From the NCBI GenBank assembly GCA_903920975.1, contig CAIXNZ010000023.1, positions 1-52,105 on the forward strand: DNA of 52,105 nucleotides, given 5' to 3'. Made by a program: the position numbers and the translations under genes. The DNA comes from Candidatus Falkowbacteria bacterium (lineage in GTDB: Bacteria > Patescibacteriota > Patescibacteriia > CAIXNZ01). A model generated the notes under the pieces. It saw nothing but the letters and a program-made list of their open reading frames with translations, did no database searches and was not told the origin of the DNA. Positions within the stretch are counted from its first letter, which is position 1, and each line of letters starts with the position of its first letter. This document shows, piece by piece, positions 1 through 52,105 of this stretch.

Positions 1-52
1 GAGAGTGAGCAAAAACAGGAGAAAAAATAATCTTAATTATAATTAATATTAT

Positions 53-538
53 ATGGCTTTAAAATTATACAATTTAAGACCGGCACGCGGAGCGAAAAAA
101 AATAAAAAGAGGATTGGACGCGGTGATTCGTCTGGTCATGGCAGCTATTCTACTCGCGGACAAAAAGGCCAGAGATCTAGAAGCGGTGGCCGTGGTGGTT
201 TGAAATTGAAAGGTTTGAAATCGGGTATCCAAAGTATTCCCAAATTAGGCGGTTTTAAAAGCTTAAAGCCAAAATTAGCCATTGTTAATTTGGATATTTT
301 GGCCAAAAATTATAGAAACGGCGATTTTGTTGATGCTTCAAGTTTATGGCAAAAGGGTTTATCTGATTCAAAATATGGTGTTAAAATATTGGGTAATGGT
401 ACAATTGATAAGAAGCTTACTATTGCCGGTTTAAAGATTTCTCAGTCCGCTGCCACAGCCATAGTCAAGGCTGGGGGTAAAGTAATTTTGCCAAAGAAAA
501 AAGAAGAAATTAAAAAAGAAACAGCCCAAAAGGCATAA
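53..538 (+). CDS. rplO: 50S ribosomal protein L15
   Basis: 161-aa ORF. Gly/Arg/Lys-rich N-terminus (GRGDSSGHG..GQKGQRSRSGG) typical of L15. Sits immediately upstream of secY as in the conserved spc cluster. Confidence 0.95.
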   Translation: MALKLYNLRPARGAKKNKKRIGRGDSSGHGSYSTRGQKGQRSRSGGRGGLKLKGLKSGIQSIPKLGGFKSLKPKLAIVNLDILAKNYRNGDFVDASSLWQKGLSDSKYGVKILGNGTIDKKLTIAGLKISQSAATAIVKAGGKVILPKKKEEIKKETAQKA

Positions 539-541
539 AAT

Positions 542-1816
542 ATGTTTGATAAAATTATTCAAATTTTTAAAATTAGGGATTTACGCCGTAGCATATTCTT
601 TGTGATAGGAATGCTGATCATTTTTAGAATAGCTGCTCATATTCCTCTGCCGGGTGTGGATTTGGTAAATTTGAAGGAATTTTTTAATTCTAGCCAAATT
701 TTTGGCTTGATTAACGTATTTTCAGGCGGATCTATGCAGAATTTTTCAGTCGTAGCCATGGGCGTTGGTCCTTATATTACTGCTTCAATTATTTTTCAAT
801 TGCTAATAATGATTATACCGAAGCTAGAAATGCTTTCTAAGGAACCGGGCGGTTATCAAAAAATTAATCAATGGACCAGAGTTGTAACCGTGCCCTTGGC
901 TATTTTGCAAGCTTATGGCATGATTTCTATACTTAGCCACCAATCATCTTATAAAATTATTAATTTCACGTCGCCTTTTGATCTTGCCAGTGCGCTTATT
1001 GCAATGATGGCTGGTACAGTGTTTCTTATGTGGATTGGTGAATTAATTTCTGAAAGAAAAATTGGGAATGGCATTTCTCTTATAATTTTCGCCGGTATTA
1101 TTGACAGATTGCCTCAAGTTGTTCAAAAAACTATTGTAGTCTTTGACCCAACACAAATTTTTAATCTCGTTCTTTTTGCAGCGATTGCTTTGATAACAAT
1201 CATCGTGGTTGTAATTATTAATGAAGGTACGCGCAATGTGCCGGTTTCTTATGCGCGTCATATTCGTGGTCATCGCATGTATGGTGGAACTAATACTTAC
1301 TTGCCCTTGCGCGTTAATATGGCTGGCGTAATTCCTATTATTTTTGCAATTTCTCTTATTATTTTTCCGCCGATGATAGCTAATTTCTTTATTAATGCTA
1401 AATCAAAGTTTTTGGTTGATGCCGCCCAATTTGTTATCAGTGTTTTCCAAAATCATTTAGTTTATGGAATTTTATATTTTGTCTTTGTTTTTGGTTTTAC
1501 TTATTTTTATACGGCTGTAATTTTTCATCCGCAACAAATAGCTGATAATTTACAAAAGCAGGGCGGTTTTATTCCGGGAATTAGACCCGGCAAACACACC
1601 GAAGACTATTTAGCTTTTGTTACAAACAGAATAATTTTTGCCGGCGCTTTATTTCTGGGCTTGATTGCAGTTTTGCCATTAATTGTTCAGGAATTTTCTG
1701 GCACCCTTAACTTAGTGATCGGTGGAACCAGTTTGTTAATCGTCGTCAGTGTGGTTATTGAAACAGTAAAACAAATTGAATCGCAATTAACCATGCGCGA
1801 TTACGAAGGTTTATAA
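542..1816 (+). CDS. secY: preprotein translocase subunit SecY
   Basis: 424-aa polytopic membrane ORF with SecY-like helices and the conserved rplO-secY-adk-map order. Confidence 0.95.
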   Translation: MFDKIIQIFKIRDLRRSIFFVIGMLIIFRIAAHIPLPGVDLVNLKEFFNSSQIFGLINVFSGGSMQNFSVVAMGVGPYITASIIFQLLIMIIPKLEMLSKEPGGYQKINQWTRVVTVPLAILQAYGMISILSHQSSYKIINFTSPFDLASALIAMMAGTVFLMWIGELISERKIGNGISLIIFAGIIDRLPQVVQKTIVVFDPTQIFNLVLFAAIALITIIVVVIINEGTRNVPVSYARHIRGHRMYGGTNTYLPLRVNMAGVIPIIFAISLIIFPPMIANFFINAKSKFLVDAAQFVISVFQNHLVYGILYFVFVFGFTYFYTAVIFHPQQIADNLQKQGGFIPGIRPGKHTEDYLAFVTNRIIFAGALFLGLIAVLPLIVQEFSGTLNLVIGGTSLLIVVSVVIETVKQIESQLTMRDYEGL

Positions 1817-1884
1817 TTTTTATCTTAAAACGACTATGATATAATAAAAAGGGAATAAATCCCTTTTTATTTTAATTACAAAAT

Positions 1885-2520
1885 ATGAATTTAATTTTAA
1901 TGGGTCCGCAGGGCTCTGGTAAGGGAACACAAGGTGAATTATTAGCAGAGAAATTTAAGCTGCCAACTGTATCTGCTGGCGCACTTTATCGTGATAATAT
2001 TCGGCGTAAAACCAAGTTGGGCAAATTGGCGGAAAAATTTACGACAAAAGGCGTTCTGGGTCCAAACTACCTGACAAACAATATGATGAAAGCTGAATTA
2101 AGTAAGTCCAAATATAATCACGGAGTTATCTTGGATGGTTTTCCTCGCAGTTTAAATCAAGCGAGATTTTTGTCGGGATTAAGAAAAATTGATTTAGCCA
2201 TTTTAATAGACATTAATCAGAAGGAAACTGTGAAGCGTTTGGGCGGTCGGCGCATCTGTTCAACTTGCGGCCAAACTCTTAATCTTTCTTTTGTCAAAGC
2301 GGCGTCTATTTGTAAAAAATGCGGTGGCAAACTGATTAGAAGAGTAGACGATTATCCCAAAGCGATAAAACAAAGATTGGCTGTCTATCGTAAAGAAACC
2401 AAGCCAGTCGTTGACTATTATAGAAAACAGGGTAAACTGATAAAAATCAACGGGCAAAAGCCGGTTAAGATTGTTTTTGCCCGCATCTTAAACGAATTTA
2501 AAAAAAGAGGCATAAAATAA
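1885..2520 (+). CDS. adk: adenylate kinase (zinc-lid type)
   Basis: P-loop GPQGSGKGTQ and a CxxC...CxxC lid (CSTCG...CKKCG). Confidence 0.93.
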   Translation: MNLILMGPQGSGKGTQGELLAEKFKLPTVSAGALYRDNIRRKTKLGKLAEKFTTKGVLGPNYLTNNMMKAELSKSKYNHGVILDGFPRSLNQARFLSGLRKIDLAILIDINQKETVKRLGGRRICSTCGQTLNLSFVKAASICKKCGGKLIRRVDDYPKAIKQRLAVYRKETKPVVDYYRKQGKLIKINGQKPVKIVFARILNEFKKRGIK

Positions 2521-3290
2521 TGATAATTTATAAAACGCAAAAAGAAATAGAAATCATGGCTATTGGCGGCAAGATTTTGTCAGAAGTGCTGGCTCAAGTA
2601 GTTGCCAAAGTAAAACCTGGTGTTGGCACAAAGGAATTGGATGGTTTGGCCGAAACCCTGATAAGAAAACGTGATGGTTTTCCGGCTTTTAAAAATTATA
2701 AAAGTGCGCCCGACCAAAGGCCATTTTCTTCAACTTTGTGTACTTCTGTAAATAACGAAGTCGTACATGGCAGCGCCACGCCCGACCGGATTTTAAAAGA
2801 AGGTGATATTATCGGTTTAGATATTGGCATGCAATATCAGGGGTATTTCACAGATATGGCCGTAACCGTGGGCGTAGGCGAAATCAGCAAAGATGCCCAA
2901 AGATTAATTGATATTACTAAAGGTGCGTTAAATCTAGCTATTGCCCAGGTTCGTGAGGGTAATCATTTAAGTGATATTGCAACGGCCATCCAGAAGCATG
3001 CGGAAAAGAATGGTTTTTCAGTGGTCAGAGAGTTAGTTGGTCATGGTGTGGGTAAAGAAGTCCATGAAGAGCCCAATGTGCCAAATTATGTAACCCAAGA
3101 AAGCAAGCAAATACAATTGAAAAAGGGTATGACTATAGCCATAGAGCCCATGATTAATGCCGGTGAATGGCAAGTAAATTTGTTGGATGATGGCTGGACT
3201 TTTGTGACTGAAGACGGCAGTTTATCAGCTCATTTTGAACATACGGTAGCCGTTGATTATAATGGTAATACTAGAATTTTGACTCAATAA
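2520..3290 (+). CDS. map: type I methionine aminopeptidase
   Basis: Metal-ligand pattern VVHG, DIGLD..D, GHGVG..HE, IEP, HFEH. The start overlaps the adk stop (TAATG). Confidence 0.93.
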   Translation: MIIYKTQKEIEIMAIGGKILSEVLAQVVAKVKPGVGTKELDGLAETLIRKRDGFPAFKNYKSAPDQRPFSSTLCTSVNNEVVHGSATPDRILKEGDIIGLDIGMQYQGYFTDMAVTVGVGEISKDAQRLIDITKGALNLAIAQVREGNHLSDIATAIQKHAEKNGFSVVRELVGHGVGKEVHEEPNVPNYVTQESKQIQLKKGMTIAIEPMINAGEWQVNLLDDGWTFVTEDGSLSAHFEHTVAVDYNGNTRILTQ

Positions 3291-3291
3291 T

Positions 3292-3708
3292 ATGTCTGAA
3301 TTTAAAATTACTCGAGATCAAAAAATTTTAGGTATTGATTATGGCGCCAATAAAATCGGCCTGGCTTTGGCTGATTTACAAACCAAGATTGCCACGCCAT
3401 ATAAAATTTTAATTAAAGAAAAAGATCCGATTGCCAAAATTAAAGAGATTTGTCAGCAAGAAAATATCGAAAAAATAATCGTAGGTCTGCCAATTGGTTT
3501 AAGGGGCGTTAATTCCGAACAATACAAAAAAGTTGCGGATTTTATTATTAAATTAAAACAAGAAATAAAATTAGAAATTATTGAACAAGATGAAAAAATG
3601 ACCAGCATTTACGCGCAGAAATTAATGAGGGAAACGAAAACAAGAAAACCAGATGATGCTGTGGCGGCGATGCTGATTTTGCAAAGTTATTTAGACGAAA
3701 AATTATAA
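3292..3708 (+). CDS. ruvX: YqgF/RuvX-family putative pre-16S rRNA nuclease / Holliday junction resolvase-like protein
   Basis: 138 aa with the N-terminal ILGIDYGxxxIGLALAD motif characteristic of YqgF. Confidence 0.8.
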   Translation: MSEFKITRDQKILGIDYGANKIGLALADLQTKIATPYKILIKEKDPIAKIKEICQQENIEKIIVGLPIGLRGVNSEQYKKVADFIIKLKQEIKLEIIEQDEKMTSIYAQKLMRETKTRKPDDAVAAMLILQSYLDEKL

Positions 3709-3710
3709 TT

Positions 3711-4496
3711 ATGGCGCAAACCTTTACGACAACCGGTTTAATACTAAAGCGTAGAGACTATCAGGAAAATGATAGGCTTTTTTATGTTTACACTAGGGAG
3801 CACGGCAAAATTGAACTGGTGGCCAAAGGTACGAAAAAAATTACCAGTAAATTAAACGCATATTTGGAGCCATTTTATTTGGTCAATCTAATGATCGCCA
3901 AGGGAAAATTTTTTGATAAATTAGCCAATGCCAACGTAATCAAGAATTATGAAAATTTGAGAAATGACAAAGACTTGGTTGGTTTTTTTATCATTAATTA
4001 TTTAACAGAGATTATCGATGCATTAATCGTCGGCCAAACTCCTCAAAATAAAAAATATGACTTACTTTTAGAATTGCTAGATATTTTGAATGAGCAAATT
4101 AAAAAGGACATACCGCATAAAAAAGAATTTTTATTAATGTTAACAAATATTTACGCCTTAAAGCTTCTTAATTTTCTTGGTTATCGTCCAGAAATTCAAA
4201 GATGCTTGATTTGTCATAAGGCGATTTTACTGACTAAAAATATTTTTGATTTTTCACGGGGCGGTGTAATATGCGAAGATTGTAAAAAAGTTTGTTTGAT
4301 TGAAGATTATATAAAAGTCTCTGATAGCGTTATCAAACTGTTACAATTAGCCGAGATAAATGATTTAAAATATTTTCTGGACATGGAAGCCAATCTGCCA
4401 GAAACTGATGAATATAATAAAGTTATACAGCGGTTACTGCTGGTCAATATGGAAAAACCAATAAAAAGCCAGGAATTTTACAAGATTGCCTCTTGA
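3711..4496 (+). CDS. recO: DNA repair protein RecO
   Basis: 261 aa. N-terminal OB-like region (GLILKRRDYQENDRL) and a C-terminal CxxC...CxxC zinc motif (CLICHK...CEDCKK). Confidence 0.8.
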   Translation: MAQTFTTTGLILKRRDYQENDRLFYVYTREHGKIELVAKGTKKITSKLNAYLEPFYLVNLMIAKGKFFDKLANANVIKNYENLRNDKDLVGFFIINYLTEIIDALIVGQTPQNKKYDLLLELLDILNEQIKKDIPHKKEFLLMLTNIYALKLLNFLGYRPEIQRCLICHKAILLTKNIFDFSRGGVICEDCKKVCLIEDYIKVSDSVIKLLQLAEINDLKYFLDMEANLPETDEYNKVIQRLLLVNMEKPIKSQEFYKIAS

Positions 4497-4513
4497 CGCG
4501 AGGCAATCTTTTT
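4484..4513 (+). terminator. recO intrinsic terminator whose loop is the -35 box of the pyrB promoter
   Basis: 9-bp stem gattgcctc / gaggcaatc (4484-4492 / 4500-4508), loop ttgacgc, then TTTTT. Confidence 0.6.
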
Positions 4514-4521
4514 GATAAGGT
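4493..4521 (+). promoter_or_regulatory. sigma70-type promoter of pyrB
   Basis: TTGACG, 17-nt spacer, then TGaTAAGGT (extended -10). The same architecture recurs upstream of pyrC, pyrK and the GIY-YIG gene. Confidence 0.6.
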
Positions 4522-4554
4522 CAAGCAAATAGAACTTTAAAAAGGAGGTATCTA

Positions 4555-5550
4555 ATGTTAGAAAAATTTTGGGGAGAACATGATGGCGTAGATTTTCCGC
4601 ATGTTGTTTTGGCTCAGCAATTTAGTAGGGAACAGTTGGAAAAGATTTTTATCCTGACAAGTATTTTAAAAAAAGAGATTGGCAATGGCAAAATGGTTGA
4701 GTGGCTTTATGGCCATATTGTCTTGACGCTTTTTTACGAACCGTCAACACGTACGCGTCTCTCGCATGAAACTGCGGCTCTGCGCTTGGGAGCTCGGGTT
4801 ATCTCCAGTGAAAACGCAGCAGAATTCTCATCAGCAATTAAGGGTGAGACGCTGGAAGACACGATTAAAATCGTTTCAGCAATGGCAGATCTTGTGGTGA
4901 TGCGCCATAAGGCAACTGGCTCAGCTCAAAAGGCAGCTTCGGTTAATGCTTCGCCAATTATTAACGGCGGTGATGGTCTGGGTCAGCATCCCACCCAAGC
5001 GCTTCTTGATGTATTTACCATTAATGAGCACTTTGGCAATGTCGATGGCTTGAAGGTTGCTATGGTTGGCGATCTTAAGCGCGGTCGGACCGTGCGTTCC
5101 TTGACCTACATGTTGTCGAAATTTAAGGGAGTGGAAATTTATTTTGTGGCGCCAAAAATCGCCCAGATGGGCGAAGATATCAAGAGGCATCTTGATGAAA
5201 ATAAAATCTGGTGGGGTGAGGAGGAAGAATTTCAAGAAGTCGCTTTAGAGGCCGATGTGATTTATATGACCAGATATCAGCTGGAAAGAGCAGTATCAGA
5301 GGAGGAAAGGCGCGAGCTGGAGGAAGTCAGTAAATCGCATATCATGAACCGCAATGTGGCCAATGATATGCCCGAGACTTCTATAATTATGCATCCGCTA
5401 CCGCGCGTGGAAGAAATTCGTTGGAGCGTAGACCAAAATCCGCGCGCCAAATATTTTGAGCAAGCGGCTAATGGTATATACATCCGCATGGCGTTGCTGC
5501 TCATGATCTTGAATCCTAGTAAGGCAGTTGAACTTTTGAATTCTAATTAA
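4555..5550 (+). CDS. pyrB: aspartate carbamoyltransferase catalytic subunit
   Basis: 331 aa with STRTR, HPTQ and HPLPR motifs. AGGAGG lies 7 nt upstream of the ATG. Confidence 0.92.
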   Translation: MLEKFWGEHDGVDFPHVVLAQQFSREQLEKIFILTSILKKEIGNGKMVEWLYGHIVLTLFYEPSTRTRLSHETAALRLGARVISSENAAEFSSAIKGETLEDTIKIVSAMADLVVMRHKATGSAQKAASVNASPIINGGDGLGQHPTQALLDVFTINEHFGNVDGLKVAMVGDLKRGRTVRSLTYMLSKFKGVEIYFVAPKIAQMGEDIKRHLDENKIWWGEEEEFQEVALEADVIYMTRYQLERAVSEEERRELEEVSKSHIMNRNVANDMPETSIIMHPLPRVEEIRWSVDQNPRAKYFEQAANGIYIRMALLLMILNPSKAVELLNSN

Positions 5551-5557
5551 AATAGCA

Positions 5558-5589
5558 AACCCCGAGCTTATATAGTTCGGGGTTTTTTC
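5558..5589 (+). terminator. pyrB intrinsic terminator
   Basis: Stem accccga / tcggggt followed by TTTTTT. Confidence 0.7.
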
Positions 5590-5590
5590 A

Positions 5591-5619
5591 TTGACAATCA
5601 TGATTTTTTATGATAAGGT
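5591..5619 (+). promoter_or_regulatory. sigma70-type promoter of pyrC
   Basis: TTGACA, 17-nt spacer, then TGaTAAGGT. The following 31 nt are nearly identical to the pyrB leader. Confidence 0.6.
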
Positions 5620-5658
5620 CAAGCAAATTGAACTTTAAAAATAAAAAGGAGGTTATGA

Positions 5659-6906
5659 ATGCCAAAATATTTACTGAAAAGCGGGAGAATTATAGATCCA
5701 GCTACTGACACTGATTTTTTTGGCGATGTTTTTATTGCTCATGGTCTAGTCCAAAAAATCGGGTTTAATTTTAATCCTGAGCAAGGCACTGAAATAATTG
5801 ATTGCACTGGCAAACTGATTACACCCGGTTTAATTGACATGCATGTGCATTTTCGCACGCCTGGCCAAAACCACAAAGAAATTCTTGAATCAGGCAGTTT
5901 GGCGGCACTGGCTGGCGGTTTTACCACTGTTGTGGCCATGGCCAACACCAGCCCGGCAATTGATTCGGCAGAAAAATTGCGTAACATTCTGCTGCTCGCA
6001 GAAAATAAGGCCTTTTGTCATTATTATCAGGTTGGGGCGGCAACCCTTGATTTAGCCGGAGAAGTGATCACTGATATCCCGGCTTTAAAAAGAGCAGGAG
6101 CCATTGCCATTAGTGATGATGGCAAAGCCATTCAGGAAGAAGCCATTTTAGGAGAAGTTTTGAAGCGTTGCAAAAATGAGCAGATTCCATTTTTGGTCCA
6201 CTGCGAGGCCGATGGCTATAATCCCGACTCAGTTTATCCCGAATATGCATATTTAGAAATTGTTTTGTCACTTGCTCAAAAATTAAAGGCACCGCTCCAT
6301 ATTCAGCATGTGAGTTGCGCTCGCTCACTGTCGTTGATTCGTCAGGCAAAAGATTGCGGCGTAGAGGTGACCTGTGAAACAGCACCGCATTATTTTTCCT
6401 TAGTCTCGGAATATGTGAAAAAAATCGGGACCAATGCCAAAATGAATCCGCCGCTTCGTACTGATAGTGACCGTACAATGGTTATTAGTCGTTTGAGTGA
6501 TAAACCCGCGACCATAGAAGTAATTGCCACTGACCATGCTCCGCATGCCAAAGCTGAAAAAGAAATTGATTTTGACAAAGCACCTAACGGCATCATTGGC
6601 TTGGAAACAGCCGTGCCTGTTTGTTTTTCCTACTTGAACAATAATCTTTTAGTACCTGATATCATTGCTAAGCTGACAATCAATCCGGCAAAAATTTTGG
6701 GTCTAAAAAATCAAGGAAGATTGGTCGAAGGATTGCCAGCTGACATTACGGTTATAGATCCTAAGCTGGAAAAGGTTGTTGAGGCTGATAAGTTTTACAG
6801 CCTGTCGCGCAATTGTCCCTGGAATGGTCATACTTTGACCAGTTGGCCGGTTATGACCATATTTAACGGCAAAATCGCCATGAAAGATGGAAAAATTTTG
6901 CTATAA
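5659..6906 (+). CDS. pyrC: dihydroorotase
   Basis: 415 aa amidohydrolase with DMHVHFR and ATDHAPH motifs. AGGAGG RBS. Confidence 0.9.
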   Translation: MPKYLLKSGRIIDPATDTDFFGDVFIAHGLVQKIGFNFNPEQGTEIIDCTGKLITPGLIDMHVHFRTPGQNHKEILESGSLAALAGGFTTVVAMANTSPAIDSAEKLRNILLLAENKAFCHYYQVGAATLDLAGEVITDIPALKRAGAIAISDDGKAIQEEAILGEVLKRCKNEQIPFLVHCEADGYNPDSVYPEYAYLEIVLSLAQKLKAPLHIQHVSCARSLSLIRQAKDCGVEVTCETAPHYFSLVSEYVKKIGTNAKMNPPLRTDSDRTMVISRLSDKPATIEVIATDHAPHAKAEKEIDFDKAPNGIIGLETAVPVCFSYLNNNLLVPDIIAKLTINPAKILGLKNQGRLVEGLPADITVIDPKLEKVVEADKFYSLSRNCPWNGHTLTSWPVMTIFNGKIAMKDGKILL

Positions 6907-6910
6907 TAAC

Positions 6911-6946
6911 AAGCCCCGTTTAAGAGTTTTAAGCGGGGCTTTTTTA
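6911..6946 (+). terminator. pyrC intrinsic terminator
   Basis: Stem agccccg...cggggct followed by TTTTTT. Confidence 0.7.
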
Positions 6947-6947
6947 A

Positions 6948-6976
6948 TTGACTTTTTAGGCTAATTTTGATAAGGT
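6948..6976 (+). promoter_or_regulatory. sigma70-type promoter of pyrK-pyrD-pyrF-pyrE
   Basis: TTGACT, 17-nt spacer, then TGaTAAGGT. Confidence 0.55.
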
Positions 6977-7022
6977 TTTACCACATTTGGACATTGAAAA
7001 AATAAAAATAAAAGGAGGAAAA

Positions 7023-7826
7023 ATGGAAGAAGCTAAGATCAATGTTTTAACTGCAGAAATTGTGAAAAATGAACAAATTACCAAGGATACATGGCAGATG
7101 ACATTGGACCCGGGATTTGATTTTGATGTTACGAATATCTCGCCAGGTCAATTTGTTTGCCTGCAACCTTTAGCATCCGATTCGGTAATGGCGAGACCTT
7201 TCAGTGTTTCCATGATCAGCACGTTTAATTGTACATTTGATATTCTTTACAGAACCGTCGGCAAAAATACTTTGCAGATGAGGCAACTGGTCAAGGGGCA
7301 GAGCATTAAATTCTGGGGACCTTTGGGCAATAGCGAAATTATCGATCCCAGTCCTTATGAAGAGGTTTGGTTAATTGGCGGCGGCATCGGAATAGCGCCG
7401 CTTCTTTTCTTCGAAAAAGTCATTACAGAATATCAGGATCATCGGGCCAGAGTATTTTATGGAGGCAAAGATATAAATGAAATGATGAATTTGGACCTTA
7501 TCACACCCGAACCAGTCGAAATCGCTACTGAAGATGGAACCCTCGGCTTTAAAGGTTTTATCACTGATTTATTTTCCGAAAGAATAATCATGAGGCTCGG
7601 AAAAATTCTGGTCATTACCTGTGGACCAAGTCCCATGATGAAGAAGGTGGCTGAAATTTGCGAGCAAAATAATGTTGATTGTTATGTGATCTTGGAAAAA
7701 ATTATGGCCTGTGGCATCTGTGTTTGTCTTGGCTGTTCGATTAAAACAACCCAGGGCATGAAAAGAATCTGCCACGATGGCCCGATATTTAATGCAAAGG
7801 AGGTGATCTGGAATGAACTCGGTTGA
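7023..7826 (+). CDS. pyrK: dihydroorotate dehydrogenase (class 1B) electron-transfer subunit
   Basis: FAD/NAD-binding fold plus a C-terminal 2Fe-2S cysteine cluster (CGICVCLGC...C). I place the start at ATG 7023, behind AAGGAGG, rather than at the TTG at 6987 in the ORF track. Confidence 0.85.
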   Translation: MEEAKINVLTAEIVKNEQITKDTWQMTLDPGFDFDVTNISPGQFVCLQPLASDSVMARPFSVSMISTFNCTFDILYRTVGKNTLQMRQLVKGQSIKFWGPLGNSEIIDPSPYEEVWLIGGGIGIAPLLFFEKVITEYQDHRARVFYGGKDINEMMNLDLITPEPVEIATEDGTLGFKGFITDLFSERIIMRLGKILVITCGPSPMMKKVAEICEQNNVDCYVILEKIMACGICVCLGCSIKTTQGMKRICHDGPIFNAKEVIWNELG

Positions 7827-8730
7827 TTTAAGCGTTGAAATCGCAGGTATAAAATTTCAAAATCCGATTATGCCGGCTTCTGGCTGCTTTGGCAATGCCG
7901 AAGAGTTTTTCCAGATAGAAGGCATGGATCTGACAAGGTTGGGGGCACTTGTTTCCAAGGGCACAACTCTTGAGGCTAGACCAGGTAATCCGCAGCCGCG
8001 TATTTTTGAAACACCAAGCGGCATGATCAATTTTATCGGGCTGGAAAATCCAGGCGTCGATGTCATGATTGCCGAAAAGATTCCGTTTATGGCTCAATTT
8101 GGCGTACCAATCATAATCAATGTCTCTGGATTTAGAATCCCTGATTATGCTTTGATGGCTAAAAAATTGAACAACGTTAAAGGAGTTTCTGCTTTGGAAA
8201 TAAATATCTCATGCCCCAATGTTAAAGACGGCGGAATTGCTTTTGGCTGTGATCCATTAATCGCCGCCGCAGTAGTTATTGCCGTTAGGCAGGAAACTAG
8301 CTTGCCCTTGATTGTGAAATTAACCCCCAATGTCACTAATATTGTGCCAATTGCTTTAGCGGTTCAAAATGCCGGAGCTAATGTGATTTCCATGATCAAC
8401 ACTTTGAAGGGATCCTTTATTTTTAAGGGGCAAATAATCCAAGGCGGTCTTTCTGGACCAGCCATTAAGCCTATTGCCTTGAATTTGATTTCACAAGTTG
8501 TGCAAGCAGTTGAAATTCCAATAATTGGCATGGGTGGTATTAGCAATTTGCAAGATGTCTTTGATTTTATCAGCGTTGGAGCCTCCGCCGTTGCTATTGG
8601 CACGGCGAATTTCAAGAATCCGCTTATTATGATGGAACTAATCCAAGAACTGGAGGATTATTGCCGAGCAAACGGGCTTGGCAATTTTATGAAGCTGAAA
8701 GAAAAAATAAAATCAAAAGGAGGTAAATAA
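7813..8730 (+). CDS. pyrD: dihydroorotate dehydrogenase, catalytic subunit (class 1B)
   Basis: 305 aa TIM-barrel with the NISCPN active-site Cys motif. Overlaps the pyrK 3' end by 14 nt. AAGGAGG RBS. Confidence 0.92.
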   Translation: MNSVDLSVEIAGIKFQNPIMPASGCFGNAEEFFQIEGMDLTRLGALVSKGTTLEARPGNPQPRIFETPSGMINFIGLENPGVDVMIAEKIPFMAQFGVPIIINVSGFRIPDYALMAKKLNNVKGVSALEINISCPNVKDGGIAFGCDPLIAAAVVIAVRQETSLPLIVKLTPNVTNIVPIALAVQNAGANVISMINTLKGSFIFKGQIIQGGLSGPAIKPIALNLISQVVQAVEIPIIGMGGISNLQDVFDFISVGASAVAIGTANFKNPLIMMELIQELEDYCRANGLGNFMKLKEKIKSKGGK

Positions 8731-9488
8731 TGAGGAATAAAATTGAGAAGCCAGAAGATCGTCTGATCATCGCAGCTGATTATGAATTAGGCACCTCAGG
8801 AGAACCAACTCATGCGGTATTGGAAAAAGTCATGGGCTTGGCAGAACAACTTCGCGGCATGGGAGTTTACATCAAAGTAAATTCCATTTTGAGAGCATGG
8901 GGTTATGATTTGATAAATCAGCTCCATGACAAGGGCTTGCGGGTGATGGCTGACCTTAAGCTGGTAGATATACCAGCAACCATGAAAATTGACGGCCAGC
9001 TTTTAGCCAGGGCAAAGCCAGAAATCGTCACTGTTATGGCAAATTCCGGCATTGAAGGCATGTCAGCAATTTCAGCCATTCTTCCAGATTCAGAGATTCT
9101 GGGAGTCACGGTGCTGACCTCTTTTGATGAGGAAGAATGCCAGCAGATATTTGCTTGTTCTTCAAAGGCCGGTGTTGTTCGATTTGCCCGCCTAGCCCAG
9201 CTAGCAGGCTGTGGAGGGCTGGTGCTTTCGCCAAAAGAAGTGGAGGTTGTCAGAAAGAGAAAGGAAATTTCTCTTTCAGTAAACACTCCGGGCATCAGGC
9301 CACTTTGGTCTTTTGTCGAAGGTGATGATCAGAAAAGAACCGGGACTCCTGAAGAAGTAATTCTGGCCGGTGGAGACAGGGTAATAATCGGCCGTCCTAT
9401 CACTCAGGCCAAAGATCCGTGCGGGGCCGCGAAAAAGACACTCGAAGAGATTCAGGCGGCATTAGAAAAGAAAGGAGGCGTGAAATGA
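8730..9488 (+). CDS. pyrF: orotidine 5'-phosphate decarboxylase
   Basis: DLKLVDIPATM (DxKxxDI) motif. The start overlaps the pyrD stop (TAATG). Confidence 0.88.
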   Translation: MRNKIEKPEDRLIIAADYELGTSGEPTHAVLEKVMGLAEQLRGMGVYIKVNSILRAWGYDLINQLHDKGLRVMADLKLVDIPATMKIDGQLLARAKPEIVTVMANSGIEGMSAISAILPDSEILGVTVLTSFDEEECQQIFACSSKAGVVRFARLAQLAGCGGLVLSPKEVEVVRKRKEISLSVNTPGIRPLWSFVEGDDQKRTGTPEEVILAGGDRVIIGRPITQAKDPCGAAKKTLEEIQAALEKKGGVK

Positions 9489-10189
9489 CAGGTCCAAAAA
9501 GTTTAGCAGAATTATTCGCTGACGCCGGAGCCATTGTCACTGGCAGTCATATGGTTTACACGCCAAAAGAAGGTGGCTGGTTCCATGGCAGCGAATATGT
9601 CAACAAGGACATGATTTCCAAGCATCCGTTTCTCTTAAGCACGTGCGCGAGAGAAATGGTCAACCGAACAGTCGGCGTGCTCTACGATGTTGTGGCCGCG
9701 CCAGCTGTTGGTGCTATCTTCTGGGGAGGGCTTTTGGCCCTAGCGCGTTCTGAGTTTCTCAAAGACAGAGAAATTCTGGCGCTTTATGCGGAAAAAGAAT
9801 ACCCCAACCCCGAAGACAAGTCGCAATTCATCTTTACTTTCCGCAAGCCTTATCAGGCGGACATCAAAGGCAAAAGGATCCTCATCGCCGAGGACGTGGC
9901 CAATTCCGGTATGTCAGCCAAGAAAATGATCGAGGCCGTGGAAAAAGTCGGAGGAATTGTCCAGGGCGTGGCAGCTATCTGCAACCGTTCTGGCCAAAAG
10001 GTGCGCGACTTTTTACAGCCGCATACGCTTTACCCGCTCATTGATGTGAGCATGAAAATGTGGCACGAATCCGAATGCCCCCTTTGCAAACAAGGGGTAC
10101 CCATTAATATGACACTGGGCAAAGCCAAGGATTGGATGGCGACATCTGACCTGGGCAAGGCCTGGAAAATCAAGTACAATATTCAATAA
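9485..10189 (+). CDS. pyrE: type I phosphoribosyltransferase, putative orotate phosphoribosyltransferase
   Basis: PRPP-binding motif ILIAEDVANSGMS and operon position after pyrF. The start is placed at the ATGA overlap with the pyrF stop (ATG 9485), not at 9419. Longer than canonical PyrE and has a C-terminal CPLC, so the function is less certain. Confidence 0.65.
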   Translation: MTGPKSLAELFADAGAIVTGSHMVYTPKEGGWFHGSEYVNKDMISKHPFLLSTCAREMVNRTVGVLYDVVAAPAVGAIFWGGLLALARSEFLKDREILALYAEKEYPNPEDKSQFIFTFRKPYQADIKGKRILIAEDVANSGMSAKKMIEAVEKVGGIVQGVAAICNRSGQKVRDFLQPHTLYPLIDVSMKMWHESECPLCKQGVPINMTLGKAKDWMATSDLGKAWKIKYNIQ

Positions 10190-10195
10190 CACTTA

Positions 10196-10228
10196 AGCCC
10201 CGAACCAAAAAGGTTCGGGGCTTTTTCT
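10196..10228 (+). terminator. pyr operon intrinsic terminator
   Basis: 11-bp stem agccccgaacc / ggttcggggct followed by TTTTT. Confidence 0.8.
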
Positions 10229-10260
10229 ATACGCGCCGAAGTTTCAACGAAGGCGGGTTC

Positions 10261-10288
10261 TTGACTATTTTTTTATAATTGCTAAAAT
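10261..10288 (+). promoter_or_regulatory. promoter of the aspS leader
   Basis: TTGACT, 16-nt spacer, then TAAAAT. Confidence 0.55.
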
Positions 10289-10295
10289 ATAATTA

Positions 10296-10500
10296 CCTAA
10301 AGCCGTTTAAGCTTAGCCAACACTAAGCAATGGTCCAAGAAGAAACCTTCGGGGAGTAGAACTTGGCGTGAGTCTGCGTTAAGGACAAAATCAAGTTGTT
10401 CCGGTTAATCCGGAGAACTAAGGTGGCACCGCGAAGAAAAAACTTCGTCCTTAGATCTATTTCGATATTATTTGAAATGGATTTTGAGACGAAGTTTTTT
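10296..10500 (+). promoter_or_regulatory. T-box riboswitch leader (tRNA-Asp specific) with terminator
   Basis: T-box core AACUAAGGUGGCACCGCG at 10416-10433, one mismatch to AANNNGGGUGGNACCGCG. UGGC would pair with a G73-CCA acceptor end, as in tRNA-Asp. GAC followed by A at 10384-10387 is the candidate specifier. GGGAGUAGAA / CUUGGCGUGAG resemble the Stem I AG-bulge and distal loop. A 13-bp terminator (10437-10449 / 10488-10500) ends in UUUUUU. Located directly upstream of aspS. Confidence 0.8.
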
Positions 10501-10511
10501 ATTAATGAGAA

Positions 10512-10584
10512 CTGAACCACTAAAATATTTTCACGAAAAGCACGAAATTTTAGTGTATTTCGTGGTTAAAATTTCGTGGTTCAG
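10512..10584 (+). promoter_or_regulatory. second structured element between the T-box terminator and the aspS start
   Basis: ctgaaccac (10512-10520) pairs with gtggttcag (10576-10584). Inside are two copies of cacgaaa and two of tttcgtgg that allow alternative pairings. The element ends 14 nt before the ATG, and no SD is visible. Confidence 0.35.
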
Positions 10585-10598
10585 ATAACAATAAATCT

Positions 10599-12368
10599 AT
10601 GATGAGAACAAATACTTGCGGTGATTTAACCAAAAAACAAGTCGGAAAAAAAGTCATTTTATGCGGCTGGGTGAATACCAGACGCGACCATGGCGGCGTT
10701 ATTTTTATTGATTTAAGAGACCGTTATGGCTTAACTCAAATTAAATTTGATCCGAAAATTTCTCAAGAAGCCTGGAATGAAGCTAATAAGGTTCGTGATG
10801 AGTGGGTTTTACAAGTTTCCGGAGAGGTTTTAGCGCGACCCAAAGACATGATTAATAAGAACTTAAAAACCGGTGAGGTTGAAGTAGCCATCAAAGAAAT
10901 TGTAATTTTAAATACCTCTAAGACACCGCCCTTTGAAATTAGCCAGGAAAAGGGAGTAAATGAAGACTTGAGATTAAAATATAGGTTTTTGGATTTGCGA
11001 CATCCTCGTTTGCAAAAAATTATAGAAGATAGAGATAAACTCATCTCTTATGTCCGTGAATATTTCCATAAACTTGATTTTATTGAGATACAAACTCCAA
11101 TTTTAGCCAATTCCTCTCCAGAAGGAGCTCGCGATTATTTAGTGCCTTCAAGATTACATCCTGGCAAATTTTATGCTTTGCCGCAGGCGCCTCAGCAATT
11201 TAAACAGCTCTTAATGATTGCAGGCATGGATCGTTATTTTCAAATCGCGCCTTGCTTTCGCGATGAAGATCCGCGCAATGACAGACATCCTGGTGATTTT
11301 TATCAAATTGATTTGGAAATGTCTTTTCCGACCCAGGAGGATGTTTGGGGAGTTGTTGAACCGTTAATGATTGAGCTGACTGAAAAATTTTCAGATAAAA
11401 AAGTTTTAAAGAAACCTTTCCCCAAGGTTACATATAAAGAATGTTTGGAAAAATACGGTTCTGACAAACCGGATTTGCGCTTTGATTTTGAAATTATGCC
11501 AGTAACTAAAATCGTTAAGGGCAGTGATTTTGTGGTTTTTAACGAAGTAATTGATAATGGCGGTGTTGTCCATGCTTTAAAAATTGATGGCGGCGCCAAA
11601 TTTTCCCGCAAAGAAATCGATGAGTTAACTGGAATTGCCTTATCAAGAGGAGCTAAGGGTTTGGCCTACATAACGTTAAAAGAAAAAGGAGAAATGCAAT
11701 CGCCAATCATTAAATTTTTAGGCGAAGATATTGCCAAAAAAATAGTTAAGGAAGTTGACGCAAAAACTGGCGATATAATTTTCTTTGGCGCTGATAATTG
11801 GAAAACTGTTTGCGCGGCTTTGGGCGCAGTGCGTGATGAATGCGGCAAACGCCTTGGTTTAAAAGATCCAAAAAAGGCAGCTTGGCTTTGGGTGACAGAT
11901 TTTCCCATGTACGAGTTCAATGAAGAATTAAGAAGGATTGATTTTTCGCACAATCCCTTTTCCATGCCACAGGGCGGTATGGATGCGCTTGAACAAAAAG
12001 ATCCTCTAGACATTTTGGCGTTCCAATATGATTTAGTTTGCAATGGATATGAAATTTCCAGTGGCGCCATTAGAAATCATGAGCCGAGAATAATGTACAA
12101 AGCATTTAATATTGCAGGTTATGCCAAGGAAGAAGTTGATGCTAAATTTGGCCACATGATTAAGGCTTTTGAATACGGAGCACCACCGCATGGAGGCATT
12201 GCGCCGGGTCTGGATAGGCTTTTAATGGTTTTGTGGGAATGCCCAAGTATTCGCGATATTTATGCTTTTCCAAAGAATGGTCAGGCTCAGGATGTTATGA
12301 CGGGAGCGCCAAGTGAAGTGACTGAAAGGCAGTTGAAAGATTTACACATCAAGTTGGATTTAGAATAA
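10599..12368 (+). CDS. aspS: aspartate--tRNA ligase
   Basis: 589 aa bacterial-type class IIb synthetase with motif 2 (FRDEDPRNDRHPGDFYQID) and motif 3 (GGIAPGLDRL). Confidence 0.95.
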   Translation: MMRTNTCGDLTKKQVGKKVILCGWVNTRRDHGGVIFIDLRDRYGLTQIKFDPKISQEAWNEANKVRDEWVLQVSGEVLARPKDMINKNLKTGEVEVAIKEIVILNTSKTPPFEISQEKGVNEDLRLKYRFLDLRHPRLQKIIEDRDKLISYVREYFHKLDFIEIQTPILANSSPEGARDYLVPSRLHPGKFYALPQAPQQFKQLLMIAGMDRYFQIAPCFRDEDPRNDRHPGDFYQIDLEMSFPTQEDVWGVVEPLMIELTEKFSDKKVLKKPFPKVTYKECLEKYGSDKPDLRFDFEIMPVTKIVKGSDFVVFNEVIDNGGVVHALKIDGGAKFSRKEIDELTGIALSRGAKGLAYITLKEKGEMQSPIIKFLGEDIAKKIVKEVDAKTGDIIFFGADNWKTVCAALGAVRDECGKRLGLKDPKKAAWLWVTDFPMYEFNEELRRIDFSHNPFSMPQGGMDALEQKDPLDILAFQYDLVCNGYEISSGAIRNHEPRIMYKAFNIAGYAKEEVDAKFGHMIKAFEYGAPPHGGIAPGLDRLLMVLWECPSIRDIYAFPKNGQAQDVMTGAPSEVTERQLKDLHIKLDLE

Positions 12369-12378
12369 TTATTTTAAA

Positions 12379-12408
12379 AAACTACTCGGTTTTGCCGGGT
12401 AGTTTTTT
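12379..12408 (+). terminator. aspS intrinsic terminator
   Basis: Stem actactcgg / ccgggtagt (one G-U) followed by TTTTTT. Confidence 0.7.
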
Positions 12409-12409
12409 A

Positions 12410-12438
12410 TTGACAAAATTATGTATTTATGATAGGTT
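12410..12438 (+). promoter_or_regulatory. promoter of the HTH/GIY-YIG gene
   Basis: TTGACA, 17-nt spacer, then TGaTAGGTT. Confidence 0.55.
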
Positions 12439-12482
12439 TATTAATCGTTTATAATAAAAAGTTCTTTAAAAAAGGAGGAACG

Positions 12483-13073
12483 ATGGCTAATAAAATATCG
12501 GTGACGATAACAAATTTAACACTAAGTAAAGTGCTTCCTCAATTCCTAACTGCTGATGAGATATCAAAAAGGTGCGGCATGTCCAAAGAAAGGATTATTC
12601 AGCTCGCTGAAGCAGATATAATTCCTCATGCTAGAATAGACAATGGTCCGCCGCTTTTTTTGATCACGCCCACGATGGAGTGGATAAAGGAAAATGCTCT
12701 TCACGTGCAAGATGGACAAAAACTTCCCATAAATCTGGTAACGGTAGTAAATAAAAAGCCGGATTTCAGCGAGGTCCCAGAAGAATTGAAGGGTATAGTC
12801 GATAAGTTGAGAAAGATCGATATACTGGCTTATCCCCCGTGTATTTATTTTTTAATTCGTGAGCATAAGGTTGTCTATGTGGGACAAACAACTAGTCTCG
12901 CGAGTAGAATACAATCACATCTAAACGATAAGGTATTTGACGATGTTCTTTATTTGCCTATACCCAGAGATAATTTAGACGAAGTCGAAAGGCAATTCAT
13001 TATCTCTTTAAGGCCTGAATATAATAATGAGGGATTTGCAAAAAAAGCCAAAAGGGAGGCGGCTGAAAAATAA
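12483..13073 (+). CDS. hypothetical protein with an N-terminal excisionase/MerR-like HTH and a C-terminal GIY-YIG nuclease-like domain
   Basis: Start at ATG 12483, behind AAGGAGG; the 12429 start in the ORF track lies inside the -10 box. C-terminus: CIYFLIREHKVVYVGQT...R...H...E...EYN, which is the GIY-(10)-YVG, Arg, Glu, Asn spacing of GIY-YIG. N-terminus: LTADEISKRCGMSKERIIQLAEADIIPH, HTH-like. Confidence 0.6.
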   Translation: MANKISVTITNLTLSKVLPQFLTADEISKRCGMSKERIIQLAEADIIPHARIDNGPPLFLITPTMEWIKENALHVQDGQKLPINLVTVVNKKPDFSEVPEELKGIVDKLRKIDILAYPPCIYFLIREHKVVYVGQTTSLASRIQSHLNDKVFDDVLYLPIPRDNLDEVERQFIISLRPEYNNEGFAKKAKREAAEK

Positions 13074-13079
13074 GACAAA

Positions 13080-13105
13080 CTGCTCACGCAAGTGGGCAGT
13101 TTTTT
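13080..13105 (+). terminator. intrinsic terminator
   Basis: Stem ctgctcac / gtgggcag (one G-U) followed by TTTTT. Confidence 0.65.
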
Positions 13106-13107
13106 AT

Positions 13108-13136
13108 TTGACAGTCTTTTTATGCTGGCATAAGAT
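13108..13136 (+). promoter_or_regulatory. promoter of the 88-aa ORF
   Basis: TTGACA, 17-nt spacer, then TAAGAT. Confidence 0.5.
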
Positions 13137-13170
13137 ATTATTAGTTCTTTCTTCAAAAAGGAGGTGTAAC

Positions 13171-13437
13171 GTGGGACAAGAAGTCAGGTCTAGTGAAATG
13201 CATGAAGAATGCACCCGCATGCGCGATTTGTTAGTTGTGCAAAAGCAGATTATTGAGCGACACATTGATGAGCACAAATGGTTCCAGCATATTCCTGAAA
13301 AAGATGAAGCAATATCGGATTTTCTTCAAAAATTTGGTTGGATTATGAGGGAACTAATTTGTGGCTACATTTGTCCGGAGCGTTTTAACTGCAAAATCGC
13401 TCAAAAATATCTGCCTCCAAAGCCCGACCCTAAGTAG
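13171..13437 (+). CDS. small hypothetical protein (88 aa, Cys/His/Trp-containing)
   Basis: GTG start 6 nt after AAGGAGG, with an alternative ATG at 13198. Has its own promoter and terminator. I recognise no family. Confidence 0.5.
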   Translation: MGQEVRSSEMHEECTRMRDLLVVQKQIIERHIDEHKWFQHIPEKDEAISDFLQKFGWIMRELICGYICPERFNCKIAQKYLPPKPDPK

Positions 13438-13452
13438 GGTCGGTTTTTTTTG
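13423..13452 (+). terminator. intrinsic terminator with the stop codon in the loop
   Basis: Stem cccgaccct / agggtcgg followed by TTTTTTTT. The TAG stop at 13435-13437 lies in the loop. Confidence 0.75.
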
Positions 13453-13496
13453 ATCTTGTCTAATAACTAAAAATAAGCTAAAATTATAAGGTAATT

Positions 13497-13799
13497 ATGC
13501 GTTTATCTAAGCTGCAAAAATATATAATTTTGCAGGGTTTTGATGCAAAAAATAAGCTTGACCGTAAGGGATTGCTTAGCTTTTACAATGTCGGTAAAAA
13601 GAAACCCAGTAAAGAAATAATAGTTAATTCTATTACCAATAGCATTGAGAGATTGATAAAAAGGGGTTTATTGGTTGGCTTCGGCGAAATGACCAAAGAA
13701 AAAATATACATTCAAAAGATACGGCTCACAGCAATTGGTAAAAAAGTCGGAAAGAAATTACTTGGCGAACAAAAAAGATTACCTTTAAATATTAAATAA
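13497..13799 (+). CDS. small basic hypothetical protein, possibly winged-helix DNA-binding
   Basis: 100-aa Lys-rich ORF. The MRLSKLQKYIIL... opening and ..SIERLIKRGLLV.. resemble small wHTH regulators. This is a weak call. Confidence 0.45.
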   Translation: MRLSKLQKYIILQGFDAKNKLDRKGLLSFYNVGKKKPSKEIIVNSITNSIERLIKRGLLVGFGEMTKEKIYIQKIRLTAIGKKVGKKLLGEQKRLPLNIK

Positions 13800-13813
13800 C
13801 TAATTAAAAAAAT

Positions 13814-14395
13814 ATGGCAGTGCCAAAAGAGATAAAAAAATATTTAGACAAAAAAGGCGCTAAGTACGCGATCGTTACTCATCGCAAGGTTTATACTGCT
13901 TATGACGCAGCAAACACTTTGCGAAGAAAATTGAACGAAATCGCTAAGAATTTATTAATTAAAACTGACAAGGGCTATGTCGTGGTTTTATTGCCCGCTT
14001 CAAAAAGATTAGATTTGGGCGCATTAAAGAAACTGATGAATGCAAAGGGCATGGGCATAAAGAAAATTGAAATTCCCAATGAAGGCGTAATGGTAAGGCT
14101 TTTGAAAATTAAACCAGGTGCTCTGCCAGCCTTTGGTACATATCATGATTTGCAGGTTTATATGGATAAGGAATTGCGCAAGGTTAAGAAAGCAATTTTT
14201 CCGACAGGTAGCTTTACTGACAGCGTGGAAATGGCAGTCAAAGAATTCGAAAGGCTTGAACAGCCGGTTATTGGTGCTTTTTCTGAAGCTAAAAAATTTG
14301 TTAAACCAATGCAAAAAAAAGTAAAAAAAATTGTAAAGAAGGCAGTTAAAAAAACCAAGAAAGCTATTAAGAAAGCCAAGAAAAGAAGAAAATAA
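13814..14395 (+). CDS. YbaK/ProRS-associated (aminoacyl-tRNA deacylase-like) domain protein with a polylysine C-terminal tail
   Basis: The N-terminal ~150 aa resemble the YbaK/EbsC fold by eye (YAIVTH..., KNLLIKTDKGYVVVLLPASKRLDL..L). The last ~35 aa are KKVKKIVKKAVKKTKKAIKKAKKRRK. The stop abuts the scpA start. Confidence 0.55.
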   Translation: MAVPKEIKKYLDKKGAKYAIVTHRKVYTAYDAANTLRRKLNEIAKNLLIKTDKGYVVVLLPASKRLDLGALKKLMNAKGMGIKKIEIPNEGVMVRLLKIKPGALPAFGTYHDLQVYMDKELRKVKKAIFPTGSFTDSVEMAVKEFERLEQPVIGAFSEAKKFVKPMQKKVKKIVKKAVKKTKKAIKKAKKRRK

Positions 14396-15106
14396 ATGGA
14401 TATATATAAAGTACAACTTGAGGATTGGCAAGGTCCGCTTGATCTGCTCTTAACATTAATTGAAGGTCAGCAGCTGGATATTACAAAAATCTCTTTGGCT
14501 CAGGTTGCCGAACAGTTTATTGAATATATGAATCAGCATCCAAACCTGAGCCCAGAGCAAACCGCTGATTTTCTGGTGGTGGCGGCAAAATTGATTTATA
14601 TCAAATCAAAAGCGCTTTTGCCAACATTGGATATAGAAGAGGAAGAAGAATATGATCTTGAAAAGCAATTAAAAATGTACAAGTTGTATTTGGAGGCGTC
14701 CAAGGGCATGCAGAAAATTTTACGCAAGAAAAAATTTGCTTTTTCGCGTGAAAAATTGCCCACTGAAGCCTTGCCGCAGGGTTTTTATGCGCCAAAAGGA
14801 ATCAATATAGCAAAACTAAAAAAATATTTCGAATCTGTCCTAAAGCGTTTGCCTCCGGTTATAAATTTGCCCAAGAAAATGATTGAGAAGGTCGTCAAAC
14901 TTTCTGAACGGATTCAGCATATTAAAGATTTAGTGCTGAGAGAAGCTTGCACTAGTTTCAATAAATTAATTTGCGATTCCAAGACAAAGACAGAAAAAAT
15001 AATTTCTTTTTTAGCTATTTTGGAACTAGTGAAGCAGAAAACAATCTGGGTGGAACAAAATAAGCTTTTTGAAGACATTACGCTAAAAAAAGCCGAAATA
15101 AAATAA
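14396..15106 (+). CDS. scpA: segregation and condensation protein A
   Basis: N-terminal ...QGPLDLLLTLIE..QLDI..ISLAQV..QF motif, followed by scpB. Confidence 0.85.
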   Translation: MDIYKVQLEDWQGPLDLLLTLIEGQQLDITKISLAQVAEQFIEYMNQHPNLSPEQTADFLVVAAKLIYIKSKALLPTLDIEEEEEYDLEKQLKMYKLYLEASKGMQKILRKKKFAFSREKLPTEALPQGFYAPKGINIAKLKKYFESVLKRLPPVINLPKKMIEKVVKLSERIQHIKDLVLREACTSFNKLICDSKTKTEKIISFLAILELVKQKTIWVEQNKLFEDITLKKAEIK

Positions 15107-15121
15107 TTAAATATAAATACC

Positions 15122-15694
15122 ATGTCGCTGAAATCAAAAATCGAATCTCTATTATTTATTAGCAATCATCCGTTATCTTTGAATAAACTCGCAGAATTAT
15201 GCGGAGCCACTAAAGATGAGGTAACAAAGGAGCTAGATATTTTATTTGCCGAATATGATGCCAAAGAAAAGGGTATTAATATCCAGAAAATCAGCACAAA
15301 TTATCAAATGATTACTAATTCTGAAAACGGCAAATTAGTAGGCGATTTTCTCAAAGAAGAAGTAACTGGCGAATTAACTCCTGCTTCGTTAGAAACTTTA
15401 ACCGTGATTGCTTATCGCGGACCCATAACCAGAACAGAATTGGAATTGATTCGCGGAGTTAACTGCTCGATTATTTTGAGAAATTTAATGATGCGCGGTT
15501 TGATTGAAGAAATTGAAGACAAAGAGCAAATGGTCAGCAAATATCAAATTACTTTTGATTTTATGAAACATTTAGGCATTAATGAAGCCACGCAACTGCC
15601 AGATTTTGCTAAATTAAATAGCAACGAGGCTTTGGAACAAATTTTAAATCAAGAAAAATCTTTAGATAAGGAAATCGAAGAAAATAAGGTTTAA
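15122..15694 (+). CDS. scpB: segregation and condensation protein B
   Basis: IESLLFIS..PLSL..L, a tandem winged-helix pattern, and a position after scpA. Confidence 0.85.
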   Translation: MSLKSKIESLLFISNHPLSLNKLAELCGATKDEVTKELDILFAEYDAKEKGINIQKISTNYQMITNSENGKLVGDFLKEEVTGELTPASLETLTVIAYRGPITRTELELIRGVNCSIILRNLMMRGLIEEIEDKEQMVSKYQITFDFMKHLGINEATQLPDFAKLNSNEALEQILNQEKSLDKEIEENKV

Positions 15695-15700
15695 TTTAAT

Positions 15701-15725
15701 AAAAATCCCATGCCAAGGGATTTTT
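15701..15725 (+). terminator. hairpin after scpB (possible terminator/attenuator)
   Basis: aaaaatccc / gggattttt stem whose loop (atgccaa) contains the first ATG of the next ORF. Confidence 0.35.
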
Positions 15726-16648
15726 ATCTTTATATGCTGTTAAACATTTTGTTAAGTATATTTATCATACCAAGTTTGGGCGCAAACTATTTTAATTTTG
15801 ACGGTTTTTTGAATATGCAAAATTCAAATGTGGCCGTGAGTGTGGAACAACAGGCGCCCAAAAGGATTTATACTGATTATTTGGATGTTAAAATTAGCGC
15901 GCAGAGCGCCCTAGCAGTTGACGTGAAAAGCGGTAAGGTTTTGTATAAAAAAAATCATGATGATTTGCGATCGATTGGCAGTATCACAAAATTAATGTCA
16001 GCCTTGGTTTTTTTGGATCAAAATCCTAATTGGCAGAATAATTTTTCCATCAAGGAAACTGATCGTCGCAGTGGTAATATAATTTATATTAATATCGGAG
16101 AGATTTTAACCATTAAGGATTTATTTTACGAAGGACTGGTTGTTTCTGATAACGATGCTATTATGGCGCTGGTTCGCTCGACTGGCCTGACTGAAACTGA
16201 ATTTGTAAGATTGATGAATCAAAAGGCAGATGAGATGGGACTCAAAAATACAAAGTTTACAGATCCTACTGGCCTGGACTTTGGCAATAAATCAACAGCC
16301 AGTGATTTGGCCAGATTTTTAAATATTGCCCTAGAAAATCCTGCCATTGCCAAAGCAACAAGCATGACTGATTACGAATTTGATGTAAGCTGGGAACAAA
16401 ATAGCAAAGAAAAAACCAGAACGATAAAAGTAAAAAATACTGACTTGCTTTTAAAAAGTTATCTTAAGGTGATGGGAGGCAAAACTGGCCATTTGGAAGA
16501 GGCGGGCTATTGTGTTGCTACAAAAATTAAAGGCGAAGCAGAGCAGGAAATAATTGTTATTGTTTTGGGAAGTGACAGTAATTTTAATCGTTTTCAGGAT
16601 GTAAAAGCAATCACGGATTGGGTTTTTGCTAATTATCAATGGCAATAA
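15710..16648 (+). CDS. D-alanyl-D-alanine carboxypeptidase (serine-type, PBP5/6 family)
   Basis: SxxK (SITK), SxN (SDN) and KTG (GKTGH) motifs in the correct order. An alternative start at ATG 15734 would give a clean signal peptide (MLLNILLSIFIIPSLGA) and avoid the hairpin. Confidence 0.85.
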   Translation: MPRDFYLYMLLNILLSIFIIPSLGANYFNFDGFLNMQNSNVAVSVEQQAPKRIYTDYLDVKISAQSALAVDVKSGKVLYKKNHDDLRSIGSITKLMSALVFLDQNPNWQNNFSIKETDRRSGNIIYINIGEILTIKDLFYEGLVVSDNDAIMALVRSTGLTETEFVRLMNQKADEMGLKNTKFTDPTGLDFGNKSTASDLARFLNIALENPAIAKATSMTDYEFDVSWEQNSKEKTRTIKVKNTDLLLKSYLKVMGGKTGHLEEAGYCVATKIKGEAEQEIIVIVLGSDSNFNRFQDVKAITDWVFANYQWQ

Positions 16649-16651
16649 TAT

Positions 16652-17776
16652 ATGAGAATAGGAATTGATTGCAGAAGAATATTAGACGTAGATCACGGTG
16701 AAAATGCCGGAGTCGGGCATTATGTTTATTATTTGATTAAATCCTTATTGCAAATTGACAAAGAGAATGAATATTATTTGTTTTTTTATGACCATAAAAT
16801 AAAAGCGCATGAATTTGAGCAGAGCAATGTTAGAATTATTTATTTTCCCGGGTTAGAAAATATTGGCAAAATTCCTTTTTTTTATCGCCATTGGTTTATT
16901 CCGCACATTCTTAGATTATATAGATTGGATATTTATCATAATCCCGCCAATATTATTCCTTTATTTTATTTACATAAATCAGTGGTAACGATCCATGATT
17001 TAGCTATTTATAAAAATTCTGACTGGTTTCCGGATAGACAATATTTCACTAAACTAATAAACATTCCAGTTTCAATTAAGCGAGCCAAAAAAATAATTGC
17101 TGTTTCGGAAAATACTAAAAATGATATTGTTAAAATATTCAAAATCGATCCAGCTAAGGTAGAGGTTATTTATGAAGGCGTAGATGATTATAACCAATTA
17201 ACTTTGGACGAAACGAAAATTAGGCCTGAATTGAAAATTAGCCAGCCATATTTTTTATTTTTGGGTACACTTGAACCAAGAAAAAATTTAGTACGCTTAG
17301 TCGAGGCTTTTAATGAATTTTTAAAAGATAATAAAGATTATAAATTAATTTTAGCCGGCAAAAAGGGCTGGAAATATGAGCCGATTTTTCAGACTATTGA
17401 AAAGTTCGGCTTAAAAGACAAGGTAATTGACATTGGCTATGTTAATAAAGAAGAAAAGGTATTTTTATTGCGTAATGCTTTGTCTCTTGCTTTTCCCAGT
17501 TTATATGAGGGTTTTGGTTTGCCGATTTTAGAGGCCATGAACATGGGTGTGCCAATTATCACTTCAAATATCGCCTCAATTCCGGAATTGGTTATCGACA
17601 ATGCGGTTTTAGTTGACCCATATAGTGTTGATTCCATTAAGGGTGCTTTATCAAAAATGGCAAATGATAAACAGCTGCGTGAAAAATTATCAGTAAAGGG
17701 CAAGGGCATTGCCCAAAATTTTACCTGGGAAAGATGCGCGAAAAAAACTTTAGAACTTTATCAAAGCATAAAATAA
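16652..17776 (+). CDS. GT-B glycosyltransferase (family 4 type)
   Basis: C-terminal EGFGLPILEAM.G.P motif of the Glycos_transf_1 family. Confidence 0.8.
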   Translation: MRIGIDCRRILDVDHGENAGVGHYVYYLIKSLLQIDKENEYYLFFYDHKIKAHEFEQSNVRIIYFPGLENIGKIPFFYRHWFIPHILRLYRLDIYHNPANIIPLFYLHKSVVTIHDLAIYKNSDWFPDRQYFTKLINIPVSIKRAKKIIAVSENTKNDIVKIFKIDPAKVEVIYEGVDDYNQLTLDETKIRPELKISQPYFLFLGTLEPRKNLVRLVEAFNEFLKDNKDYKLILAGKKGWKYEPIFQTIEKFGLKDKVIDIGYVNKEEKVFLLRNALSLAFPSLYEGFGLPILEAMNMGVPIITSNIASIPELVIDNAVLVDPYSVDSIKGALSKMANDKQLREKLSVKGKGIAQNFTWERCAKKTLELYQSIK

Positions 17777-17781
17777 GAATA

Positions 17782-17812
17782 AAAAAATCGGCGTAAGTGC
17801 GCCGTTTTTTTA
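17782..17812. terminator. bidirectional terminator between convergent genes
   Basis: A-run, stem cggcg...cgccg, then a T-run. Confidence 0.6.
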
Positions 17813-17818
17813 TTTTAT

Positions 17819-18265
17819 TTAATGTCTCAAAAGAAGATAAAGAATGATCATTTGATAGATTAAGCTTAAGTTAAGCGGTAAGCTCCAGTTTAATTTTTCA
17901 TGCACCCAGTCATGGGCTTTGTGAGTTCGATGGAATTGTTTGTGAGTAATTTCGTGAATGGCAACCATAATATCAGGCAAAATTCCGCCGATTATACCCC
18001 ACATCACTGAAGGACTGTAAGTAATTTTGTGAAAGTAAAACATTAAACCAAGTAAAATAATAGTTGAAAAAAGGTCAAAAATTATCAGATAAAGCATGGC
18101 CCTATTTTTAAAATCATTGCGATAAGCTCTTATTAAAGATTTATCACCGTGCGGAATAATATCTAAAATAAAGTGCGAGAGAAAAGCCAAAATAAAGGCA
18201 AAAAGAGAATAATGAACCCTTTCGCCAATCACAGCGCCAATTGTCGCATGCACTGATAAAAGCAT
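17819..18265 (-). CDS. membrane protein, DUF457/YdjM-like putative metal-dependent hydrolase (paralog 2)
   Basis: 148 aa with 4-5 TM segments. SH..LD.IPHGD motif shared with the upstream paralog. Starts 1 nt after the paralog-1 stop. Confidence 0.6.
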   Translation of the reverse strand: MLLSVHATIGAVIGERVHYSLFAFILAFLSHFILDIIPHGDKSLIRAYRNDFKNRAMLYLIIFDLFSTIILLGLMFYFHKITYSPSVMWGIIGGILPDIMVAIHEITHKQFHRTHKAHDWVHEKLNWSLPLNLSLIYQMIILYLLLRH

Positions 18266-18266
18266 A

Positions 18267-18722
18267 TTAAATTAAGATTGTTAATAAAAGAATAAATAAA
18301 ATAAATTGTAAGGCTAAGCCTAGATAGAAATTAATCTCATATTTTTTGGAAATGAGATTATGTAAAAAATTATGAAGTTTGAAGGGAATTTTAAATAACC
18401 TTTTGTTTGATAGAAAATATCCAAGTAGTAAAAAATCAGGCAAAATACTGCCTAAAAAAGTCGCAGCTATATTGGGATTATATATATCTATCTTGTTTAA
18501 AATAAACAAGCCTAGAAGGGTCACGCTTAAAATGGACAAATCAACAATTCCGGCCAAACCCCAGTAAATAAGATTGTTATATTTTTTAGGTGCCTTGGTG
18601 TCTCCATGCGGTATTATATCACAGCCGTAATGGGAAATTAACCCAAGAAAAAAAGCCAAAATTGGATTTTGGCAATACTTCCCAATAATTAAACCAATTG
18701 TGCCATGAACTGACAAAAACAT
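18267..18722 (-). CDS. membrane protein, DUF457/YdjM-like putative metal-dependent hydrolase (paralog 1)
   Basis: 151 aa. MFLSVHGTIG...SH.GCDIIPHGD parallels MLLSVHATIG...SHFILDIIPHGD in paralog 2. The ATG begins 2 nt after the tRNA(CAT) discriminator base. Confidence 0.6.
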   Translation of the reverse strand: MFLSVHGTIGLIIGKYCQNPILAFFLGLISHYGCDIIPHGDTKAPKKYNNLIYWGLAGIVDLSILSVTLLGLFILNKIDIYNPNIAATFLGSILPDFLLLGYFLSNKRLFKIPFKLHNFLHNLISKKYEINFYLGLALQFILFILLLTILI

Positions 18723-18724
18723 AG

Positions 18725-18798
18725 TACCAGGGGAGGGAATTGAACCCTCGACCTTGGGCTTATGAGTCCCACGCTCTAACCAACTGAGCTACCCTGGC
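18725..18798 (-). tRNA. tRNA with CAT anticodon (elongator Met, or Ile2 if lysidine-modified)
   Basis: Hand-folded cloverleaf. Acceptor GCCAGGG/CCCTGGT (G1-U72), D-arm GCTC-AGTTGGTTA-GAGC, anticodon loop CTCATAA, T-arm GAGGG-TTCAATT-CCCTC, A73. CCA is not encoded. The elongator-type D-arm argues against an initiator. Confidence 0.85.
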
Positions 18799-18896
18799 CC
18801 AGTTAAAAGTTTATGTATTTCGTAGTATTAACGCGTTGTTCAGCCATGCATTAAACAATAAGTAATACTCATTGCCACACAAACTTTTAACTGGGC
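18797..18896. repeat. 16-bp perfect inverted repeat enclosing the tRNA(CAT) 5' leader
   Basis: gcccagttaaaagttt (18797-18812) versus aaacttttaactgggc (18881-18896). The left arm includes tRNA nt 1-2. Confidence 0.8.
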
Positions 18897-18932
18897 TGGC
18901 CATTATGTTTTTATGGCCATCTTTTTTTCTAT

Positions 18933-18989
18933 TGCCGAAGGAGGGAATCCCCGCCTACGCTAAAGCTTCGGCGGGGCAGGCGAACCCTC
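18933..18989 (-). pseudogene. 3' piece of a tRNA-Leu-like gene (T-arm + acceptor 3' strand) with a 32-nt GC-rich hairpin inserted in the T-loop
   Basis: Minus strand reads GAGGGTTCG[CCTGCCCCGCCGAAGCTTTAGCGTAGGCGGGG]ATTCCCTCCTTCGGCA. Without the bracketed insert it is a canonical T-arm plus the acceptor strand CTTCGGC-A. Confidence 0.5.
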
Positions 18990-18996
18990 ATTCTAT

Positions 18997-19080
18997 TGCC
19001 GCCGGTCGGAATCGAACCGACATGGACTTGCGCCCATACGATTTTGAGTCGTACGTGTCTACCAGTTCCACCACGGCGGC
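18997..19080 (-). tRNA. tRNA-Leu (CAA)
   Basis: Class II cloverleaf. Acceptor GCCGCCG/CGGCGGC, anticodon arm TACGA-CTCAAAA-TCGTA, long variable arm TGGGC-GCAA-GTCCA, T-arm GTCGG-TTCGATT-CCGAC, A73. Confidence 0.9.
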
Positions 19081-19103
19081 GAAATATTATAATGCGCGCT
19101 ACG

Positions 19104-19141
19104 CCCCGCACATTGCGAGCTTAGCGAGAAATGGTGCGGGG
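19104..19141. repeat. GC-rich hairpin adjoining the tRNA-Leu-like 5' piece
   Basis: ccccgcac (19104-19111) / gtgcgggg (19134-19141). The loop contains gcttagcg, related to the loop of the hairpin at 18949-18976 (ccccgcc...ggcgggg, loop cgctaaagc). Confidence 0.6.
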
Positions 19142-19164
19142 TCTACCAATTCCGCCACTTCGGC
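19141..19164 (-). pseudogene. 5' piece of a tRNA-Leu-like gene (acceptor 5' strand + D-arm)
   Basis: Minus strand reads GCCGAAG-TG-GCGGAATTGGTAGAC. GCCGAAG is exactly complementary to the CTTCGGC of the 3' piece at 18933-18939. No anticodon arm follows. Confidence 0.5.
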
Positions 19165-19261
19165 CAGATACAAGTCTGCGTGTAGATGAGGTTATGTTCG
19201 TATTTCTAGATTTATCGCAAAATACGATTCGTACGATTCATACACAAACTTGTATCTGGCC
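19162..19261. repeat. 14-bp perfect inverted repeat enclosing the leader of the tRNA-Leu-like 5' piece
   Basis: ggccagatacaagt (19162-19175) versus acttgtatctggcc (19248-19261). The left arm includes the first 3 nt of the tRNA-like acceptor. Confidence 0.8.
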
Positions 19262-19309
19262 AAGGCCATTAAAAAGGCCATTAACACAAACTTACATCTG
19301 GCCAAGGCC
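19242..19309 (+). repeat. 26-nt direct repeat (2 copies, 2 mismatches)
   Basis: acacaaacttgtatctggccaaggcc (19242-19267) and acacaaacttacatctggccaaggcc (19284-19309). A related acacaaacttttaactgggc lies at 18877-18896. Confidence 0.8.
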
Positions 19310-19433
19310 CTCCCACTTTTTATCTAGTTAGAGCCTTAAGCTAAATATAATCAATTTTACTATAATTTTACAAAAATGTCAAAAGAGTATAAAATGAAAC
19401 TAAACTAAGCCTTAAATCCCATTTTAAAATAAT

Positions 19434-20210
19434 ATGGGCCATATTATTTCTATTGTTAACCAAAAAGGAGGCGTGGGTAAAACTACGACGGCCGTGAATT
19501 TGGCTGCTTATTTAGCCAACTTAGGCAAGTTCGTACTTTTAGTTGATGTTGACCCGCAGGCTAACGCCACCAGCGGTCTAGGTATTGATTATAATAAACT
19601 TGATAAAGGAGTTTACGAGGCCTTAATAGGAGATTTAAGTTTTAAAGAAGTTCTGCTTAATACCACTATGCCTGGCTTTAAAATAGCTCCGGCTAATCCC
19701 AATTTGGCTGGCGCTAATGTTGAATTAGTCAATTTAGAAAATCGTGAATCCAGATTGGAAAATGCGCTTTTGCCCATTCGTAATGATTTTGATTATATTA
19801 TTATTGATTGTCCGCCCTCTTTGGGGCTTTTGACTCTAAATAGCTTGGTGGCTGCTGAAAAACTTTTGATTCCGGTTCAGGCAGAATACTATGCTTTGGA
19901 AGGACTGAGTCAATTAATGAATACTATCAATTTGATTAAAAAAAATATAAAGCCGAACCTGGAAATTTTGGGAGCCGTCTTGACTATGTATGATAAACGT
20001 ACAAAATTATCCGACGAGGTTTTGCATCAGCTTTATCAATTTTTTCCAGATCGTATTTTTCGTTCTGTTATTCCACGCAATGTCCGTTTAACTGAATCGC
20101 CAAGCTTTGGTAAAAGTATTTTGGAATATGATCCCAAATCAAAAGGTGCCAAGGCTTATGAAAGATTAGCGCGTGAAATTCTTGATTTAACTAATTTAAG
20201 CTATTATTAA
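19434..20210 (+). CDS. parA: chromosome partitioning ATPase ParA/Soj
   Basis: Deviant Walker A NQKGGVGKTTT, followed by parB. Confidence 0.92.
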   Translation: MGHIISIVNQKGGVGKTTTAVNLAAYLANLGKFVLLVDVDPQANATSGLGIDYNKLDKGVYEALIGDLSFKEVLLNTTMPGFKIAPANPNLAGANVELVNLENRESRLENALLPIRNDFDYIIIDCPPSLGLLTLNSLVAAEKLLIPVQAEYYALEGLSQLMNTINLIKKNIKPNLEILGAVLTMYDKRTKLSDEVLHQLYQFFPDRIFRSVIPRNVRLTESPSFGKSILEYDPKSKGAKAYERLAREILDLTNLSYY

Positions 20211-20226
20211 AAATTAAAATAAAATT

Positions 20227-21093
20227 ATGCCTTTGGGCCGTGGCCTTGATGCGCTTTTGCCGTCAAAGCCGATTAAAACAAAATTTTCCAATGAGGAAAT
20301 AAATAAGATTGACGAAAAAAACAGAATCTTGGACATTGAACTTGATAAAATCCAGTTAAACCCGCATCAGCCAAGAAAAAGATTTGACCATACTGAACTG
20401 GAAGATTTGATTAATTCAATAAGAGTGCATGGGATAATCCAGCCGCTGATTGTTACAAGATTAGACGAGGACAAATATCAGCTGATTGCCGGTGAAAGAA
20501 GATTAAAAGCCGCGCAATTTTTGAATTTACCGACTGTGCCGGCTATTGTCAGAGAAGCTAAGGAACTGGAAAAATTAGAGATAGCTTTAATAGAAAATTT
20601 ACAGCGTAAAAATTTAAATGCGTTGGAAGAAGCTTTGTCTTATAAGCGCTTGATTGATGAATTTAATTTGACGCAAGAAGAAGTGGCGCAAAAAATTGGT
20701 AAAAAAAGATCAACTGTGGCCAACACCTTGAGATTATTAGCTTTGCCAGAGGATGCGCAAAAAGCGATTTTGGACGAAAAAATTTCCGAGGGTCATGCTA
20801 GGACAATTGCAGCGCTTGATGACGAAAAGCAGCAATTGGAACTTTTGCGAAAAATTTTACAAAATCAAATGAGCGTCAGAGAAGCCGAGGACCAGGTGAA
20901 AAAAGTAAAGGTTAGGGGTCACATACGAACGCTTAGCGTTGATCCCTTAACTGTTGAGAGGGAATTGAAGCTGCGCAATGTTTTAGGCCATAAAGTAGCG
21001 ATTAAGAAAAAAGGTAAGGGTGGCGAGATAGTTATTAACTTCAATTCGCAAGAGGATTTCAATGAAATTTATACAAAATTGATTGAGATATAA
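20227..21093 (+). CDS. parB: chromosome partitioning protein ParB/Spo0J
   Basis: ParB box (LIAGERRLKAA) and an HTH region (TQEEVAQKIGKKRSTVAN). Confidence 0.92.
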   Translation: MPLGRGLDALLPSKPIKTKFSNEEINKIDEKNRILDIELDKIQLNPHQPRKRFDHTELEDLINSIRVHGIIQPLIVTRLDEDKYQLIAGERRLKAAQFLNLPTVPAIVREAKELEKLEIALIENLQRKNLNALEEALSYKRLIDEFNLTQEEVAQKIGKKRSTVANTLRLLALPEDAQKAILDEKISEGHARTIAALDDEKQQLELLRKILQNQMSVREAEDQVKKVKVRGHIRTLSVDPLTVERELKLRNVLGHKVAIKKKGKGGEIVINFNSQEDFNEIYTKLIEI

Positions 21094-21101
21094 GGTAAAC
21101 T

Positions 21102-21133
21102 AAAAAAGGGGCAATCAGTGCCTCTTTTTTTTG
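21102..21133. terminator. bidirectional terminator (parB / relA convergent)
   Basis: AAAAAA, stem ggggca...tgcctc, then TTTTTTTT. Confidence 0.65.
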
Positions 21134-22606
21134 TTATTTTTTCAAGAATTTTTCAAACAGGGTTCGTTTGGCTAAGATTGTTCTTATCTTGCCTTTAGCC
21201 ACGCTGGTTTTGGCAAATTTGATCCAGTCTTGATTAGGATATTTGCGATTTTTATCAATAAGTATTTCAATCATATCGCCGCTTTTTAAAGCTGTATCCA
21301 ATGAAGCTATATGATTATTGATCAAGGCGCCGGCGCATTTGTTACCTATCTCAGTATGTACATGATAAGCAAAATCAATGGGCGTTGATTCTTTCGGCAA
21401 ATCAATGACATCGCCCTTGGGCGTAAAAACAAAAATTCTGTCTTGAAAAACATCTATTTTCAAACGTTCAAGCAGTTTTTGATTCTCTGTGATTTCTTTT
21501 TGCCATTTGGTTAATTCTTTAAGCCACTTCATTTTTTTATCTGGTCTGATTGAACCTTTTTCATCATAATGCCAATGAGCAGCGATACCATATTCGGCCT
21601 CTTCATCCATTTCCTTAGTTCTGATTTGAATCTCAATAATTTCACCTTCCGGCGTAAAAACCGTAGTATGCAGCGATGAATAGCCGTTGGGTTTTGGCTG
21701 GGCAATAAAATCTTTAATTCTGCCCTTGAGCGGTTTCATCTCTCTGTGAATAATGCCCATGACTGCATAGCATGTTGGCATATCTTTAACAATTATTCTT
21801 AAAGCCACAAAATCATAAACGCGGTTAATATCCTTATCGTGTTTTATTAATTTTTGATAAAGACTGTAGAGTTGTTTGACCCTGCCCCTAACTTCTATAA
21901 AATCAATTTTTTCATTTTTTAATACTTGCTTGATAAAATCAATATTTTTTTCCAAATACTTTTCCTTAATTTTACCCTGCTCTTCAACGATCTGCTTTAT
22001 CCAATTATATTCTTTGGGGTATAAATATTTAAAAGCTTCTTCTTCTAGCCGTCCTTTCATTTCATACATACCCAAGCGGTTGGCAATGGGCGCATAAATT
22101 TCCAATACTTCTGAGGCAATACGAATTTGTTTGTTGCGAGGCAGGGCATAAAGAGTTTTTAGATTATGCAAACGGTCTGCAAATTTTATTAAAATTACGC
22201 GCAGATCTTCAGCCATAGAAATAAACATTTTACGCAGATTTTCAATATAGCGTTCCATACCGCGGTATTTAATGGTGCCCAATTTAGTAATACCGTTGAC
22301 TAAACTGGCTACATCCTCGCCAAAATCCTTTTGGATGTCTTTAATGGTGAATTTTGTATCTTCGGGCACATCATGGAGCAGACCGGCAATAATAATGGTC
22401 GGACTTAACTTTAATTCAGCCAGGGTCTGGGCAGTAGCCAGCGGGTGATAGATATATTCTTCGCCACTCATCCTTTTTTGACCGGCATGGGCTGTCTTGG
22501 CAAACTCAAAAGCCAGTTTGACCATTTCCAAATCAGCTTCTGGATGATACAGCTTGATTGTTTTGAGAAGTTGCTGAAATTCTTTTTCTAATGATTGAGT
22601 TTCCAT
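21134..22606 (-). CDS. bifunctional RelA/SpoT-family (p)ppGpp synthetase/hydrolase (short form: HD + synthetase + TGS)
   Basis: HD motif (HPLATAQ...LLHDVPEDT), synthetase motif (GYSSLHTTV) and TGS motif (IFVFTPKGDVIDLPKESTPIDFAY). At 490 aa the C-terminal ACT region appears to be absent. Confidence 0.88.
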   Translation of the reverse strand: METQSLEKEFQQLLKTIKLYHPEADLEMVKLAFEFAKTAHAGQKRMSGEEYIYHPLATAQTLAELKLSPTIIIAGLLHDVPEDTKFTIKDIQKDFGEDVASLVNGITKLGTIKYRGMERYIENLRKMFISMAEDLRVILIKFADRLHNLKTLYALPRNKQIRIASEVLEIYAPIANRLGMYEMKGRLEEEAFKYLYPKEYNWIKQIVEEQGKIKEKYLEKNIDFIKQVLKNEKIDFIEVRGRVKQLYSLYQKLIKHDKDINRVYDFVALRIIVKDMPTCYAVMGIIHREMKPLKGRIKDFIAQPKPNGYSSLHTTVFTPEGEIIEIQIRTKEMDEEAEYGIAAHWHYDEKGSIRPDKKMKWLKELTKWQKEITENQKLLERLKIDVFQDRIFVFTPKGDVIDLPKESTPIDFAYHVHTEIGNKCAGALINNHIASLDTALKSGDMIEILIDKNRKYPNQDWIKFAKTSVAKGKIRTILAKRTLFEKFLKK

Positions 22607-22661
22607 ATACAGCTCTTATTATAAATTACTTTGAGATAAATTGAAAGATTAGCCTCAACCC

Positions 22662-22690
22662 TTGACTAATTTATAAATATATGATATACT
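22662..22690 (+). promoter_or_regulatory. orphan near-consensus promoter 1
   Basis: TTGACT, 17-nt spacer, then TGaTATACT. No annotated gene follows on this strand. Confidence 0.5.
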
Positions 22691-22696
22691 ACAGGC

Positions 22697-22767
22697 AAAT
22701 GTAAGGGTTCTGTAAAGGACCTAATTGCGATGGGAAAAAGTCCGGCGTTTGATACGTTGGATTTTTT
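22697..22767 (+). ncRNA. candidate ~70-nt small RNA 1
   Basis: Bounded by promoter 1 and a terminator (UCCGGCG / CGUUGGA with two G-U pairs, then UUUUUU at 22762-22767). Its 5' end carries AAAUGUAAGGGU (22697-22708). Confidence 0.35.
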
Positions 22768-22795
22768 CTTTTTATCAAATTTCAATATTTTACCC

Positions 22796-22824
22796 TTGAC
22801 AAATTCAATCTTTTTTGATATGAT
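22796..22824 (+). promoter_or_regulatory. orphan near-consensus promoter 2
   Basis: TTGACA, 17-nt spacer, then TGaTATGAT. Confidence 0.5.
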
Positions 22825-22830
22825 TCTCGT

Positions 22831-22925
22831 GATGGGAGAGTTGACACCCTTACATTTACATTGTAATTGGGGTTTAATCCTCTTCCATCACTAAAAAACC
22901 CCCGTTTTGTAATCGGGGATTTTTT
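22831..22925 (+). ncRNA. candidate ~95-nt small RNA 2 (or a leaderless mRNA for a 20-aa peptide)
   Basis: 12-bp stem gtgatgggagag / ctcttccatcac (22829-22840 / 22880-22891). The loop carries ACCCUUACAUUU (22846-22857). Terminator cccccg...cgggg plus TTTTT, shared with topA on the other strand. ATG 22832 opens MGELTPLHLHCNWGLILFHH*. Confidence 0.35.
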
Positions 22926-22935
22926 ATTTATTATA

Positions 22936-25071
22936 TTATTCTTCTTTTATTTTTTTAGGAGCATTGGGATTTTCCCAAGTGGCATAGTCGCAGTCGGGGT
23001 AACGATTACAGGCAAAAAAGATTTTGCCACGCTTGCTTCTTTTGACCACAACATCGCCCTCGCCGCATTTGGGACATTTTACACCAGTTGGTTTCTGGAT
23101 ATTTTTTGTAAATTTGCATTCTGGATAATTGGAACAAGCCAGGAACTTGCCAAAGCGACCAGTTTTAACTTTAAGAGCATTACCGCACTTGGGGCATTTT
23201 TCATTAGTTTCTTCGGCTGCTGATTCTTCTTTGGTTTCAAAAAGCGGTCGCGTGTTTTTGCATTCTGGATAATTGGAACAGGCTAAGAATTTGCCAAAAC
23301 GGCCCAATTTGATGACCATGGGCGAACCGCATTTATCGCATTTAATATCGGTTTTTTCTTCTGTGATTTCTTTTTTATTAATCTCTTTTTCTTTTTCTTT
23401 CAAAAGTTTGGCAAAAGGATTATAAAATTCAGAGATAACTTTTTGCCATTTCATTTTGCCTTCGGCAATGTCATCTAATTCATTCTCAACTGAAGCTGTA
23501 AAATTTAAGTCCACAATTTGAGGGAAATGTTCAACCAATAAATCAGTGACTATCACGCCGATTTCAGTTGGTCTTAATTTTTTTTCTTCATCTTTGACGA
23601 CATAATTTCTTTCCTGAATTGTGGAAAGTGTCGGCGCATAAGTAGAAGGACGGCCAATGCCATTTTTTTCCAATGCCTTGATTAATGTGGCTTCTGTATA
23701 ACGAGCCGGTGGCTGAGTAAAATGTTGTAATTTGTCCAATTTAATAAGATCTAGTTTGTCGGCCTCTTTTAAGGCAGGTAAAATATTTTCTTTGACAACA
23801 GCTTTATAGATTTTCATAAAGCCGTCAAATTTTACAATAGAGCCCACGGCTTGGAAAGTATAATCATTGGCTTTAATTTCTACGATTGTGGAATCCATAA
23901 TAGCCGGTTGCATTTGGCTGGCCAAAGTTCTTTGCCAGATTAATTTGTACAATCTTAATTGTCTCGGTTCTAAATATGTGGCAAGTTCATCTGGTGTGTG
24001 AAAAATATCAGTCGGCCTGATGGCTTCATGAGCTTCTTGCGCACCCTTAGATTTAGTTTTGTAAATTTTGGCAGACACAGGTAAATAATCTTGTCCAATT
24101 TTATCCTTAATATATGTCCTGATATTTTCCAAGGAAAAACTGGAAAGATTTAATGAGTCAGTTCTCATGTAAGTGATTAAACCAACCGAACCTTCAGAAC
24201 CCAGCTCAATACCTTCATAAAGTCTTTGGGCCAGCATCATGGTCTGTTTGGCAGAAAAGCCAAGTTTTCTGGCAGCTTCTTGCTGTAAAGTACTGGTGGT
24301 AAAAGGAGTGGGAGTGGCTTTTATGGTTTCTTTGCGTTCAATATTTTCTACAACATAATCAGCGTCCTTTAAATTATCTAAAACAGATTGAGCATGCTTT
24401 TCATCTTTGATGCCTAATTTTCCCACTGGCTTGCCATTTTCTTTGTTTAATTGGGCGACAAAATTTTGCTTATCTTTCTCTAAGGTAGCATCAATTGTCC
24501 AATATTCATCTTTTTTAAATTTTTCGATTTCTCTTTCGCGGTCAACGATTATTCGGACAGCTACTGACTGGACACGACCGGCTGAAAGGCCTTTGGTAAC
24601 TTTTTTCCAAAGCAAGGGAGAAAGCTTATAACCAACCAGGCGATCTAAAATTCTGCGTGCCTGTTGCGCATCAATCAGGTTTATATCAAGATGGCGAGGA
24701 TGGGCCAGCGCTTCATCAATGGCTTTTTTGGTTATTTCGTGAAAAGTAATTCTTTCAGAATTTTTATCATCCAAATTTAAAATATTGGCCAAATGCCAGG
24801 CAATGGCTTCGCCTTCACGGTCTTCATCGGTCGCGAGTATGACATTATCAACCTTGGCAGCTAATTTTTCCAGCTTGGAAACGATATTTTTGGCTTTCAG
24901 GGGCACTACATATTTTGGTTCAAAATTATGCTCCACATCAACGCCCAATTCTTTTTGCGGCAAATCGCGCACATGACCGAAAGAGGACTCCACTTTGAAG
25001 TCCTTGCCTAAAAATTTGGTAATGGTTTTTGCCTTAGTTGGCGATTCTACTATGACTAAAGATTTCGTCAT
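22936..25071 (-). CDS. topA: DNA topoisomerase I
   Basis: Toprim start (LVIVESPTKAKTI), active-site region (ITYMRTDS) and three C-terminal C4 zinc-ribbon repeats (CDKCG...C, CPKCG...C, CPKCG...C). Confidence 0.95.
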   Translation of the reverse strand: MTKSLVIVESPTKAKTITKFLGKDFKVESSFGHVRDLPQKELGVDVEHNFEPKYVVPLKAKNIVSKLEKLAAKVDNVILATDEDREGEAIAWHLANILNLDDKNSERITFHEITKKAIDEALAHPRHLDINLIDAQQARRILDRLVGYKLSPLLWKKVTKGLSAGRVQSVAVRIIVDREREIEKFKKDEYWTIDATLEKDKQNFVAQLNKENGKPVGKLGIKDEKHAQSVLDNLKDADYVVENIERKETIKATPTPFTTSTLQQEAARKLGFSAKQTMMLAQRLYEGIELGSEGSVGLITYMRTDSLNLSSFSLENIRTYIKDKIGQDYLPVSAKIYKTKSKGAQEAHEAIRPTDIFHTPDELATYLEPRQLRLYKLIWQRTLASQMQPAIMDSTIVEIKANDYTFQAVGSIVKFDGFMKIYKAVVKENILPALKEADKLDLIKLDKLQHFTQPPARYTEATLIKALEKNGIGRPSTYAPTLSTIQERNYVVKDEEKKLRPTEIGVIVTDLLVEHFPQIVDLNFTASVENELDDIAEGKMKWQKVISEFYNPFAKLLKEKEKEINKKEITEEKTDIKCDKCGSPMVIKLGRFGKFLACSNYPECKNTRPLFETKEESAAEETNEKCPKCGNALKVKTGRFGKFLACSNYPECKFTKNIQKPTGVKCPKCGEGDVVVKRSKRGKIFFACNRYPDCDYATWENPNAPKKIKEE

Positions 25072-25108
25072 TTAATAAAAATTATAGATTAGATACTAAT
25101 TTCTTATA

Positions 25109-25137
25109 TTAATAACAGTAAAAAAAGTTTTTGTCAA
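25109..25137 (-). promoter_or_regulatory. topA promoter
   Basis: On the minus strand: TTGACA, 17-nt spacer, then TATTAA. Confidence 0.45.
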
Positions 25138-25138
25138 A

Positions 25139-26236
25139 TTATATATTTAATGCAATATAATTTTGTCCGCCTAAATTTTTAATTAAACCCTTCATTTCCA
25201 TCAAGCTTAAAGTACTGCTGACAACTGAAGCAGTTAGATTACATTCTTTGATTATTTGATCAATATGCTTGGGATCTTTATCAATATTTTCCATAATAAT
25301 TTTTTCCTCCAGAGTTTGCGGTAAAATCTTTTGATTGGTTACATAATTTTTTACCTCGCGCAAATTTAATTCGTCCAAAATATCCTGATAGCCGGTTACT
25401 AATTTGGCGCCCTTTTGAATTAATTTGTGCGTACCCATGGAATTGCGATTATAAAGAGAACCTGGCACGGCAAAGACTTCACGGTTTTGCTCCAAAGAAC
25501 AATAAGCAGTTATTAAAGCGCCAGAACTTTCAGCTGCTTCAATTACCAATGTTCCTAAAGACAATCCAGCGATTATTCTGTTGCGGGTGGGAAAATTGTG
25601 TTTAAGCGGTAACATGCCAATGGGAAATTCAGTAACAATTGTTCCGTCATTGTCTAAAATGTTTTTGGCCAAAAAGCGGTTGGAGGCAGGATAAATACTT
25701 TGCTGGTCAACTCCACTACCTAAAACTGCAATTGTCTTGCCCTTCACTTCCAGTGCGGCTTGATGGGCAATGGCATCAATTCCCAATGCTAATCCGCTGG
25801 TAATGGTAAAACCATTTTGAGAAAGCGGCTTAACCAATTCCATAGTAATTTGCTGACCATAATTGGAAGCTTTTCTGGTGCCCACAACTGCCAGATTAAA
25901 TTGTTGGTTCAAATTTTCCAAATTGCCCTTTACATATAGTAAAGCCGGCGGGTAAAATATCTCTTGCAAAAGTTTGGGATATTTTTCATCTTTGATTGTG
26001 ATAACTTTAATATTTTCCGCATCAACCTTTCCCAATTCCAAATCAGGATTTATATTTCCGCGGATTAAAATAAATTCCTCGGCAATTTTTTGTTCCAGTC
26101 CGCTTTTTAGCAGTTCATTATATGAGGCGCGCCAAGCAACTTCCATATTGGGGAAATAATTATAAAACCTGGCAAAGCGACTGGCTCCGATTTTGGCAAA
26201 TTGCGAAATAGCGATCCAATATTTTAAATCGTTCAT
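25139..26236 (-). CDS. dprA: DNA processing protein DprA/Smf
   Basis: Rossmann-like core (GLALGIDAIAHQAAL, GTLVIEA...SGALITA) and a C-terminal winged-helix. Confidence 0.9.
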   Translation of the reverse strand: MNDLKYWIAISQFAKIGASRFARFYNYFPNMEVAWRASYNELLKSGLEQKIAEEFILIRGNINPDLELGKVDAENIKVITIKDEKYPKLLQEIFYPPALLYVKGNLENLNQQFNLAVVGTRKASNYGQQITMELVKPLSQNGFTITSGLALGIDAIAHQAALEVKGKTIAVLGSGVDQQSIYPASNRFLAKNILDNDGTIVTEFPIGMLPLKHNFPTRNRIIAGLSLGTLVIEAAESSGALITAYCSLEQNREVFAVPGSLYNRNSMGTHKLIQKGAKLVTGYQDILDELNLREVKNYVTNQKILPQTLEEKIIMENIDKDPKHIDQIIKECNLTASVVSSTLSLMEMKGLIKNLGGQNYIALNI

Positions 26237-26284
26237 ATTAATTTATCAATTATCAATTTTCAATATAACATAGAGCTGGCAATC

Positions 26285-26313
26285 TTGACAAAAGCGTATA
26301 AATTTAGTATGAT
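26285..26313 (+). promoter_or_regulatory. promoter of the structured leader
   Basis: TTGACA, 17-nt spacer, then TATGAT. Confidence 0.55.
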
Positions 26314-26319
26314 GATTTA

Positions 26320-26493
26320 TACAATTAATATTCAGAATTCTATTCGCCAGCCAGGCGAAACGAAACAGATACCCTCCTTTTCTAAAGTAGGAGTAGCCAT
26401 AAGTTAGGATCCAAGCTTTATGCGAAAGATTCTACGCTGGCGGGTAGTGTTCTGGATATTAACAATTGGCCTTAATAAAAAAAGGAGGAAAAA
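26320..26493 (+). promoter_or_regulatory. ~170-nt structured 5' leader (unclassified riboswitch or ncRNA candidate)
   Basis: Long closing helix: aatattcagaattc (26327-26340) with gtgttctggatatt (26447-26460), and cgccagc (26345-26351) with gctggcg (26436-26442). Internal hairpins are present. The leader ends ~30 nt before a strong AAGGAGG RBS. Confidence 0.4.
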
Positions 26494-26781
26494 ATGAAGA
26501 ATGATACAAAGGCTTTTGTAGTAATTTTAGTTTTCTCTACTTTCTTTTCAGTACTCTCTTATCTTGATTACAATGCCAGTACAAGGATAGTTATCATGGG
26601 TTATACTATGGGGGGTACTAGGCGCATTGCTGCAAATGATCGTGACTCGCCACTTCATCCTAAAGAAAAAATGAATATCGTCTATTATACCCGGTCGCAA
26701 GATCGGGTATTTTTATTATTGACGTTATTTAACAATTGTGATAACTTCAAACTAAATTGTACGCTAAAAAAGGAGGGTTAA
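26494..26781 (+). CDS. small hypothetical membrane/secreted protein (95-aa ORF that reads through an internal terminator-like hairpin)
   Basis: Strong RBS (AAAGGAGGAAAAAATG) and an N-terminal TM segment. The terminator-like repeat at 26689-26716 and a promoter-like TTGACG-17-TAACTT (26719-26747) lie inside the ORF, so the real 3' end is uncertain. Confidence 0.4.
   Translation: MKNDTKAFVVILVFSTFFSVLSYLDYNASTRIVIMGYTMGGTRRIAANDRDSPLHPKEKMNIVYYTRSQDRVFLLLTLFNNCDNFKLNCTLKKEG
26689..26716 (+). repeat. copy 1 of a duplicated terminator hairpin
   Basis: acccggtcgcaagatcgggt + atttttat. The 20 nt are identical to those at 26975-26994. Confidence 0.8.
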
Positions 26782-26934
26782 ATGAAAGATAATTGGATTG
26801 CTGCTGCTTATATCATCACGATTATGTTTATCTTTTTTCTTGTATTTAATCGCGTCGCTGATCCCCAATTTTTTGAGGCAATGATATTTGGAGTGCTTAT
26901 CCATGCCGCATGGCTGTCTTTTCCAAAAAAATAA
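26782..26934 (+). CDS. small hypothetical membrane protein (50 aa)
   Basis: Not in the ORF track because it is under 60 aa. AAGGAGGG RBS, with the ATG 1 nt after the upstream stop. Sequence: MKDNWIAAAYIITIMFIFFLVFNRVADPQFFEAMIFGVLIHAAWLSFPKK. Two hydrophobic segments. Confidence 0.45.
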   Translation: MKDNWIAAAYIITIMFIFFLVFNRVADPQFFEAMIFGVLIHAAWLSFPKK

Positions 26935-26974
26935 TACTTTCTCACGATTTGTAAAATCTAAATTGATTAGTAAT

Positions 26975-27000
26975 ACCCGGTCGCAAGATCGGGTTTTTTA
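26975..27000 (+). terminator. copy 2 of the duplicated terminator hairpin
   Basis: acccggtcgcaagatcgggt followed by TTTTT. Confidence 0.75.
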
Positions 27001-27043
27001 TTTAAAAAAAATCGCTTTGTTTCAAAAATTGTTTGAAATAAAA

Positions 27044-27072
27044 GTAGGGACGGGTTTAAAACCCGTCCCTAC
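27044..27072 (-). terminator. pth terminator
   Basis: Near-perfect palindrome gtagggacgggttt a aaacccgtccctac, followed on the minus strand by TTTTATTT. Confidence 0.7.
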
Positions 27073-27089
27073 GTAACGACAAAGCGGTT

Positions 27090-27665
27090 TTAGTTAAATT
27101 TATTTTGGATTTTTTCCAGAGGTTCGTTTTCGCAAAACATTTTAATGGCTTCAATTGTGTCTGGGATTTTTCCTTCCAATATTTCCTCATCTTCTTCACT
27201 GAATTTCTGTAAAACAAATTTGTCAGCTGGCATTATTTCCTTAAGTTCATTAGATATGCCGACTCGTATGCGAATAAAAGTTTTGGTTTTTAGATTTAGA
27301 ATTATTGAATCAATGCCTTTGTGGCCAGCTGAACTGGATTCAGTTGAGATTCTAATCTTGCCAATTGGCAAATCCAAATCATCTTGAATAACAATAATTT
27401 CCTTGGGTTTAATTTTATAGAAAGTTTTAAGAGATTTAACAGCTTGGCCCGATTCATTCATAAAGGTTTGGGGTTTGGCTAAAATAATTTTTTCAGCGCC
27501 AAAAGTGCCAGTGGCAACTTCGGCTTTAAATTTTTTTTCTGCTTTAAATTCTGATAAATCAAAAAGCCCCTGAATCATTAATTCATCAAGCAGGCGCCAG
27601 CCAACATTGTGTCTGGTGTTTTTGTATTCTGGGCCGGGATTTCCTAGTCCGATGATTAATTTCAT
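27090..27665 (-). CDS. pth: peptidyl-tRNA hydrolase
   Basis: LIIGLGNPGPEYKNTRHNVG N-terminal signature. Confidence 0.93.
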   Translation of the reverse strand: MKLIIGLGNPGPEYKNTRHNVGWRLLDELMIQGLFDLSEFKAEKKFKAEVATGTFGAEKIILAKPQTFMNESGQAVKSLKTFYKIKPKEIIVIQDDLDLPIGKIRISTESSSAGHKGIDSIILNLKTKTFIRIRVGISNELKEIMPADKFVLQKFSEEDEEILEGKIPDTIEAIKMFCENEPLEKIQNKFN

Positions 27666-27675
27666 ATATTTTAGA

Positions 27676-29121
27676 TTAGAGCGCGCCCTTTTTTACTTTT
27701 TTCGCACCCCTGCCAATAAATTTTCTAGCTTTTGTTGGTTCTGTCTTGTCGCTTCCTAGTTTAAGATTTACCTTTATCGGGGTGCCAAGGATTTTGAATT
27801 TTGCGCGCAAAGAATTTTCTAAATATCTTAAATATGATGAAGCCAGCACATCTTTTTTTCTGACCTGCACTTCAAATATCGGGGGATTAGTGCGAATTTG
27901 TTTAAAGTTAGTCAGATACGGGTGCAAGAATAGGCGGGAGCTGCTGGGTTTTTGTTTTTTTAAGGCATGCTTTAAAAATTTGCTTAAAGCATTTTTATTT
28001 AACTTGATATGTCTGCCATTATAGACTTCTTCGGCTAAATCCAAAATATCATGGACATGTTTGCCAGTCTTGGCTGATGTAAAGACTATGGGCGCCCATT
28101 TTAAATATGGGAAATTGCGATTAATATAAGCTTTGTACCTGTCGCTAGTTTTGGATTCTTTGGCTTCTATCAGATCCCATTTATTGGCAACCATAATAAT
28201 ACTGACTTGTTCATCAAGGAGCAGTTGGGTTAAACGATTATCCTGGACAGTAATGGGCTGGGAAACATCAATGACCAAAAGGCAGACATCTGAATTTCTG
28301 GAGTTGGCAATGGCTTTGGCCACTGAAGCTTTTTCCAGTTCGCCGCCTTCCTTGGCGTGCTTGCGCATGCCAGCCGTATCAACCAAAGAATAATTCTGGT
28401 CTTTATAAATAAAATTTGTATCAATTGATTCCCTGGTAGTAAAAGGAATCGGCGAGACAATAACTCGCTCTTCTCCTAAAATTGAATTTAATAAAGAAGA
28501 TTTGCCAACATTGGGTTTGCCGATGATGGTGATTCTGATGGCCTTGGGAAATTCATATTTTTTTCCTTTTCTGACTTTTTTCTGCTTTTTTAAGTTCTTG
28601 GTAATTTCATCCAGCAAATCGCCAGTGCCGCCGCCATTTTTGGCCGAGACAAAATTTATTTCTCCCAGGCCAAGCCTATAAAAATCAGCACCTCGTTCAC
28701 GCATTTTAACCGAGTCGGCTTTATTGGCTACTAATAATATAGGTTTTTTAAATTTTTTGACAGCTTGGGCCAAGATACGGTCTTGGGGCATTAAACCGTC
28801 TTGAAGATCAACTAAAAAAAGAATCAAATCCGCTTCGGCTAAGGCGGCCTGAGTTTTTTTAATAATATCCAGGGCAAAATCAATATTTAAATCCGGTGAA
28901 AGCTTTTTTAATTTTTTTGAAGGCACAATTGTATCAATGCCGCCAGTATCAATTAATTCAAAATTATAGCCCTGCCAATAGACAGGACCGACAAGCATAT
29001 CGCGGGTCGTGCCGGCAATTGCAGAGGTAATGGCTTTGGGTCTTTCCAGCAAACGGTTGAAGAGGGTGGATTTTCCCACATTGGCTCGTCCTAAAATAAT
29101 AACTTTTGGTAATTTCATCAT
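27676..29121 (-). CDS. der: ribosome-associated GTPase Der/EngA
   Basis: Two tandem G domains (GRANVGKST, GKPNVGKSS, DTGG/DTAG, NKAD/NKWD) plus a KH-like C-terminus with a basic tail. Confidence 0.93.
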   Translation of the reverse strand: MMKLPKVIILGRANVGKSTLFNRLLERPKAITSAIAGTTRDMLVGPVYWQGYNFELIDTGGIDTIVPSKKLKKLSPDLNIDFALDIIKKTQAALAEADLILFLVDLQDGLMPQDRILAQAVKKFKKPILLVANKADSVKMRERGADFYRLGLGEINFVSAKNGGGTGDLLDEITKNLKKQKKVRKGKKYEFPKAIRITIIGKPNVGKSSLLNSILGEERVIVSPIPFTTRESIDTNFIYKDQNYSLVDTAGMRKHAKEGGELEKASVAKAIANSRNSDVCLLVIDVSQPITVQDNRLTQLLLDEQVSIIMVANKWDLIEAKESKTSDRYKAYINRNFPYLKWAPIVFTSAKTGKHVHDILDLAEEVYNGRHIKLNKNALSKFLKHALKKQKPSSSRLFLHPYLTNFKQIRTNPPIFEVQVRKKDVLASSYLRYLENSLRAKFKILGTPIKVNLKLGSDKTEPTKARKFIGRGAKKVKKGAL

Positions 29122-29125
29122 GTGC

Positions 29126-30502
29126 TTAGTTTAATTTAGATAAAGATGTATCTTGGTCTTGTCCCAAGATAAGAATAAAATCCAATTGGCTGTTTGGATC
29201 AATCTCCAGCCAATCTGGCTTATCCACTGCGACATTGGCATTGAAATTATTTTTCAAATCAGTCAGCGCCTCTGTTTGTTCGCCATTAGTTAAGTCATAA
29301 ATCACTGTTTTGGCAAAATCCTGCTTAACACAATTGCCATATTTAGTTACTTCATAGCCTTTATTCCTTAATTCTATAGTCTTACGATAAGCCAAGCCTT
29401 CAACTTTGGTGCCGTTTTGAATTTCTACCTTAACCCTGTCTTTGGCTTTGATCTCTTGATTTGGTTCAAAAACATATTTTATCATTTGTTGTAATTGATA
29501 ATAAGACATGTCCTTGGGAAAAAGCAGGAAAGCGCCATTAATATTGGTAGCATAAAGAGGGCCAGTCAAACTGTCGTCCAAAACTAAATTAGTAATATTG
29601 GCTTTATCTATTTTTTTTGCCAGTTTGGCCATGCGAAACATTTCCCAGGCATTTATATTTGTGGCCACATGTTCTTTATAAAAACTTAGCAGTGCATTAA
29701 CCTTGCGGTAGCTTAAAAAAGTGGTAAAAGACAAGGCCTGGTCTTTAATAGCGGCCAAAACTTTTTGTTGTCTTTTACTGCGTGCAAAATCAGAGGCTTC
29801 GCCGTTAGAGCCGTGGCGTGAACGAGCATAATTTAAAGCAGTTTGGCCATCCATCTTCTGCCAGCCAGCTTTGAATGAAACTGACTGGTAGCCATAATCA
29901 TCAGTGGGAAATTCATTATCAGTAAATGCGATTTCCACATCAATTTTGACGCCGCCCAATTCATCAATCAATTTAGTAAACCCGTCAAAGTCAACGCGCA
30001 CATAATAATTTATCGGAGCAGCAAAGACTTGGCTAATCACCTGGGTAGCAAAATCTCCGCCTTGTCCCGGATTTTTTTGTTCGCCAAAAGAATTAGCATA
30101 ATTGATCTTGTGCCAGCCATAGCCTGGAATGGGGATAGATAAATCGCGAGGCAAAGAAGTCATGGCAACCTTACCCTCTGATGGTTTTAGCGAAACTAAT
30201 ATGATGGTATCAGTCAAATAAGGACCGGGATGGCCTTCGCCACCCATGCCTAAAAGCAAAATATTTATTCTGTCATCAGATTCTCCTTTGAGCAGTCGAT
30301 CCGGGCTGGCGCTTAAACCGAAAATATTTATTCTTTCCAGGTTATCAACCAGGCTATCTCCGGAAAAAATAATTTGGAAAGTAAAAATTAAGAAAAAAAT
30401 GATAATAAAAATTAACGGGTAAAACAAAATCTTGGCAGATTTCGGCTGGCCAGTTTTTACCTTAGGCAGATGATTTAAAAAATTAATTTTATGTGAAGTC
30501 AT
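29126..30502 (-). CDS. LytR-CpsA-Psr (LCP) family cell-envelope polymer transferase with a C-terminal LytR_C-like extension
   Basis: N-terminal TM segment, then LLLGMGGEGH...LTDTIILVS...SLPRD...RSRH motifs. Confidence 0.85.
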   Translation of the reverse strand: MTSHKINFLNHLPKVKTGQPKSAKILFYPLIFIIIFFLIFTFQIIFSGDSLVDNLERINIFGLSASPDRLLKGESDDRINILLLGMGGEGHPGPYLTDTIILVSLKPSEGKVAMTSLPRDLSIPIPGYGWHKINYANSFGEQKNPGQGGDFATQVISQVFAAPINYYVRVDFDGFTKLIDELGGVKIDVEIAFTDNEFPTDDYGYQSVSFKAGWQKMDGQTALNYARSRHGSNGEASDFARSKRQQKVLAAIKDQALSFTTFLSYRKVNALLSFYKEHVATNINAWEMFRMAKLAKKIDKANITNLVLDDSLTGPLYATNINGAFLLFPKDMSYYQLQQMIKYVFEPNQEIKAKDRVKVEIQNGTKVEGLAYRKTIELRNKGYEVTKYGNCVKQDFAKTVIYDLTNGEQTEALTDLKNNFNANVAVDKPDWLEIDPNSQLDFILILGQDQDTSLSKLN

Positions 30503-30691
30503 TTGGAAATATAAAAATATTTGAAGTAATGATTTTTTACTCCGTACGATTTAATAATTTCTTTCTCCTTATATTAAAGCAAAAAAAACGAAAACTTTCA
30601 AGTAAGTCTGTTATTTGCTTCGCTTGTATTTTTATGGTACAATCTATGTAATCTTATTTTTATAATTCTTAATTTTGATTAAGCTAATTTT

Positions 30692-31321
30692 ATGAAATTT
30701 GGTAAAGATAATAACGATCAATTTGAGTGGAAAACCAGCTCGTCTTATGATTCATTTTTTCGGGCTTTTGGCGAGTTTTTTATTGAGATCATAAAAGTAG
30801 TAATTATTTCTTTGGCCATCATTATTCCTGTCAGATATTTTTTGATTCAGCCTTTTTATGTTAAAGGAGCTTCCATGGAGCCGAATTTTCATGATCATGA
30901 ATATTTAATAATTAATGAAATAGGTTATCGTGTTGAAGAGCCAAAGCGCGGCGAGATTGTGGTTTTTCGCTACCCTAAAGATCCCAGCCAGTATTTTATA
31001 AAAAGAATAATCGGTTTGCCGGGCGAAAAAATAAAAATCAAAGATAATAAAGTTTATATCTATAACGATAAATATCCAAATGGCGTGGCCTTGAATGAAG
31101 AAGTTTATTTGTCAGAAGATACTCAGACTCCTTATTTCGGCAAATCAGAATTTGTGCTGGGTGATAGCGAATATTTTGTGATGGGCGACAATCGCGAGGC
31201 CAGTTTGGATTCGCGCAAATTCGGACCAGTGCCCAGGAGATTAATAGTCGGAAAGGTCTGGGTCAGAGGCTGGCCGTTTGATAAAATAACTATTTTTGGA
31301 CAGCCGCAATATAATTTGTAA
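30692..31321 (+). CDS. lepB: signal peptidase I
   Basis: Catalytic Ser box (GASMEPN), Lys box (KRIIGLPGE) and GDNREASLDSR. Confidence 0.92.
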   Translation: MKFGKDNNDQFEWKTSSSYDSFFRAFGEFFIEIIKVVIISLAIIIPVRYFLIQPFYVKGASMEPNFHDHEYLIINEIGYRVEEPKRGEIVVFRYPKDPSQYFIKRIIGLPGEKIKIKDNKVYIYNDKYPNGVALNEEVYLSEDTQTPYFGKSEFVLGDSEYFVMGDNREASLDSRKFGPVPRRLIVGKVWVRGWPFDKITIFGQPQYNL

Positions 31322-31324
31322 TTT

Positions 31325-32731
31325 ATGGCCAAAGAAAAAAAGAAAAAAAGTTTTAAAAAAAATCTTAAGATTAAAAAAACTAAGTCAGCATTTTTCGGGG
31401 TGAGAAAAGAAGCAGACAAACCCGTAGTTTTGGCTGAGTCAGAAATTGTCAAAACGAGTAAAAAAACACCGCAACTGGTGCGGGGCTTTAAAGATGTTTT
31501 GCCAGCCGAACAAAAATATTTTAAATTTATTACGGACGCGCTGGAAATATTGGCTGTAGATTATGGCTTTGAAAAAATTGATTTGCCGCTTTTGGAAGAA
31601 AGCAATCTTTTTTCCCGAGCCGTGGGCAAGGAAACTGATATTGTGACCAAGGAGATGTTTACTTTTGAAACCCCAGGCGGCGAAAGAGTAAGTTTAAGGC
31701 CAGAAGCGACTGCTTCGGTGGCCAGAGCCTATATTAATCATGGCATGTTAAATTTACCCCAGCCGGTCAAGCTCTATTATAATGGCTTAATGTTTCGATA
31801 TGAACGGCCGCAATCAGGGCGTTATAGACAGTTTAACCAATTTGGTTTTGAGATTTTGGGTGATAAACATCCGGTTTTGGATGCCCAGATGATTATTTTA
31901 TGCCATAACTTTTTCAAAGAAATTGGTTTGCCAGTTAATGTCCAGGTCAATAGCATCGGCTGTAATTCTTGTCGTAAAGAATACAAAGTGCAATTGGTTA
32001 ATTATTATAAAACGCAAAAATCAAATCTTTGTGATGACTGCAAAGAGCGTTTAAATAAAAATCCGCTTCGTCTTTTAGACTGCAAGGAAGAAAAATGCGC
32101 CATTATTAAAGAGGAAGCACCGCAGATTGTTGACTGGCTGTGCGATGACTGTAAAAATCATTTTGTTAAAGTCTTGGAATTTCTAGATGAGGTTGAATTG
32201 CCCTATAATCTAAATTCAAATTTAGTCCGGGGCTTGGATTACTACACTAATACGGTTTTTGAAATCTGGCCAGAGGGTGATGAGAAAAGATCGCAAACCG
32301 CGCTGTGCGGCGGTGGTCGTTACGATAATTTAATTGAGTTATTGGGCGGTAGAAATACGCCGGCCCTGGGAGTTTCCATTGGCATTGAACGCACGATTTT
32401 GAAAATTAAGGAATTAAATTTACCTGTTCCCGAAAGAGCTAAGCGTGATATTTTTGTGGCTCAGCTTGGCGAAGCGCCTAGAAGAAAAAGTTTGGCTCTC
32501 TATGAGTCCTTAAGAAAAGAGGGAATCAAGATTTGCGAAAGCTTTTCCAAGGACGGCCTGAAAAGTCAGCTGGAAATTGCCGGTAAACTAGGTGTCAGAT
32601 TTACCCTTATTCTGGGTCAAAAGGAGCTATCTGAAGGTACAATATTACTGCGCGATATGGAGGCAGGAAGCCAGGAAACAATCAATTTTAATAAGGTTGT
32701 GAAGGAAATCAAAAGAAGATTAGAGCAATAA
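31325..32731 (+). CDS. hisS: histidine--tRNA ligase with a ~48-aa Lys-rich N-terminal extension
   Basis: RGFKDVLP, FRYERPQSGRYRQFNQFGFE (motif 2) and GGGRYDNL (motif 3). The only in-frame ATG is 31325; internal GTG/TTG starts cannot be excluded. Confidence 0.9.
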   Translation: MAKEKKKKSFKKNLKIKKTKSAFFGVRKEADKPVVLAESEIVKTSKKTPQLVRGFKDVLPAEQKYFKFITDALEILAVDYGFEKIDLPLLEESNLFSRAVGKETDIVTKEMFTFETPGGERVSLRPEATASVARAYINHGMLNLPQPVKLYYNGLMFRYERPQSGRYRQFNQFGFEILGDKHPVLDAQMIILCHNFFKEIGLPVNVQVNSIGCNSCRKEYKVQLVNYYKTQKSNLCDDCKERLNKNPLRLLDCKEEKCAIIKEEAPQIVDWLCDDCKNHFVKVLEFLDEVELPYNLNSNLVRGLDYYTNTVFEIWPEGDEKRSQTALCGGGRYDNLIELLGGRNTPALGVSIGIERTILKIKELNLPVPERAKRDIFVAQLGEAPRRKSLALYESLRKEGIKICESFSKDGLKSQLEIAGKLGVRFTLILGQKELSEGTILLRDMEAGSQETINFNKVVKEIKRRLEQ

Positions 32732-32818
32732 TTATTTCGATATTATTGTAAGATTAGCGAAAAAAGTATAATTAAGGCAGCAAGTGGCGGCTATATTTCT
32801 TTGATTATGAGAATTTTT

Positions 32819-32847
32819 TTGACTTACAGCCGTTTTATTGCTATGAT
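32819..32847 (+). promoter_or_regulatory. promoter of rpsU (and possibly of the whole downstream giant-gene operon)
   Basis: TTGACT, 17-nt spacer, then TATGAT. Confidence 0.5.
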
Positions 32848-32881
32848 TAAATAAATTTAAATAGGAGATGGAATTAAAATC

Positions 32882-33103
32882 ATGACTGAAGTAAAACGCA
32901 GAAAAAGCGAGACTTTTGAGAGCTTACTGAGGCGCTTTAACAAGAGGATCATCCAAAGCGGTAAAATCCTCCAGGCCAAGAAAATCAGGTTTTTGGAAAA
33001 ACAGCCGAATAAAAATTTAAGTAAAAAGTTAGCTTTACGCCGCAAGCAGATTCGGGAACAAAAGGAGTACTTAAAGAAAATCGGCAAGTTAATAGAAGAA
33101 TAA
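32882..33103 (+). CDS. rpsU: 30S ribosomal protein S21
   Basis: 73-aa basic ORF with S21-like ...ESLLRRFNKR....G...........EK.S..R... Confidence 0.88.
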   Translation: MTEVKRRKSETFESLLRRFNKRIIQSGKILQAKKIRFLEKQPNKNLSKKLALRRKQIREQKEYLKKIGKLIEE

Positions 33104-33136
33104 AATTGGTCAGATAAAAAATTTAAAGAATCATCA

Positions 33137-33577
33137 ATGCCAATTTTAGGGAAAATTGACTCTGATTTTAAGCAAGCTTTAAAAGAAAGAAAGCCAGACG
33201 CAGTCTCAACTTTGCGTTTGCTTTTGGCTGCTTTAAAAAATGAAAGAATAAAGAAAATGGCTGATCTGACCGATGAAGATGCGATCAAAATAATTAAAAG
33301 CGAGATAAAAAAAAGAAAAGAATCAATTGTGGAATATGAGAAAGGCCAGCGCGCTGATCTGGCTGATAAAGAAAGGCAGGAACTGGAAATTTTAAATCCC
33401 TATTTACCGGCGCAAATGGACGAAGGCCAAATCAAGTCAGCGATTGAGAAAATCTTGGCTGCCATGCCAGACAAAGAAAACGAAGGCAAGGTTATGGGCG
33501 CAGTCATGTCAGAGTTAAAAGGTCAAGCCGACGGCGCTCAGGTCCGCCAGATAGTCTCGGAACTCCTTAAAAAATAA
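33137..33577 (+). CDS. GatB/YqeY domain protein
   Basis: 146 aa with ...D.K.ALKE....V..LRLL.AA.KN... and the typical rpsU-yqeY pairing. Confidence 0.85.
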   Translation: MPILGKIDSDFKQALKERKPDAVSTLRLLLAALKNERIKKMADLTDEDAIKIIKSEIKKRKESIVEYEKGQRADLADKERQELEILNPYLPAQMDEGQIKSAIEKILAAMPDKENEGKVMGAVMSELKGQADGAQVRQIVSELLKK

Positions 33578-33595
33578 GGTTCAAAATAAAAACCC

Positions 33596-35500
33596 ATGCT
33601 AGAAAAATTTTTCTCGGCAAAAGTCAATTGCCAGGGACAAAAAAATAAATCAAAAAAGAGAACTGCCAAGCTGTTAGTAGTCATTGTGCTTTTGGCAGTT
33701 TTTTTATTAATACCTCAAGTTAAGGCGGCGACTTTAGATGTGGGCTTGTCATATGCTGCGCAAACCGGTTTGAATACTCAAGATATAAGAATAACAATTG
33801 CTACTATTATCAGGGTATTTTTGGGGTTTTTGGGTGTTACGGCCATAGTTATTATTATTTATGGCGGCTATACCTGGATGACTGCCGCTGGCAATCCTGA
33901 AAAAATTGAGCGAGCCAAAAAAATTCTAATTAATGCCGCTATCGGTCTGCTCATAATTTTATTAGCATTTGCCATAACCCAATTTATTCTGGGACAGCTT
34001 CTAAACGCTTTATACGGCGGTGGCGGACCTGGTACTCCTGGCTGGGGTGATGGTGGTGGTGCTTTGGGTAATGGCATTATTGAAAGTCATTATCCGCCGC
34101 GCAATGCCACTGGCATTCCCAGAAACACAAGTATCGTAGTTACCTTTAAAGAGCCGATGGATGTAGCTTCCATAGTCAATGATAATGGCACTCCAAATAA
34201 TTTGACTGATGACTTCATTCAAACAAATACAACCGATAACACTTATAACGTGCAGATATATCCGACCCCCAAAACCAATGAAACTAAAAATCCAGTACCT
34301 GCCAATAAAGTGAGGGTCTATTATACCACTGACTTAAGAACTTTTGTCTTTAAGCCAGTTGATTTATTGGGTAATCCCGATACCAATACAAGTTATACGG
34401 TTAATTTAAGTACTAATATTGCCAAGTTTGATGGCAAACCCGCCTTTGGCAATTATGGCCCCTACTATTGGAAGTTTGAAGTTTCCACTATTGTTGATTT
34501 AACGCCGCCCAAGGTAGTTTCGGTTATACCCTTTAAGGATCAGACCTATCCCAGAAATATTATTATTCAAATTAATTTTAATGAGGCAATTAACCCCCTG
34601 ACTCTCAGAGGTTTGGTTGAAATTCAGGGCGGTGGAACGCTTGGGCAGCTTAAAATAGATGCGGATGGAAAAATTATTACCTTCAACTATATAAACGTGA
34701 AAACCAATGATGTTCCTGAAAAATTTGTAGCTGGTGAATTTTTATACAGCAACATGTATCAGACAGTAGAATTTGTGACCAATGATCTATGCGGAAAAAA
34801 TTCCTGCGGTGGTAATGTTTACTGCTTGCCTGCTAATAAAACAATAACTGTTTTGGCTAAGGCGGCGGAATTAGTTGATACTGGCAAACCAACTGCCAAA
34901 TTTCCATTTACCGGCATAGTTGATATGGCTGATAATTCTTTGGATGGCGATAAAAGCGGGACAGCAGAAGGTCCCCCAAGTGATAATTATGTGTGGAATT
35001 TTTCTACCAACGATAAAATCGATATTATTCCGCCTAAAATTGATTTAAAAACGCCTGAGCAAGGAGCCGAAGCCAGCCCGGCAGATAGTTTTGAAATTAC
35101 TTTTGACAAATTAATGATGTCCAGCACCCTAAAAGGTGGTAGTAATTACGGCGATGGCTTGGAATATATTACTCTGGATCAGAGTAAGGCATTAGAAATA
35201 GATAAAAACATTTCCGGCTGGGGTTATTGGATAACCAACCAAAATTTACCCCAAGAAATTCCCACCAAGACCAAGGCAATTATTAATCATGCGATTTTAG
35301 GAGATTATTTACCTTATGCCATAAAAGTAAATTCCGGAGTTAAAGATATTTATCAAAATTGTTATCAGCCATGCGCTGGTCCGAGTTGTGACAGGGTTGA
35401 TACATCTACTCCAGGAGTATATGAAGCAGGCGCTTGGGTGCCAAATACTAATTGTTTCCCGTCTTGTGATTTAGATCCAACTTCTACTTGTGGACAATAA
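33596..35500 (+). CDS. surface protein: signal peptide + VirB2/TrbC-like pilin module + Gly/Pro linker + three Ig-like (Big_5/SbsA-type) domains
   Basis: 634 aa. Signal peptide ends ...PQVKA|A. The pilin-like module is encoded at 33728-34015, followed by a GGGGPGTPGWGDGGG linker. Three repeats of the P(P)K/R-(V/I)....P.......(I/F).(I/V).F...(M/I) pattern. Confidence 0.85.
   Translation: MLEKFFSAKVNCQGQKNKSKKRTAKLLVVIVLLAVFLLIPQVKAATLDVGLSYAAQTGLNTQDIRITIATIIRVFLGFLGVTAIVIIIYGGYTWMTAAGNPEKIERAKKILINAAIGLLIILLAFAITQFILGQLLNALYGGGGPGTPGWGDGGGALGNGIIESHYPPRNATGIPRNTSIVVTFKEPMDVASIVNDNGTPNNLTDDFIQTNTTDNTYNVQIYPTPKTNETKNPVPANKVRVYYTTDLRTFVFKPVDLLGNPDTNTSYTVNLSTNIAKFDGKPAFGNYGPYYWKFEVSTIVDLTPPKVVSVIPFKDQTYPRNIIIQINFNEAINPLTLRGLVEIQGGGTLGQLKIDADGKIITFNYINVKTNDVPEKFVAGEFLYSNMYQTVEFVTNDLCGKNSCGGNVYCLPANKTITVLAKAAELVDTGKPTAKFPFTGIVDMADNSLDGDKSGTAEGPPSDNYVWNFSTNDKIDIIPPKIDLKTPEQGAEASPADSFEITFDKLMMSSTLKGGSNYGDGLEYITLDQSKALEIDKNISGWGYWITNQNLPQEIPTKTKAIINHAILGDYLPYAIKVNSGVKDIYQNCYQPCAGPSCDRVDTSTPGVYEAGAWVPNTNCFPSCDLDPTSTCGQ
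33728..34015 (+). other. pilin-like two-TM module, copy 1
   Basis: TLDVGLSYAA...DIRITIATIIRVFLGFLGVTAIVIIIYGGYTWMTAAGNPEKIERAKKILINAAIGLLIILLAFAITQFIL. 61 of 91 positions are identical to copy 2 by hand alignment. Confidence 0.7.
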
Positions 35501-38500
35501 TGATTTTTTTATGCTAAAAAATTGGCAAAAAATCTTGATAATTACACCAATAATTATATTGGCCGTGTTTTTGTTTGCCAGCCAAATTAATGCCCAGACT
35601 TTAGACGTAGGTATTAATTATGCGGCTGGCGCTGGCTTGCCGACAACGGATATTCGCGTGACCATTGCCAATATTATCAGAGTAATGCTGGGACTTTTGG
35701 GCGTGGTAGCTGTTGGCTTGATAATTTATGGTGGGGTTATTTTTATGACTGCGCAGGGCATGCCGGAAAAAATTGATAAGGCTAAAAAGATTTTAATAGG
35801 CGCCACGATTGGCCTGGTCATTGTCTTATCTGCTTTTGCCATTGCCAGTTTTATACTCAATCAAATTTTGCAACAAGGTGGTCCGGGGCCGGGTCCAACC
35901 TGTAACAATAATGGTACTTGTGAGGCCGGCGAAACCCATGCATCATGTCCAAATGATTGCCCAGAAATACCAACTTGTACTGGCCCCTCTTGTTATACTC
36001 CGCCTCCCGGACTTTGTGACGATCCAAATCCGTCTGATGGATTACCCTGGCTGTGTCTTGATCCAAATCAAAGCATCAGGGGGCAGGCCATTACGGTTTA
36101 CGCGGGTAAGATAGACACCGCAACAACGGGAAAAATTTATTTTCAGGCTAAGGAAGGAAATCCTGATACTAATGCTAAATACGAAGTTGAGATATTAAAA
36201 TGCAAAGATACTGATCCTGCCTGGTTTGTGCGCAGAGACAGTGTTTTAAGTAAAGCCGTTATTAAGGTGCCAGAAAGTTTAATTTTAACCGATAATAAGT
36301 ATAAATTGGTCGTTGAAAATGCTGCAGACGAAAATGGTAATATTACCTCAACTGCTAATAAGAGCTGGGGTGGTTTTGGTGGGTCAGGAAAAGATATTTT
36401 TACATTAACCAGTGAAACATCATCAACTGACCCGATATTGATTTGTCTTTTAAAGGATAGTCCAACTGATGGTGAAGAAATATACAGAGCAAAAACAGGC
36501 GATACTAGGTATTTATTGGGTAACAGATTCCCGGCTAATACAACTGACAATAGTGTTACCTATGATAATGTAAATTCTGAACTTAAAGGCGCTAGTGAAC
36601 CAAGACCGGGTATAATTGCTTTGGAAAATTTGGTGCCGCAAGCGCTTTCCGGCTATATCCAGCTGACAACAAGCGGCAAAAAAAGCAATCGACTTTATAA
36701 CACAATTTATTGCGATACTAATAATGAATGCGTGAGCGGCTGTTGCGCAGCTAATACTTGTAAGACTGCTAGGTATTGTGCCAGTGGTGAGGGGGAAGGC
36801 TGTAAAACTACTTGTGCTGATAGTGGCTGTCAGCCAGACCTTTATTGTGACAATACATGTAAATGCAGATCGATAGGCGAAGATGCATCTTGCAGTAGTT
36901 CAACGACAAGTTGTGTTCCTAAAGTTGATTTTTGCGGACAGGATCTTTATTGTTCAACATCAAGAGAATGCAAATGCCAATATAATCCAATAATAACCAA
37001 GATTGATCCCTCAGATGGGGCAGTGGGCAATTATGTAACTGTGATTGGACAGGGTTTTGGTAATGTAAAGGGAACGGGAGAAATATATTTTTCGCATCTG
37101 ACTGGCACTACCAAAGATTTTATAGCAGCCAAAGTTCCAGCTGGTTGCGGTGCTGATAATACCTGGACTGATAAATGGGCAATTGTTGAAATACCAGAAG
37201 GAGCCATAACTGGTCCGGTTAAAATAATAAATTCTGATAATAAAGAATATATTTACGCAACAGGTTTTTCGGTTAATGATACGGTCAGACCAGCACTCTG
37301 TAATGTAACTACAGCTGCTGATTGTGCAACAGAGCCTCCAACTGATGACCTTAATAAATACCGCAAAGGAGAATTTAGTACGCCTGTCTTATTGTGCGGA
37401 AAAAATTTCGGGGCAACGAAAACCACTGTATCCAAGGCCGTAATCGGCGGCACTGATTTTGGCGGAACCGCCTGGTTGTGGGCAGACGCTTTAATCTCCA
37501 ACTTAACAATTCCCAATCTGCAGCCAGCCACTTTGCCGGTTCAGGTGAAAGTCGGACAAGTAAATAGCAATCCTTATAATTTTATTGTATTATCAACTGC
37601 CAAAGCCCCAAAAATAGACAATCTTGATCCTAATTTTGGACCTACCGGCCAATACATAACAATTATGGGCAGTAATTTTGGCACCACAAATGGTACGGTA
37701 AAATTTTATAAAGATACAACAGGCGCTTGGATAACGGCTGATACTAATTTTGGGCAAAAATGTACAACTTTTGGTTACTGGCACGATAGTTACATCGTAG
37801 TTAAAGTGCCTGGCGGACTAGATATCGGCGCTGAAAAAAGTAAAATACAGGTCACAACCAGCAAGGGGGCAAGCAGTAATTCAGTAAATTTCAGCCCTTG
37901 CAATGCCAATACTACAACCTGTGCATTAAAGCCGGGTATTTGCGCTATTGCGCCGAGCCAAGCGCCAACAGGTTATAATCCTATAAATATTTATGGTGAA
38001 AATTTTGGCGATTTTGGAGTTAATAGCCAAATAAATTTTTCTGATAAAAAAAGAGTGACTGAACCCGGTGATTTAACCACTTATTGGGCAAAGACTCAGG
38101 TCAGCGGGATTACCGTGCCAAATGGCGCGATTACTGGTCCGGTCCAATTAACTGATGTCAATGGAATCGTTAGTAATCGTTATCCATTTGAAGTAACTGA
38201 TTGCCGCAATGAACTAAAAACTTATTGTTCGAAGTTTGATACTGATAATCCGAAAAAGACATTCATTTGTTGTCAAAAGGATGGTATATGTAAAACAGAG
38301 GCCGAATGCAAAGGGCCTACCGCAGCTCAATGTTCATATAATTACAGTTTCATGACCGGAAAATATTTTGGCCCGCCACGCGTTGTCGAGAGAATTTTAT
38401 GCGATACAAACACGCAAAGTCCGTCACCCTGGAGAGAATCAAAAAATAATTGTATTAATGCGGGCATCACCGTGGCCTTTAATCAAGAAATGGATTTGAG

Positions 38501-41500
38501 CGCTCTTTTAGATGGCGGTTTGATGATTGAAGATTGCACAAATGATAATTTTGATTTTGATAGAAATATTTGCGCAAGTAAGACAATAAGCGGTGATTTA
38601 CAGTTAAGCGGTGATTTGGAAACAGAGCTAGATAAAATTAATAAATTTTCTTTTTTTCCTGCAGAGAATTTCGTGCCCCAGCATTGGTATAGAGTAACGT
38701 TGGTTGCCAATTATGTAAAATCTAAGGATGGTGTACCTTTGGACGGCAATAATGACGGAGATGCCGGTGGAAATTACAGCTGGAATTTTAAAATAAAAGA
38801 TAGTACGGAGGAATGCAAACCAGAAAATATCGTGGTTAATCCCCAGGAAGTTACTCTGGAAAAGATTGATCAGACCAAAAATTATTACGCTTTTGCCCAG
38901 ACACAAATTTGCAATGTCTTAAACGGCAATCTTTATGATTGGTGGTGGTATAAAATGTATGATGGCGAGCGAGAAATTGATAAGTGCGCGACAGGCGACC
39001 TTTGCATTGCCACAATTTCCAGAAATGATATTATGCCGCCTCCCAATGGCAATAAGCTGAATGACCCGAATCAAATAGCGACGGCGAAAAAGCAGGGCCG
39101 CACCTTTGTTGGCGCTGAATTGCCAGCCTTTGATGTACGTGATCAAGATAACCTGCTGAACATTGATTTAAAGATTCCGGAAATAACTTCTATCTGGCCT
39201 GATAACGGCGATGTTAGGCCCGAAGTGGTCACTAGTGTAGCGATTCACGGTAAAAATTTTGGTAAGGTGCAAGGCACCAGTAAGGTATTTTTTGAAGACT
39301 CAGCTAAAAATAGAATAGAAGCTGAATTTGCAGATTGCGTTAATCCTTGGTCTGATACTGATATTATGGTTAAGGTACCGATTAATGTGGTAACCGGTAG
39401 CTATTTAGTGGTGCAAACTTATTATGGCGAGGGTAAAAGCACTGACACTTTTCAATTAAGCCAAAATATCTATCCCTTTTTATGCGCCCTGCAGCCAAAT
39501 TACGGCAAGGAAAACGCCAGTGTCAATGTCTCTGGCTGGAATTTTGGCGATTCCAATAAAACCATTTTTGGGGGCAAGGAATTTAATATCGGCAGCAATT
39601 TGTTTTTTGATAATACAGTTTTTGAAAATAATAAATTAAAAACTTGGACAAATAATCTTTTAACTTTTAATAATCCCATTAATGTATCGCCCAATCCCCA
39701 AATTCCAGTTCGAGTTAGTATTGATCCGCTTTCAGAGCCGTATGTTGATTTGCCGAAGCTTGGCATTTTTACATCAGGCGATGAATATGCAGATTTAAAC
39801 ACCAATAGCCAATATGATAAAGCGATTTATCCCGTAAAAGATAAGGTGGGAACTACGCGAAACGAACAATTATTATATAGCAATGAATTGACTTTTACAC
39901 TGGCGCCAGTGATTACTGCTTTATCGCCTAATAATGGTCCGATAAATCAATGGGTCACTATTTACGGATATAATTTTGGCAATAATGAGGGCGAAGTTTA
40001 TTTTGCTGATAAAAAAGCTACCTTAGCGCCTTGCCAGACAAAAACCTGGACTAATAATTTTATCATTGCCATTGTGCCGGCAGGCGCTAAAACAGGCGAT
40101 GTTTATATAAAAACGGAAATAGGCATTGAAAGTAATCGCCAACGTTTTACTGTAAATACTAAGCCATTGGGCGCGGGTTTATGTTCAATCACTCCGGCCC
40201 AGGGCAGTATTGGCGAAGTTGTTTATGCATTTGGTGATCGTTTTGAAGAACCGCCCAGCGGTGAAATACAACCGGCTGATAGCGATCTAATTTTTACTTC
40301 TAATATCAATGCGCCAATTAGCCTCTGGTCTAATCAGAACATAGTGGCTAAAATTCCTACCGGCTCAACCAGTGGCGATGTAATTGTTAATAAAAAAGTG
40401 ATTGTCGGCCAAGCCTGTGTTGGCTTTCATATTGCCGGTTTTTGTCCCAGCAATACTTATGAAAATGCTTACGAAATGGCGCCGAGCAATGCCGTGCCAT
40501 TCACTGTCTTGAAAGATATTTGTACCAGCGGCTATATAGCGCGCGTTGATAAGGGTTTGGCGCCTGGACGGCCCAATTGGAATGCCCGCGATAATGGTTT
40601 CCCAGTAGAAGTGACTGATAAAAACGGCCAAAGTTTGTCTGATCCCAATATTTATTTAAATATTGTGACCATAGATTCAGCATCTGCTGGCGCCTATTTG
40701 TTTACTGCGCCTCATTATTATATTTATTATTATGGTTCTTCCTGGGGAGCCTCTGTGCCTGATAGAAAAAATACAATTTATAAAATCGGCACTGGCTATA
40801 AGGACACGGAGTTGGGCAGATTGTATAAAAAATATGTTTATGATCAAAGTTTAAATACACCGACAACTAGTCCGATGGGGGTCAATTTTGCTACCCATTC
40901 TTGGTATGCTGAGTCTTCTTATTATATGTCACCTTTTACCTCTCTTATTTCAATTGCCGGAAATTTATACGCCACTTCGCCAACTAGATGGGTTACTGAT
41001 GATAATTGGTATATTCCAAAAATTGTTTTTCATGATGAAATAAGCAAGGGCGAGGATACTTATGCTTATGGCTTTGAATTTGTTAAAGTGCCCCAGCCCT
41101 TAATAATATCTAATAATGCTGATTTGGGTGGCGTCGGATATCTTATCAATTCGCCAAACTTTTTAATCACCTCCAACGGTAAAAATATTTTTGTGATAAG
41201 CTATGATCTGCCGGGCAGTCCAATTTCGGATTTAAAGGGTTATACGATTCAGGTCCTGGATGAAAATTGGAAAGAAGTGGAAAAATTTGAAGTTCCCAAT
41301 TTACCGCAAACCAGTTATGATTACATAAATTTTTCAAATATATATTATGCCACAGGTATTATACTTGGCGGAGCTATTGCTGATGAACAAAATATTTATT
41401 TAAGGAATCAGTCATGGAATTATCGTTTGTTACAGGTTATAAATTGGCAGCAGAAAAAATGGCTAACCACTTATTTAGATGACGCATATTTTGGCGGTAT

Positions 41501-44500
41501 TTCTGGCACTACCTTATTTTATCCGGGTCAATATGATTGGTTTAATAACAAATATTGGTTCGGGCCTTATGGCAAGCCAGATACGACTTTATTTAAAGAT
41601 CCGACAATTCCCAATAAAAAGTATAATTTGTTATATAGTTTTTCGGCTTGTGCTATCGGAGCGGGGGAGTCAAAAGATCCTAGAACCTGCATAACTGATG
41701 CGGACTGCATTGCCTGCGGTACTGGCTTAAGCCGCTGTGTCAAAGGTCTTTGCACGCCAGTGATAAATAACTTTACGCCTCCACAAGGGGCGATTGGCAC
41801 ATACACGACAATTACCGGCTGTTACTTTGGCTGCAGAGAGGGTGAAGTTTGGTTCACGGGCAAGAAAAATTCCAGTGATGTTTATGCTAATAATGAATCA
41901 ACTTTTTATCAATTTAATAATACTAATGACAGTTCTAGTAATAAATATGATCTGGTATTAAAAGAAACTGCCGTGGTTGAAGGCGGGGTCTTAAAATTGG
42001 ATGGCAATAGCTATGCTATGACAACTAGAAATGTTGACCTTAATGCCAGGGGCGATGAAATGGATAGCGGCCTGACAATGTCTGCCTGGATTAATATTCC
42101 GGTAGGCACACCCTCTGGTACTTATGAAATAGTTACTCAAGGCGGGGGTAACTGGAATCCTTATAATTATTGGGGCGTTTATGTCAATGGAAGTTGGGGG
42201 CTGACATTCTATTCGTCTTTAGGAAATCAACCATTTAATAATAAGTTAATTGAATTAGGACAATGGACTCATGTGGCTGTTAGTGCCTGGTATAGTAAAA
42301 AAGACGATACTACTTATTTTAAATTCTATATTAATGGCGTGGAAAAATGGTCTTCTGCCAAGCCAGGCAATTTAATTCCGACAACAAGAAATAATATACC
42401 CCTCATGATCGGAGCAATACAATGGTCTGCTCCATCCCTGACCTATAAACCGGAACATCGATTTTCGGGCGAAGTGGATGAGGTGCGCGTTTATAACAGC
42501 GCTTTGGTTTTTGATGAAATAAAAAGAATCTATGATTTTGGTTACGAGAATGACAATATTAGAAATACCGAAGGTTATAATAAAAAAGGTATAAAAATAA
42601 GCAAACCAGAATGTAAAGATCTTTGGAAATGTTCTGGCTCTTACGATGGCACCACCTTTGATCAAGTTACAATCGAGCTCCCGGCCAGAGCGACAACTAG
42701 CAGTGCAGATGATGCCATTACAGGCCCGATTGAGATTGTTTCGGCTGAAAAACTTATGGATAATACGGAACATTTGCCGCTGGGAACTCCGCCTCAGGAT
42801 AAAAATTTTATCGTCAATGATATTTTACCGCCTGGCCTTGCCTGTTTGCTACCAGATAATGGTGAAAAACTCACTAAAGTAAGAGCTGTGGGCGATTATT
42901 TTGGCGACACTGCCGGTACTAATGATTTTATTAATTTTAAACAAGATGATAAAGCAGAGGGACTCAAAATCAGTTCTTTTATCACCAGTGCCGAGCGCTC
43001 TGATTGTCCTGCTTCAGGCTGGTCAATGGGCAGTATTTGTTTTGCCGTGCCTAATGAGATAGAGGATATAAAAGATAACTGGGTATCGGTTATTAAAAAC
43101 GCTGTTTTCGGCAATGAATTAAGCTGGACTTATAACATGGGCCTATGCGGTAATGGCGTGATTAATAAACCTTCAGAAAATTGTGACGGGGTTGTTCCTC
43201 CGCCGATAATTACGGATGATGAAAGAATTGATATCTGCAAGAAATTATTCAGCACTGATTATCCCCTTGAACAGATTATCAGTTGCACAGTACAATGTGC
43301 TGCCTGCGATTTGAAATTTTGCGTTGGCAATGACTGCAGATCTACCAAAGAACTTTGCGGTAATCAAACAATAGAATTTTATAAGGATATCCATGAAGAA
43401 GATTGCGATGGTACTAATTTAAACAATAAAAGCTGTGAAAAATTAGGATACGGACCAGGCGATTTGGCCTGTTATGCGCCAGCAGCAACCAATCAGTGTA
43501 AATTTGATTATTCTGACTGCAAATATGGTGCGCCAAAAGTTCAGTCAACAGTACCGGCTAATGGCGGTCCATTTTGCAGAAACGGCATTATTGATATTTA
43601 TTTTGACAGCCAGATTGATTTAACAACCATCACAAAAAGTAATTTTGTCATTGGAACCTGCACTCCAACGCTTAGTGGGTTAGCTTATAAATCAGAGGAA
43701 AAAGGAATTTTTGCTTATTTGAAAAATATTGCCAAAAAACTTTTAGGCTTTAGCACCCCGGCTTCTGCCGAGGAAGTAAATGTGGGCGGTAGCACATGTG
43801 ATATGTTTGCTAGCACAGATTATTTTTTAAGGACAACCAACCTCTATGGTCGAACGCAAGTTTCCATTATTTCCAAGGGCACAAAAAAATTATTAGATCC
43901 GGCCACAGTATATACCGTAGGAATTATTAGCGGCGCTAATGGCGTGAAAAATTTAAATGGCGTTCCATTAGACATAAGTAATTCGCCCATAGCAAATATC
44001 GGCGAGGCCTATGCTTTTGAATTTAAAACCATGGGCACATCAGCTGATTCGCAAAGCGGCATCTGCAGTGTCAAGTCCATTAAATTTAATGTTTATCGCC
44101 AATCTTTTAATATAAATGACACGACATGCAGTGCTGATGGTTCATGCGGAGTAGATCCTTGTCTTGACGGTACATGTTCGAGCAGGATAGCCGAGGTCAG
44201 AAATAATGATTTATTTATTTGCGCAGGCAAAGATGATTGCGAACTGGATATTGATTTTGATCAGGATAATCAAACTGGCGGCAACCAGCATATTTATCAA
44301 GCCATTGCGCAGTACTTGGGCGGAATGACTTTGAAAGCGACATATACCTGGTCAAAAACAGATAAATTAGATCCGAAAAAAGTTTTATCTTTATATAATA
44401 ATCAGACCTATGATAATGGCGAGACCGATGGGAATACTATTGAACCGCCAGATCCCTACAAAGTAAGAAATAGCAATGGCATCGTCTATGTCACGGCGGC

Positions 44501-45353
44501 TGCGGTCAAAGAATCAATTGCTAAATTATCTGTTCAGGCTCAGGCCGAGGGTACGGTCAGCAGCCCGGCCCAAGCCCCTTTTACTGTCTATACATTGTTG
44601 TGTGAAAATCCCTGGCCGTCATTCAATGAAAAATTTCCGGTTTCTTCAATTATCAATGCTTATAATTATCAGACCTATTATTGCCGTGACGCCGGACCGC
44701 CCGGACCTGACGGTGATTTGCCGGCAGCCAAATACTTAAGCCCACAGGGCCAGAATATTTTAGCTAATACTGATTTTGAGAACGGCAATCTGGGCAGTTG
44801 GCTAGCCTTAGACGGGCTGACAACATTTGATTTACAACCTGTTTATGGAGATATAACTAATATCAGAGATGGTGCGCCCAGTAATTTGCAGGGCAGTTGG
44901 TGGTTAAATACCCAAGAAAATTTTCATAATTATCCCTGGCAGAATGTTAAGGATCCGGGACAAGGCTTATCATCATTAGGTGTTTTATCTTCCCAGGCCT
45001 TTATAATAGAGGGCGATCAAATTAAATTTAGAATCGGTGGTAGTAATAATGCCTGGGATCCTCTTGGCGGAGAATCCGGGGGATTAGCGTCAGCACCTAG
45101 CGGTGTTACTGCCGTGACTCTAGAAATAAAAGATCCTAAAGACCCAGATATTAATAAGCAGGATAAATTTTACGTTAAATATCAAGCAACTGGCGCTAAC
45201 AGCCCGACAATGACAGAGAAGACCTTTGATGTTAGCGGCGATGTTGGTAAAATTGGTATTATAAGAATTTATGACAATAATGCTGGCGGTTATATTGCCT
45301 TTGATGATTTAAAACAGTGGAAAGCCGGTAAAAGAATAGATATCAAATATTAA
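35490..45353 (+). CDS. giant surface protein (3287 aa): pilin-like module + Cys-rich region + at least 9 IPT/TIG-like domains + Ig-like domains + LamG + C-terminal CBM-like domain
   Basis: Uninterrupted 9.86-kb ORF that overlaps the upstream stop by 11 nt (alternative ATG at 35511). Recurrent (I/L).(I/L).P..G..G..(V/I)(T/Y)I.G.NFG motifs at about 36980, 37600, 37940, 39175, 39480, 39900, 40180, 41755 and 42840. LamG-like ...LTMSAWI...VAVS...FYINGV...G.(V/I)DEVR(V/I)YN at about 41900-42540. N.DFENGNL.GW at about 44760. Confidence 0.9.
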   Translation: MDNNDFFMLKNWQKILIITPIIILAVFLFASQINAQTLDVGINYAAGAGLPTTDIRVTIANIIRVMLGLLGVVAVGLIIYGGVIFMTAQGMPEKIDKAKKILIGATIGLVIVLSAFAIASFILNQILQQGGPGPGPTCNNNGTCEAGETHASCPNDCPEIPTCTGPSCYTPPPGLCDDPNPSDGLPWLCLDPNQSIRGQAITVYAGKIDTATTGKIYFQAKEGNPDTNAKYEVEILKCKDTDPAWFVRRDSVLSKAVIKVPESLILTDNKYKLVVENAADENGNITSTANKSWGGFGGSGKDIFTLTSETSSTDPILICLLKDSPTDGEEIYRAKTGDTRYLLGNRFPANTTDNSVTYDNVNSELKGASEPRPGIIALENLVPQALSGYIQLTTSGKKSNRLYNTIYCDTNNECVSGCCAANTCKTARYCASGEGEGCKTTCADSGCQPDLYCDNTCKCRSIGEDASCSSSTTSCVPKVDFCGQDLYCSTSRECKCQYNPIITKIDPSDGAVGNYVTVIGQGFGNVKGTGEIYFSHLTGTTKDFIAAKVPAGCGADNTWTDKWAIVEIPEGAITGPVKIINSDNKEYIYATGFSVNDTVRPALCNVTTAADCATEPPTDDLNKYRKGEFSTPVLLCGKNFGATKTTVSKAVIGGTDFGGTAWLWADALISNLTIPNLQPATLPVQVKVGQVNSNPYNFIVLSTAKAPKIDNLDPNFGPTGQYITIMGSNFGTTNGTVKFYKDTTGAWITADTNFGQKCTTFGYWHDSYIVVKVPGGLDIGAEKSKIQVTTSKGASSNSVNFSPCNANTTTCALKPGICAIAPSQAPTGYNPINIYGENFGDFGVNSQINFSDKKRVTEPGDLTTYWAKTQVSGITVPNGAITGPVQLTDVNGIVSNRYPFEVTDCRNELKTYCSKFDTDNPKKTFICCQKDGICKTEAECKGPTAAQCSYNYSFMTGKYFGPPRVVERILCDTNTQSPSPWRESKNNCINAGITVAFNQEMDLSALLDGGLMIEDCTNDNFDFDRNICASKTISGDLQLSGDLETELDKINKFSFFPAENFVPQHWYRVTLVANYVKSKDGVPLDGNNDGDAGGNYSWNFKIKDSTEECKPENIVVNPQEVTLEKIDQTKNYYAFAQTQICNVLNGNLYDWWWYKMYDGEREIDKCATGDLCIATISRNDIMPPPNGNKLNDPNQIATAKKQGRTFVGAELPAFDVRDQDNLLNIDLKIPEITSIWPDNGDVRPEVVTSVAIHGKNFGKVQGTSKVFFEDSAKNRIEAEFADCVNPWSDTDIMVKVPINVVTGSYLVVQTYYGEGKSTDTFQLSQNIYPFLCALQPNYGKENASVNVSGWNFGDSNKTIFGGKEFNIGSNLFFDNTVFENNKLKTWTNNLLTFNNPINVSPNPQIPVRVSIDPLSEPYVDLPKLGIFTSGDEYADLNTNSQYDKAIYPVKDKVGTTRNEQLLYSNELTFTLAPVITALSPNNGPINQWVTIYGYNFGNNEGEVYFADKKATLAPCQTKTWTNNFIIAIVPAGAKTGDVYIKTEIGIESNRQRFTVNTKPLGAGLCSITPAQGSIGEVVYAFGDRFEEPPSGEIQPADSDLIFTSNINAPISLWSNQNIVAKIPTGSTSGDVIVNKKVIVGQACVGFHIAGFCPSNTYENAYEMAPSNAVPFTVLKDICTSGYIARVDKGLAPGRPNWNARDNGFPVEVTDKNGQSLSDPNIYLNIVTIDSASAGAYLFTAPHYYIYYYGSSWGASVPDRKNTIYKIGTGYKDTELGRLYKKYVYDQSLNTPTTSPMGVNFATHSWYAESSYYMSPFTSLISIAGNLYATSPTRWVTDDNWYIPKIVFHDEISKGEDTYAYGFEFVKVPQPLIISNNADLGGVGYLINSPNFLITSNGKNIFVISYDLPGSPISDLKGYTIQVLDENWKEVEKFEVPNLPQTSYDYINFSNIYYATGIILGGAIADEQNIYLRNQSWNYRLLQVINWQQKKWLTTYLDDAYFGGISGTTLFYPGQYDWFNNKYWFGPYGKPDTTLFKDPTIPNKKYNLLYSFSACAIGAGESKDPRTCITDADCIACGTGLSRCVKGLCTPVINNFTPPQGAIGTYTTITGCYFGCREGEVWFTGKKNSSDVYANNESTFYQFNNTNDSSSNKYDLVLKETAVVEGGVLKLDGNSYAMTTRNVDLNARGDEMDSGLTMSAWINIPVGTPSGTYEIVTQGGGNWNPYNYWGVYVNGSWGLTFYSSLGNQPFNNKLIELGQWTHVAVSAWYSKKDDTTYFKFYINGVEKWSSAKPGNLIPTTRNNIPLMIGAIQWSAPSLTYKPEHRFSGEVDEVRVYNSALVFDEIKRIYDFGYENDNIRNTEGYNKKGIKISKPECKDLWKCSGSYDGTTFDQVTIELPARATTSSADDAITGPIEIVSAEKLMDNTEHLPLGTPPQDKNFIVNDILPPGLACLLPDNGEKLTKVRAVGDYFGDTAGTNDFINFKQDDKAEGLKISSFITSAERSDCPASGWSMGSICFAVPNEIEDIKDNWVSVIKNAVFGNELSWTYNMGLCGNGVINKPSENCDGVVPPPIITDDERIDICKKLFSTDYPLEQIISCTVQCAACDLKFCVGNDCRSTKELCGNQTIEFYKDIHEEDCDGTNLNNKSCEKLGYGPGDLACYAPAATNQCKFDYSDCKYGAPKVQSTVPANGGPFCRNGIIDIYFDSQIDLTTITKSNFVIGTCTPTLSGLAYKSEEKGIFAYLKNIAKKLLGFSTPASAEEVNVGGSTCDMFASTDYFLRTTNLYGRTQVSIISKGTKKLLDPATVYTVGIISGANGVKNLNGVPLDISNSPIANIGEAYAFEFKTMGTSADSQSGICSVKSIKFNVYRQSFNINDTTCSADGSCGVDPCLDGTCSSRIAEVRNNDLFICAGKDDCELDIDFDQDNQTGGNQHIYQAIAQYLGGMTLKATYTWSKTDKLDPKKVLSLYNNQTYDNGETDGNTIEPPDPYKVRNSNGIVYVTAAAVKESIAKLSVQAQAEGTVSSPAQAPFTVYTLLCENPWPSFNEKFPVSSIINAYNYQTYYCRDAGPPGPDGDLPAAKYLSPQGQNILANTDFENGNLGSWLALDGLTTFDLQPVYGDITNIRDGAPSNLQGSWWLNTQENFHNYPWQNVKDPGQGLSSLGVLSSQAFIIEGDQIKFRIGGSNNAWDPLGGESGGLASAPSGVTAVTLEIKDPKDPDINKQDKFYVKYQATGANSPTMTEKTFDVSGDVGKIGIIRIYDNNAGGYIAFDDLKQWKAGKRIDIKY
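35595..35876 (+). other. pilin-like two-TM module, copy 2
   Basis: TLDVGINYAA...DIRVTIANIIRVMLGLLGVVAVGLIIYGGVIFMTAQGMPEKIDKAKKILIGATIGLVIVLSAFAIASFIL, followed by a GGPGPGP linker. Confidence 0.7.
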
Positions 45354-45364
45354 AATAGAAATTT

Positions 45365-48300
45365 ATGAATCATACGGAAAAGAAAAATAAATACTTGCTA
45401 CTAATTTTTGCTTTATTTTTATTATTGCCAGCCAGTGCTTTGTGCCAAACCAATACCAATCAAGCACCGTCAGTGGGAACAGTTGAAAATCTTTCCACCT
45501 TAAAGCAGTACTGGTTTCCGATTGCTTCATATGAAGAAGTCGGCACACCCATTAGCCGCCCAGGCGCTGAATGCGAAAGTGTTGTTACTTTTGCAACTGA
45601 CGATACTCCGCTTAGTTGTGCTGCTCTGCCTTCTACCAATGCCCCAATTGTCAAACTTTCCAATGGGGGAGCTTTAACATCTGGTACAGCAAAATTGAGC
45701 TATGCATTCACAGTCCCCGCCGCAGGCAGTTATGACTTTAAAATAAAAGTCTCCAATGATGCGGATAATTTTTCCAAATTAAGCCGTGAACAAATAGATT
45801 ACATTCTGGCCAATGACGCCAATCACGATAATGTTTCTTATCAAATTGATTCTGCCAATGGTAATCTGACTGTTATGGAATATAGCGATTATGCCGGCAG
45901 TCTGGCCAGCAACGCCAAATATAATACTTTTCGCAGTATGATATTTAGTGTTTATATTGATGGCGAAGATGTTCAGCACAGAAAGGGCTTTATTGTGGTT
46001 AAAAATACTGACCCCAGCCAGCTTCAGGAAAGCTCAGTGGCCTTAGGTTCTTTAGAGACGGGTCAGCACACTGTTTATTTGCATTTTTTAAGTGATTATT
46101 ATTTTGAATATCAAAGTGGCGCTCTGCCTAGCGGCTTTAAAAATTTTGCCACTACTGATTTAAATAAGGGAAGATGTTTGGGGGGCGCTAAGGCCGGAGC
46201 AGAATGCTCTATTGATAATGATTGTCCTGAAAGTGCTTGTCAAAAAAGCTTGGACACCAATCCGGTAATTTATTCAGTGGCGATTAATACTGTTCAGCCC
46301 TCCCTAGACGTAATCGGCATATTAGTATTTCCTAATCCCAAATCATTGGATCCTTTGACCTGGTACAATGAAAATACCATAACTCCTTCAGCAGATGTTG
46401 AGCAAATTACAGTTGATGGCTATCGCGCTGTCAGGGATGATCACACTGTTTATGTTGATGCCGCCAATATTGATGCCAATGACTCTTTTTATACCAATAT
46501 TTATGTTATTGCTTACAATCTGGGGGCGCCGGCGCCAACCGTGGCTATTTTTAATCAAATGCTTGATAATTGGGTTTTTAACACAAATGTAATTGCTCTG
46601 GATCCATTAGTCGGAGAAACAGCCAAAGACAAATTGCGCCGTGATACCATTAGAAAATCAGATTTATATAATATTCAGCAATTATTAGAAAAATATAAGG
46701 CGGCAAATTCGGGTAAATATCCGGCTTTTGAAGCCGGCACTTATATCAAAGACCATACTATTTCTACTTGGCCTTCCTGGCAGGCAACGCTGGGCAATAA
46801 ATTGGGTTCTGGTTTGCCTGTTGACCCGTTAAACATAATGACAATAGATAATCGCGAACCTTATGATTGTAATAATCCAGTGGAAAAAGCCAACTGCCAG
46901 AGCATTTGTTCCAGAGATGAGGGAGGCAACCCACTAACCGGCTGTCCGAGCAATCAGCAATGCGTTGGCAATCAATATTGCAGTATGTGCGAGCCGGGCT
47001 ATGATGCTCAGACTTGCTGGGATAAAGTCGCGACCAAATTTGCCTTCCCTGATATTTTTTCCGGTTGTGATTTGCCGCGGACAAATATTTATAATGGAGC
47101 ACTCAAGCTCGGCGCCTCAACCTGCACATTAGGTAAGACAGATACTGTTCCGTCCAAGCCATACTCTTTTGACGGAGCATATGTTTATCAATATACGGCC
47201 AAGGATAATGGCACAACCTACCTATTGAATTATCGACTGGAATACAAGGCCCCTGTTTGTTCGGCTGACCAGTGCTCTTTTGAGGGCACTTGTTATCAGG
47301 CAGGCAGTTGTTTGTATAATCCGCTAAACGAAGTTACGCCCATATATCCTAATTACAAAAATACCCAGTGCTTTTTAGGTCGCTGGGATAATTCCTGCAA
47401 TAACGGCATTGTCCAGACAGAATGCGGCGAAGAGTGCGATCCTGGAGCGCCAACTGATACGCTTAGTTCGTATTGCGATGTGAAATTTGGTTCTCATGAC
47501 TGGTACAATGAGGCAAATATTAATGCTTCTTGTACTGATCAATGCGTTTATACGGCGCCAAGTGGTACGGTTGAAGCCTATACCAAAGATCCCACATTAT
47601 TAAATTGCGGCGGTTTTTGCGGTGATAAAATTTTACAGTCGGAATACAAAGAAAGTTGCGACCAGGGTCCCGGCGGCATTGTTCCTACGCCAGATCAGAT
47701 AGTCGGACGCATTAATGGCGTGGAAGTGAGGGGTGCGGGCGGCACCAGTCAAAGTCTGCAATATCGATGTTCAGCAACTTGCCAGCCAGATGGCGGGTTT
47801 TGCGGTGACGGCCTGTTGCAGTCTGAATTTGAACAATGCGATAAAGCCAATTATATTACGCCAACGCCACAAGAAACAACAGAAGCAGTTGAGGGTGCTA
47901 AGCCCCAGTATGCCTGCGGCAAAATAAGCTCGGGCAAGGATTGTCAATTTAGCGGCGGTTTTTGCGGCGACGGCACTGTTCAAGATAAATATGGCGAGGT
48001 CTGTGATGATAAAGTAGGCATAGCCTGTAGTATTGACTCGGACTGTCCTGCTAAAACCTGTTCCAATACTTGTGCCGGAGGGGATAATGCCGACAAACCC
48101 TGTGCTGGCAGTTCAGATTGTCCAAAAGGAAGCTGTACTCCTGCTAAGCGCGTTTGCACCAGCAAGAACTGTAATCAATATTGCAAAGGCACTTATTGCG
48201 GCAATGGTGTGGTTGAGAGCCCTAATTCCAAAGGCGTAAATGAGGTTTGTGATTGGGCATCTGATCCGCTTTGTTCGCAGGATTGCCAGCATATAAAGAT

Positions 48301-51300
48301 GGGCGGGACTTGCACTGATTCAGTCTACAATCACAATTGCATCGGGGGAGCTAATAACGGCAAGGGATGCAGTACTAATGCAGATTGCCCCGGCGGAACT
48401 TGTTCCACGCCTTGTAACCCGCAAACAAATCCTGACACCTGCAAACTTTGCGATAAAAATTTGTCTTGTTCGGTCAGGAATTTTGGCGACCTTGATTTAA
48501 AATGCCTGGGTACGCGTGGCAGCTTTGGTTGTACCAGAAATGATGATTGTATCTCGGGTTATTATTGCGACAGCCAAACCACTAAATGTGAAATGGAAGC
48601 TTCAACTTATTTAACGTACCGTGCGCAGGATATTTTGCGATTATATTTCCCAGGTGTTCCCAGAATTTATATTGATACAAATCCTTCCATCTGTCCTAAA
48701 CTGGAGATTGTGGCCTTGAGCCAGGATAAATCAGCGGTCTTTGATTTATGCTCCGGCCTGTCCTGGGATTCTGCCGATAAGATTTCTAAAGACCAGTGGA
48801 AATACACAGACGCCCAAAACGCCTGCACAGGTATATTCAAATTGCCGACGATTGCCGAGCTTTATAGTTTAGTCAGTCAGACGAATTTGGGCACTGGCAT
48901 TGATTTCAAGGAACAAGCCAATGCCTTGAAATTATGCGGCCTAAGATGCGGCTATAATCCCAAAGATCCGGCCACGCTTTGCATTAATTGCGGCGATGAT
49001 AACTATATTTATTGGTCCAGCACTTGCAGCCAAAAAACAGGGACGACCTGCAATAAAGCGCTGGCCGTGAATTTCAAATATGGCAGCGTTGAAGAATATG
49101 ATGTTAGTGAAGGCTTGAAAGTTCATTGTAAGAGAGAGGCACAATGCGGCAATGGCACGATTGAAGAAGGCGAAAATTGCGAATTTTATGTTGATGCTAA
49201 CGGCAAATTGCTTGAGCAAAACATTGCCACCAAATGCACTGATCAGGGCTATGATGGCGGTTTTGTGCATTGTGACCCCATTAGTTGTATCCGCAGATAT
49301 GATAATTGTTATTTAAATTCTGTGCTTGGCCAAAACTGCGGAACCATTTGCCAGAATAAAAAGAAGCTGGCCTGTAAATCAATCGGGCTTAATAATGATA
49401 AGGATAGATTTGAAATTACTGAAACCGGTTCAGTCATAGCGCAAACAGCCGATAATCAATTATTATATACAAAAGATGTAAATAATTGCGTCACTAATTA
49501 TACAGAGGCAGGACAAGGCGGTTGTGACAGAGTTTTTAATCAGATTGGCGATGGCAAGTGTAATATCAGCGGTAGTCTGGCGCCATTTTTGGCCGAATAT
49601 TCATATTGTAATTGTGATGAAATTTTCAGCGCAGAATCTTGCGTACCAAATACTTGCGATGAGCTTGAAGTGGGGTGCGGCGCGACTCCTAATGGCTGCG
49701 GCGGCACAATTGCCAATTGTGGCAATTGTCCAGGTGGCAACTGCGAAGCAGGCAAATGTATAGCCTGCACGCCAAGTTGCAGTTCGGGCGCGAGGTGTAC
49801 TGGCAACAATCTTGAAGAATGTATAACTGAAGCGCAAAATTCCTGTTTGCATTGGGTTCAAACAAAGACCTGCGCTGCTGATAGAGATTGCAGCGCAACT
49901 CTAAAAACTTGTGTCAAAAAGTGTCCTGATAGCTGCACGGTTGGAGTGTCACAATGCGATGGCACCAATGCTTACAAAACCTGTGTAGCGCCGTTGGACC
50001 CCATAAATAATTGTCCCGACTGGTCAGTTTCGTCTACTTGCCCAACCGGCCAAACCTGTCAGGATGGAGCATGCAAATGTCCAACGGCAATTTGTACCAA
50101 GGATGCGACAAGATGTTCTGGCAATGATCTTGAAAAATGTATAGAGGATGCGGCAAATGGTATTTGCGCCCATTGGATTACCGAACCGGCCTGCAGCGGC
50201 GGTCAGACCTGTCAAAGCGGAGCGTGCGCTTGTGCTACTGGGTATAAAGATTGCAGTGGCACGTGCATACTTGACGCAAACTGTTGTAATGCCGATGACT
50301 GTTCAGCTATTTCGGGTCAGATTTGCAAACTGGATGGCAGTTGCGACTGCTCCGCAGGATATAAAGTCTGCGGTACTTCCTGCATTCCAACAGCAAATTG
50401 TTGTACCAGCGCTGAATGCACGGCGATTTCTGGTCAGACCTGTCAAAGCGGAGTTTGTGCCTGTTCCTTAGGAAATAAAGTCTGCGGTACTTCCTGCATT
50501 CCAACAGCAAACTGCTGCACTAATGCTGACTGCGCTGTTGACCAGACCTGCAATACTACGACCAAACAATGCGTGAGCTCTGCCAAAGCAATCACTGCTT
50601 TCACTATTCCTTCCCAAGTCGGCACAACAACAATCAATGAGAGTGCTAAAACAATCGCAGTGACCATGCCTCCTGGCACTAATGTGACTTTATTAACTCC
50701 AACCATTACTATTTCTGCAGGAGCATCAGTTAATCCAGCTTCTGGCACAGCCCAAAATTTCACCAGTCCAAAATCATATATTGTTACCGCGGCAGATGGT
50801 TCAACCCAGGCATATACGGTAACGGTTACAGTCATGGTTGGAACAGCCATAACGATTACTAATACCACTACTGAAGCACTAACAGATTATCAGGTAAAAT
50901 TTACTTTAGCATATACTAGCTCCATTCCCACTCAATTAAATATTACTAACCAAAGCGGAACAAAAATACCATATTATATTGATACTACAGTTACCACTAA
51001 TCCAAGACCAGTATATGTAAAGGTCCCATCAATACCGGCAAAAGTAGCTGGTACAAATGGTACTGCCACAATATATGTGGCCAAACCAATAACAGGCTCT
51101 TCTTTAGCCTCTGATGGCCCAGGAACTTTTGATCTGTTTCAGGATTTCTCGACTGGTGGTATTGGCAATCTTACATTACTTGGAGGTCAAGATAATTGCC
51201 CCCCCGGTGGCTCATATAGTTGCTGGGGAATGTATACGCTTCCTAGCGGCGCCCAAGGTTATCCCTGTAATGCCGATGTAAATGGAGCATCTTATTATGA

Positions 51301-51841
51301 AAAAATAGCCGGAAGAACTCAAGGCACAATATTTCCAAATGCAAATTATGATTGTTCTCTTCGCCAAAGCGTGGCGCTTGGGCTTCATTCTGAACAGACT
51401 TTTAGTGATAATTTCAGAGTAACATCTAAATTATTAGTTCCTGGGGGAAATAGTTATACAGGCTGGTTTGCAGTTGCTGGCTTGGGTAAAACATATTTAG
51501 CATTGTATAATGGCGGATCAAGATTTGGATTTTTGGATAGTGGAAGTTGGTCAAATATTTCGGGTACTGGAGGAAAAACATATACAGATTATATGACAAA
51601 TTATGTAAAGATTGACGAGACTTTTGATAATGGACTTATTAAATTTTATATTAATGATTCATATGTATACCAGAAAAATTGGGGCACTGGTACTTATCCT
51701 AACCAACTGCATTTTGGTTTTTCTCCTAGCGCAACCGTAGCTGGCTTTGAAGCTCGTTTTGACGATATTAGGGTTTCTAAATTTGTTACATCAGAACCAA
51801 CTGCAAACCCCGCATCAGTAACTTATTCAACCTTACCTTAG
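45365..51841 (+). CDS. giant secreted Cys-rich protein (2158 aa): Sec signal, CBM-like N-domain, type IV pilin head-like motif, CxxGxxxxxExCD repeats, DUF1566-like domain, tandem Cys-knot-like modules, Ig-like module, DUF2341/LamG-like C-terminus
   Basis: Uninterrupted 6.48-kb ORF starting 11 nt after the previous stop. Signal peptide MNHTEKKNKYLLLIFALFLLLPASALC. Motifs are listed in the findings. Confidence 0.9.
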   Translation: MNHTEKKNKYLLLIFALFLLLPASALCQTNTNQAPSVGTVENLSTLKQYWFPIASYEEVGTPISRPGAECESVVTFATDDTPLSCAALPSTNAPIVKLSNGGALTSGTAKLSYAFTVPAAGSYDFKIKVSNDADNFSKLSREQIDYILANDANHDNVSYQIDSANGNLTVMEYSDYAGSLASNAKYNTFRSMIFSVYIDGEDVQHRKGFIVVKNTDPSQLQESSVALGSLETGQHTVYLHFLSDYYFEYQSGALPSGFKNFATTDLNKGRCLGGAKAGAECSIDNDCPESACQKSLDTNPVIYSVAINTVQPSLDVIGILVFPNPKSLDPLTWYNENTITPSADVEQITVDGYRAVRDDHTVYVDAANIDANDSFYTNIYVIAYNLGAPAPTVAIFNQMLDNWVFNTNVIALDPLVGETAKDKLRRDTIRKSDLYNIQQLLEKYKAANSGKYPAFEAGTYIKDHTISTWPSWQATLGNKLGSGLPVDPLNIMTIDNREPYDCNNPVEKANCQSICSRDEGGNPLTGCPSNQQCVGNQYCSMCEPGYDAQTCWDKVATKFAFPDIFSGCDLPRTNIYNGALKLGASTCTLGKTDTVPSKPYSFDGAYVYQYTAKDNGTTYLLNYRLEYKAPVCSADQCSFEGTCYQAGSCLYNPLNEVTPIYPNYKNTQCFLGRWDNSCNNGIVQTECGEECDPGAPTDTLSSYCDVKFGSHDWYNEANINASCTDQCVYTAPSGTVEAYTKDPTLLNCGGFCGDKILQSEYKESCDQGPGGIVPTPDQIVGRINGVEVRGAGGTSQSLQYRCSATCQPDGGFCGDGLLQSEFEQCDKANYITPTPQETTEAVEGAKPQYACGKISSGKDCQFSGGFCGDGTVQDKYGEVCDDKVGIACSIDSDCPAKTCSNTCAGGDNADKPCAGSSDCPKGSCTPAKRVCTSKNCNQYCKGTYCGNGVVESPNSKGVNEVCDWASDPLCSQDCQHIKMGGTCTDSVYNHNCIGGANNGKGCSTNADCPGGTCSTPCNPQTNPDTCKLCDKNLSCSVRNFGDLDLKCLGTRGSFGCTRNDDCISGYYCDSQTTKCEMEASTYLTYRAQDILRLYFPGVPRIYIDTNPSICPKLEIVALSQDKSAVFDLCSGLSWDSADKISKDQWKYTDAQNACTGIFKLPTIAELYSLVSQTNLGTGIDFKEQANALKLCGLRCGYNPKDPATLCINCGDDNYIYWSSTCSQKTGTTCNKALAVNFKYGSVEEYDVSEGLKVHCKREAQCGNGTIEEGENCEFYVDANGKLLEQNIATKCTDQGYDGGFVHCDPISCIRRYDNCYLNSVLGQNCGTICQNKKKLACKSIGLNNDKDRFEITETGSVIAQTADNQLLYTKDVNNCVTNYTEAGQGGCDRVFNQIGDGKCNISGSLAPFLAEYSYCNCDEIFSAESCVPNTCDELEVGCGATPNGCGGTIANCGNCPGGNCEAGKCIACTPSCSSGARCTGNNLEECITEAQNSCLHWVQTKTCAADRDCSATLKTCVKKCPDSCTVGVSQCDGTNAYKTCVAPLDPINNCPDWSVSSTCPTGQTCQDGACKCPTAICTKDATRCSGNDLEKCIEDAANGICAHWITEPACSGGQTCQSGACACATGYKDCSGTCILDANCCNADDCSAISGQICKLDGSCDCSAGYKVCGTSCIPTANCCTSAECTAISGQTCQSGVCACSLGNKVCGTSCIPTANCCTNADCAVDQTCNTTTKQCVSSAKAITAFTIPSQVGTTTINESAKTIAVTMPPGTNVTLLTPTITISAGASVNPASGTAQNFTSPKSYIVTAADGSTQAYTVTVTVMVGTAITITNTTTEALTDYQVKFTLAYTSSIPTQLNITNQSGTKIPYYIDTTVTTNPRPVYVKVPSIPAKVAGTNGTATIYVAKPITGSSLASDGPGTFDLFQDFSTGGIGNLTLLGGQDNCPPGGSYSCWGMYTLPSGAQGYPCNADVNGASYYEKIAGRTQGTIFPNANYDCSLRQSVALGLHSEQTFSDNFRVTSKLLVPGGNSYTGWFAVAGLGKTYLALYNGGSRFGFLDSGSWSNISGTGGKTYTDYMTNYVKIDETFDNGLIKFYINDSYVYQKNWGTGTYPNQLHFGFSPSATVAGFEARFDDIRVSKFVTSEPTANPASVTYSTLP
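50201..50511 (+). repeat. perfect intragenic DNA repeats (36 nt x2, 22 nt x2) marking a recently duplicated 38-codon Cys-rich module
   Basis: taaagtctgcggtacttcctgcattccaacagcaaa at 50362-50397 and 50476-50511. ggtcagacctgtcaaagcggag at 50201-50222 and 50432-50453. Confidence 0.85.
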
Positions 51842-52015
51842 GTTCAGTATTATAAATCAACAATTTTATATTTGAACAAACATGAGCAAGGCCAGTCCGC
51901 GACCGGAGTTCAGACTTTTCCGCCTTTGGCGGAATCCGCCACAGGCGTGATAGTCTTTTATCTTGACCATAGCACTTGAAAAATATCTCAAATTTAACAT
52001 ATCAACCATATCAAA

Positions 52016-52105
52016 TTGAAAAATTGGCTAAAACCATATATTCTCCTGGTTTTGTTCGTGGCTTTGTCTTTCCTCGGCTATAACCTGACTGCCAAGATAG
52101 AAACC
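52016..52105 (+). CDS. 5' end of a membrane/secreted protein (partial, runs off the window)
   Basis: TTG start, then KNWLKPYILLVLFVALSFLGYNLTAKIET, a signal/TM-like segment. Only 30 codons are visible. Confidence 0.3.
   Translation, partial: MKNWLKPYILLVLFVALSFLGYNLTAKIET

Follow-up and report, generated by a model that had tools for sequence, protein, structure and literature searches.

A conserved three-gene operon of Patescibacteria encoding giant putative surface proteins with a T4SS pilin-like hairpin

Three consecutive genes in a 52,105-nt stretch of Candidatus Falkowbacteria DNA (the window) encode large, apparently exported proteins, and the N-terminal module of proteins 1 and 2 belongs, by its profile matches, to the T4SS_pilin family PF18895. 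On balance, we favor the reading that the operon builds a hairpin-anchored, glycan-binding multi-protein complex at the cell surface. In this scheme, Sec would export proteins 1 and 2, signal peptidase I would remove their signal peptides, and the two-helix hairpin would hold them in the cytoplasmic membrane with the N-terminus out, a short basic loop in the cytoplasm and the C-terminus out. A Gly/Pro-rich linker would lead to the ectodomain, i.e., about four Ig-like domains in protein 1 and a ~3100-aa array of TIG/Ig-like, LamG/lectin-like and Cys-rich modules in protein 2. Protein 3, secreted by its own signal peptide, would dock onto protein 2 and add lectin-type modules that vary with the lineage (Lcl_C, CBM_4_9, C-type lectin or LamG). 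The most likely role would be attachment by binding to glycans or surfaces of other cells. Such a mounting of probable sugar-binding adhesins on a T4SS pilin-like membrane module is not described in the literature searched.

The gene block and its conservation

End to end, the three ORFs cover 18,246 nt of the + strand, or 35% of the window. Their sizes, strand and coordinates (Table 1) agree with the preliminary description, which placed three co-directional ORFs behind rpsU-yqeY. Its spacing needs one correction: the gaps of 18 nt between yqeY and gene 1 and of 11 nt between genes 2 and 3 stand, but the 11-nt overlap of genes 1 and 2 exists only with a GTG start, and the ATG at 35511 leaves a 10-nt gap. 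This ATG is the gene 2 start used in another assembly, and it lines up with the N-termini of gene 2 orthologues. Terminator-like sites were not in excess (17 found, 19.4 expected from shuffles), in line with the earlier claim of no internal terminator. A consensus scan found a promoter-like site with 10 of 12 matches, by consensus match only, and an extended -10 TG, which is a candidate start of a transcription unit rpsU-yqeY-gene1-gene2-gene3; genes 1-3 are probably co-transcribed. Cleavage of the signal peptides is probable, and the signal peptidase I listed in Table 1 is of the enzyme class that would be expected to cut all three.

Table 1. Features of the operon and its upstream neighbors
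Feature	Position (nt)	Strand	Residues (aa)	Remarks
Signal peptidase I (Peptidase_S26) gene	30692..31321	+		synteny and Pfam on orthologous contigs
Promoter-like site	32819..32847	+		TTGACT, 17 nt, TG-TATGAT; upstream of rpsU
rpsU (S21)	32882-33103	+		conserved upstream neighbor; Pfam Ribosomal_S21 on orthologous genes
yqeY	33137-33577	+		conserved upstream neighbor; Pfam YqeY on orthologous genes
Gene 1	33596-35500	+	634	
Protein 1 signal peptide	33596..33727	+	1-44	sequence, hydropathy, AF2 helix 21-44
Protein 1 hairpin	33785..34015	+	64-140	helix 64-95, loop TAAGNPEKIERAKK, helix 101-140
Protein 1 Gly/Pro-rich linker	34016..34075	+		YGGGGPGTPGWGDGGGALG; sequence
Gene 2	35511-45353	+	3280	from ATG; 3287 aa from GTG at 35490
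Protein 2 signal peptide		+	1-28	3280-aa numbering
Protein 2 T4SS-pilin-like hairpin	35652-35873	+	48-121	
Protein 2 Big_5	38424-38789	+		
Protein 2 Laminin_G_3	42030-42521	+		
Gene 3	45365-51841	+	2158	
Protein 3 signal peptide		+	1-25	probable cleavage after A-S-A
Protein 3 conserved core	45365-49621	+	1-805 and 845-1419	
Protein 3 Lcl_C/DUF1566-like region	48737-49129	+		
Protein 3 DUF5018	50564-50833	+		C-terminal lineage-specific part
Protein 3 DUF2341	50936-51157	+		C-terminal lineage-specific part

The operon is a conserved chromosomal core-genome block. A relative of protein 1 is encoded by 408 species genomes, and named relatives include Uhrbacteria, Buchananbacteria, Falkowbacteria, Komeilibacteria and Magasanikbacteria. 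Among the 79 loci inspected, rpsU lies upstream in 66 and YqeY in 58, and the order SPase-HisRS-S21-YqeY precedes the operon in most. The synteny is conserved: a second hairpin-bearing protein directly follows gene 1 in 70 of the 79 loci (at least 1500 aa long in 56 of the 70). The downstream flank consists of the housekeeping genes YbeY-DgkA-FtsA-FtsZ, and LytR-CpsA-Psr and signal peptidase genes also lie within the block. Full-length homologues were found for each of the three proteins, so the ORFs are not due to chance. Vertical inheritance in a Patescibacteria lineage is part of the favored explanation and somewhat probable.

The pilin-like hairpin of proteins 1 and 2

The preliminary description had recognized a TrbC/VirB2-like pilin module, of which the PF18895 part holds. 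As expected, this profile matched both proteins above its cut-off of 26.6 bits (protein 1, aa 68-131, 35.6 bits and up to 39; protein 2, aa 55-122, 35.0 bits). NCBIfam NF045849 ('Mbov_0395 pilin-like conjugal transfer protein'; cut-off 40 bits) gave 42.2 bits with protein 1, above the cut-off, and 29.4 bits with protein 2, below it. Homology to classical VirB2/TrbC, however, was not demonstrated. The classical pilin family PF04956 had no match in these proteins even at E up to 10, and hhalign returned a probability of 24.6%, with a co-linear alignment to real VirB2/TrbC sequences. Structural comparison of the hairpin with solved pilins, suggested earlier as a check against VirB2/TraA-type folds, gave no match.

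The AF2 model of protein 1 has a helical hairpin here, with pLDDT >90 over aa 80-130. The hairpin is homologous to a 151-aa Pontibacillus plasmid protein (hhalign Prob 97.6%, E 2.9e-12), whose gene, part of a Gram-positive T4SS gene cluster, precedes that of a VirB4-like ATPase by 4 kb. From Firmicutes T4SS-cluster proteins to the giants, the cytoplasmic loop keeps the motif Y-G-G-x3-M-T-A/S-x-G-N-P-E-K-I-x2-A-K-K. Such a strict motif is unexpected of a passive anchor and hints at contact with conserved machinery, possibly a T4SS. The protein 1 and protein 2 hairpins of a given genome are 55% alike, orthologous hairpins from different genomes 44-46%; in 24 of 57 genomes the best match to the protein 1 hairpin was that of the genome's own protein 2. 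This within-genome likeness fits co-assembly of the hairpins, although gene conversion would explain it too.

These observations bear on a different reading, in which the hairpins are true pilin subunits and the giant adhesin domains hang from a VirB2-type filament. A Patescibacteria T4SS would extract the hairpins and build them in as minor or tip subunits with small stand-alone pilins. We consider this unlikely, although PF18895 is the family used to identify the VirB2-like pilins of Patescibacteria T4SSs (PMC12102498), arrays of such pilins are essential in Southlakia (PMC10633639), and the contact function is vacant, as PrgB-type adhesins were reported as not found in Patescibacteria (PMC12102498). 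Kinship to a small protein of a T4SS gene cluster, the strongly conserved loop and the co-varying hairpins also favor a filament, and an outward C-terminus is compatible with it. F-pilin accepts C-terminal epitope fusions. On the other hand, a cargo of 50-340 kDa is hard to fit in helical pilin packing, save at low stoichiometry, and kinship to classical VirB2/TrbC was not demonstrated. Searches with Firmicutes queries, of limited sensitivity, turned up no T4SS gene in the window or in 1.35 Mb around the 79 orthologous loci; genes for VirB4, VirD4 or a VirB6-like protein were found neither in the window nor up to 10 kb away from these loci. The family further includes tandem poly-hairpin proteins with 8-17 copies, which must be polytopic membrane proteins and speak for a module able to function within the membrane. 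To our knowledge, no pilus has been demonstrated for any member of the hairpin family. Because T4SS genes are not found nearby, poly-hairpin proteins exist and the family spans thousands of protein clusters with very different cargoes, we infer that the hairpin probably serves merely as a static anchor of the surface complex.

Comparison with known pilins shows what is shared and what is not. The VirB2-like pilin arrays of Southlakia epibionticum (SEML1_0006-0019) have PF18895, the phylum and the combination of signal peptide and two-helix hairpin in common with the operon. Patescibacteria T4SS pilins are small genes in arrays of 2-11, often beside virB4 (PMC12102498), whereas the hairpin of the operon makes up the first 4-20% of proteins with 634 and 3280 aa, whose genes lie among housekeeping genes, and no T4SS gene was found in the searched reach. 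Members of the Mbov_0395 family, found on conjugative elements of Firmicutes and Mollicutes, share with the giants the loop motif Y-x-G-x3-I/M-T-S-x-G-D/N-P-x-K, and protein 1 exceeds the family cut-off; the 151-aa Pontibacillus protein is a member. These proteins, however, have 80-150 aa and a putative role, and the mobile elements that carry them also encode VirB4, VirD4 and relaxase, a context the operon lacks; protein 2 stays below the cut-off. Classical VirB2, TrbC and TraA follow the same plan (long signal peptide, short exposed N-terminus, two hydrophobic helices, short basic loop) but remain apart in profile, hhalign and structural searches. Head-to-tail cyclisation, as in VirB2 and TrbC, would be impossible with cargo fused to the C-terminus. 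A like logic is found in the modular type IV pilins of monoderms (Streptococcus sanguinis PilB/PilC), where an N-terminal module carries a C-terminal vWA or lectin binding module. They belong to an unrelated class of pilins (type IV, one N-terminal helix, prepilin peptidase processing), and their cargo is a single domain, against up to 3100 aa here.

No description of a fusion between the hairpin and a giant ectodomain was found in the literature searched, in agreement with the preliminary description. The rarity this might imply does not hold: fusions to large cargo are common in metagenomes, and 104 of 143 representative hits (lengths tallied among the best 150 less seven) have at least 500 aa.

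Topology and ectodomains

Hydropathy gives proteins 1 and 2 exactly three hydrophobic segments, i.e., the signal peptide and two TM segments. Mean net charges among homologues are +4.6 in the n-region, -0.8 in the mature N-terminus, +1.1 in the loop and -0.2 after TM2. By these simple rules, hydropathy and charge distribution show a predicted topology with the N-terminus out, the loop in the cytoplasm and the C-terminus out, which agrees with the earlier placement of the large domains outside the cell.

Protein 1 consists of a signal peptide, the hairpin, a Gly-rich linker, about four Big_5-type Ig-like domains and a Cys-containing C-terminal part, and 641 homologues have its PF18895 + PF13205 architecture. 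Its signal peptide combines an n-region rich in Lys and Arg with a hydrophobic core, and following the AxA rule signal peptidase I probably cleaves after V-K-A44. The linker has low pLDDT (aa 140-153) and a GGGAL motif kept in homologues. The AF2 model (mean pLDDT 84) contains beta-sandwich domains and shows a predicted Ig-like fold for the ectodomain. Best Foldseek hits were S-layer SbsC (E 3.6e-9), Sap S-layer, cadherins, titin and adhesin FdeC, with low TM-scores (0.15) and similar scores for cadherins and titin. The ectodomain is highly conserved among homologues, unlike that of a typical host-specific adhesin.

In protein 2, a GGPGPGP linker joins the hairpin to the giant ectodomain, which also contains Cys-rich segments, TIG repeats and a conserved C-terminal region. 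Twelve orthologues carried T4SS_pilin (12), TIG (12), LamG_3 (10), Big_5 (10) and a Sialidase N-terminal lectin-like domain (7). Across the three proteins, Big_5, TIG, Laminin_G_3, DUF2341 and DUF5018 exceeded the Pfam cut-offs. With PF18895, four of these had been anticipated, as had Lcl_C/DUF1566, which was found but below cut-off in protein 3; DUF5018 was absent from the expected list. Large stretches of proteins 2 and 3 matched no Pfam family, nor, by sequence, any solved structure. The adhesin-type building blocks proposed earlier are borne out by Pfam, AF2, Foldseek and orthologues: Ig-like/TIG stalks are combined with LamG, CBM, Lcl_C and lectin-type modules, and lectin-type families recur across protein 2 and protein 3 orthologues. 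These domain types alone, most of them generic families, suggest glycan binding and attachment, i.e., adhesion or host contact.

Giant Ig-repeat adhesins and S-layer proteins (SiiE, FdeC, Legionella Lcl, SbsC, Sap) similarly have Ig-like strings and lectin-type ends; SbsC, Sap and FdeC are among the protein 1 hits, and Lcl_C domains occur in the protein 3 family. The operon proteins differ in having no LPXTG, SLH, autotransporter or T1SS signal and an N-terminal pilin-like hairpin instead. An S-layer-like coat or wall-spanning structure, serving cell integrity or division rather than cell binding, would suit the core-genome site between rpsU-yqeY and ybeY-dgkA-ftsA-ftsZ, the distribution over 408 species genomes, the LytR-CpsA-Psr and signal peptidase genes in the block and the conserved protein 1 ectodomain. 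Such a scaffold is nevertheless quite improbable: its S-layer matches, the best for protein 1, reflect generic Ig-like strings, the Pfam search detected neither SLH nor any other wall-binding domain in the three proteins, and the lineage-variable lectin-type modules of proteins 2 and 3 are expected of ligand binding and not of a lattice. Very improbable is a hairpin acting as a transient export or targeting device, with ectodomains cut in the Gly/Pro linker and left soluble or wall-bound; a conserved flexible Gly-rich linker does directly follow TM2 and the complex does include an unanchored component, protein 3, but neither protease site nor protease gene was identified, a plain signal peptide as on protein 3 would suffice, and a 95-aa hairpin that stays conserved through thousands of proteins points to a lasting role.

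Protein 3 as a probable partner of protein 2

In the favored surface complex, protein 3 is the component without an anchor; hydropathy finds its signal peptide as the only hydrophobic segment. Cysteine makes up 7% of its residues, and CPR genomes are enriched in MdbA-like oxidoreductase and VKOR (PMC6744442). Lcl_C/DUF1566 scored 24.5 bits, below the cut-off of 34.9, and 15 of 20 orthologues have an Lcl_C match. The last 740 aa are lineage-specific, with Cys-rich repeats and a ConA-like end.

Orthologues of proteins 1 and 3 occur together on at least 15 contigs. In 13 of the 79 loci, and in P0166, a single ORF unites hairpin, protein-2-like and protein-3-like parts in co-linear order. These natural fusions support protein 3 as a physical partner, as first proposed from its Sec signal without an anchor, and point to a contact between proteins 2 and 3.

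The N-terminal hairpin and its relatives

Behind the signal peptide, proteins 1 and 2 both carry a two-helix module that scored above the 26.6-bit cut-off of the Pfam family T4SS_pilin (PF18895), with 35.6 bits for whole protein 1 and 39.0 bits for its isolated module, and 35.0 and 40.2 bits, respectively, for protein 2. Protein 1 also passed the cut-off of 40 bits of the NCBIfam model NF045849 ('Mbov_0395 family pilin-like conjugal transfer protein') with 42.2 bits, and protein 2 stayed under it with 29.4 bits. Identity between the two modules is 59%. An AlphaFold model (AF2) based on an alignment of 36 homologous modules has a signal-peptide helix at residues 21-44 and hairpin helices at residues 64-95 and 101-140, with pLDDT values above 90 across residues 80-130. 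Hydropathy marks these three segments, and no others, as hydrophobic in proteins 1 and 2, and the signal peptide alone in protein 3. The AF2 model and the hydropathy profile agree with the layout expected for the family, in which a signal peptide precedes a membrane hairpin of two helices joined by a short polar loop; the loop is net positive here.

Averaged over the homologues, the n-region has a net charge of +4.6 and the loop one of +1.1, against -0.8 for the mature N-terminus and -0.2 for the part behind the second helix. According to the positive-inside rule, these values place the loop in the cytoplasm and the large C-terminal part outside. The predicted outward topology of the C-terminal part is independent of cleavage of the signal peptide. 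The preliminary description had taken the modules for VirB2/TrbC-like pilins, which holds at the level of PF18895 and NF045849 (the HMM cut-off of the former was passed by both modules, that of the latter by protein 1), but the modules were not confirmed as classical VirB2.

With PF04956, no match was obtained on the module even at E values up to 10. Alignment of the module profile to five annotated plasmid VirB2/TrbC proteins using hhalign was co-linear, with a Prob of 24.6% and an E value of 8e-4. When the hairpin model was compared with the PDB by Foldseek, the lowest E value was 0.48 and the first 50 matches included no pilin; because a two-helix hairpin is too simple for a fold search, this result is uninformative and does not count as evidence against a pilin. 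A profile search of the PDB sequences with the module gave no match. A link to classical VirB2/TrbC is not established, and 'pilin' is, for the PF18895/NF045849 family, a name given by similarity.

Relatives were found on plasmids. The marginal tblastn matches of the module to plasmids (E 0.07-0.2) served as leads only, one of which was a 151-aa protein of a Pontibacillus megaplasmid, annotated as Mbov_0395-family pilin-like and encoded 4 kb upstream of a VirB4-like ATPase. In hhalign, the module alignment matched this protein significantly over 67 columns (Prob 97.6%, E 2.9e-12), and the loop motif Y-x-G...T-S-x-G-D/N-P-x-K...A-K is common to both. An 84-aa ORF adjoining a VirD4-like gene of Paraclostridium sordellii pCS1-5 was matched in hhalign at 84%. 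From these two profile matches, the module has relatives among the proteins that T4SS gene clusters of single-membrane bacteria encode.

Proteins 1 and 2 depart in two respects from what is expected of the PF18895/NF045849 family. Whereas a small stand-alone protein of about 80-150 aa would be expected, the module is here fused to an ectodomain of about 490 aa in protein 1 and about 3150 aa in protein 2. Furthermore, a gene of the family would be expected in a T4SS gene cluster near VirB4, VirD4 or VirB6, whereas the neighbours in the window are housekeeping genes only. Neither T4SS nor type IV pilus genes were found within the window, nor hairpin modules beyond those of proteins 1 and 2. Phmmer searches with Firmicutes VirB4, VirD4 and VirB6-like queries, which have limited sensitivity, gave no match, either within the window or across the 1.35 Mb that surround the 79 orthologous loci inspected.

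A module profile search covering 1.84 billion representatives found 42,005 module-bearing proteins at E values up to 1e-3 and 10,908 at E values up to 1e-10. Lengths were tallied for 143 of the best 150 matches, the remaining seven being left out as already present in the set of protein-1 homologues. In this tally the median was 907 aa and the maximum 6028 aa, with at least 500 aa in 104 proteins, at least 1000 aa in 66 and at least 2000 aa in 35; a single-copy module was always N-terminal among these best matches. The length distribution argues that fusion of the hairpin to an ectodomain is widespread. Some homologues (P0128, 820 aa; P0131; P0133; P0220, 1775 aa) consist of 6-17 tandem hairpin copies, e.g., 8 in P0128 and 17 in P0220, with the loop motif in each. 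Such proteins must be polytopic in the membrane, and their tandem-duplicated hairpins call ATPase rotor subunits to mind.

In the source records, protein-1 homologues are named only 'hypothetical protein' or 'Ig-like domain-containing protein'; JGI auto-names (EmrE-like, YwzB, PspC, YcdF) were discarded as spurious. The literature on Patescibacteria describes small VirB2-like pilins and pilin arrays, reports that the T4SS and its pilin array are essential in Southlakia, the one Patescibacteria species tested, and includes a survey in which no PrgB-type adhesins were found in Patescibacteria (PMC12102498, PMC10633639, PMC11665869). Pilin-fused giant proteins are not mentioned in the literature searched, which excluded many subscription papers, and we provisionally regard pilin-fused giant surface proteins as undescribed.

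Gene order and conservation

The three ORFs have the positions and sizes given in the preliminary description, all on the plus strand behind rpsU-yqeY and together covering 35% of the window, and the gaps of 18 nt between yqeY and gene 1 and of 11 nt between genes 2 and 3 were also correct. On the other hand, the reported 11-nt overlap of genes 1 and 2 is probably wrong, since the ATG at 35511 is used in the gene call of another assembly and is in register with the N-termini of the orthologues; a start there leaves a 10-nt gap. Chance ORFs or pseudogenes were ruled out by the intact full-length orthologues that many genomes hold.

Terminator-like sites inside the region are not commoner than in shuffled sequence (17 vs. 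19.4). From this and the promoter-like site ahead of rpsU, we infer that co-transcription of genes 1-3 is plausible. Right behind the gene 3 stop lies a short inverted repeat rich in GC (CCGCCTTTGGCGG). It is not followed by a T-run, and the terminator scan did not call it.

Positions of genes, signals and segments in the window
Feature	Position	Strand	Remarks
Pyrimidine run	4555-10189		PyrB, PyrC-like amidohydrolase, PyrK, PyrD, PyrF, PyrE-like phosphoribosyltransferase
Adjacent short ORFs	17819-18722	-	148 and 151 aa
Promoter-like site	32819-32847		Directly upstream of rpsU; sequence scan, rated good
rpsU	32882-33103	+	ORF upstream of operon
yqeY	33137-33577	+	ORF upstream of operon
Gene 1	33596-35500	+	ORF, 634 aa, translated
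Gene 2	35490-45353	+	ORF, 3287 aa from GTG
Gene 2, alternative start	ATG at 35511	+	MLKNWQ..., 3280 aa, gene call in another assembly
Gene 3	45365-51841	+	ORF, 2158 aa, translated
Protein 3 domain	45540-46310		aa 60-316
Protein 3 conserved segment	46640-46870		aa about 425-500
Inverted repeat	51890-51950		Behind gene 3 stop

In a scan with one genome per species, a protein-1 relative was encoded in 408 genomes, the named carriers being Uhrbacteria, Buchananbacteria, Falkowbacteria, Komeilibacteria, Magasanikbacteria and 'Parcubacteria'. Upstream of the operon, rpsU was present in 66 of the 79 loci and yqeY in 58, and for most of the loci without them, truncation at a contig end is assumed. A second hairpin-bearing protein is encoded directly downstream in 70 of the 79 loci and has at least 1500 aa in 56 of these 70. 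On longer contigs, the wider block comprises, in order, LytR and Der (encoded on the other strand), SPase I-HisRS-S21-YqeY, the operon, a gene for an Lcl_C protein and YbeY-DgkA-FtsA-FtsZ.

The window is ordinary chromosome, with genes for, among others, L15, SecY, Adk, MAP, RuvX, RecO, pyrimidine synthesis, AspRS, ScpA/B, a PBP, ParA/B, RelA/SpoT, TopA and DprA. A conjugative or mobile element was rejected in view of the housekeeping neighbours, the conserved synteny and the lack of a relaxase, VirB4, VirD4 or integrase.

Several loci deviate in detail. In close relatives, an extra hairpin gene encoding 360-388 aa, absent from the window, lies between the protein-1 and protein-2 orthologues (locus records L002, 11930-13012; L009, 12001-13164; L011, 11938-13029). 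On the 565-kb contig of a Falkowbacteria MAG (L001/L010), the protein-1-like gene is duplicated (5774-8284 and 9210-11798), with one copy ahead of rpsU-yqeY and one behind; several flanking housekeeping genes on this contig are split into short ORFs, for which errors of assembly or frameshift are the probable cause. For many loci with this operon, which is typical of Patescibacteria, among them L009, L011, L012, L033 and L042, the genome record bears the title 'uncultured Gammaproteobacteria bacterium', 'Candidatus Methylomirabilis sp.' or 'Chlamydiae bacterium'; these titles are probably placeholder or wrong taxonomic labels or reflect contaminated bins.

Ectodomains and protein 3

The protein 1 family is well conserved and comprises 641 homologues, essentially all of them with PF18895 and Big_5 and a length of 550-930 aa, and the homologue alignment has invariant motifs along the entire ectodomain. 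In the AlphaFold model of protein 1 (mean pLDDT 84, pTM 0.74), a Gly-rich, disordered linker connects the hairpin to about four beta-sandwich domains. Foldseek matches of this model included SbsC (an S-layer protein; E 3.6e-9), the S-layer protein Sap, the FdeC adhesin, cadherins and titin. Their TM-scores were low throughout, with only 0.11-0.15 for SbsC and Sap. Match lists with such low TM-scores are typical of strings of Ig-like domains.

Orthologues of protein 2 (2500-4050 aa) align end to end. Among 12 of them, Pfam matches to T4SS_pilin and TIG were found in all, to Laminin_G_3 and Big_5 in 10 each, and to the sialidase N-terminal lectin-like domain in 7. Protein 3 orthologues have 1600-2300 aa; residues 1-805 and 845-1419 are conserved and the last 740 residues are lineage-specific. 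Lcl_C was present in 15 of 20 protein 3 orthologues and CBM_4_9 in 10, next to scattered C-type lectin, Sushi and LamG domains. Much of proteins 2 and 3 falls outside any known Pfam family, and nine unassigned segments of these proteins gave essentially no match to Pfam at E values up to 1. When the full proteins were compared with the PDB by phmmer, the sole match was a DUF5018-type Ig domain of protein 3. The cysteine contents of proteins 1, 2 and 3 (1.6%, 3.0% and 7.0%) would fit disulfide-bonded extracellular proteins, and CPR genomes are enriched in MdbA-like oxidoreductase and VKOR (PMC6744442).

The operon proteins resemble the wall- or membrane-anchored giant adhesins of monoderm bacteria (LPXTG/sortase type) in having a repeated Ig-like/TIG stalk with binding modules, as judged from the Pfam matches to Big_5, TIG and LamG_3, from the Ig-like AF2 domains of protein 1 with their adhesin, cadherin and S-layer matches in Foldseek, and from the Lcl_C, CBM_4_9 and C-type lectin domains of protein 3 orthologues. 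Unlike these adhesins, they lack a C-terminal sorting signal with hydrophobic tail: hydropathy revealed a C-terminal hydrophobic segment in none of proteins 1-3, and LPXTG was absent from the C-termini when read by eye.

That protein 3 is a partner held by the anchored proteins was a guess in the preliminary description, and gene fusions raise it to a supported inference. At least 15 contigs carry orthologues of both protein 1 and protein 3, the latter encoded directly behind the giant gene wherever checked. A single ORF spans the hairpin, protein-2-like segments and the N-terminal region of protein 3 at 13 of the 79 loci, and the 6028-aa single-ORF protein P0166 has the same co-linear order of hairpin, protein-2-like and protein-3-like parts. 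Since natural gene fusions are classic evidence for physical cooperation of the separate proteins, these single-ORF versions support protein 3 as a physical partner of the anchored proteins. A lipoprotein was considered and rejected, since S-A-L ahead of Cys27 does not appear to be a lipobox and A-S-A followed by L would fit signal peptidase I.

Two segments of protein 3 deserve mention. The domain at aa 60-316 occurs once here and twice in most orthologues, where the second copy, with about 30% identity, is inserted behind residue 805. The segment at aa about 425-500 is conserved (RRDTIRKSDL...LLEKYK..NSGKYP...WPSWQ). Three of six orthologous segments gave sub-threshold matches to T2SSG (PF08334, GspG/type IV pilin-like head) with E values of 0.005-0.2 and 12-17 bits against a cut-off of 21, and the segment of the window's own protein 3 was unmatched. 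This hints at a possible pseudopilin-like domain without N-terminal helix.

Proposed display on the cell surface

The best-supported explanation is a hairpin-anchored surface complex. The proteins would be exported by Sec and cleaved by signal peptidase I at AxA-type sites (V-K-A44, I-N-A28 and A-S-A25 in proteins 1, 2 and 3, respectively), after which proteins 1 and 2 would be retained by the hairpin. The Gly/Pro linker would join the hairpin to the ectodomain, so that lectin-type modules would be presented on Ig-like and TIG stalks, and protein 3 would dock on protein 2. To judge from these domain assignments, the operon likely serves for binding glycans on other cells or surfaces. Of the earlier proposal of an anchored or pilus-displayed adhesion apparatus, the adhesion complex is plausible and partly supported, and display on a pilus is the less likely form.

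For pilus display, hairpins 1 and 2 would have to be functional pilins, pulled from the membrane by a chromosomal T4SS and co-polymerised with small pilins. The resulting VirB2-type pilus on a single-membrane bacterium would carry covalently attached adhesins, as long as 3000 residues, to which protein 3 would be bound, and would provide the essential Patescibacteria T4SS with its missing device for host contact. We consider this unlikely. It gains from the conservation of the cytoplasmic loop motif from Firmicutes T4SS-cluster proteins to these giants, and from the finding that the two hairpins within a genome are more alike (55% identity) than orthologous hairpins of different genomes (44-46%; 57 of the 79 loci), the best partner of the protein-1 hairpin being the protein-2 hairpin of the same genome in 24 of 57 genomes. 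Both observations fit hairpins that pack on each other or on a shared machine. The within-genome likeness also has a neutral alternative, gene conversion between neighbouring genes, and the pattern would indicate either conversion or co-evolution. As the main mode, however, pilus display is opposed by the absence of T4SS genes nearby, by the very large cargo and by the existence of proteins with 8-17 tandem hairpins, which can only be polytopic membrane proteins.

A further rival is an envelope scaffold or S-layer-like role, for which the core-genome position of the operon and the conserved protein-1 ectodomain speak. For S-layer proteins, a wall-binding domain (SLH or equivalent) and lattice-forming domains would be expected; the Pfam matches of proteins 1-3 included neither SLH nor any other family that binds the wall.

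Much of the bacterial diversity that is still uncultured belongs to the Patescibacteria, and to our knowledge all cultivated members live attached to other cells. As the locus shows, the pilin-like module that their T4SS pilins share is regularly joined to surface proteins that are very large and rich in lectin-type domains, and conservation of the operon extends to several hundred species or more. If the module of the hairpin-anchored complex is only an anchor, this would be a major, so far undescribed way of mounting surface proteins in these single-membrane bacteria; if the T4SS handles it, that machine would be tied directly to cell-cell contact. Either way, the locus supplies concrete candidate attachment proteins. 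The conserved operon, in which a T4SS pilin-like module has been put to new use as the N-terminal carrier of giant surface proteins, is a testable candidate for surface contact in a large group of uncultured, probably cell-attached bacteria.

Elsewhere in the window, two adjacent short ORFs on the minus strand gave weak partial matches (E 7e-4 and 4e-6) to zinc-dependent phospholipase C (PF00882). The run of pyrimidine genes stands out against the usual description of this lineage as being without nucleotide synthesis.
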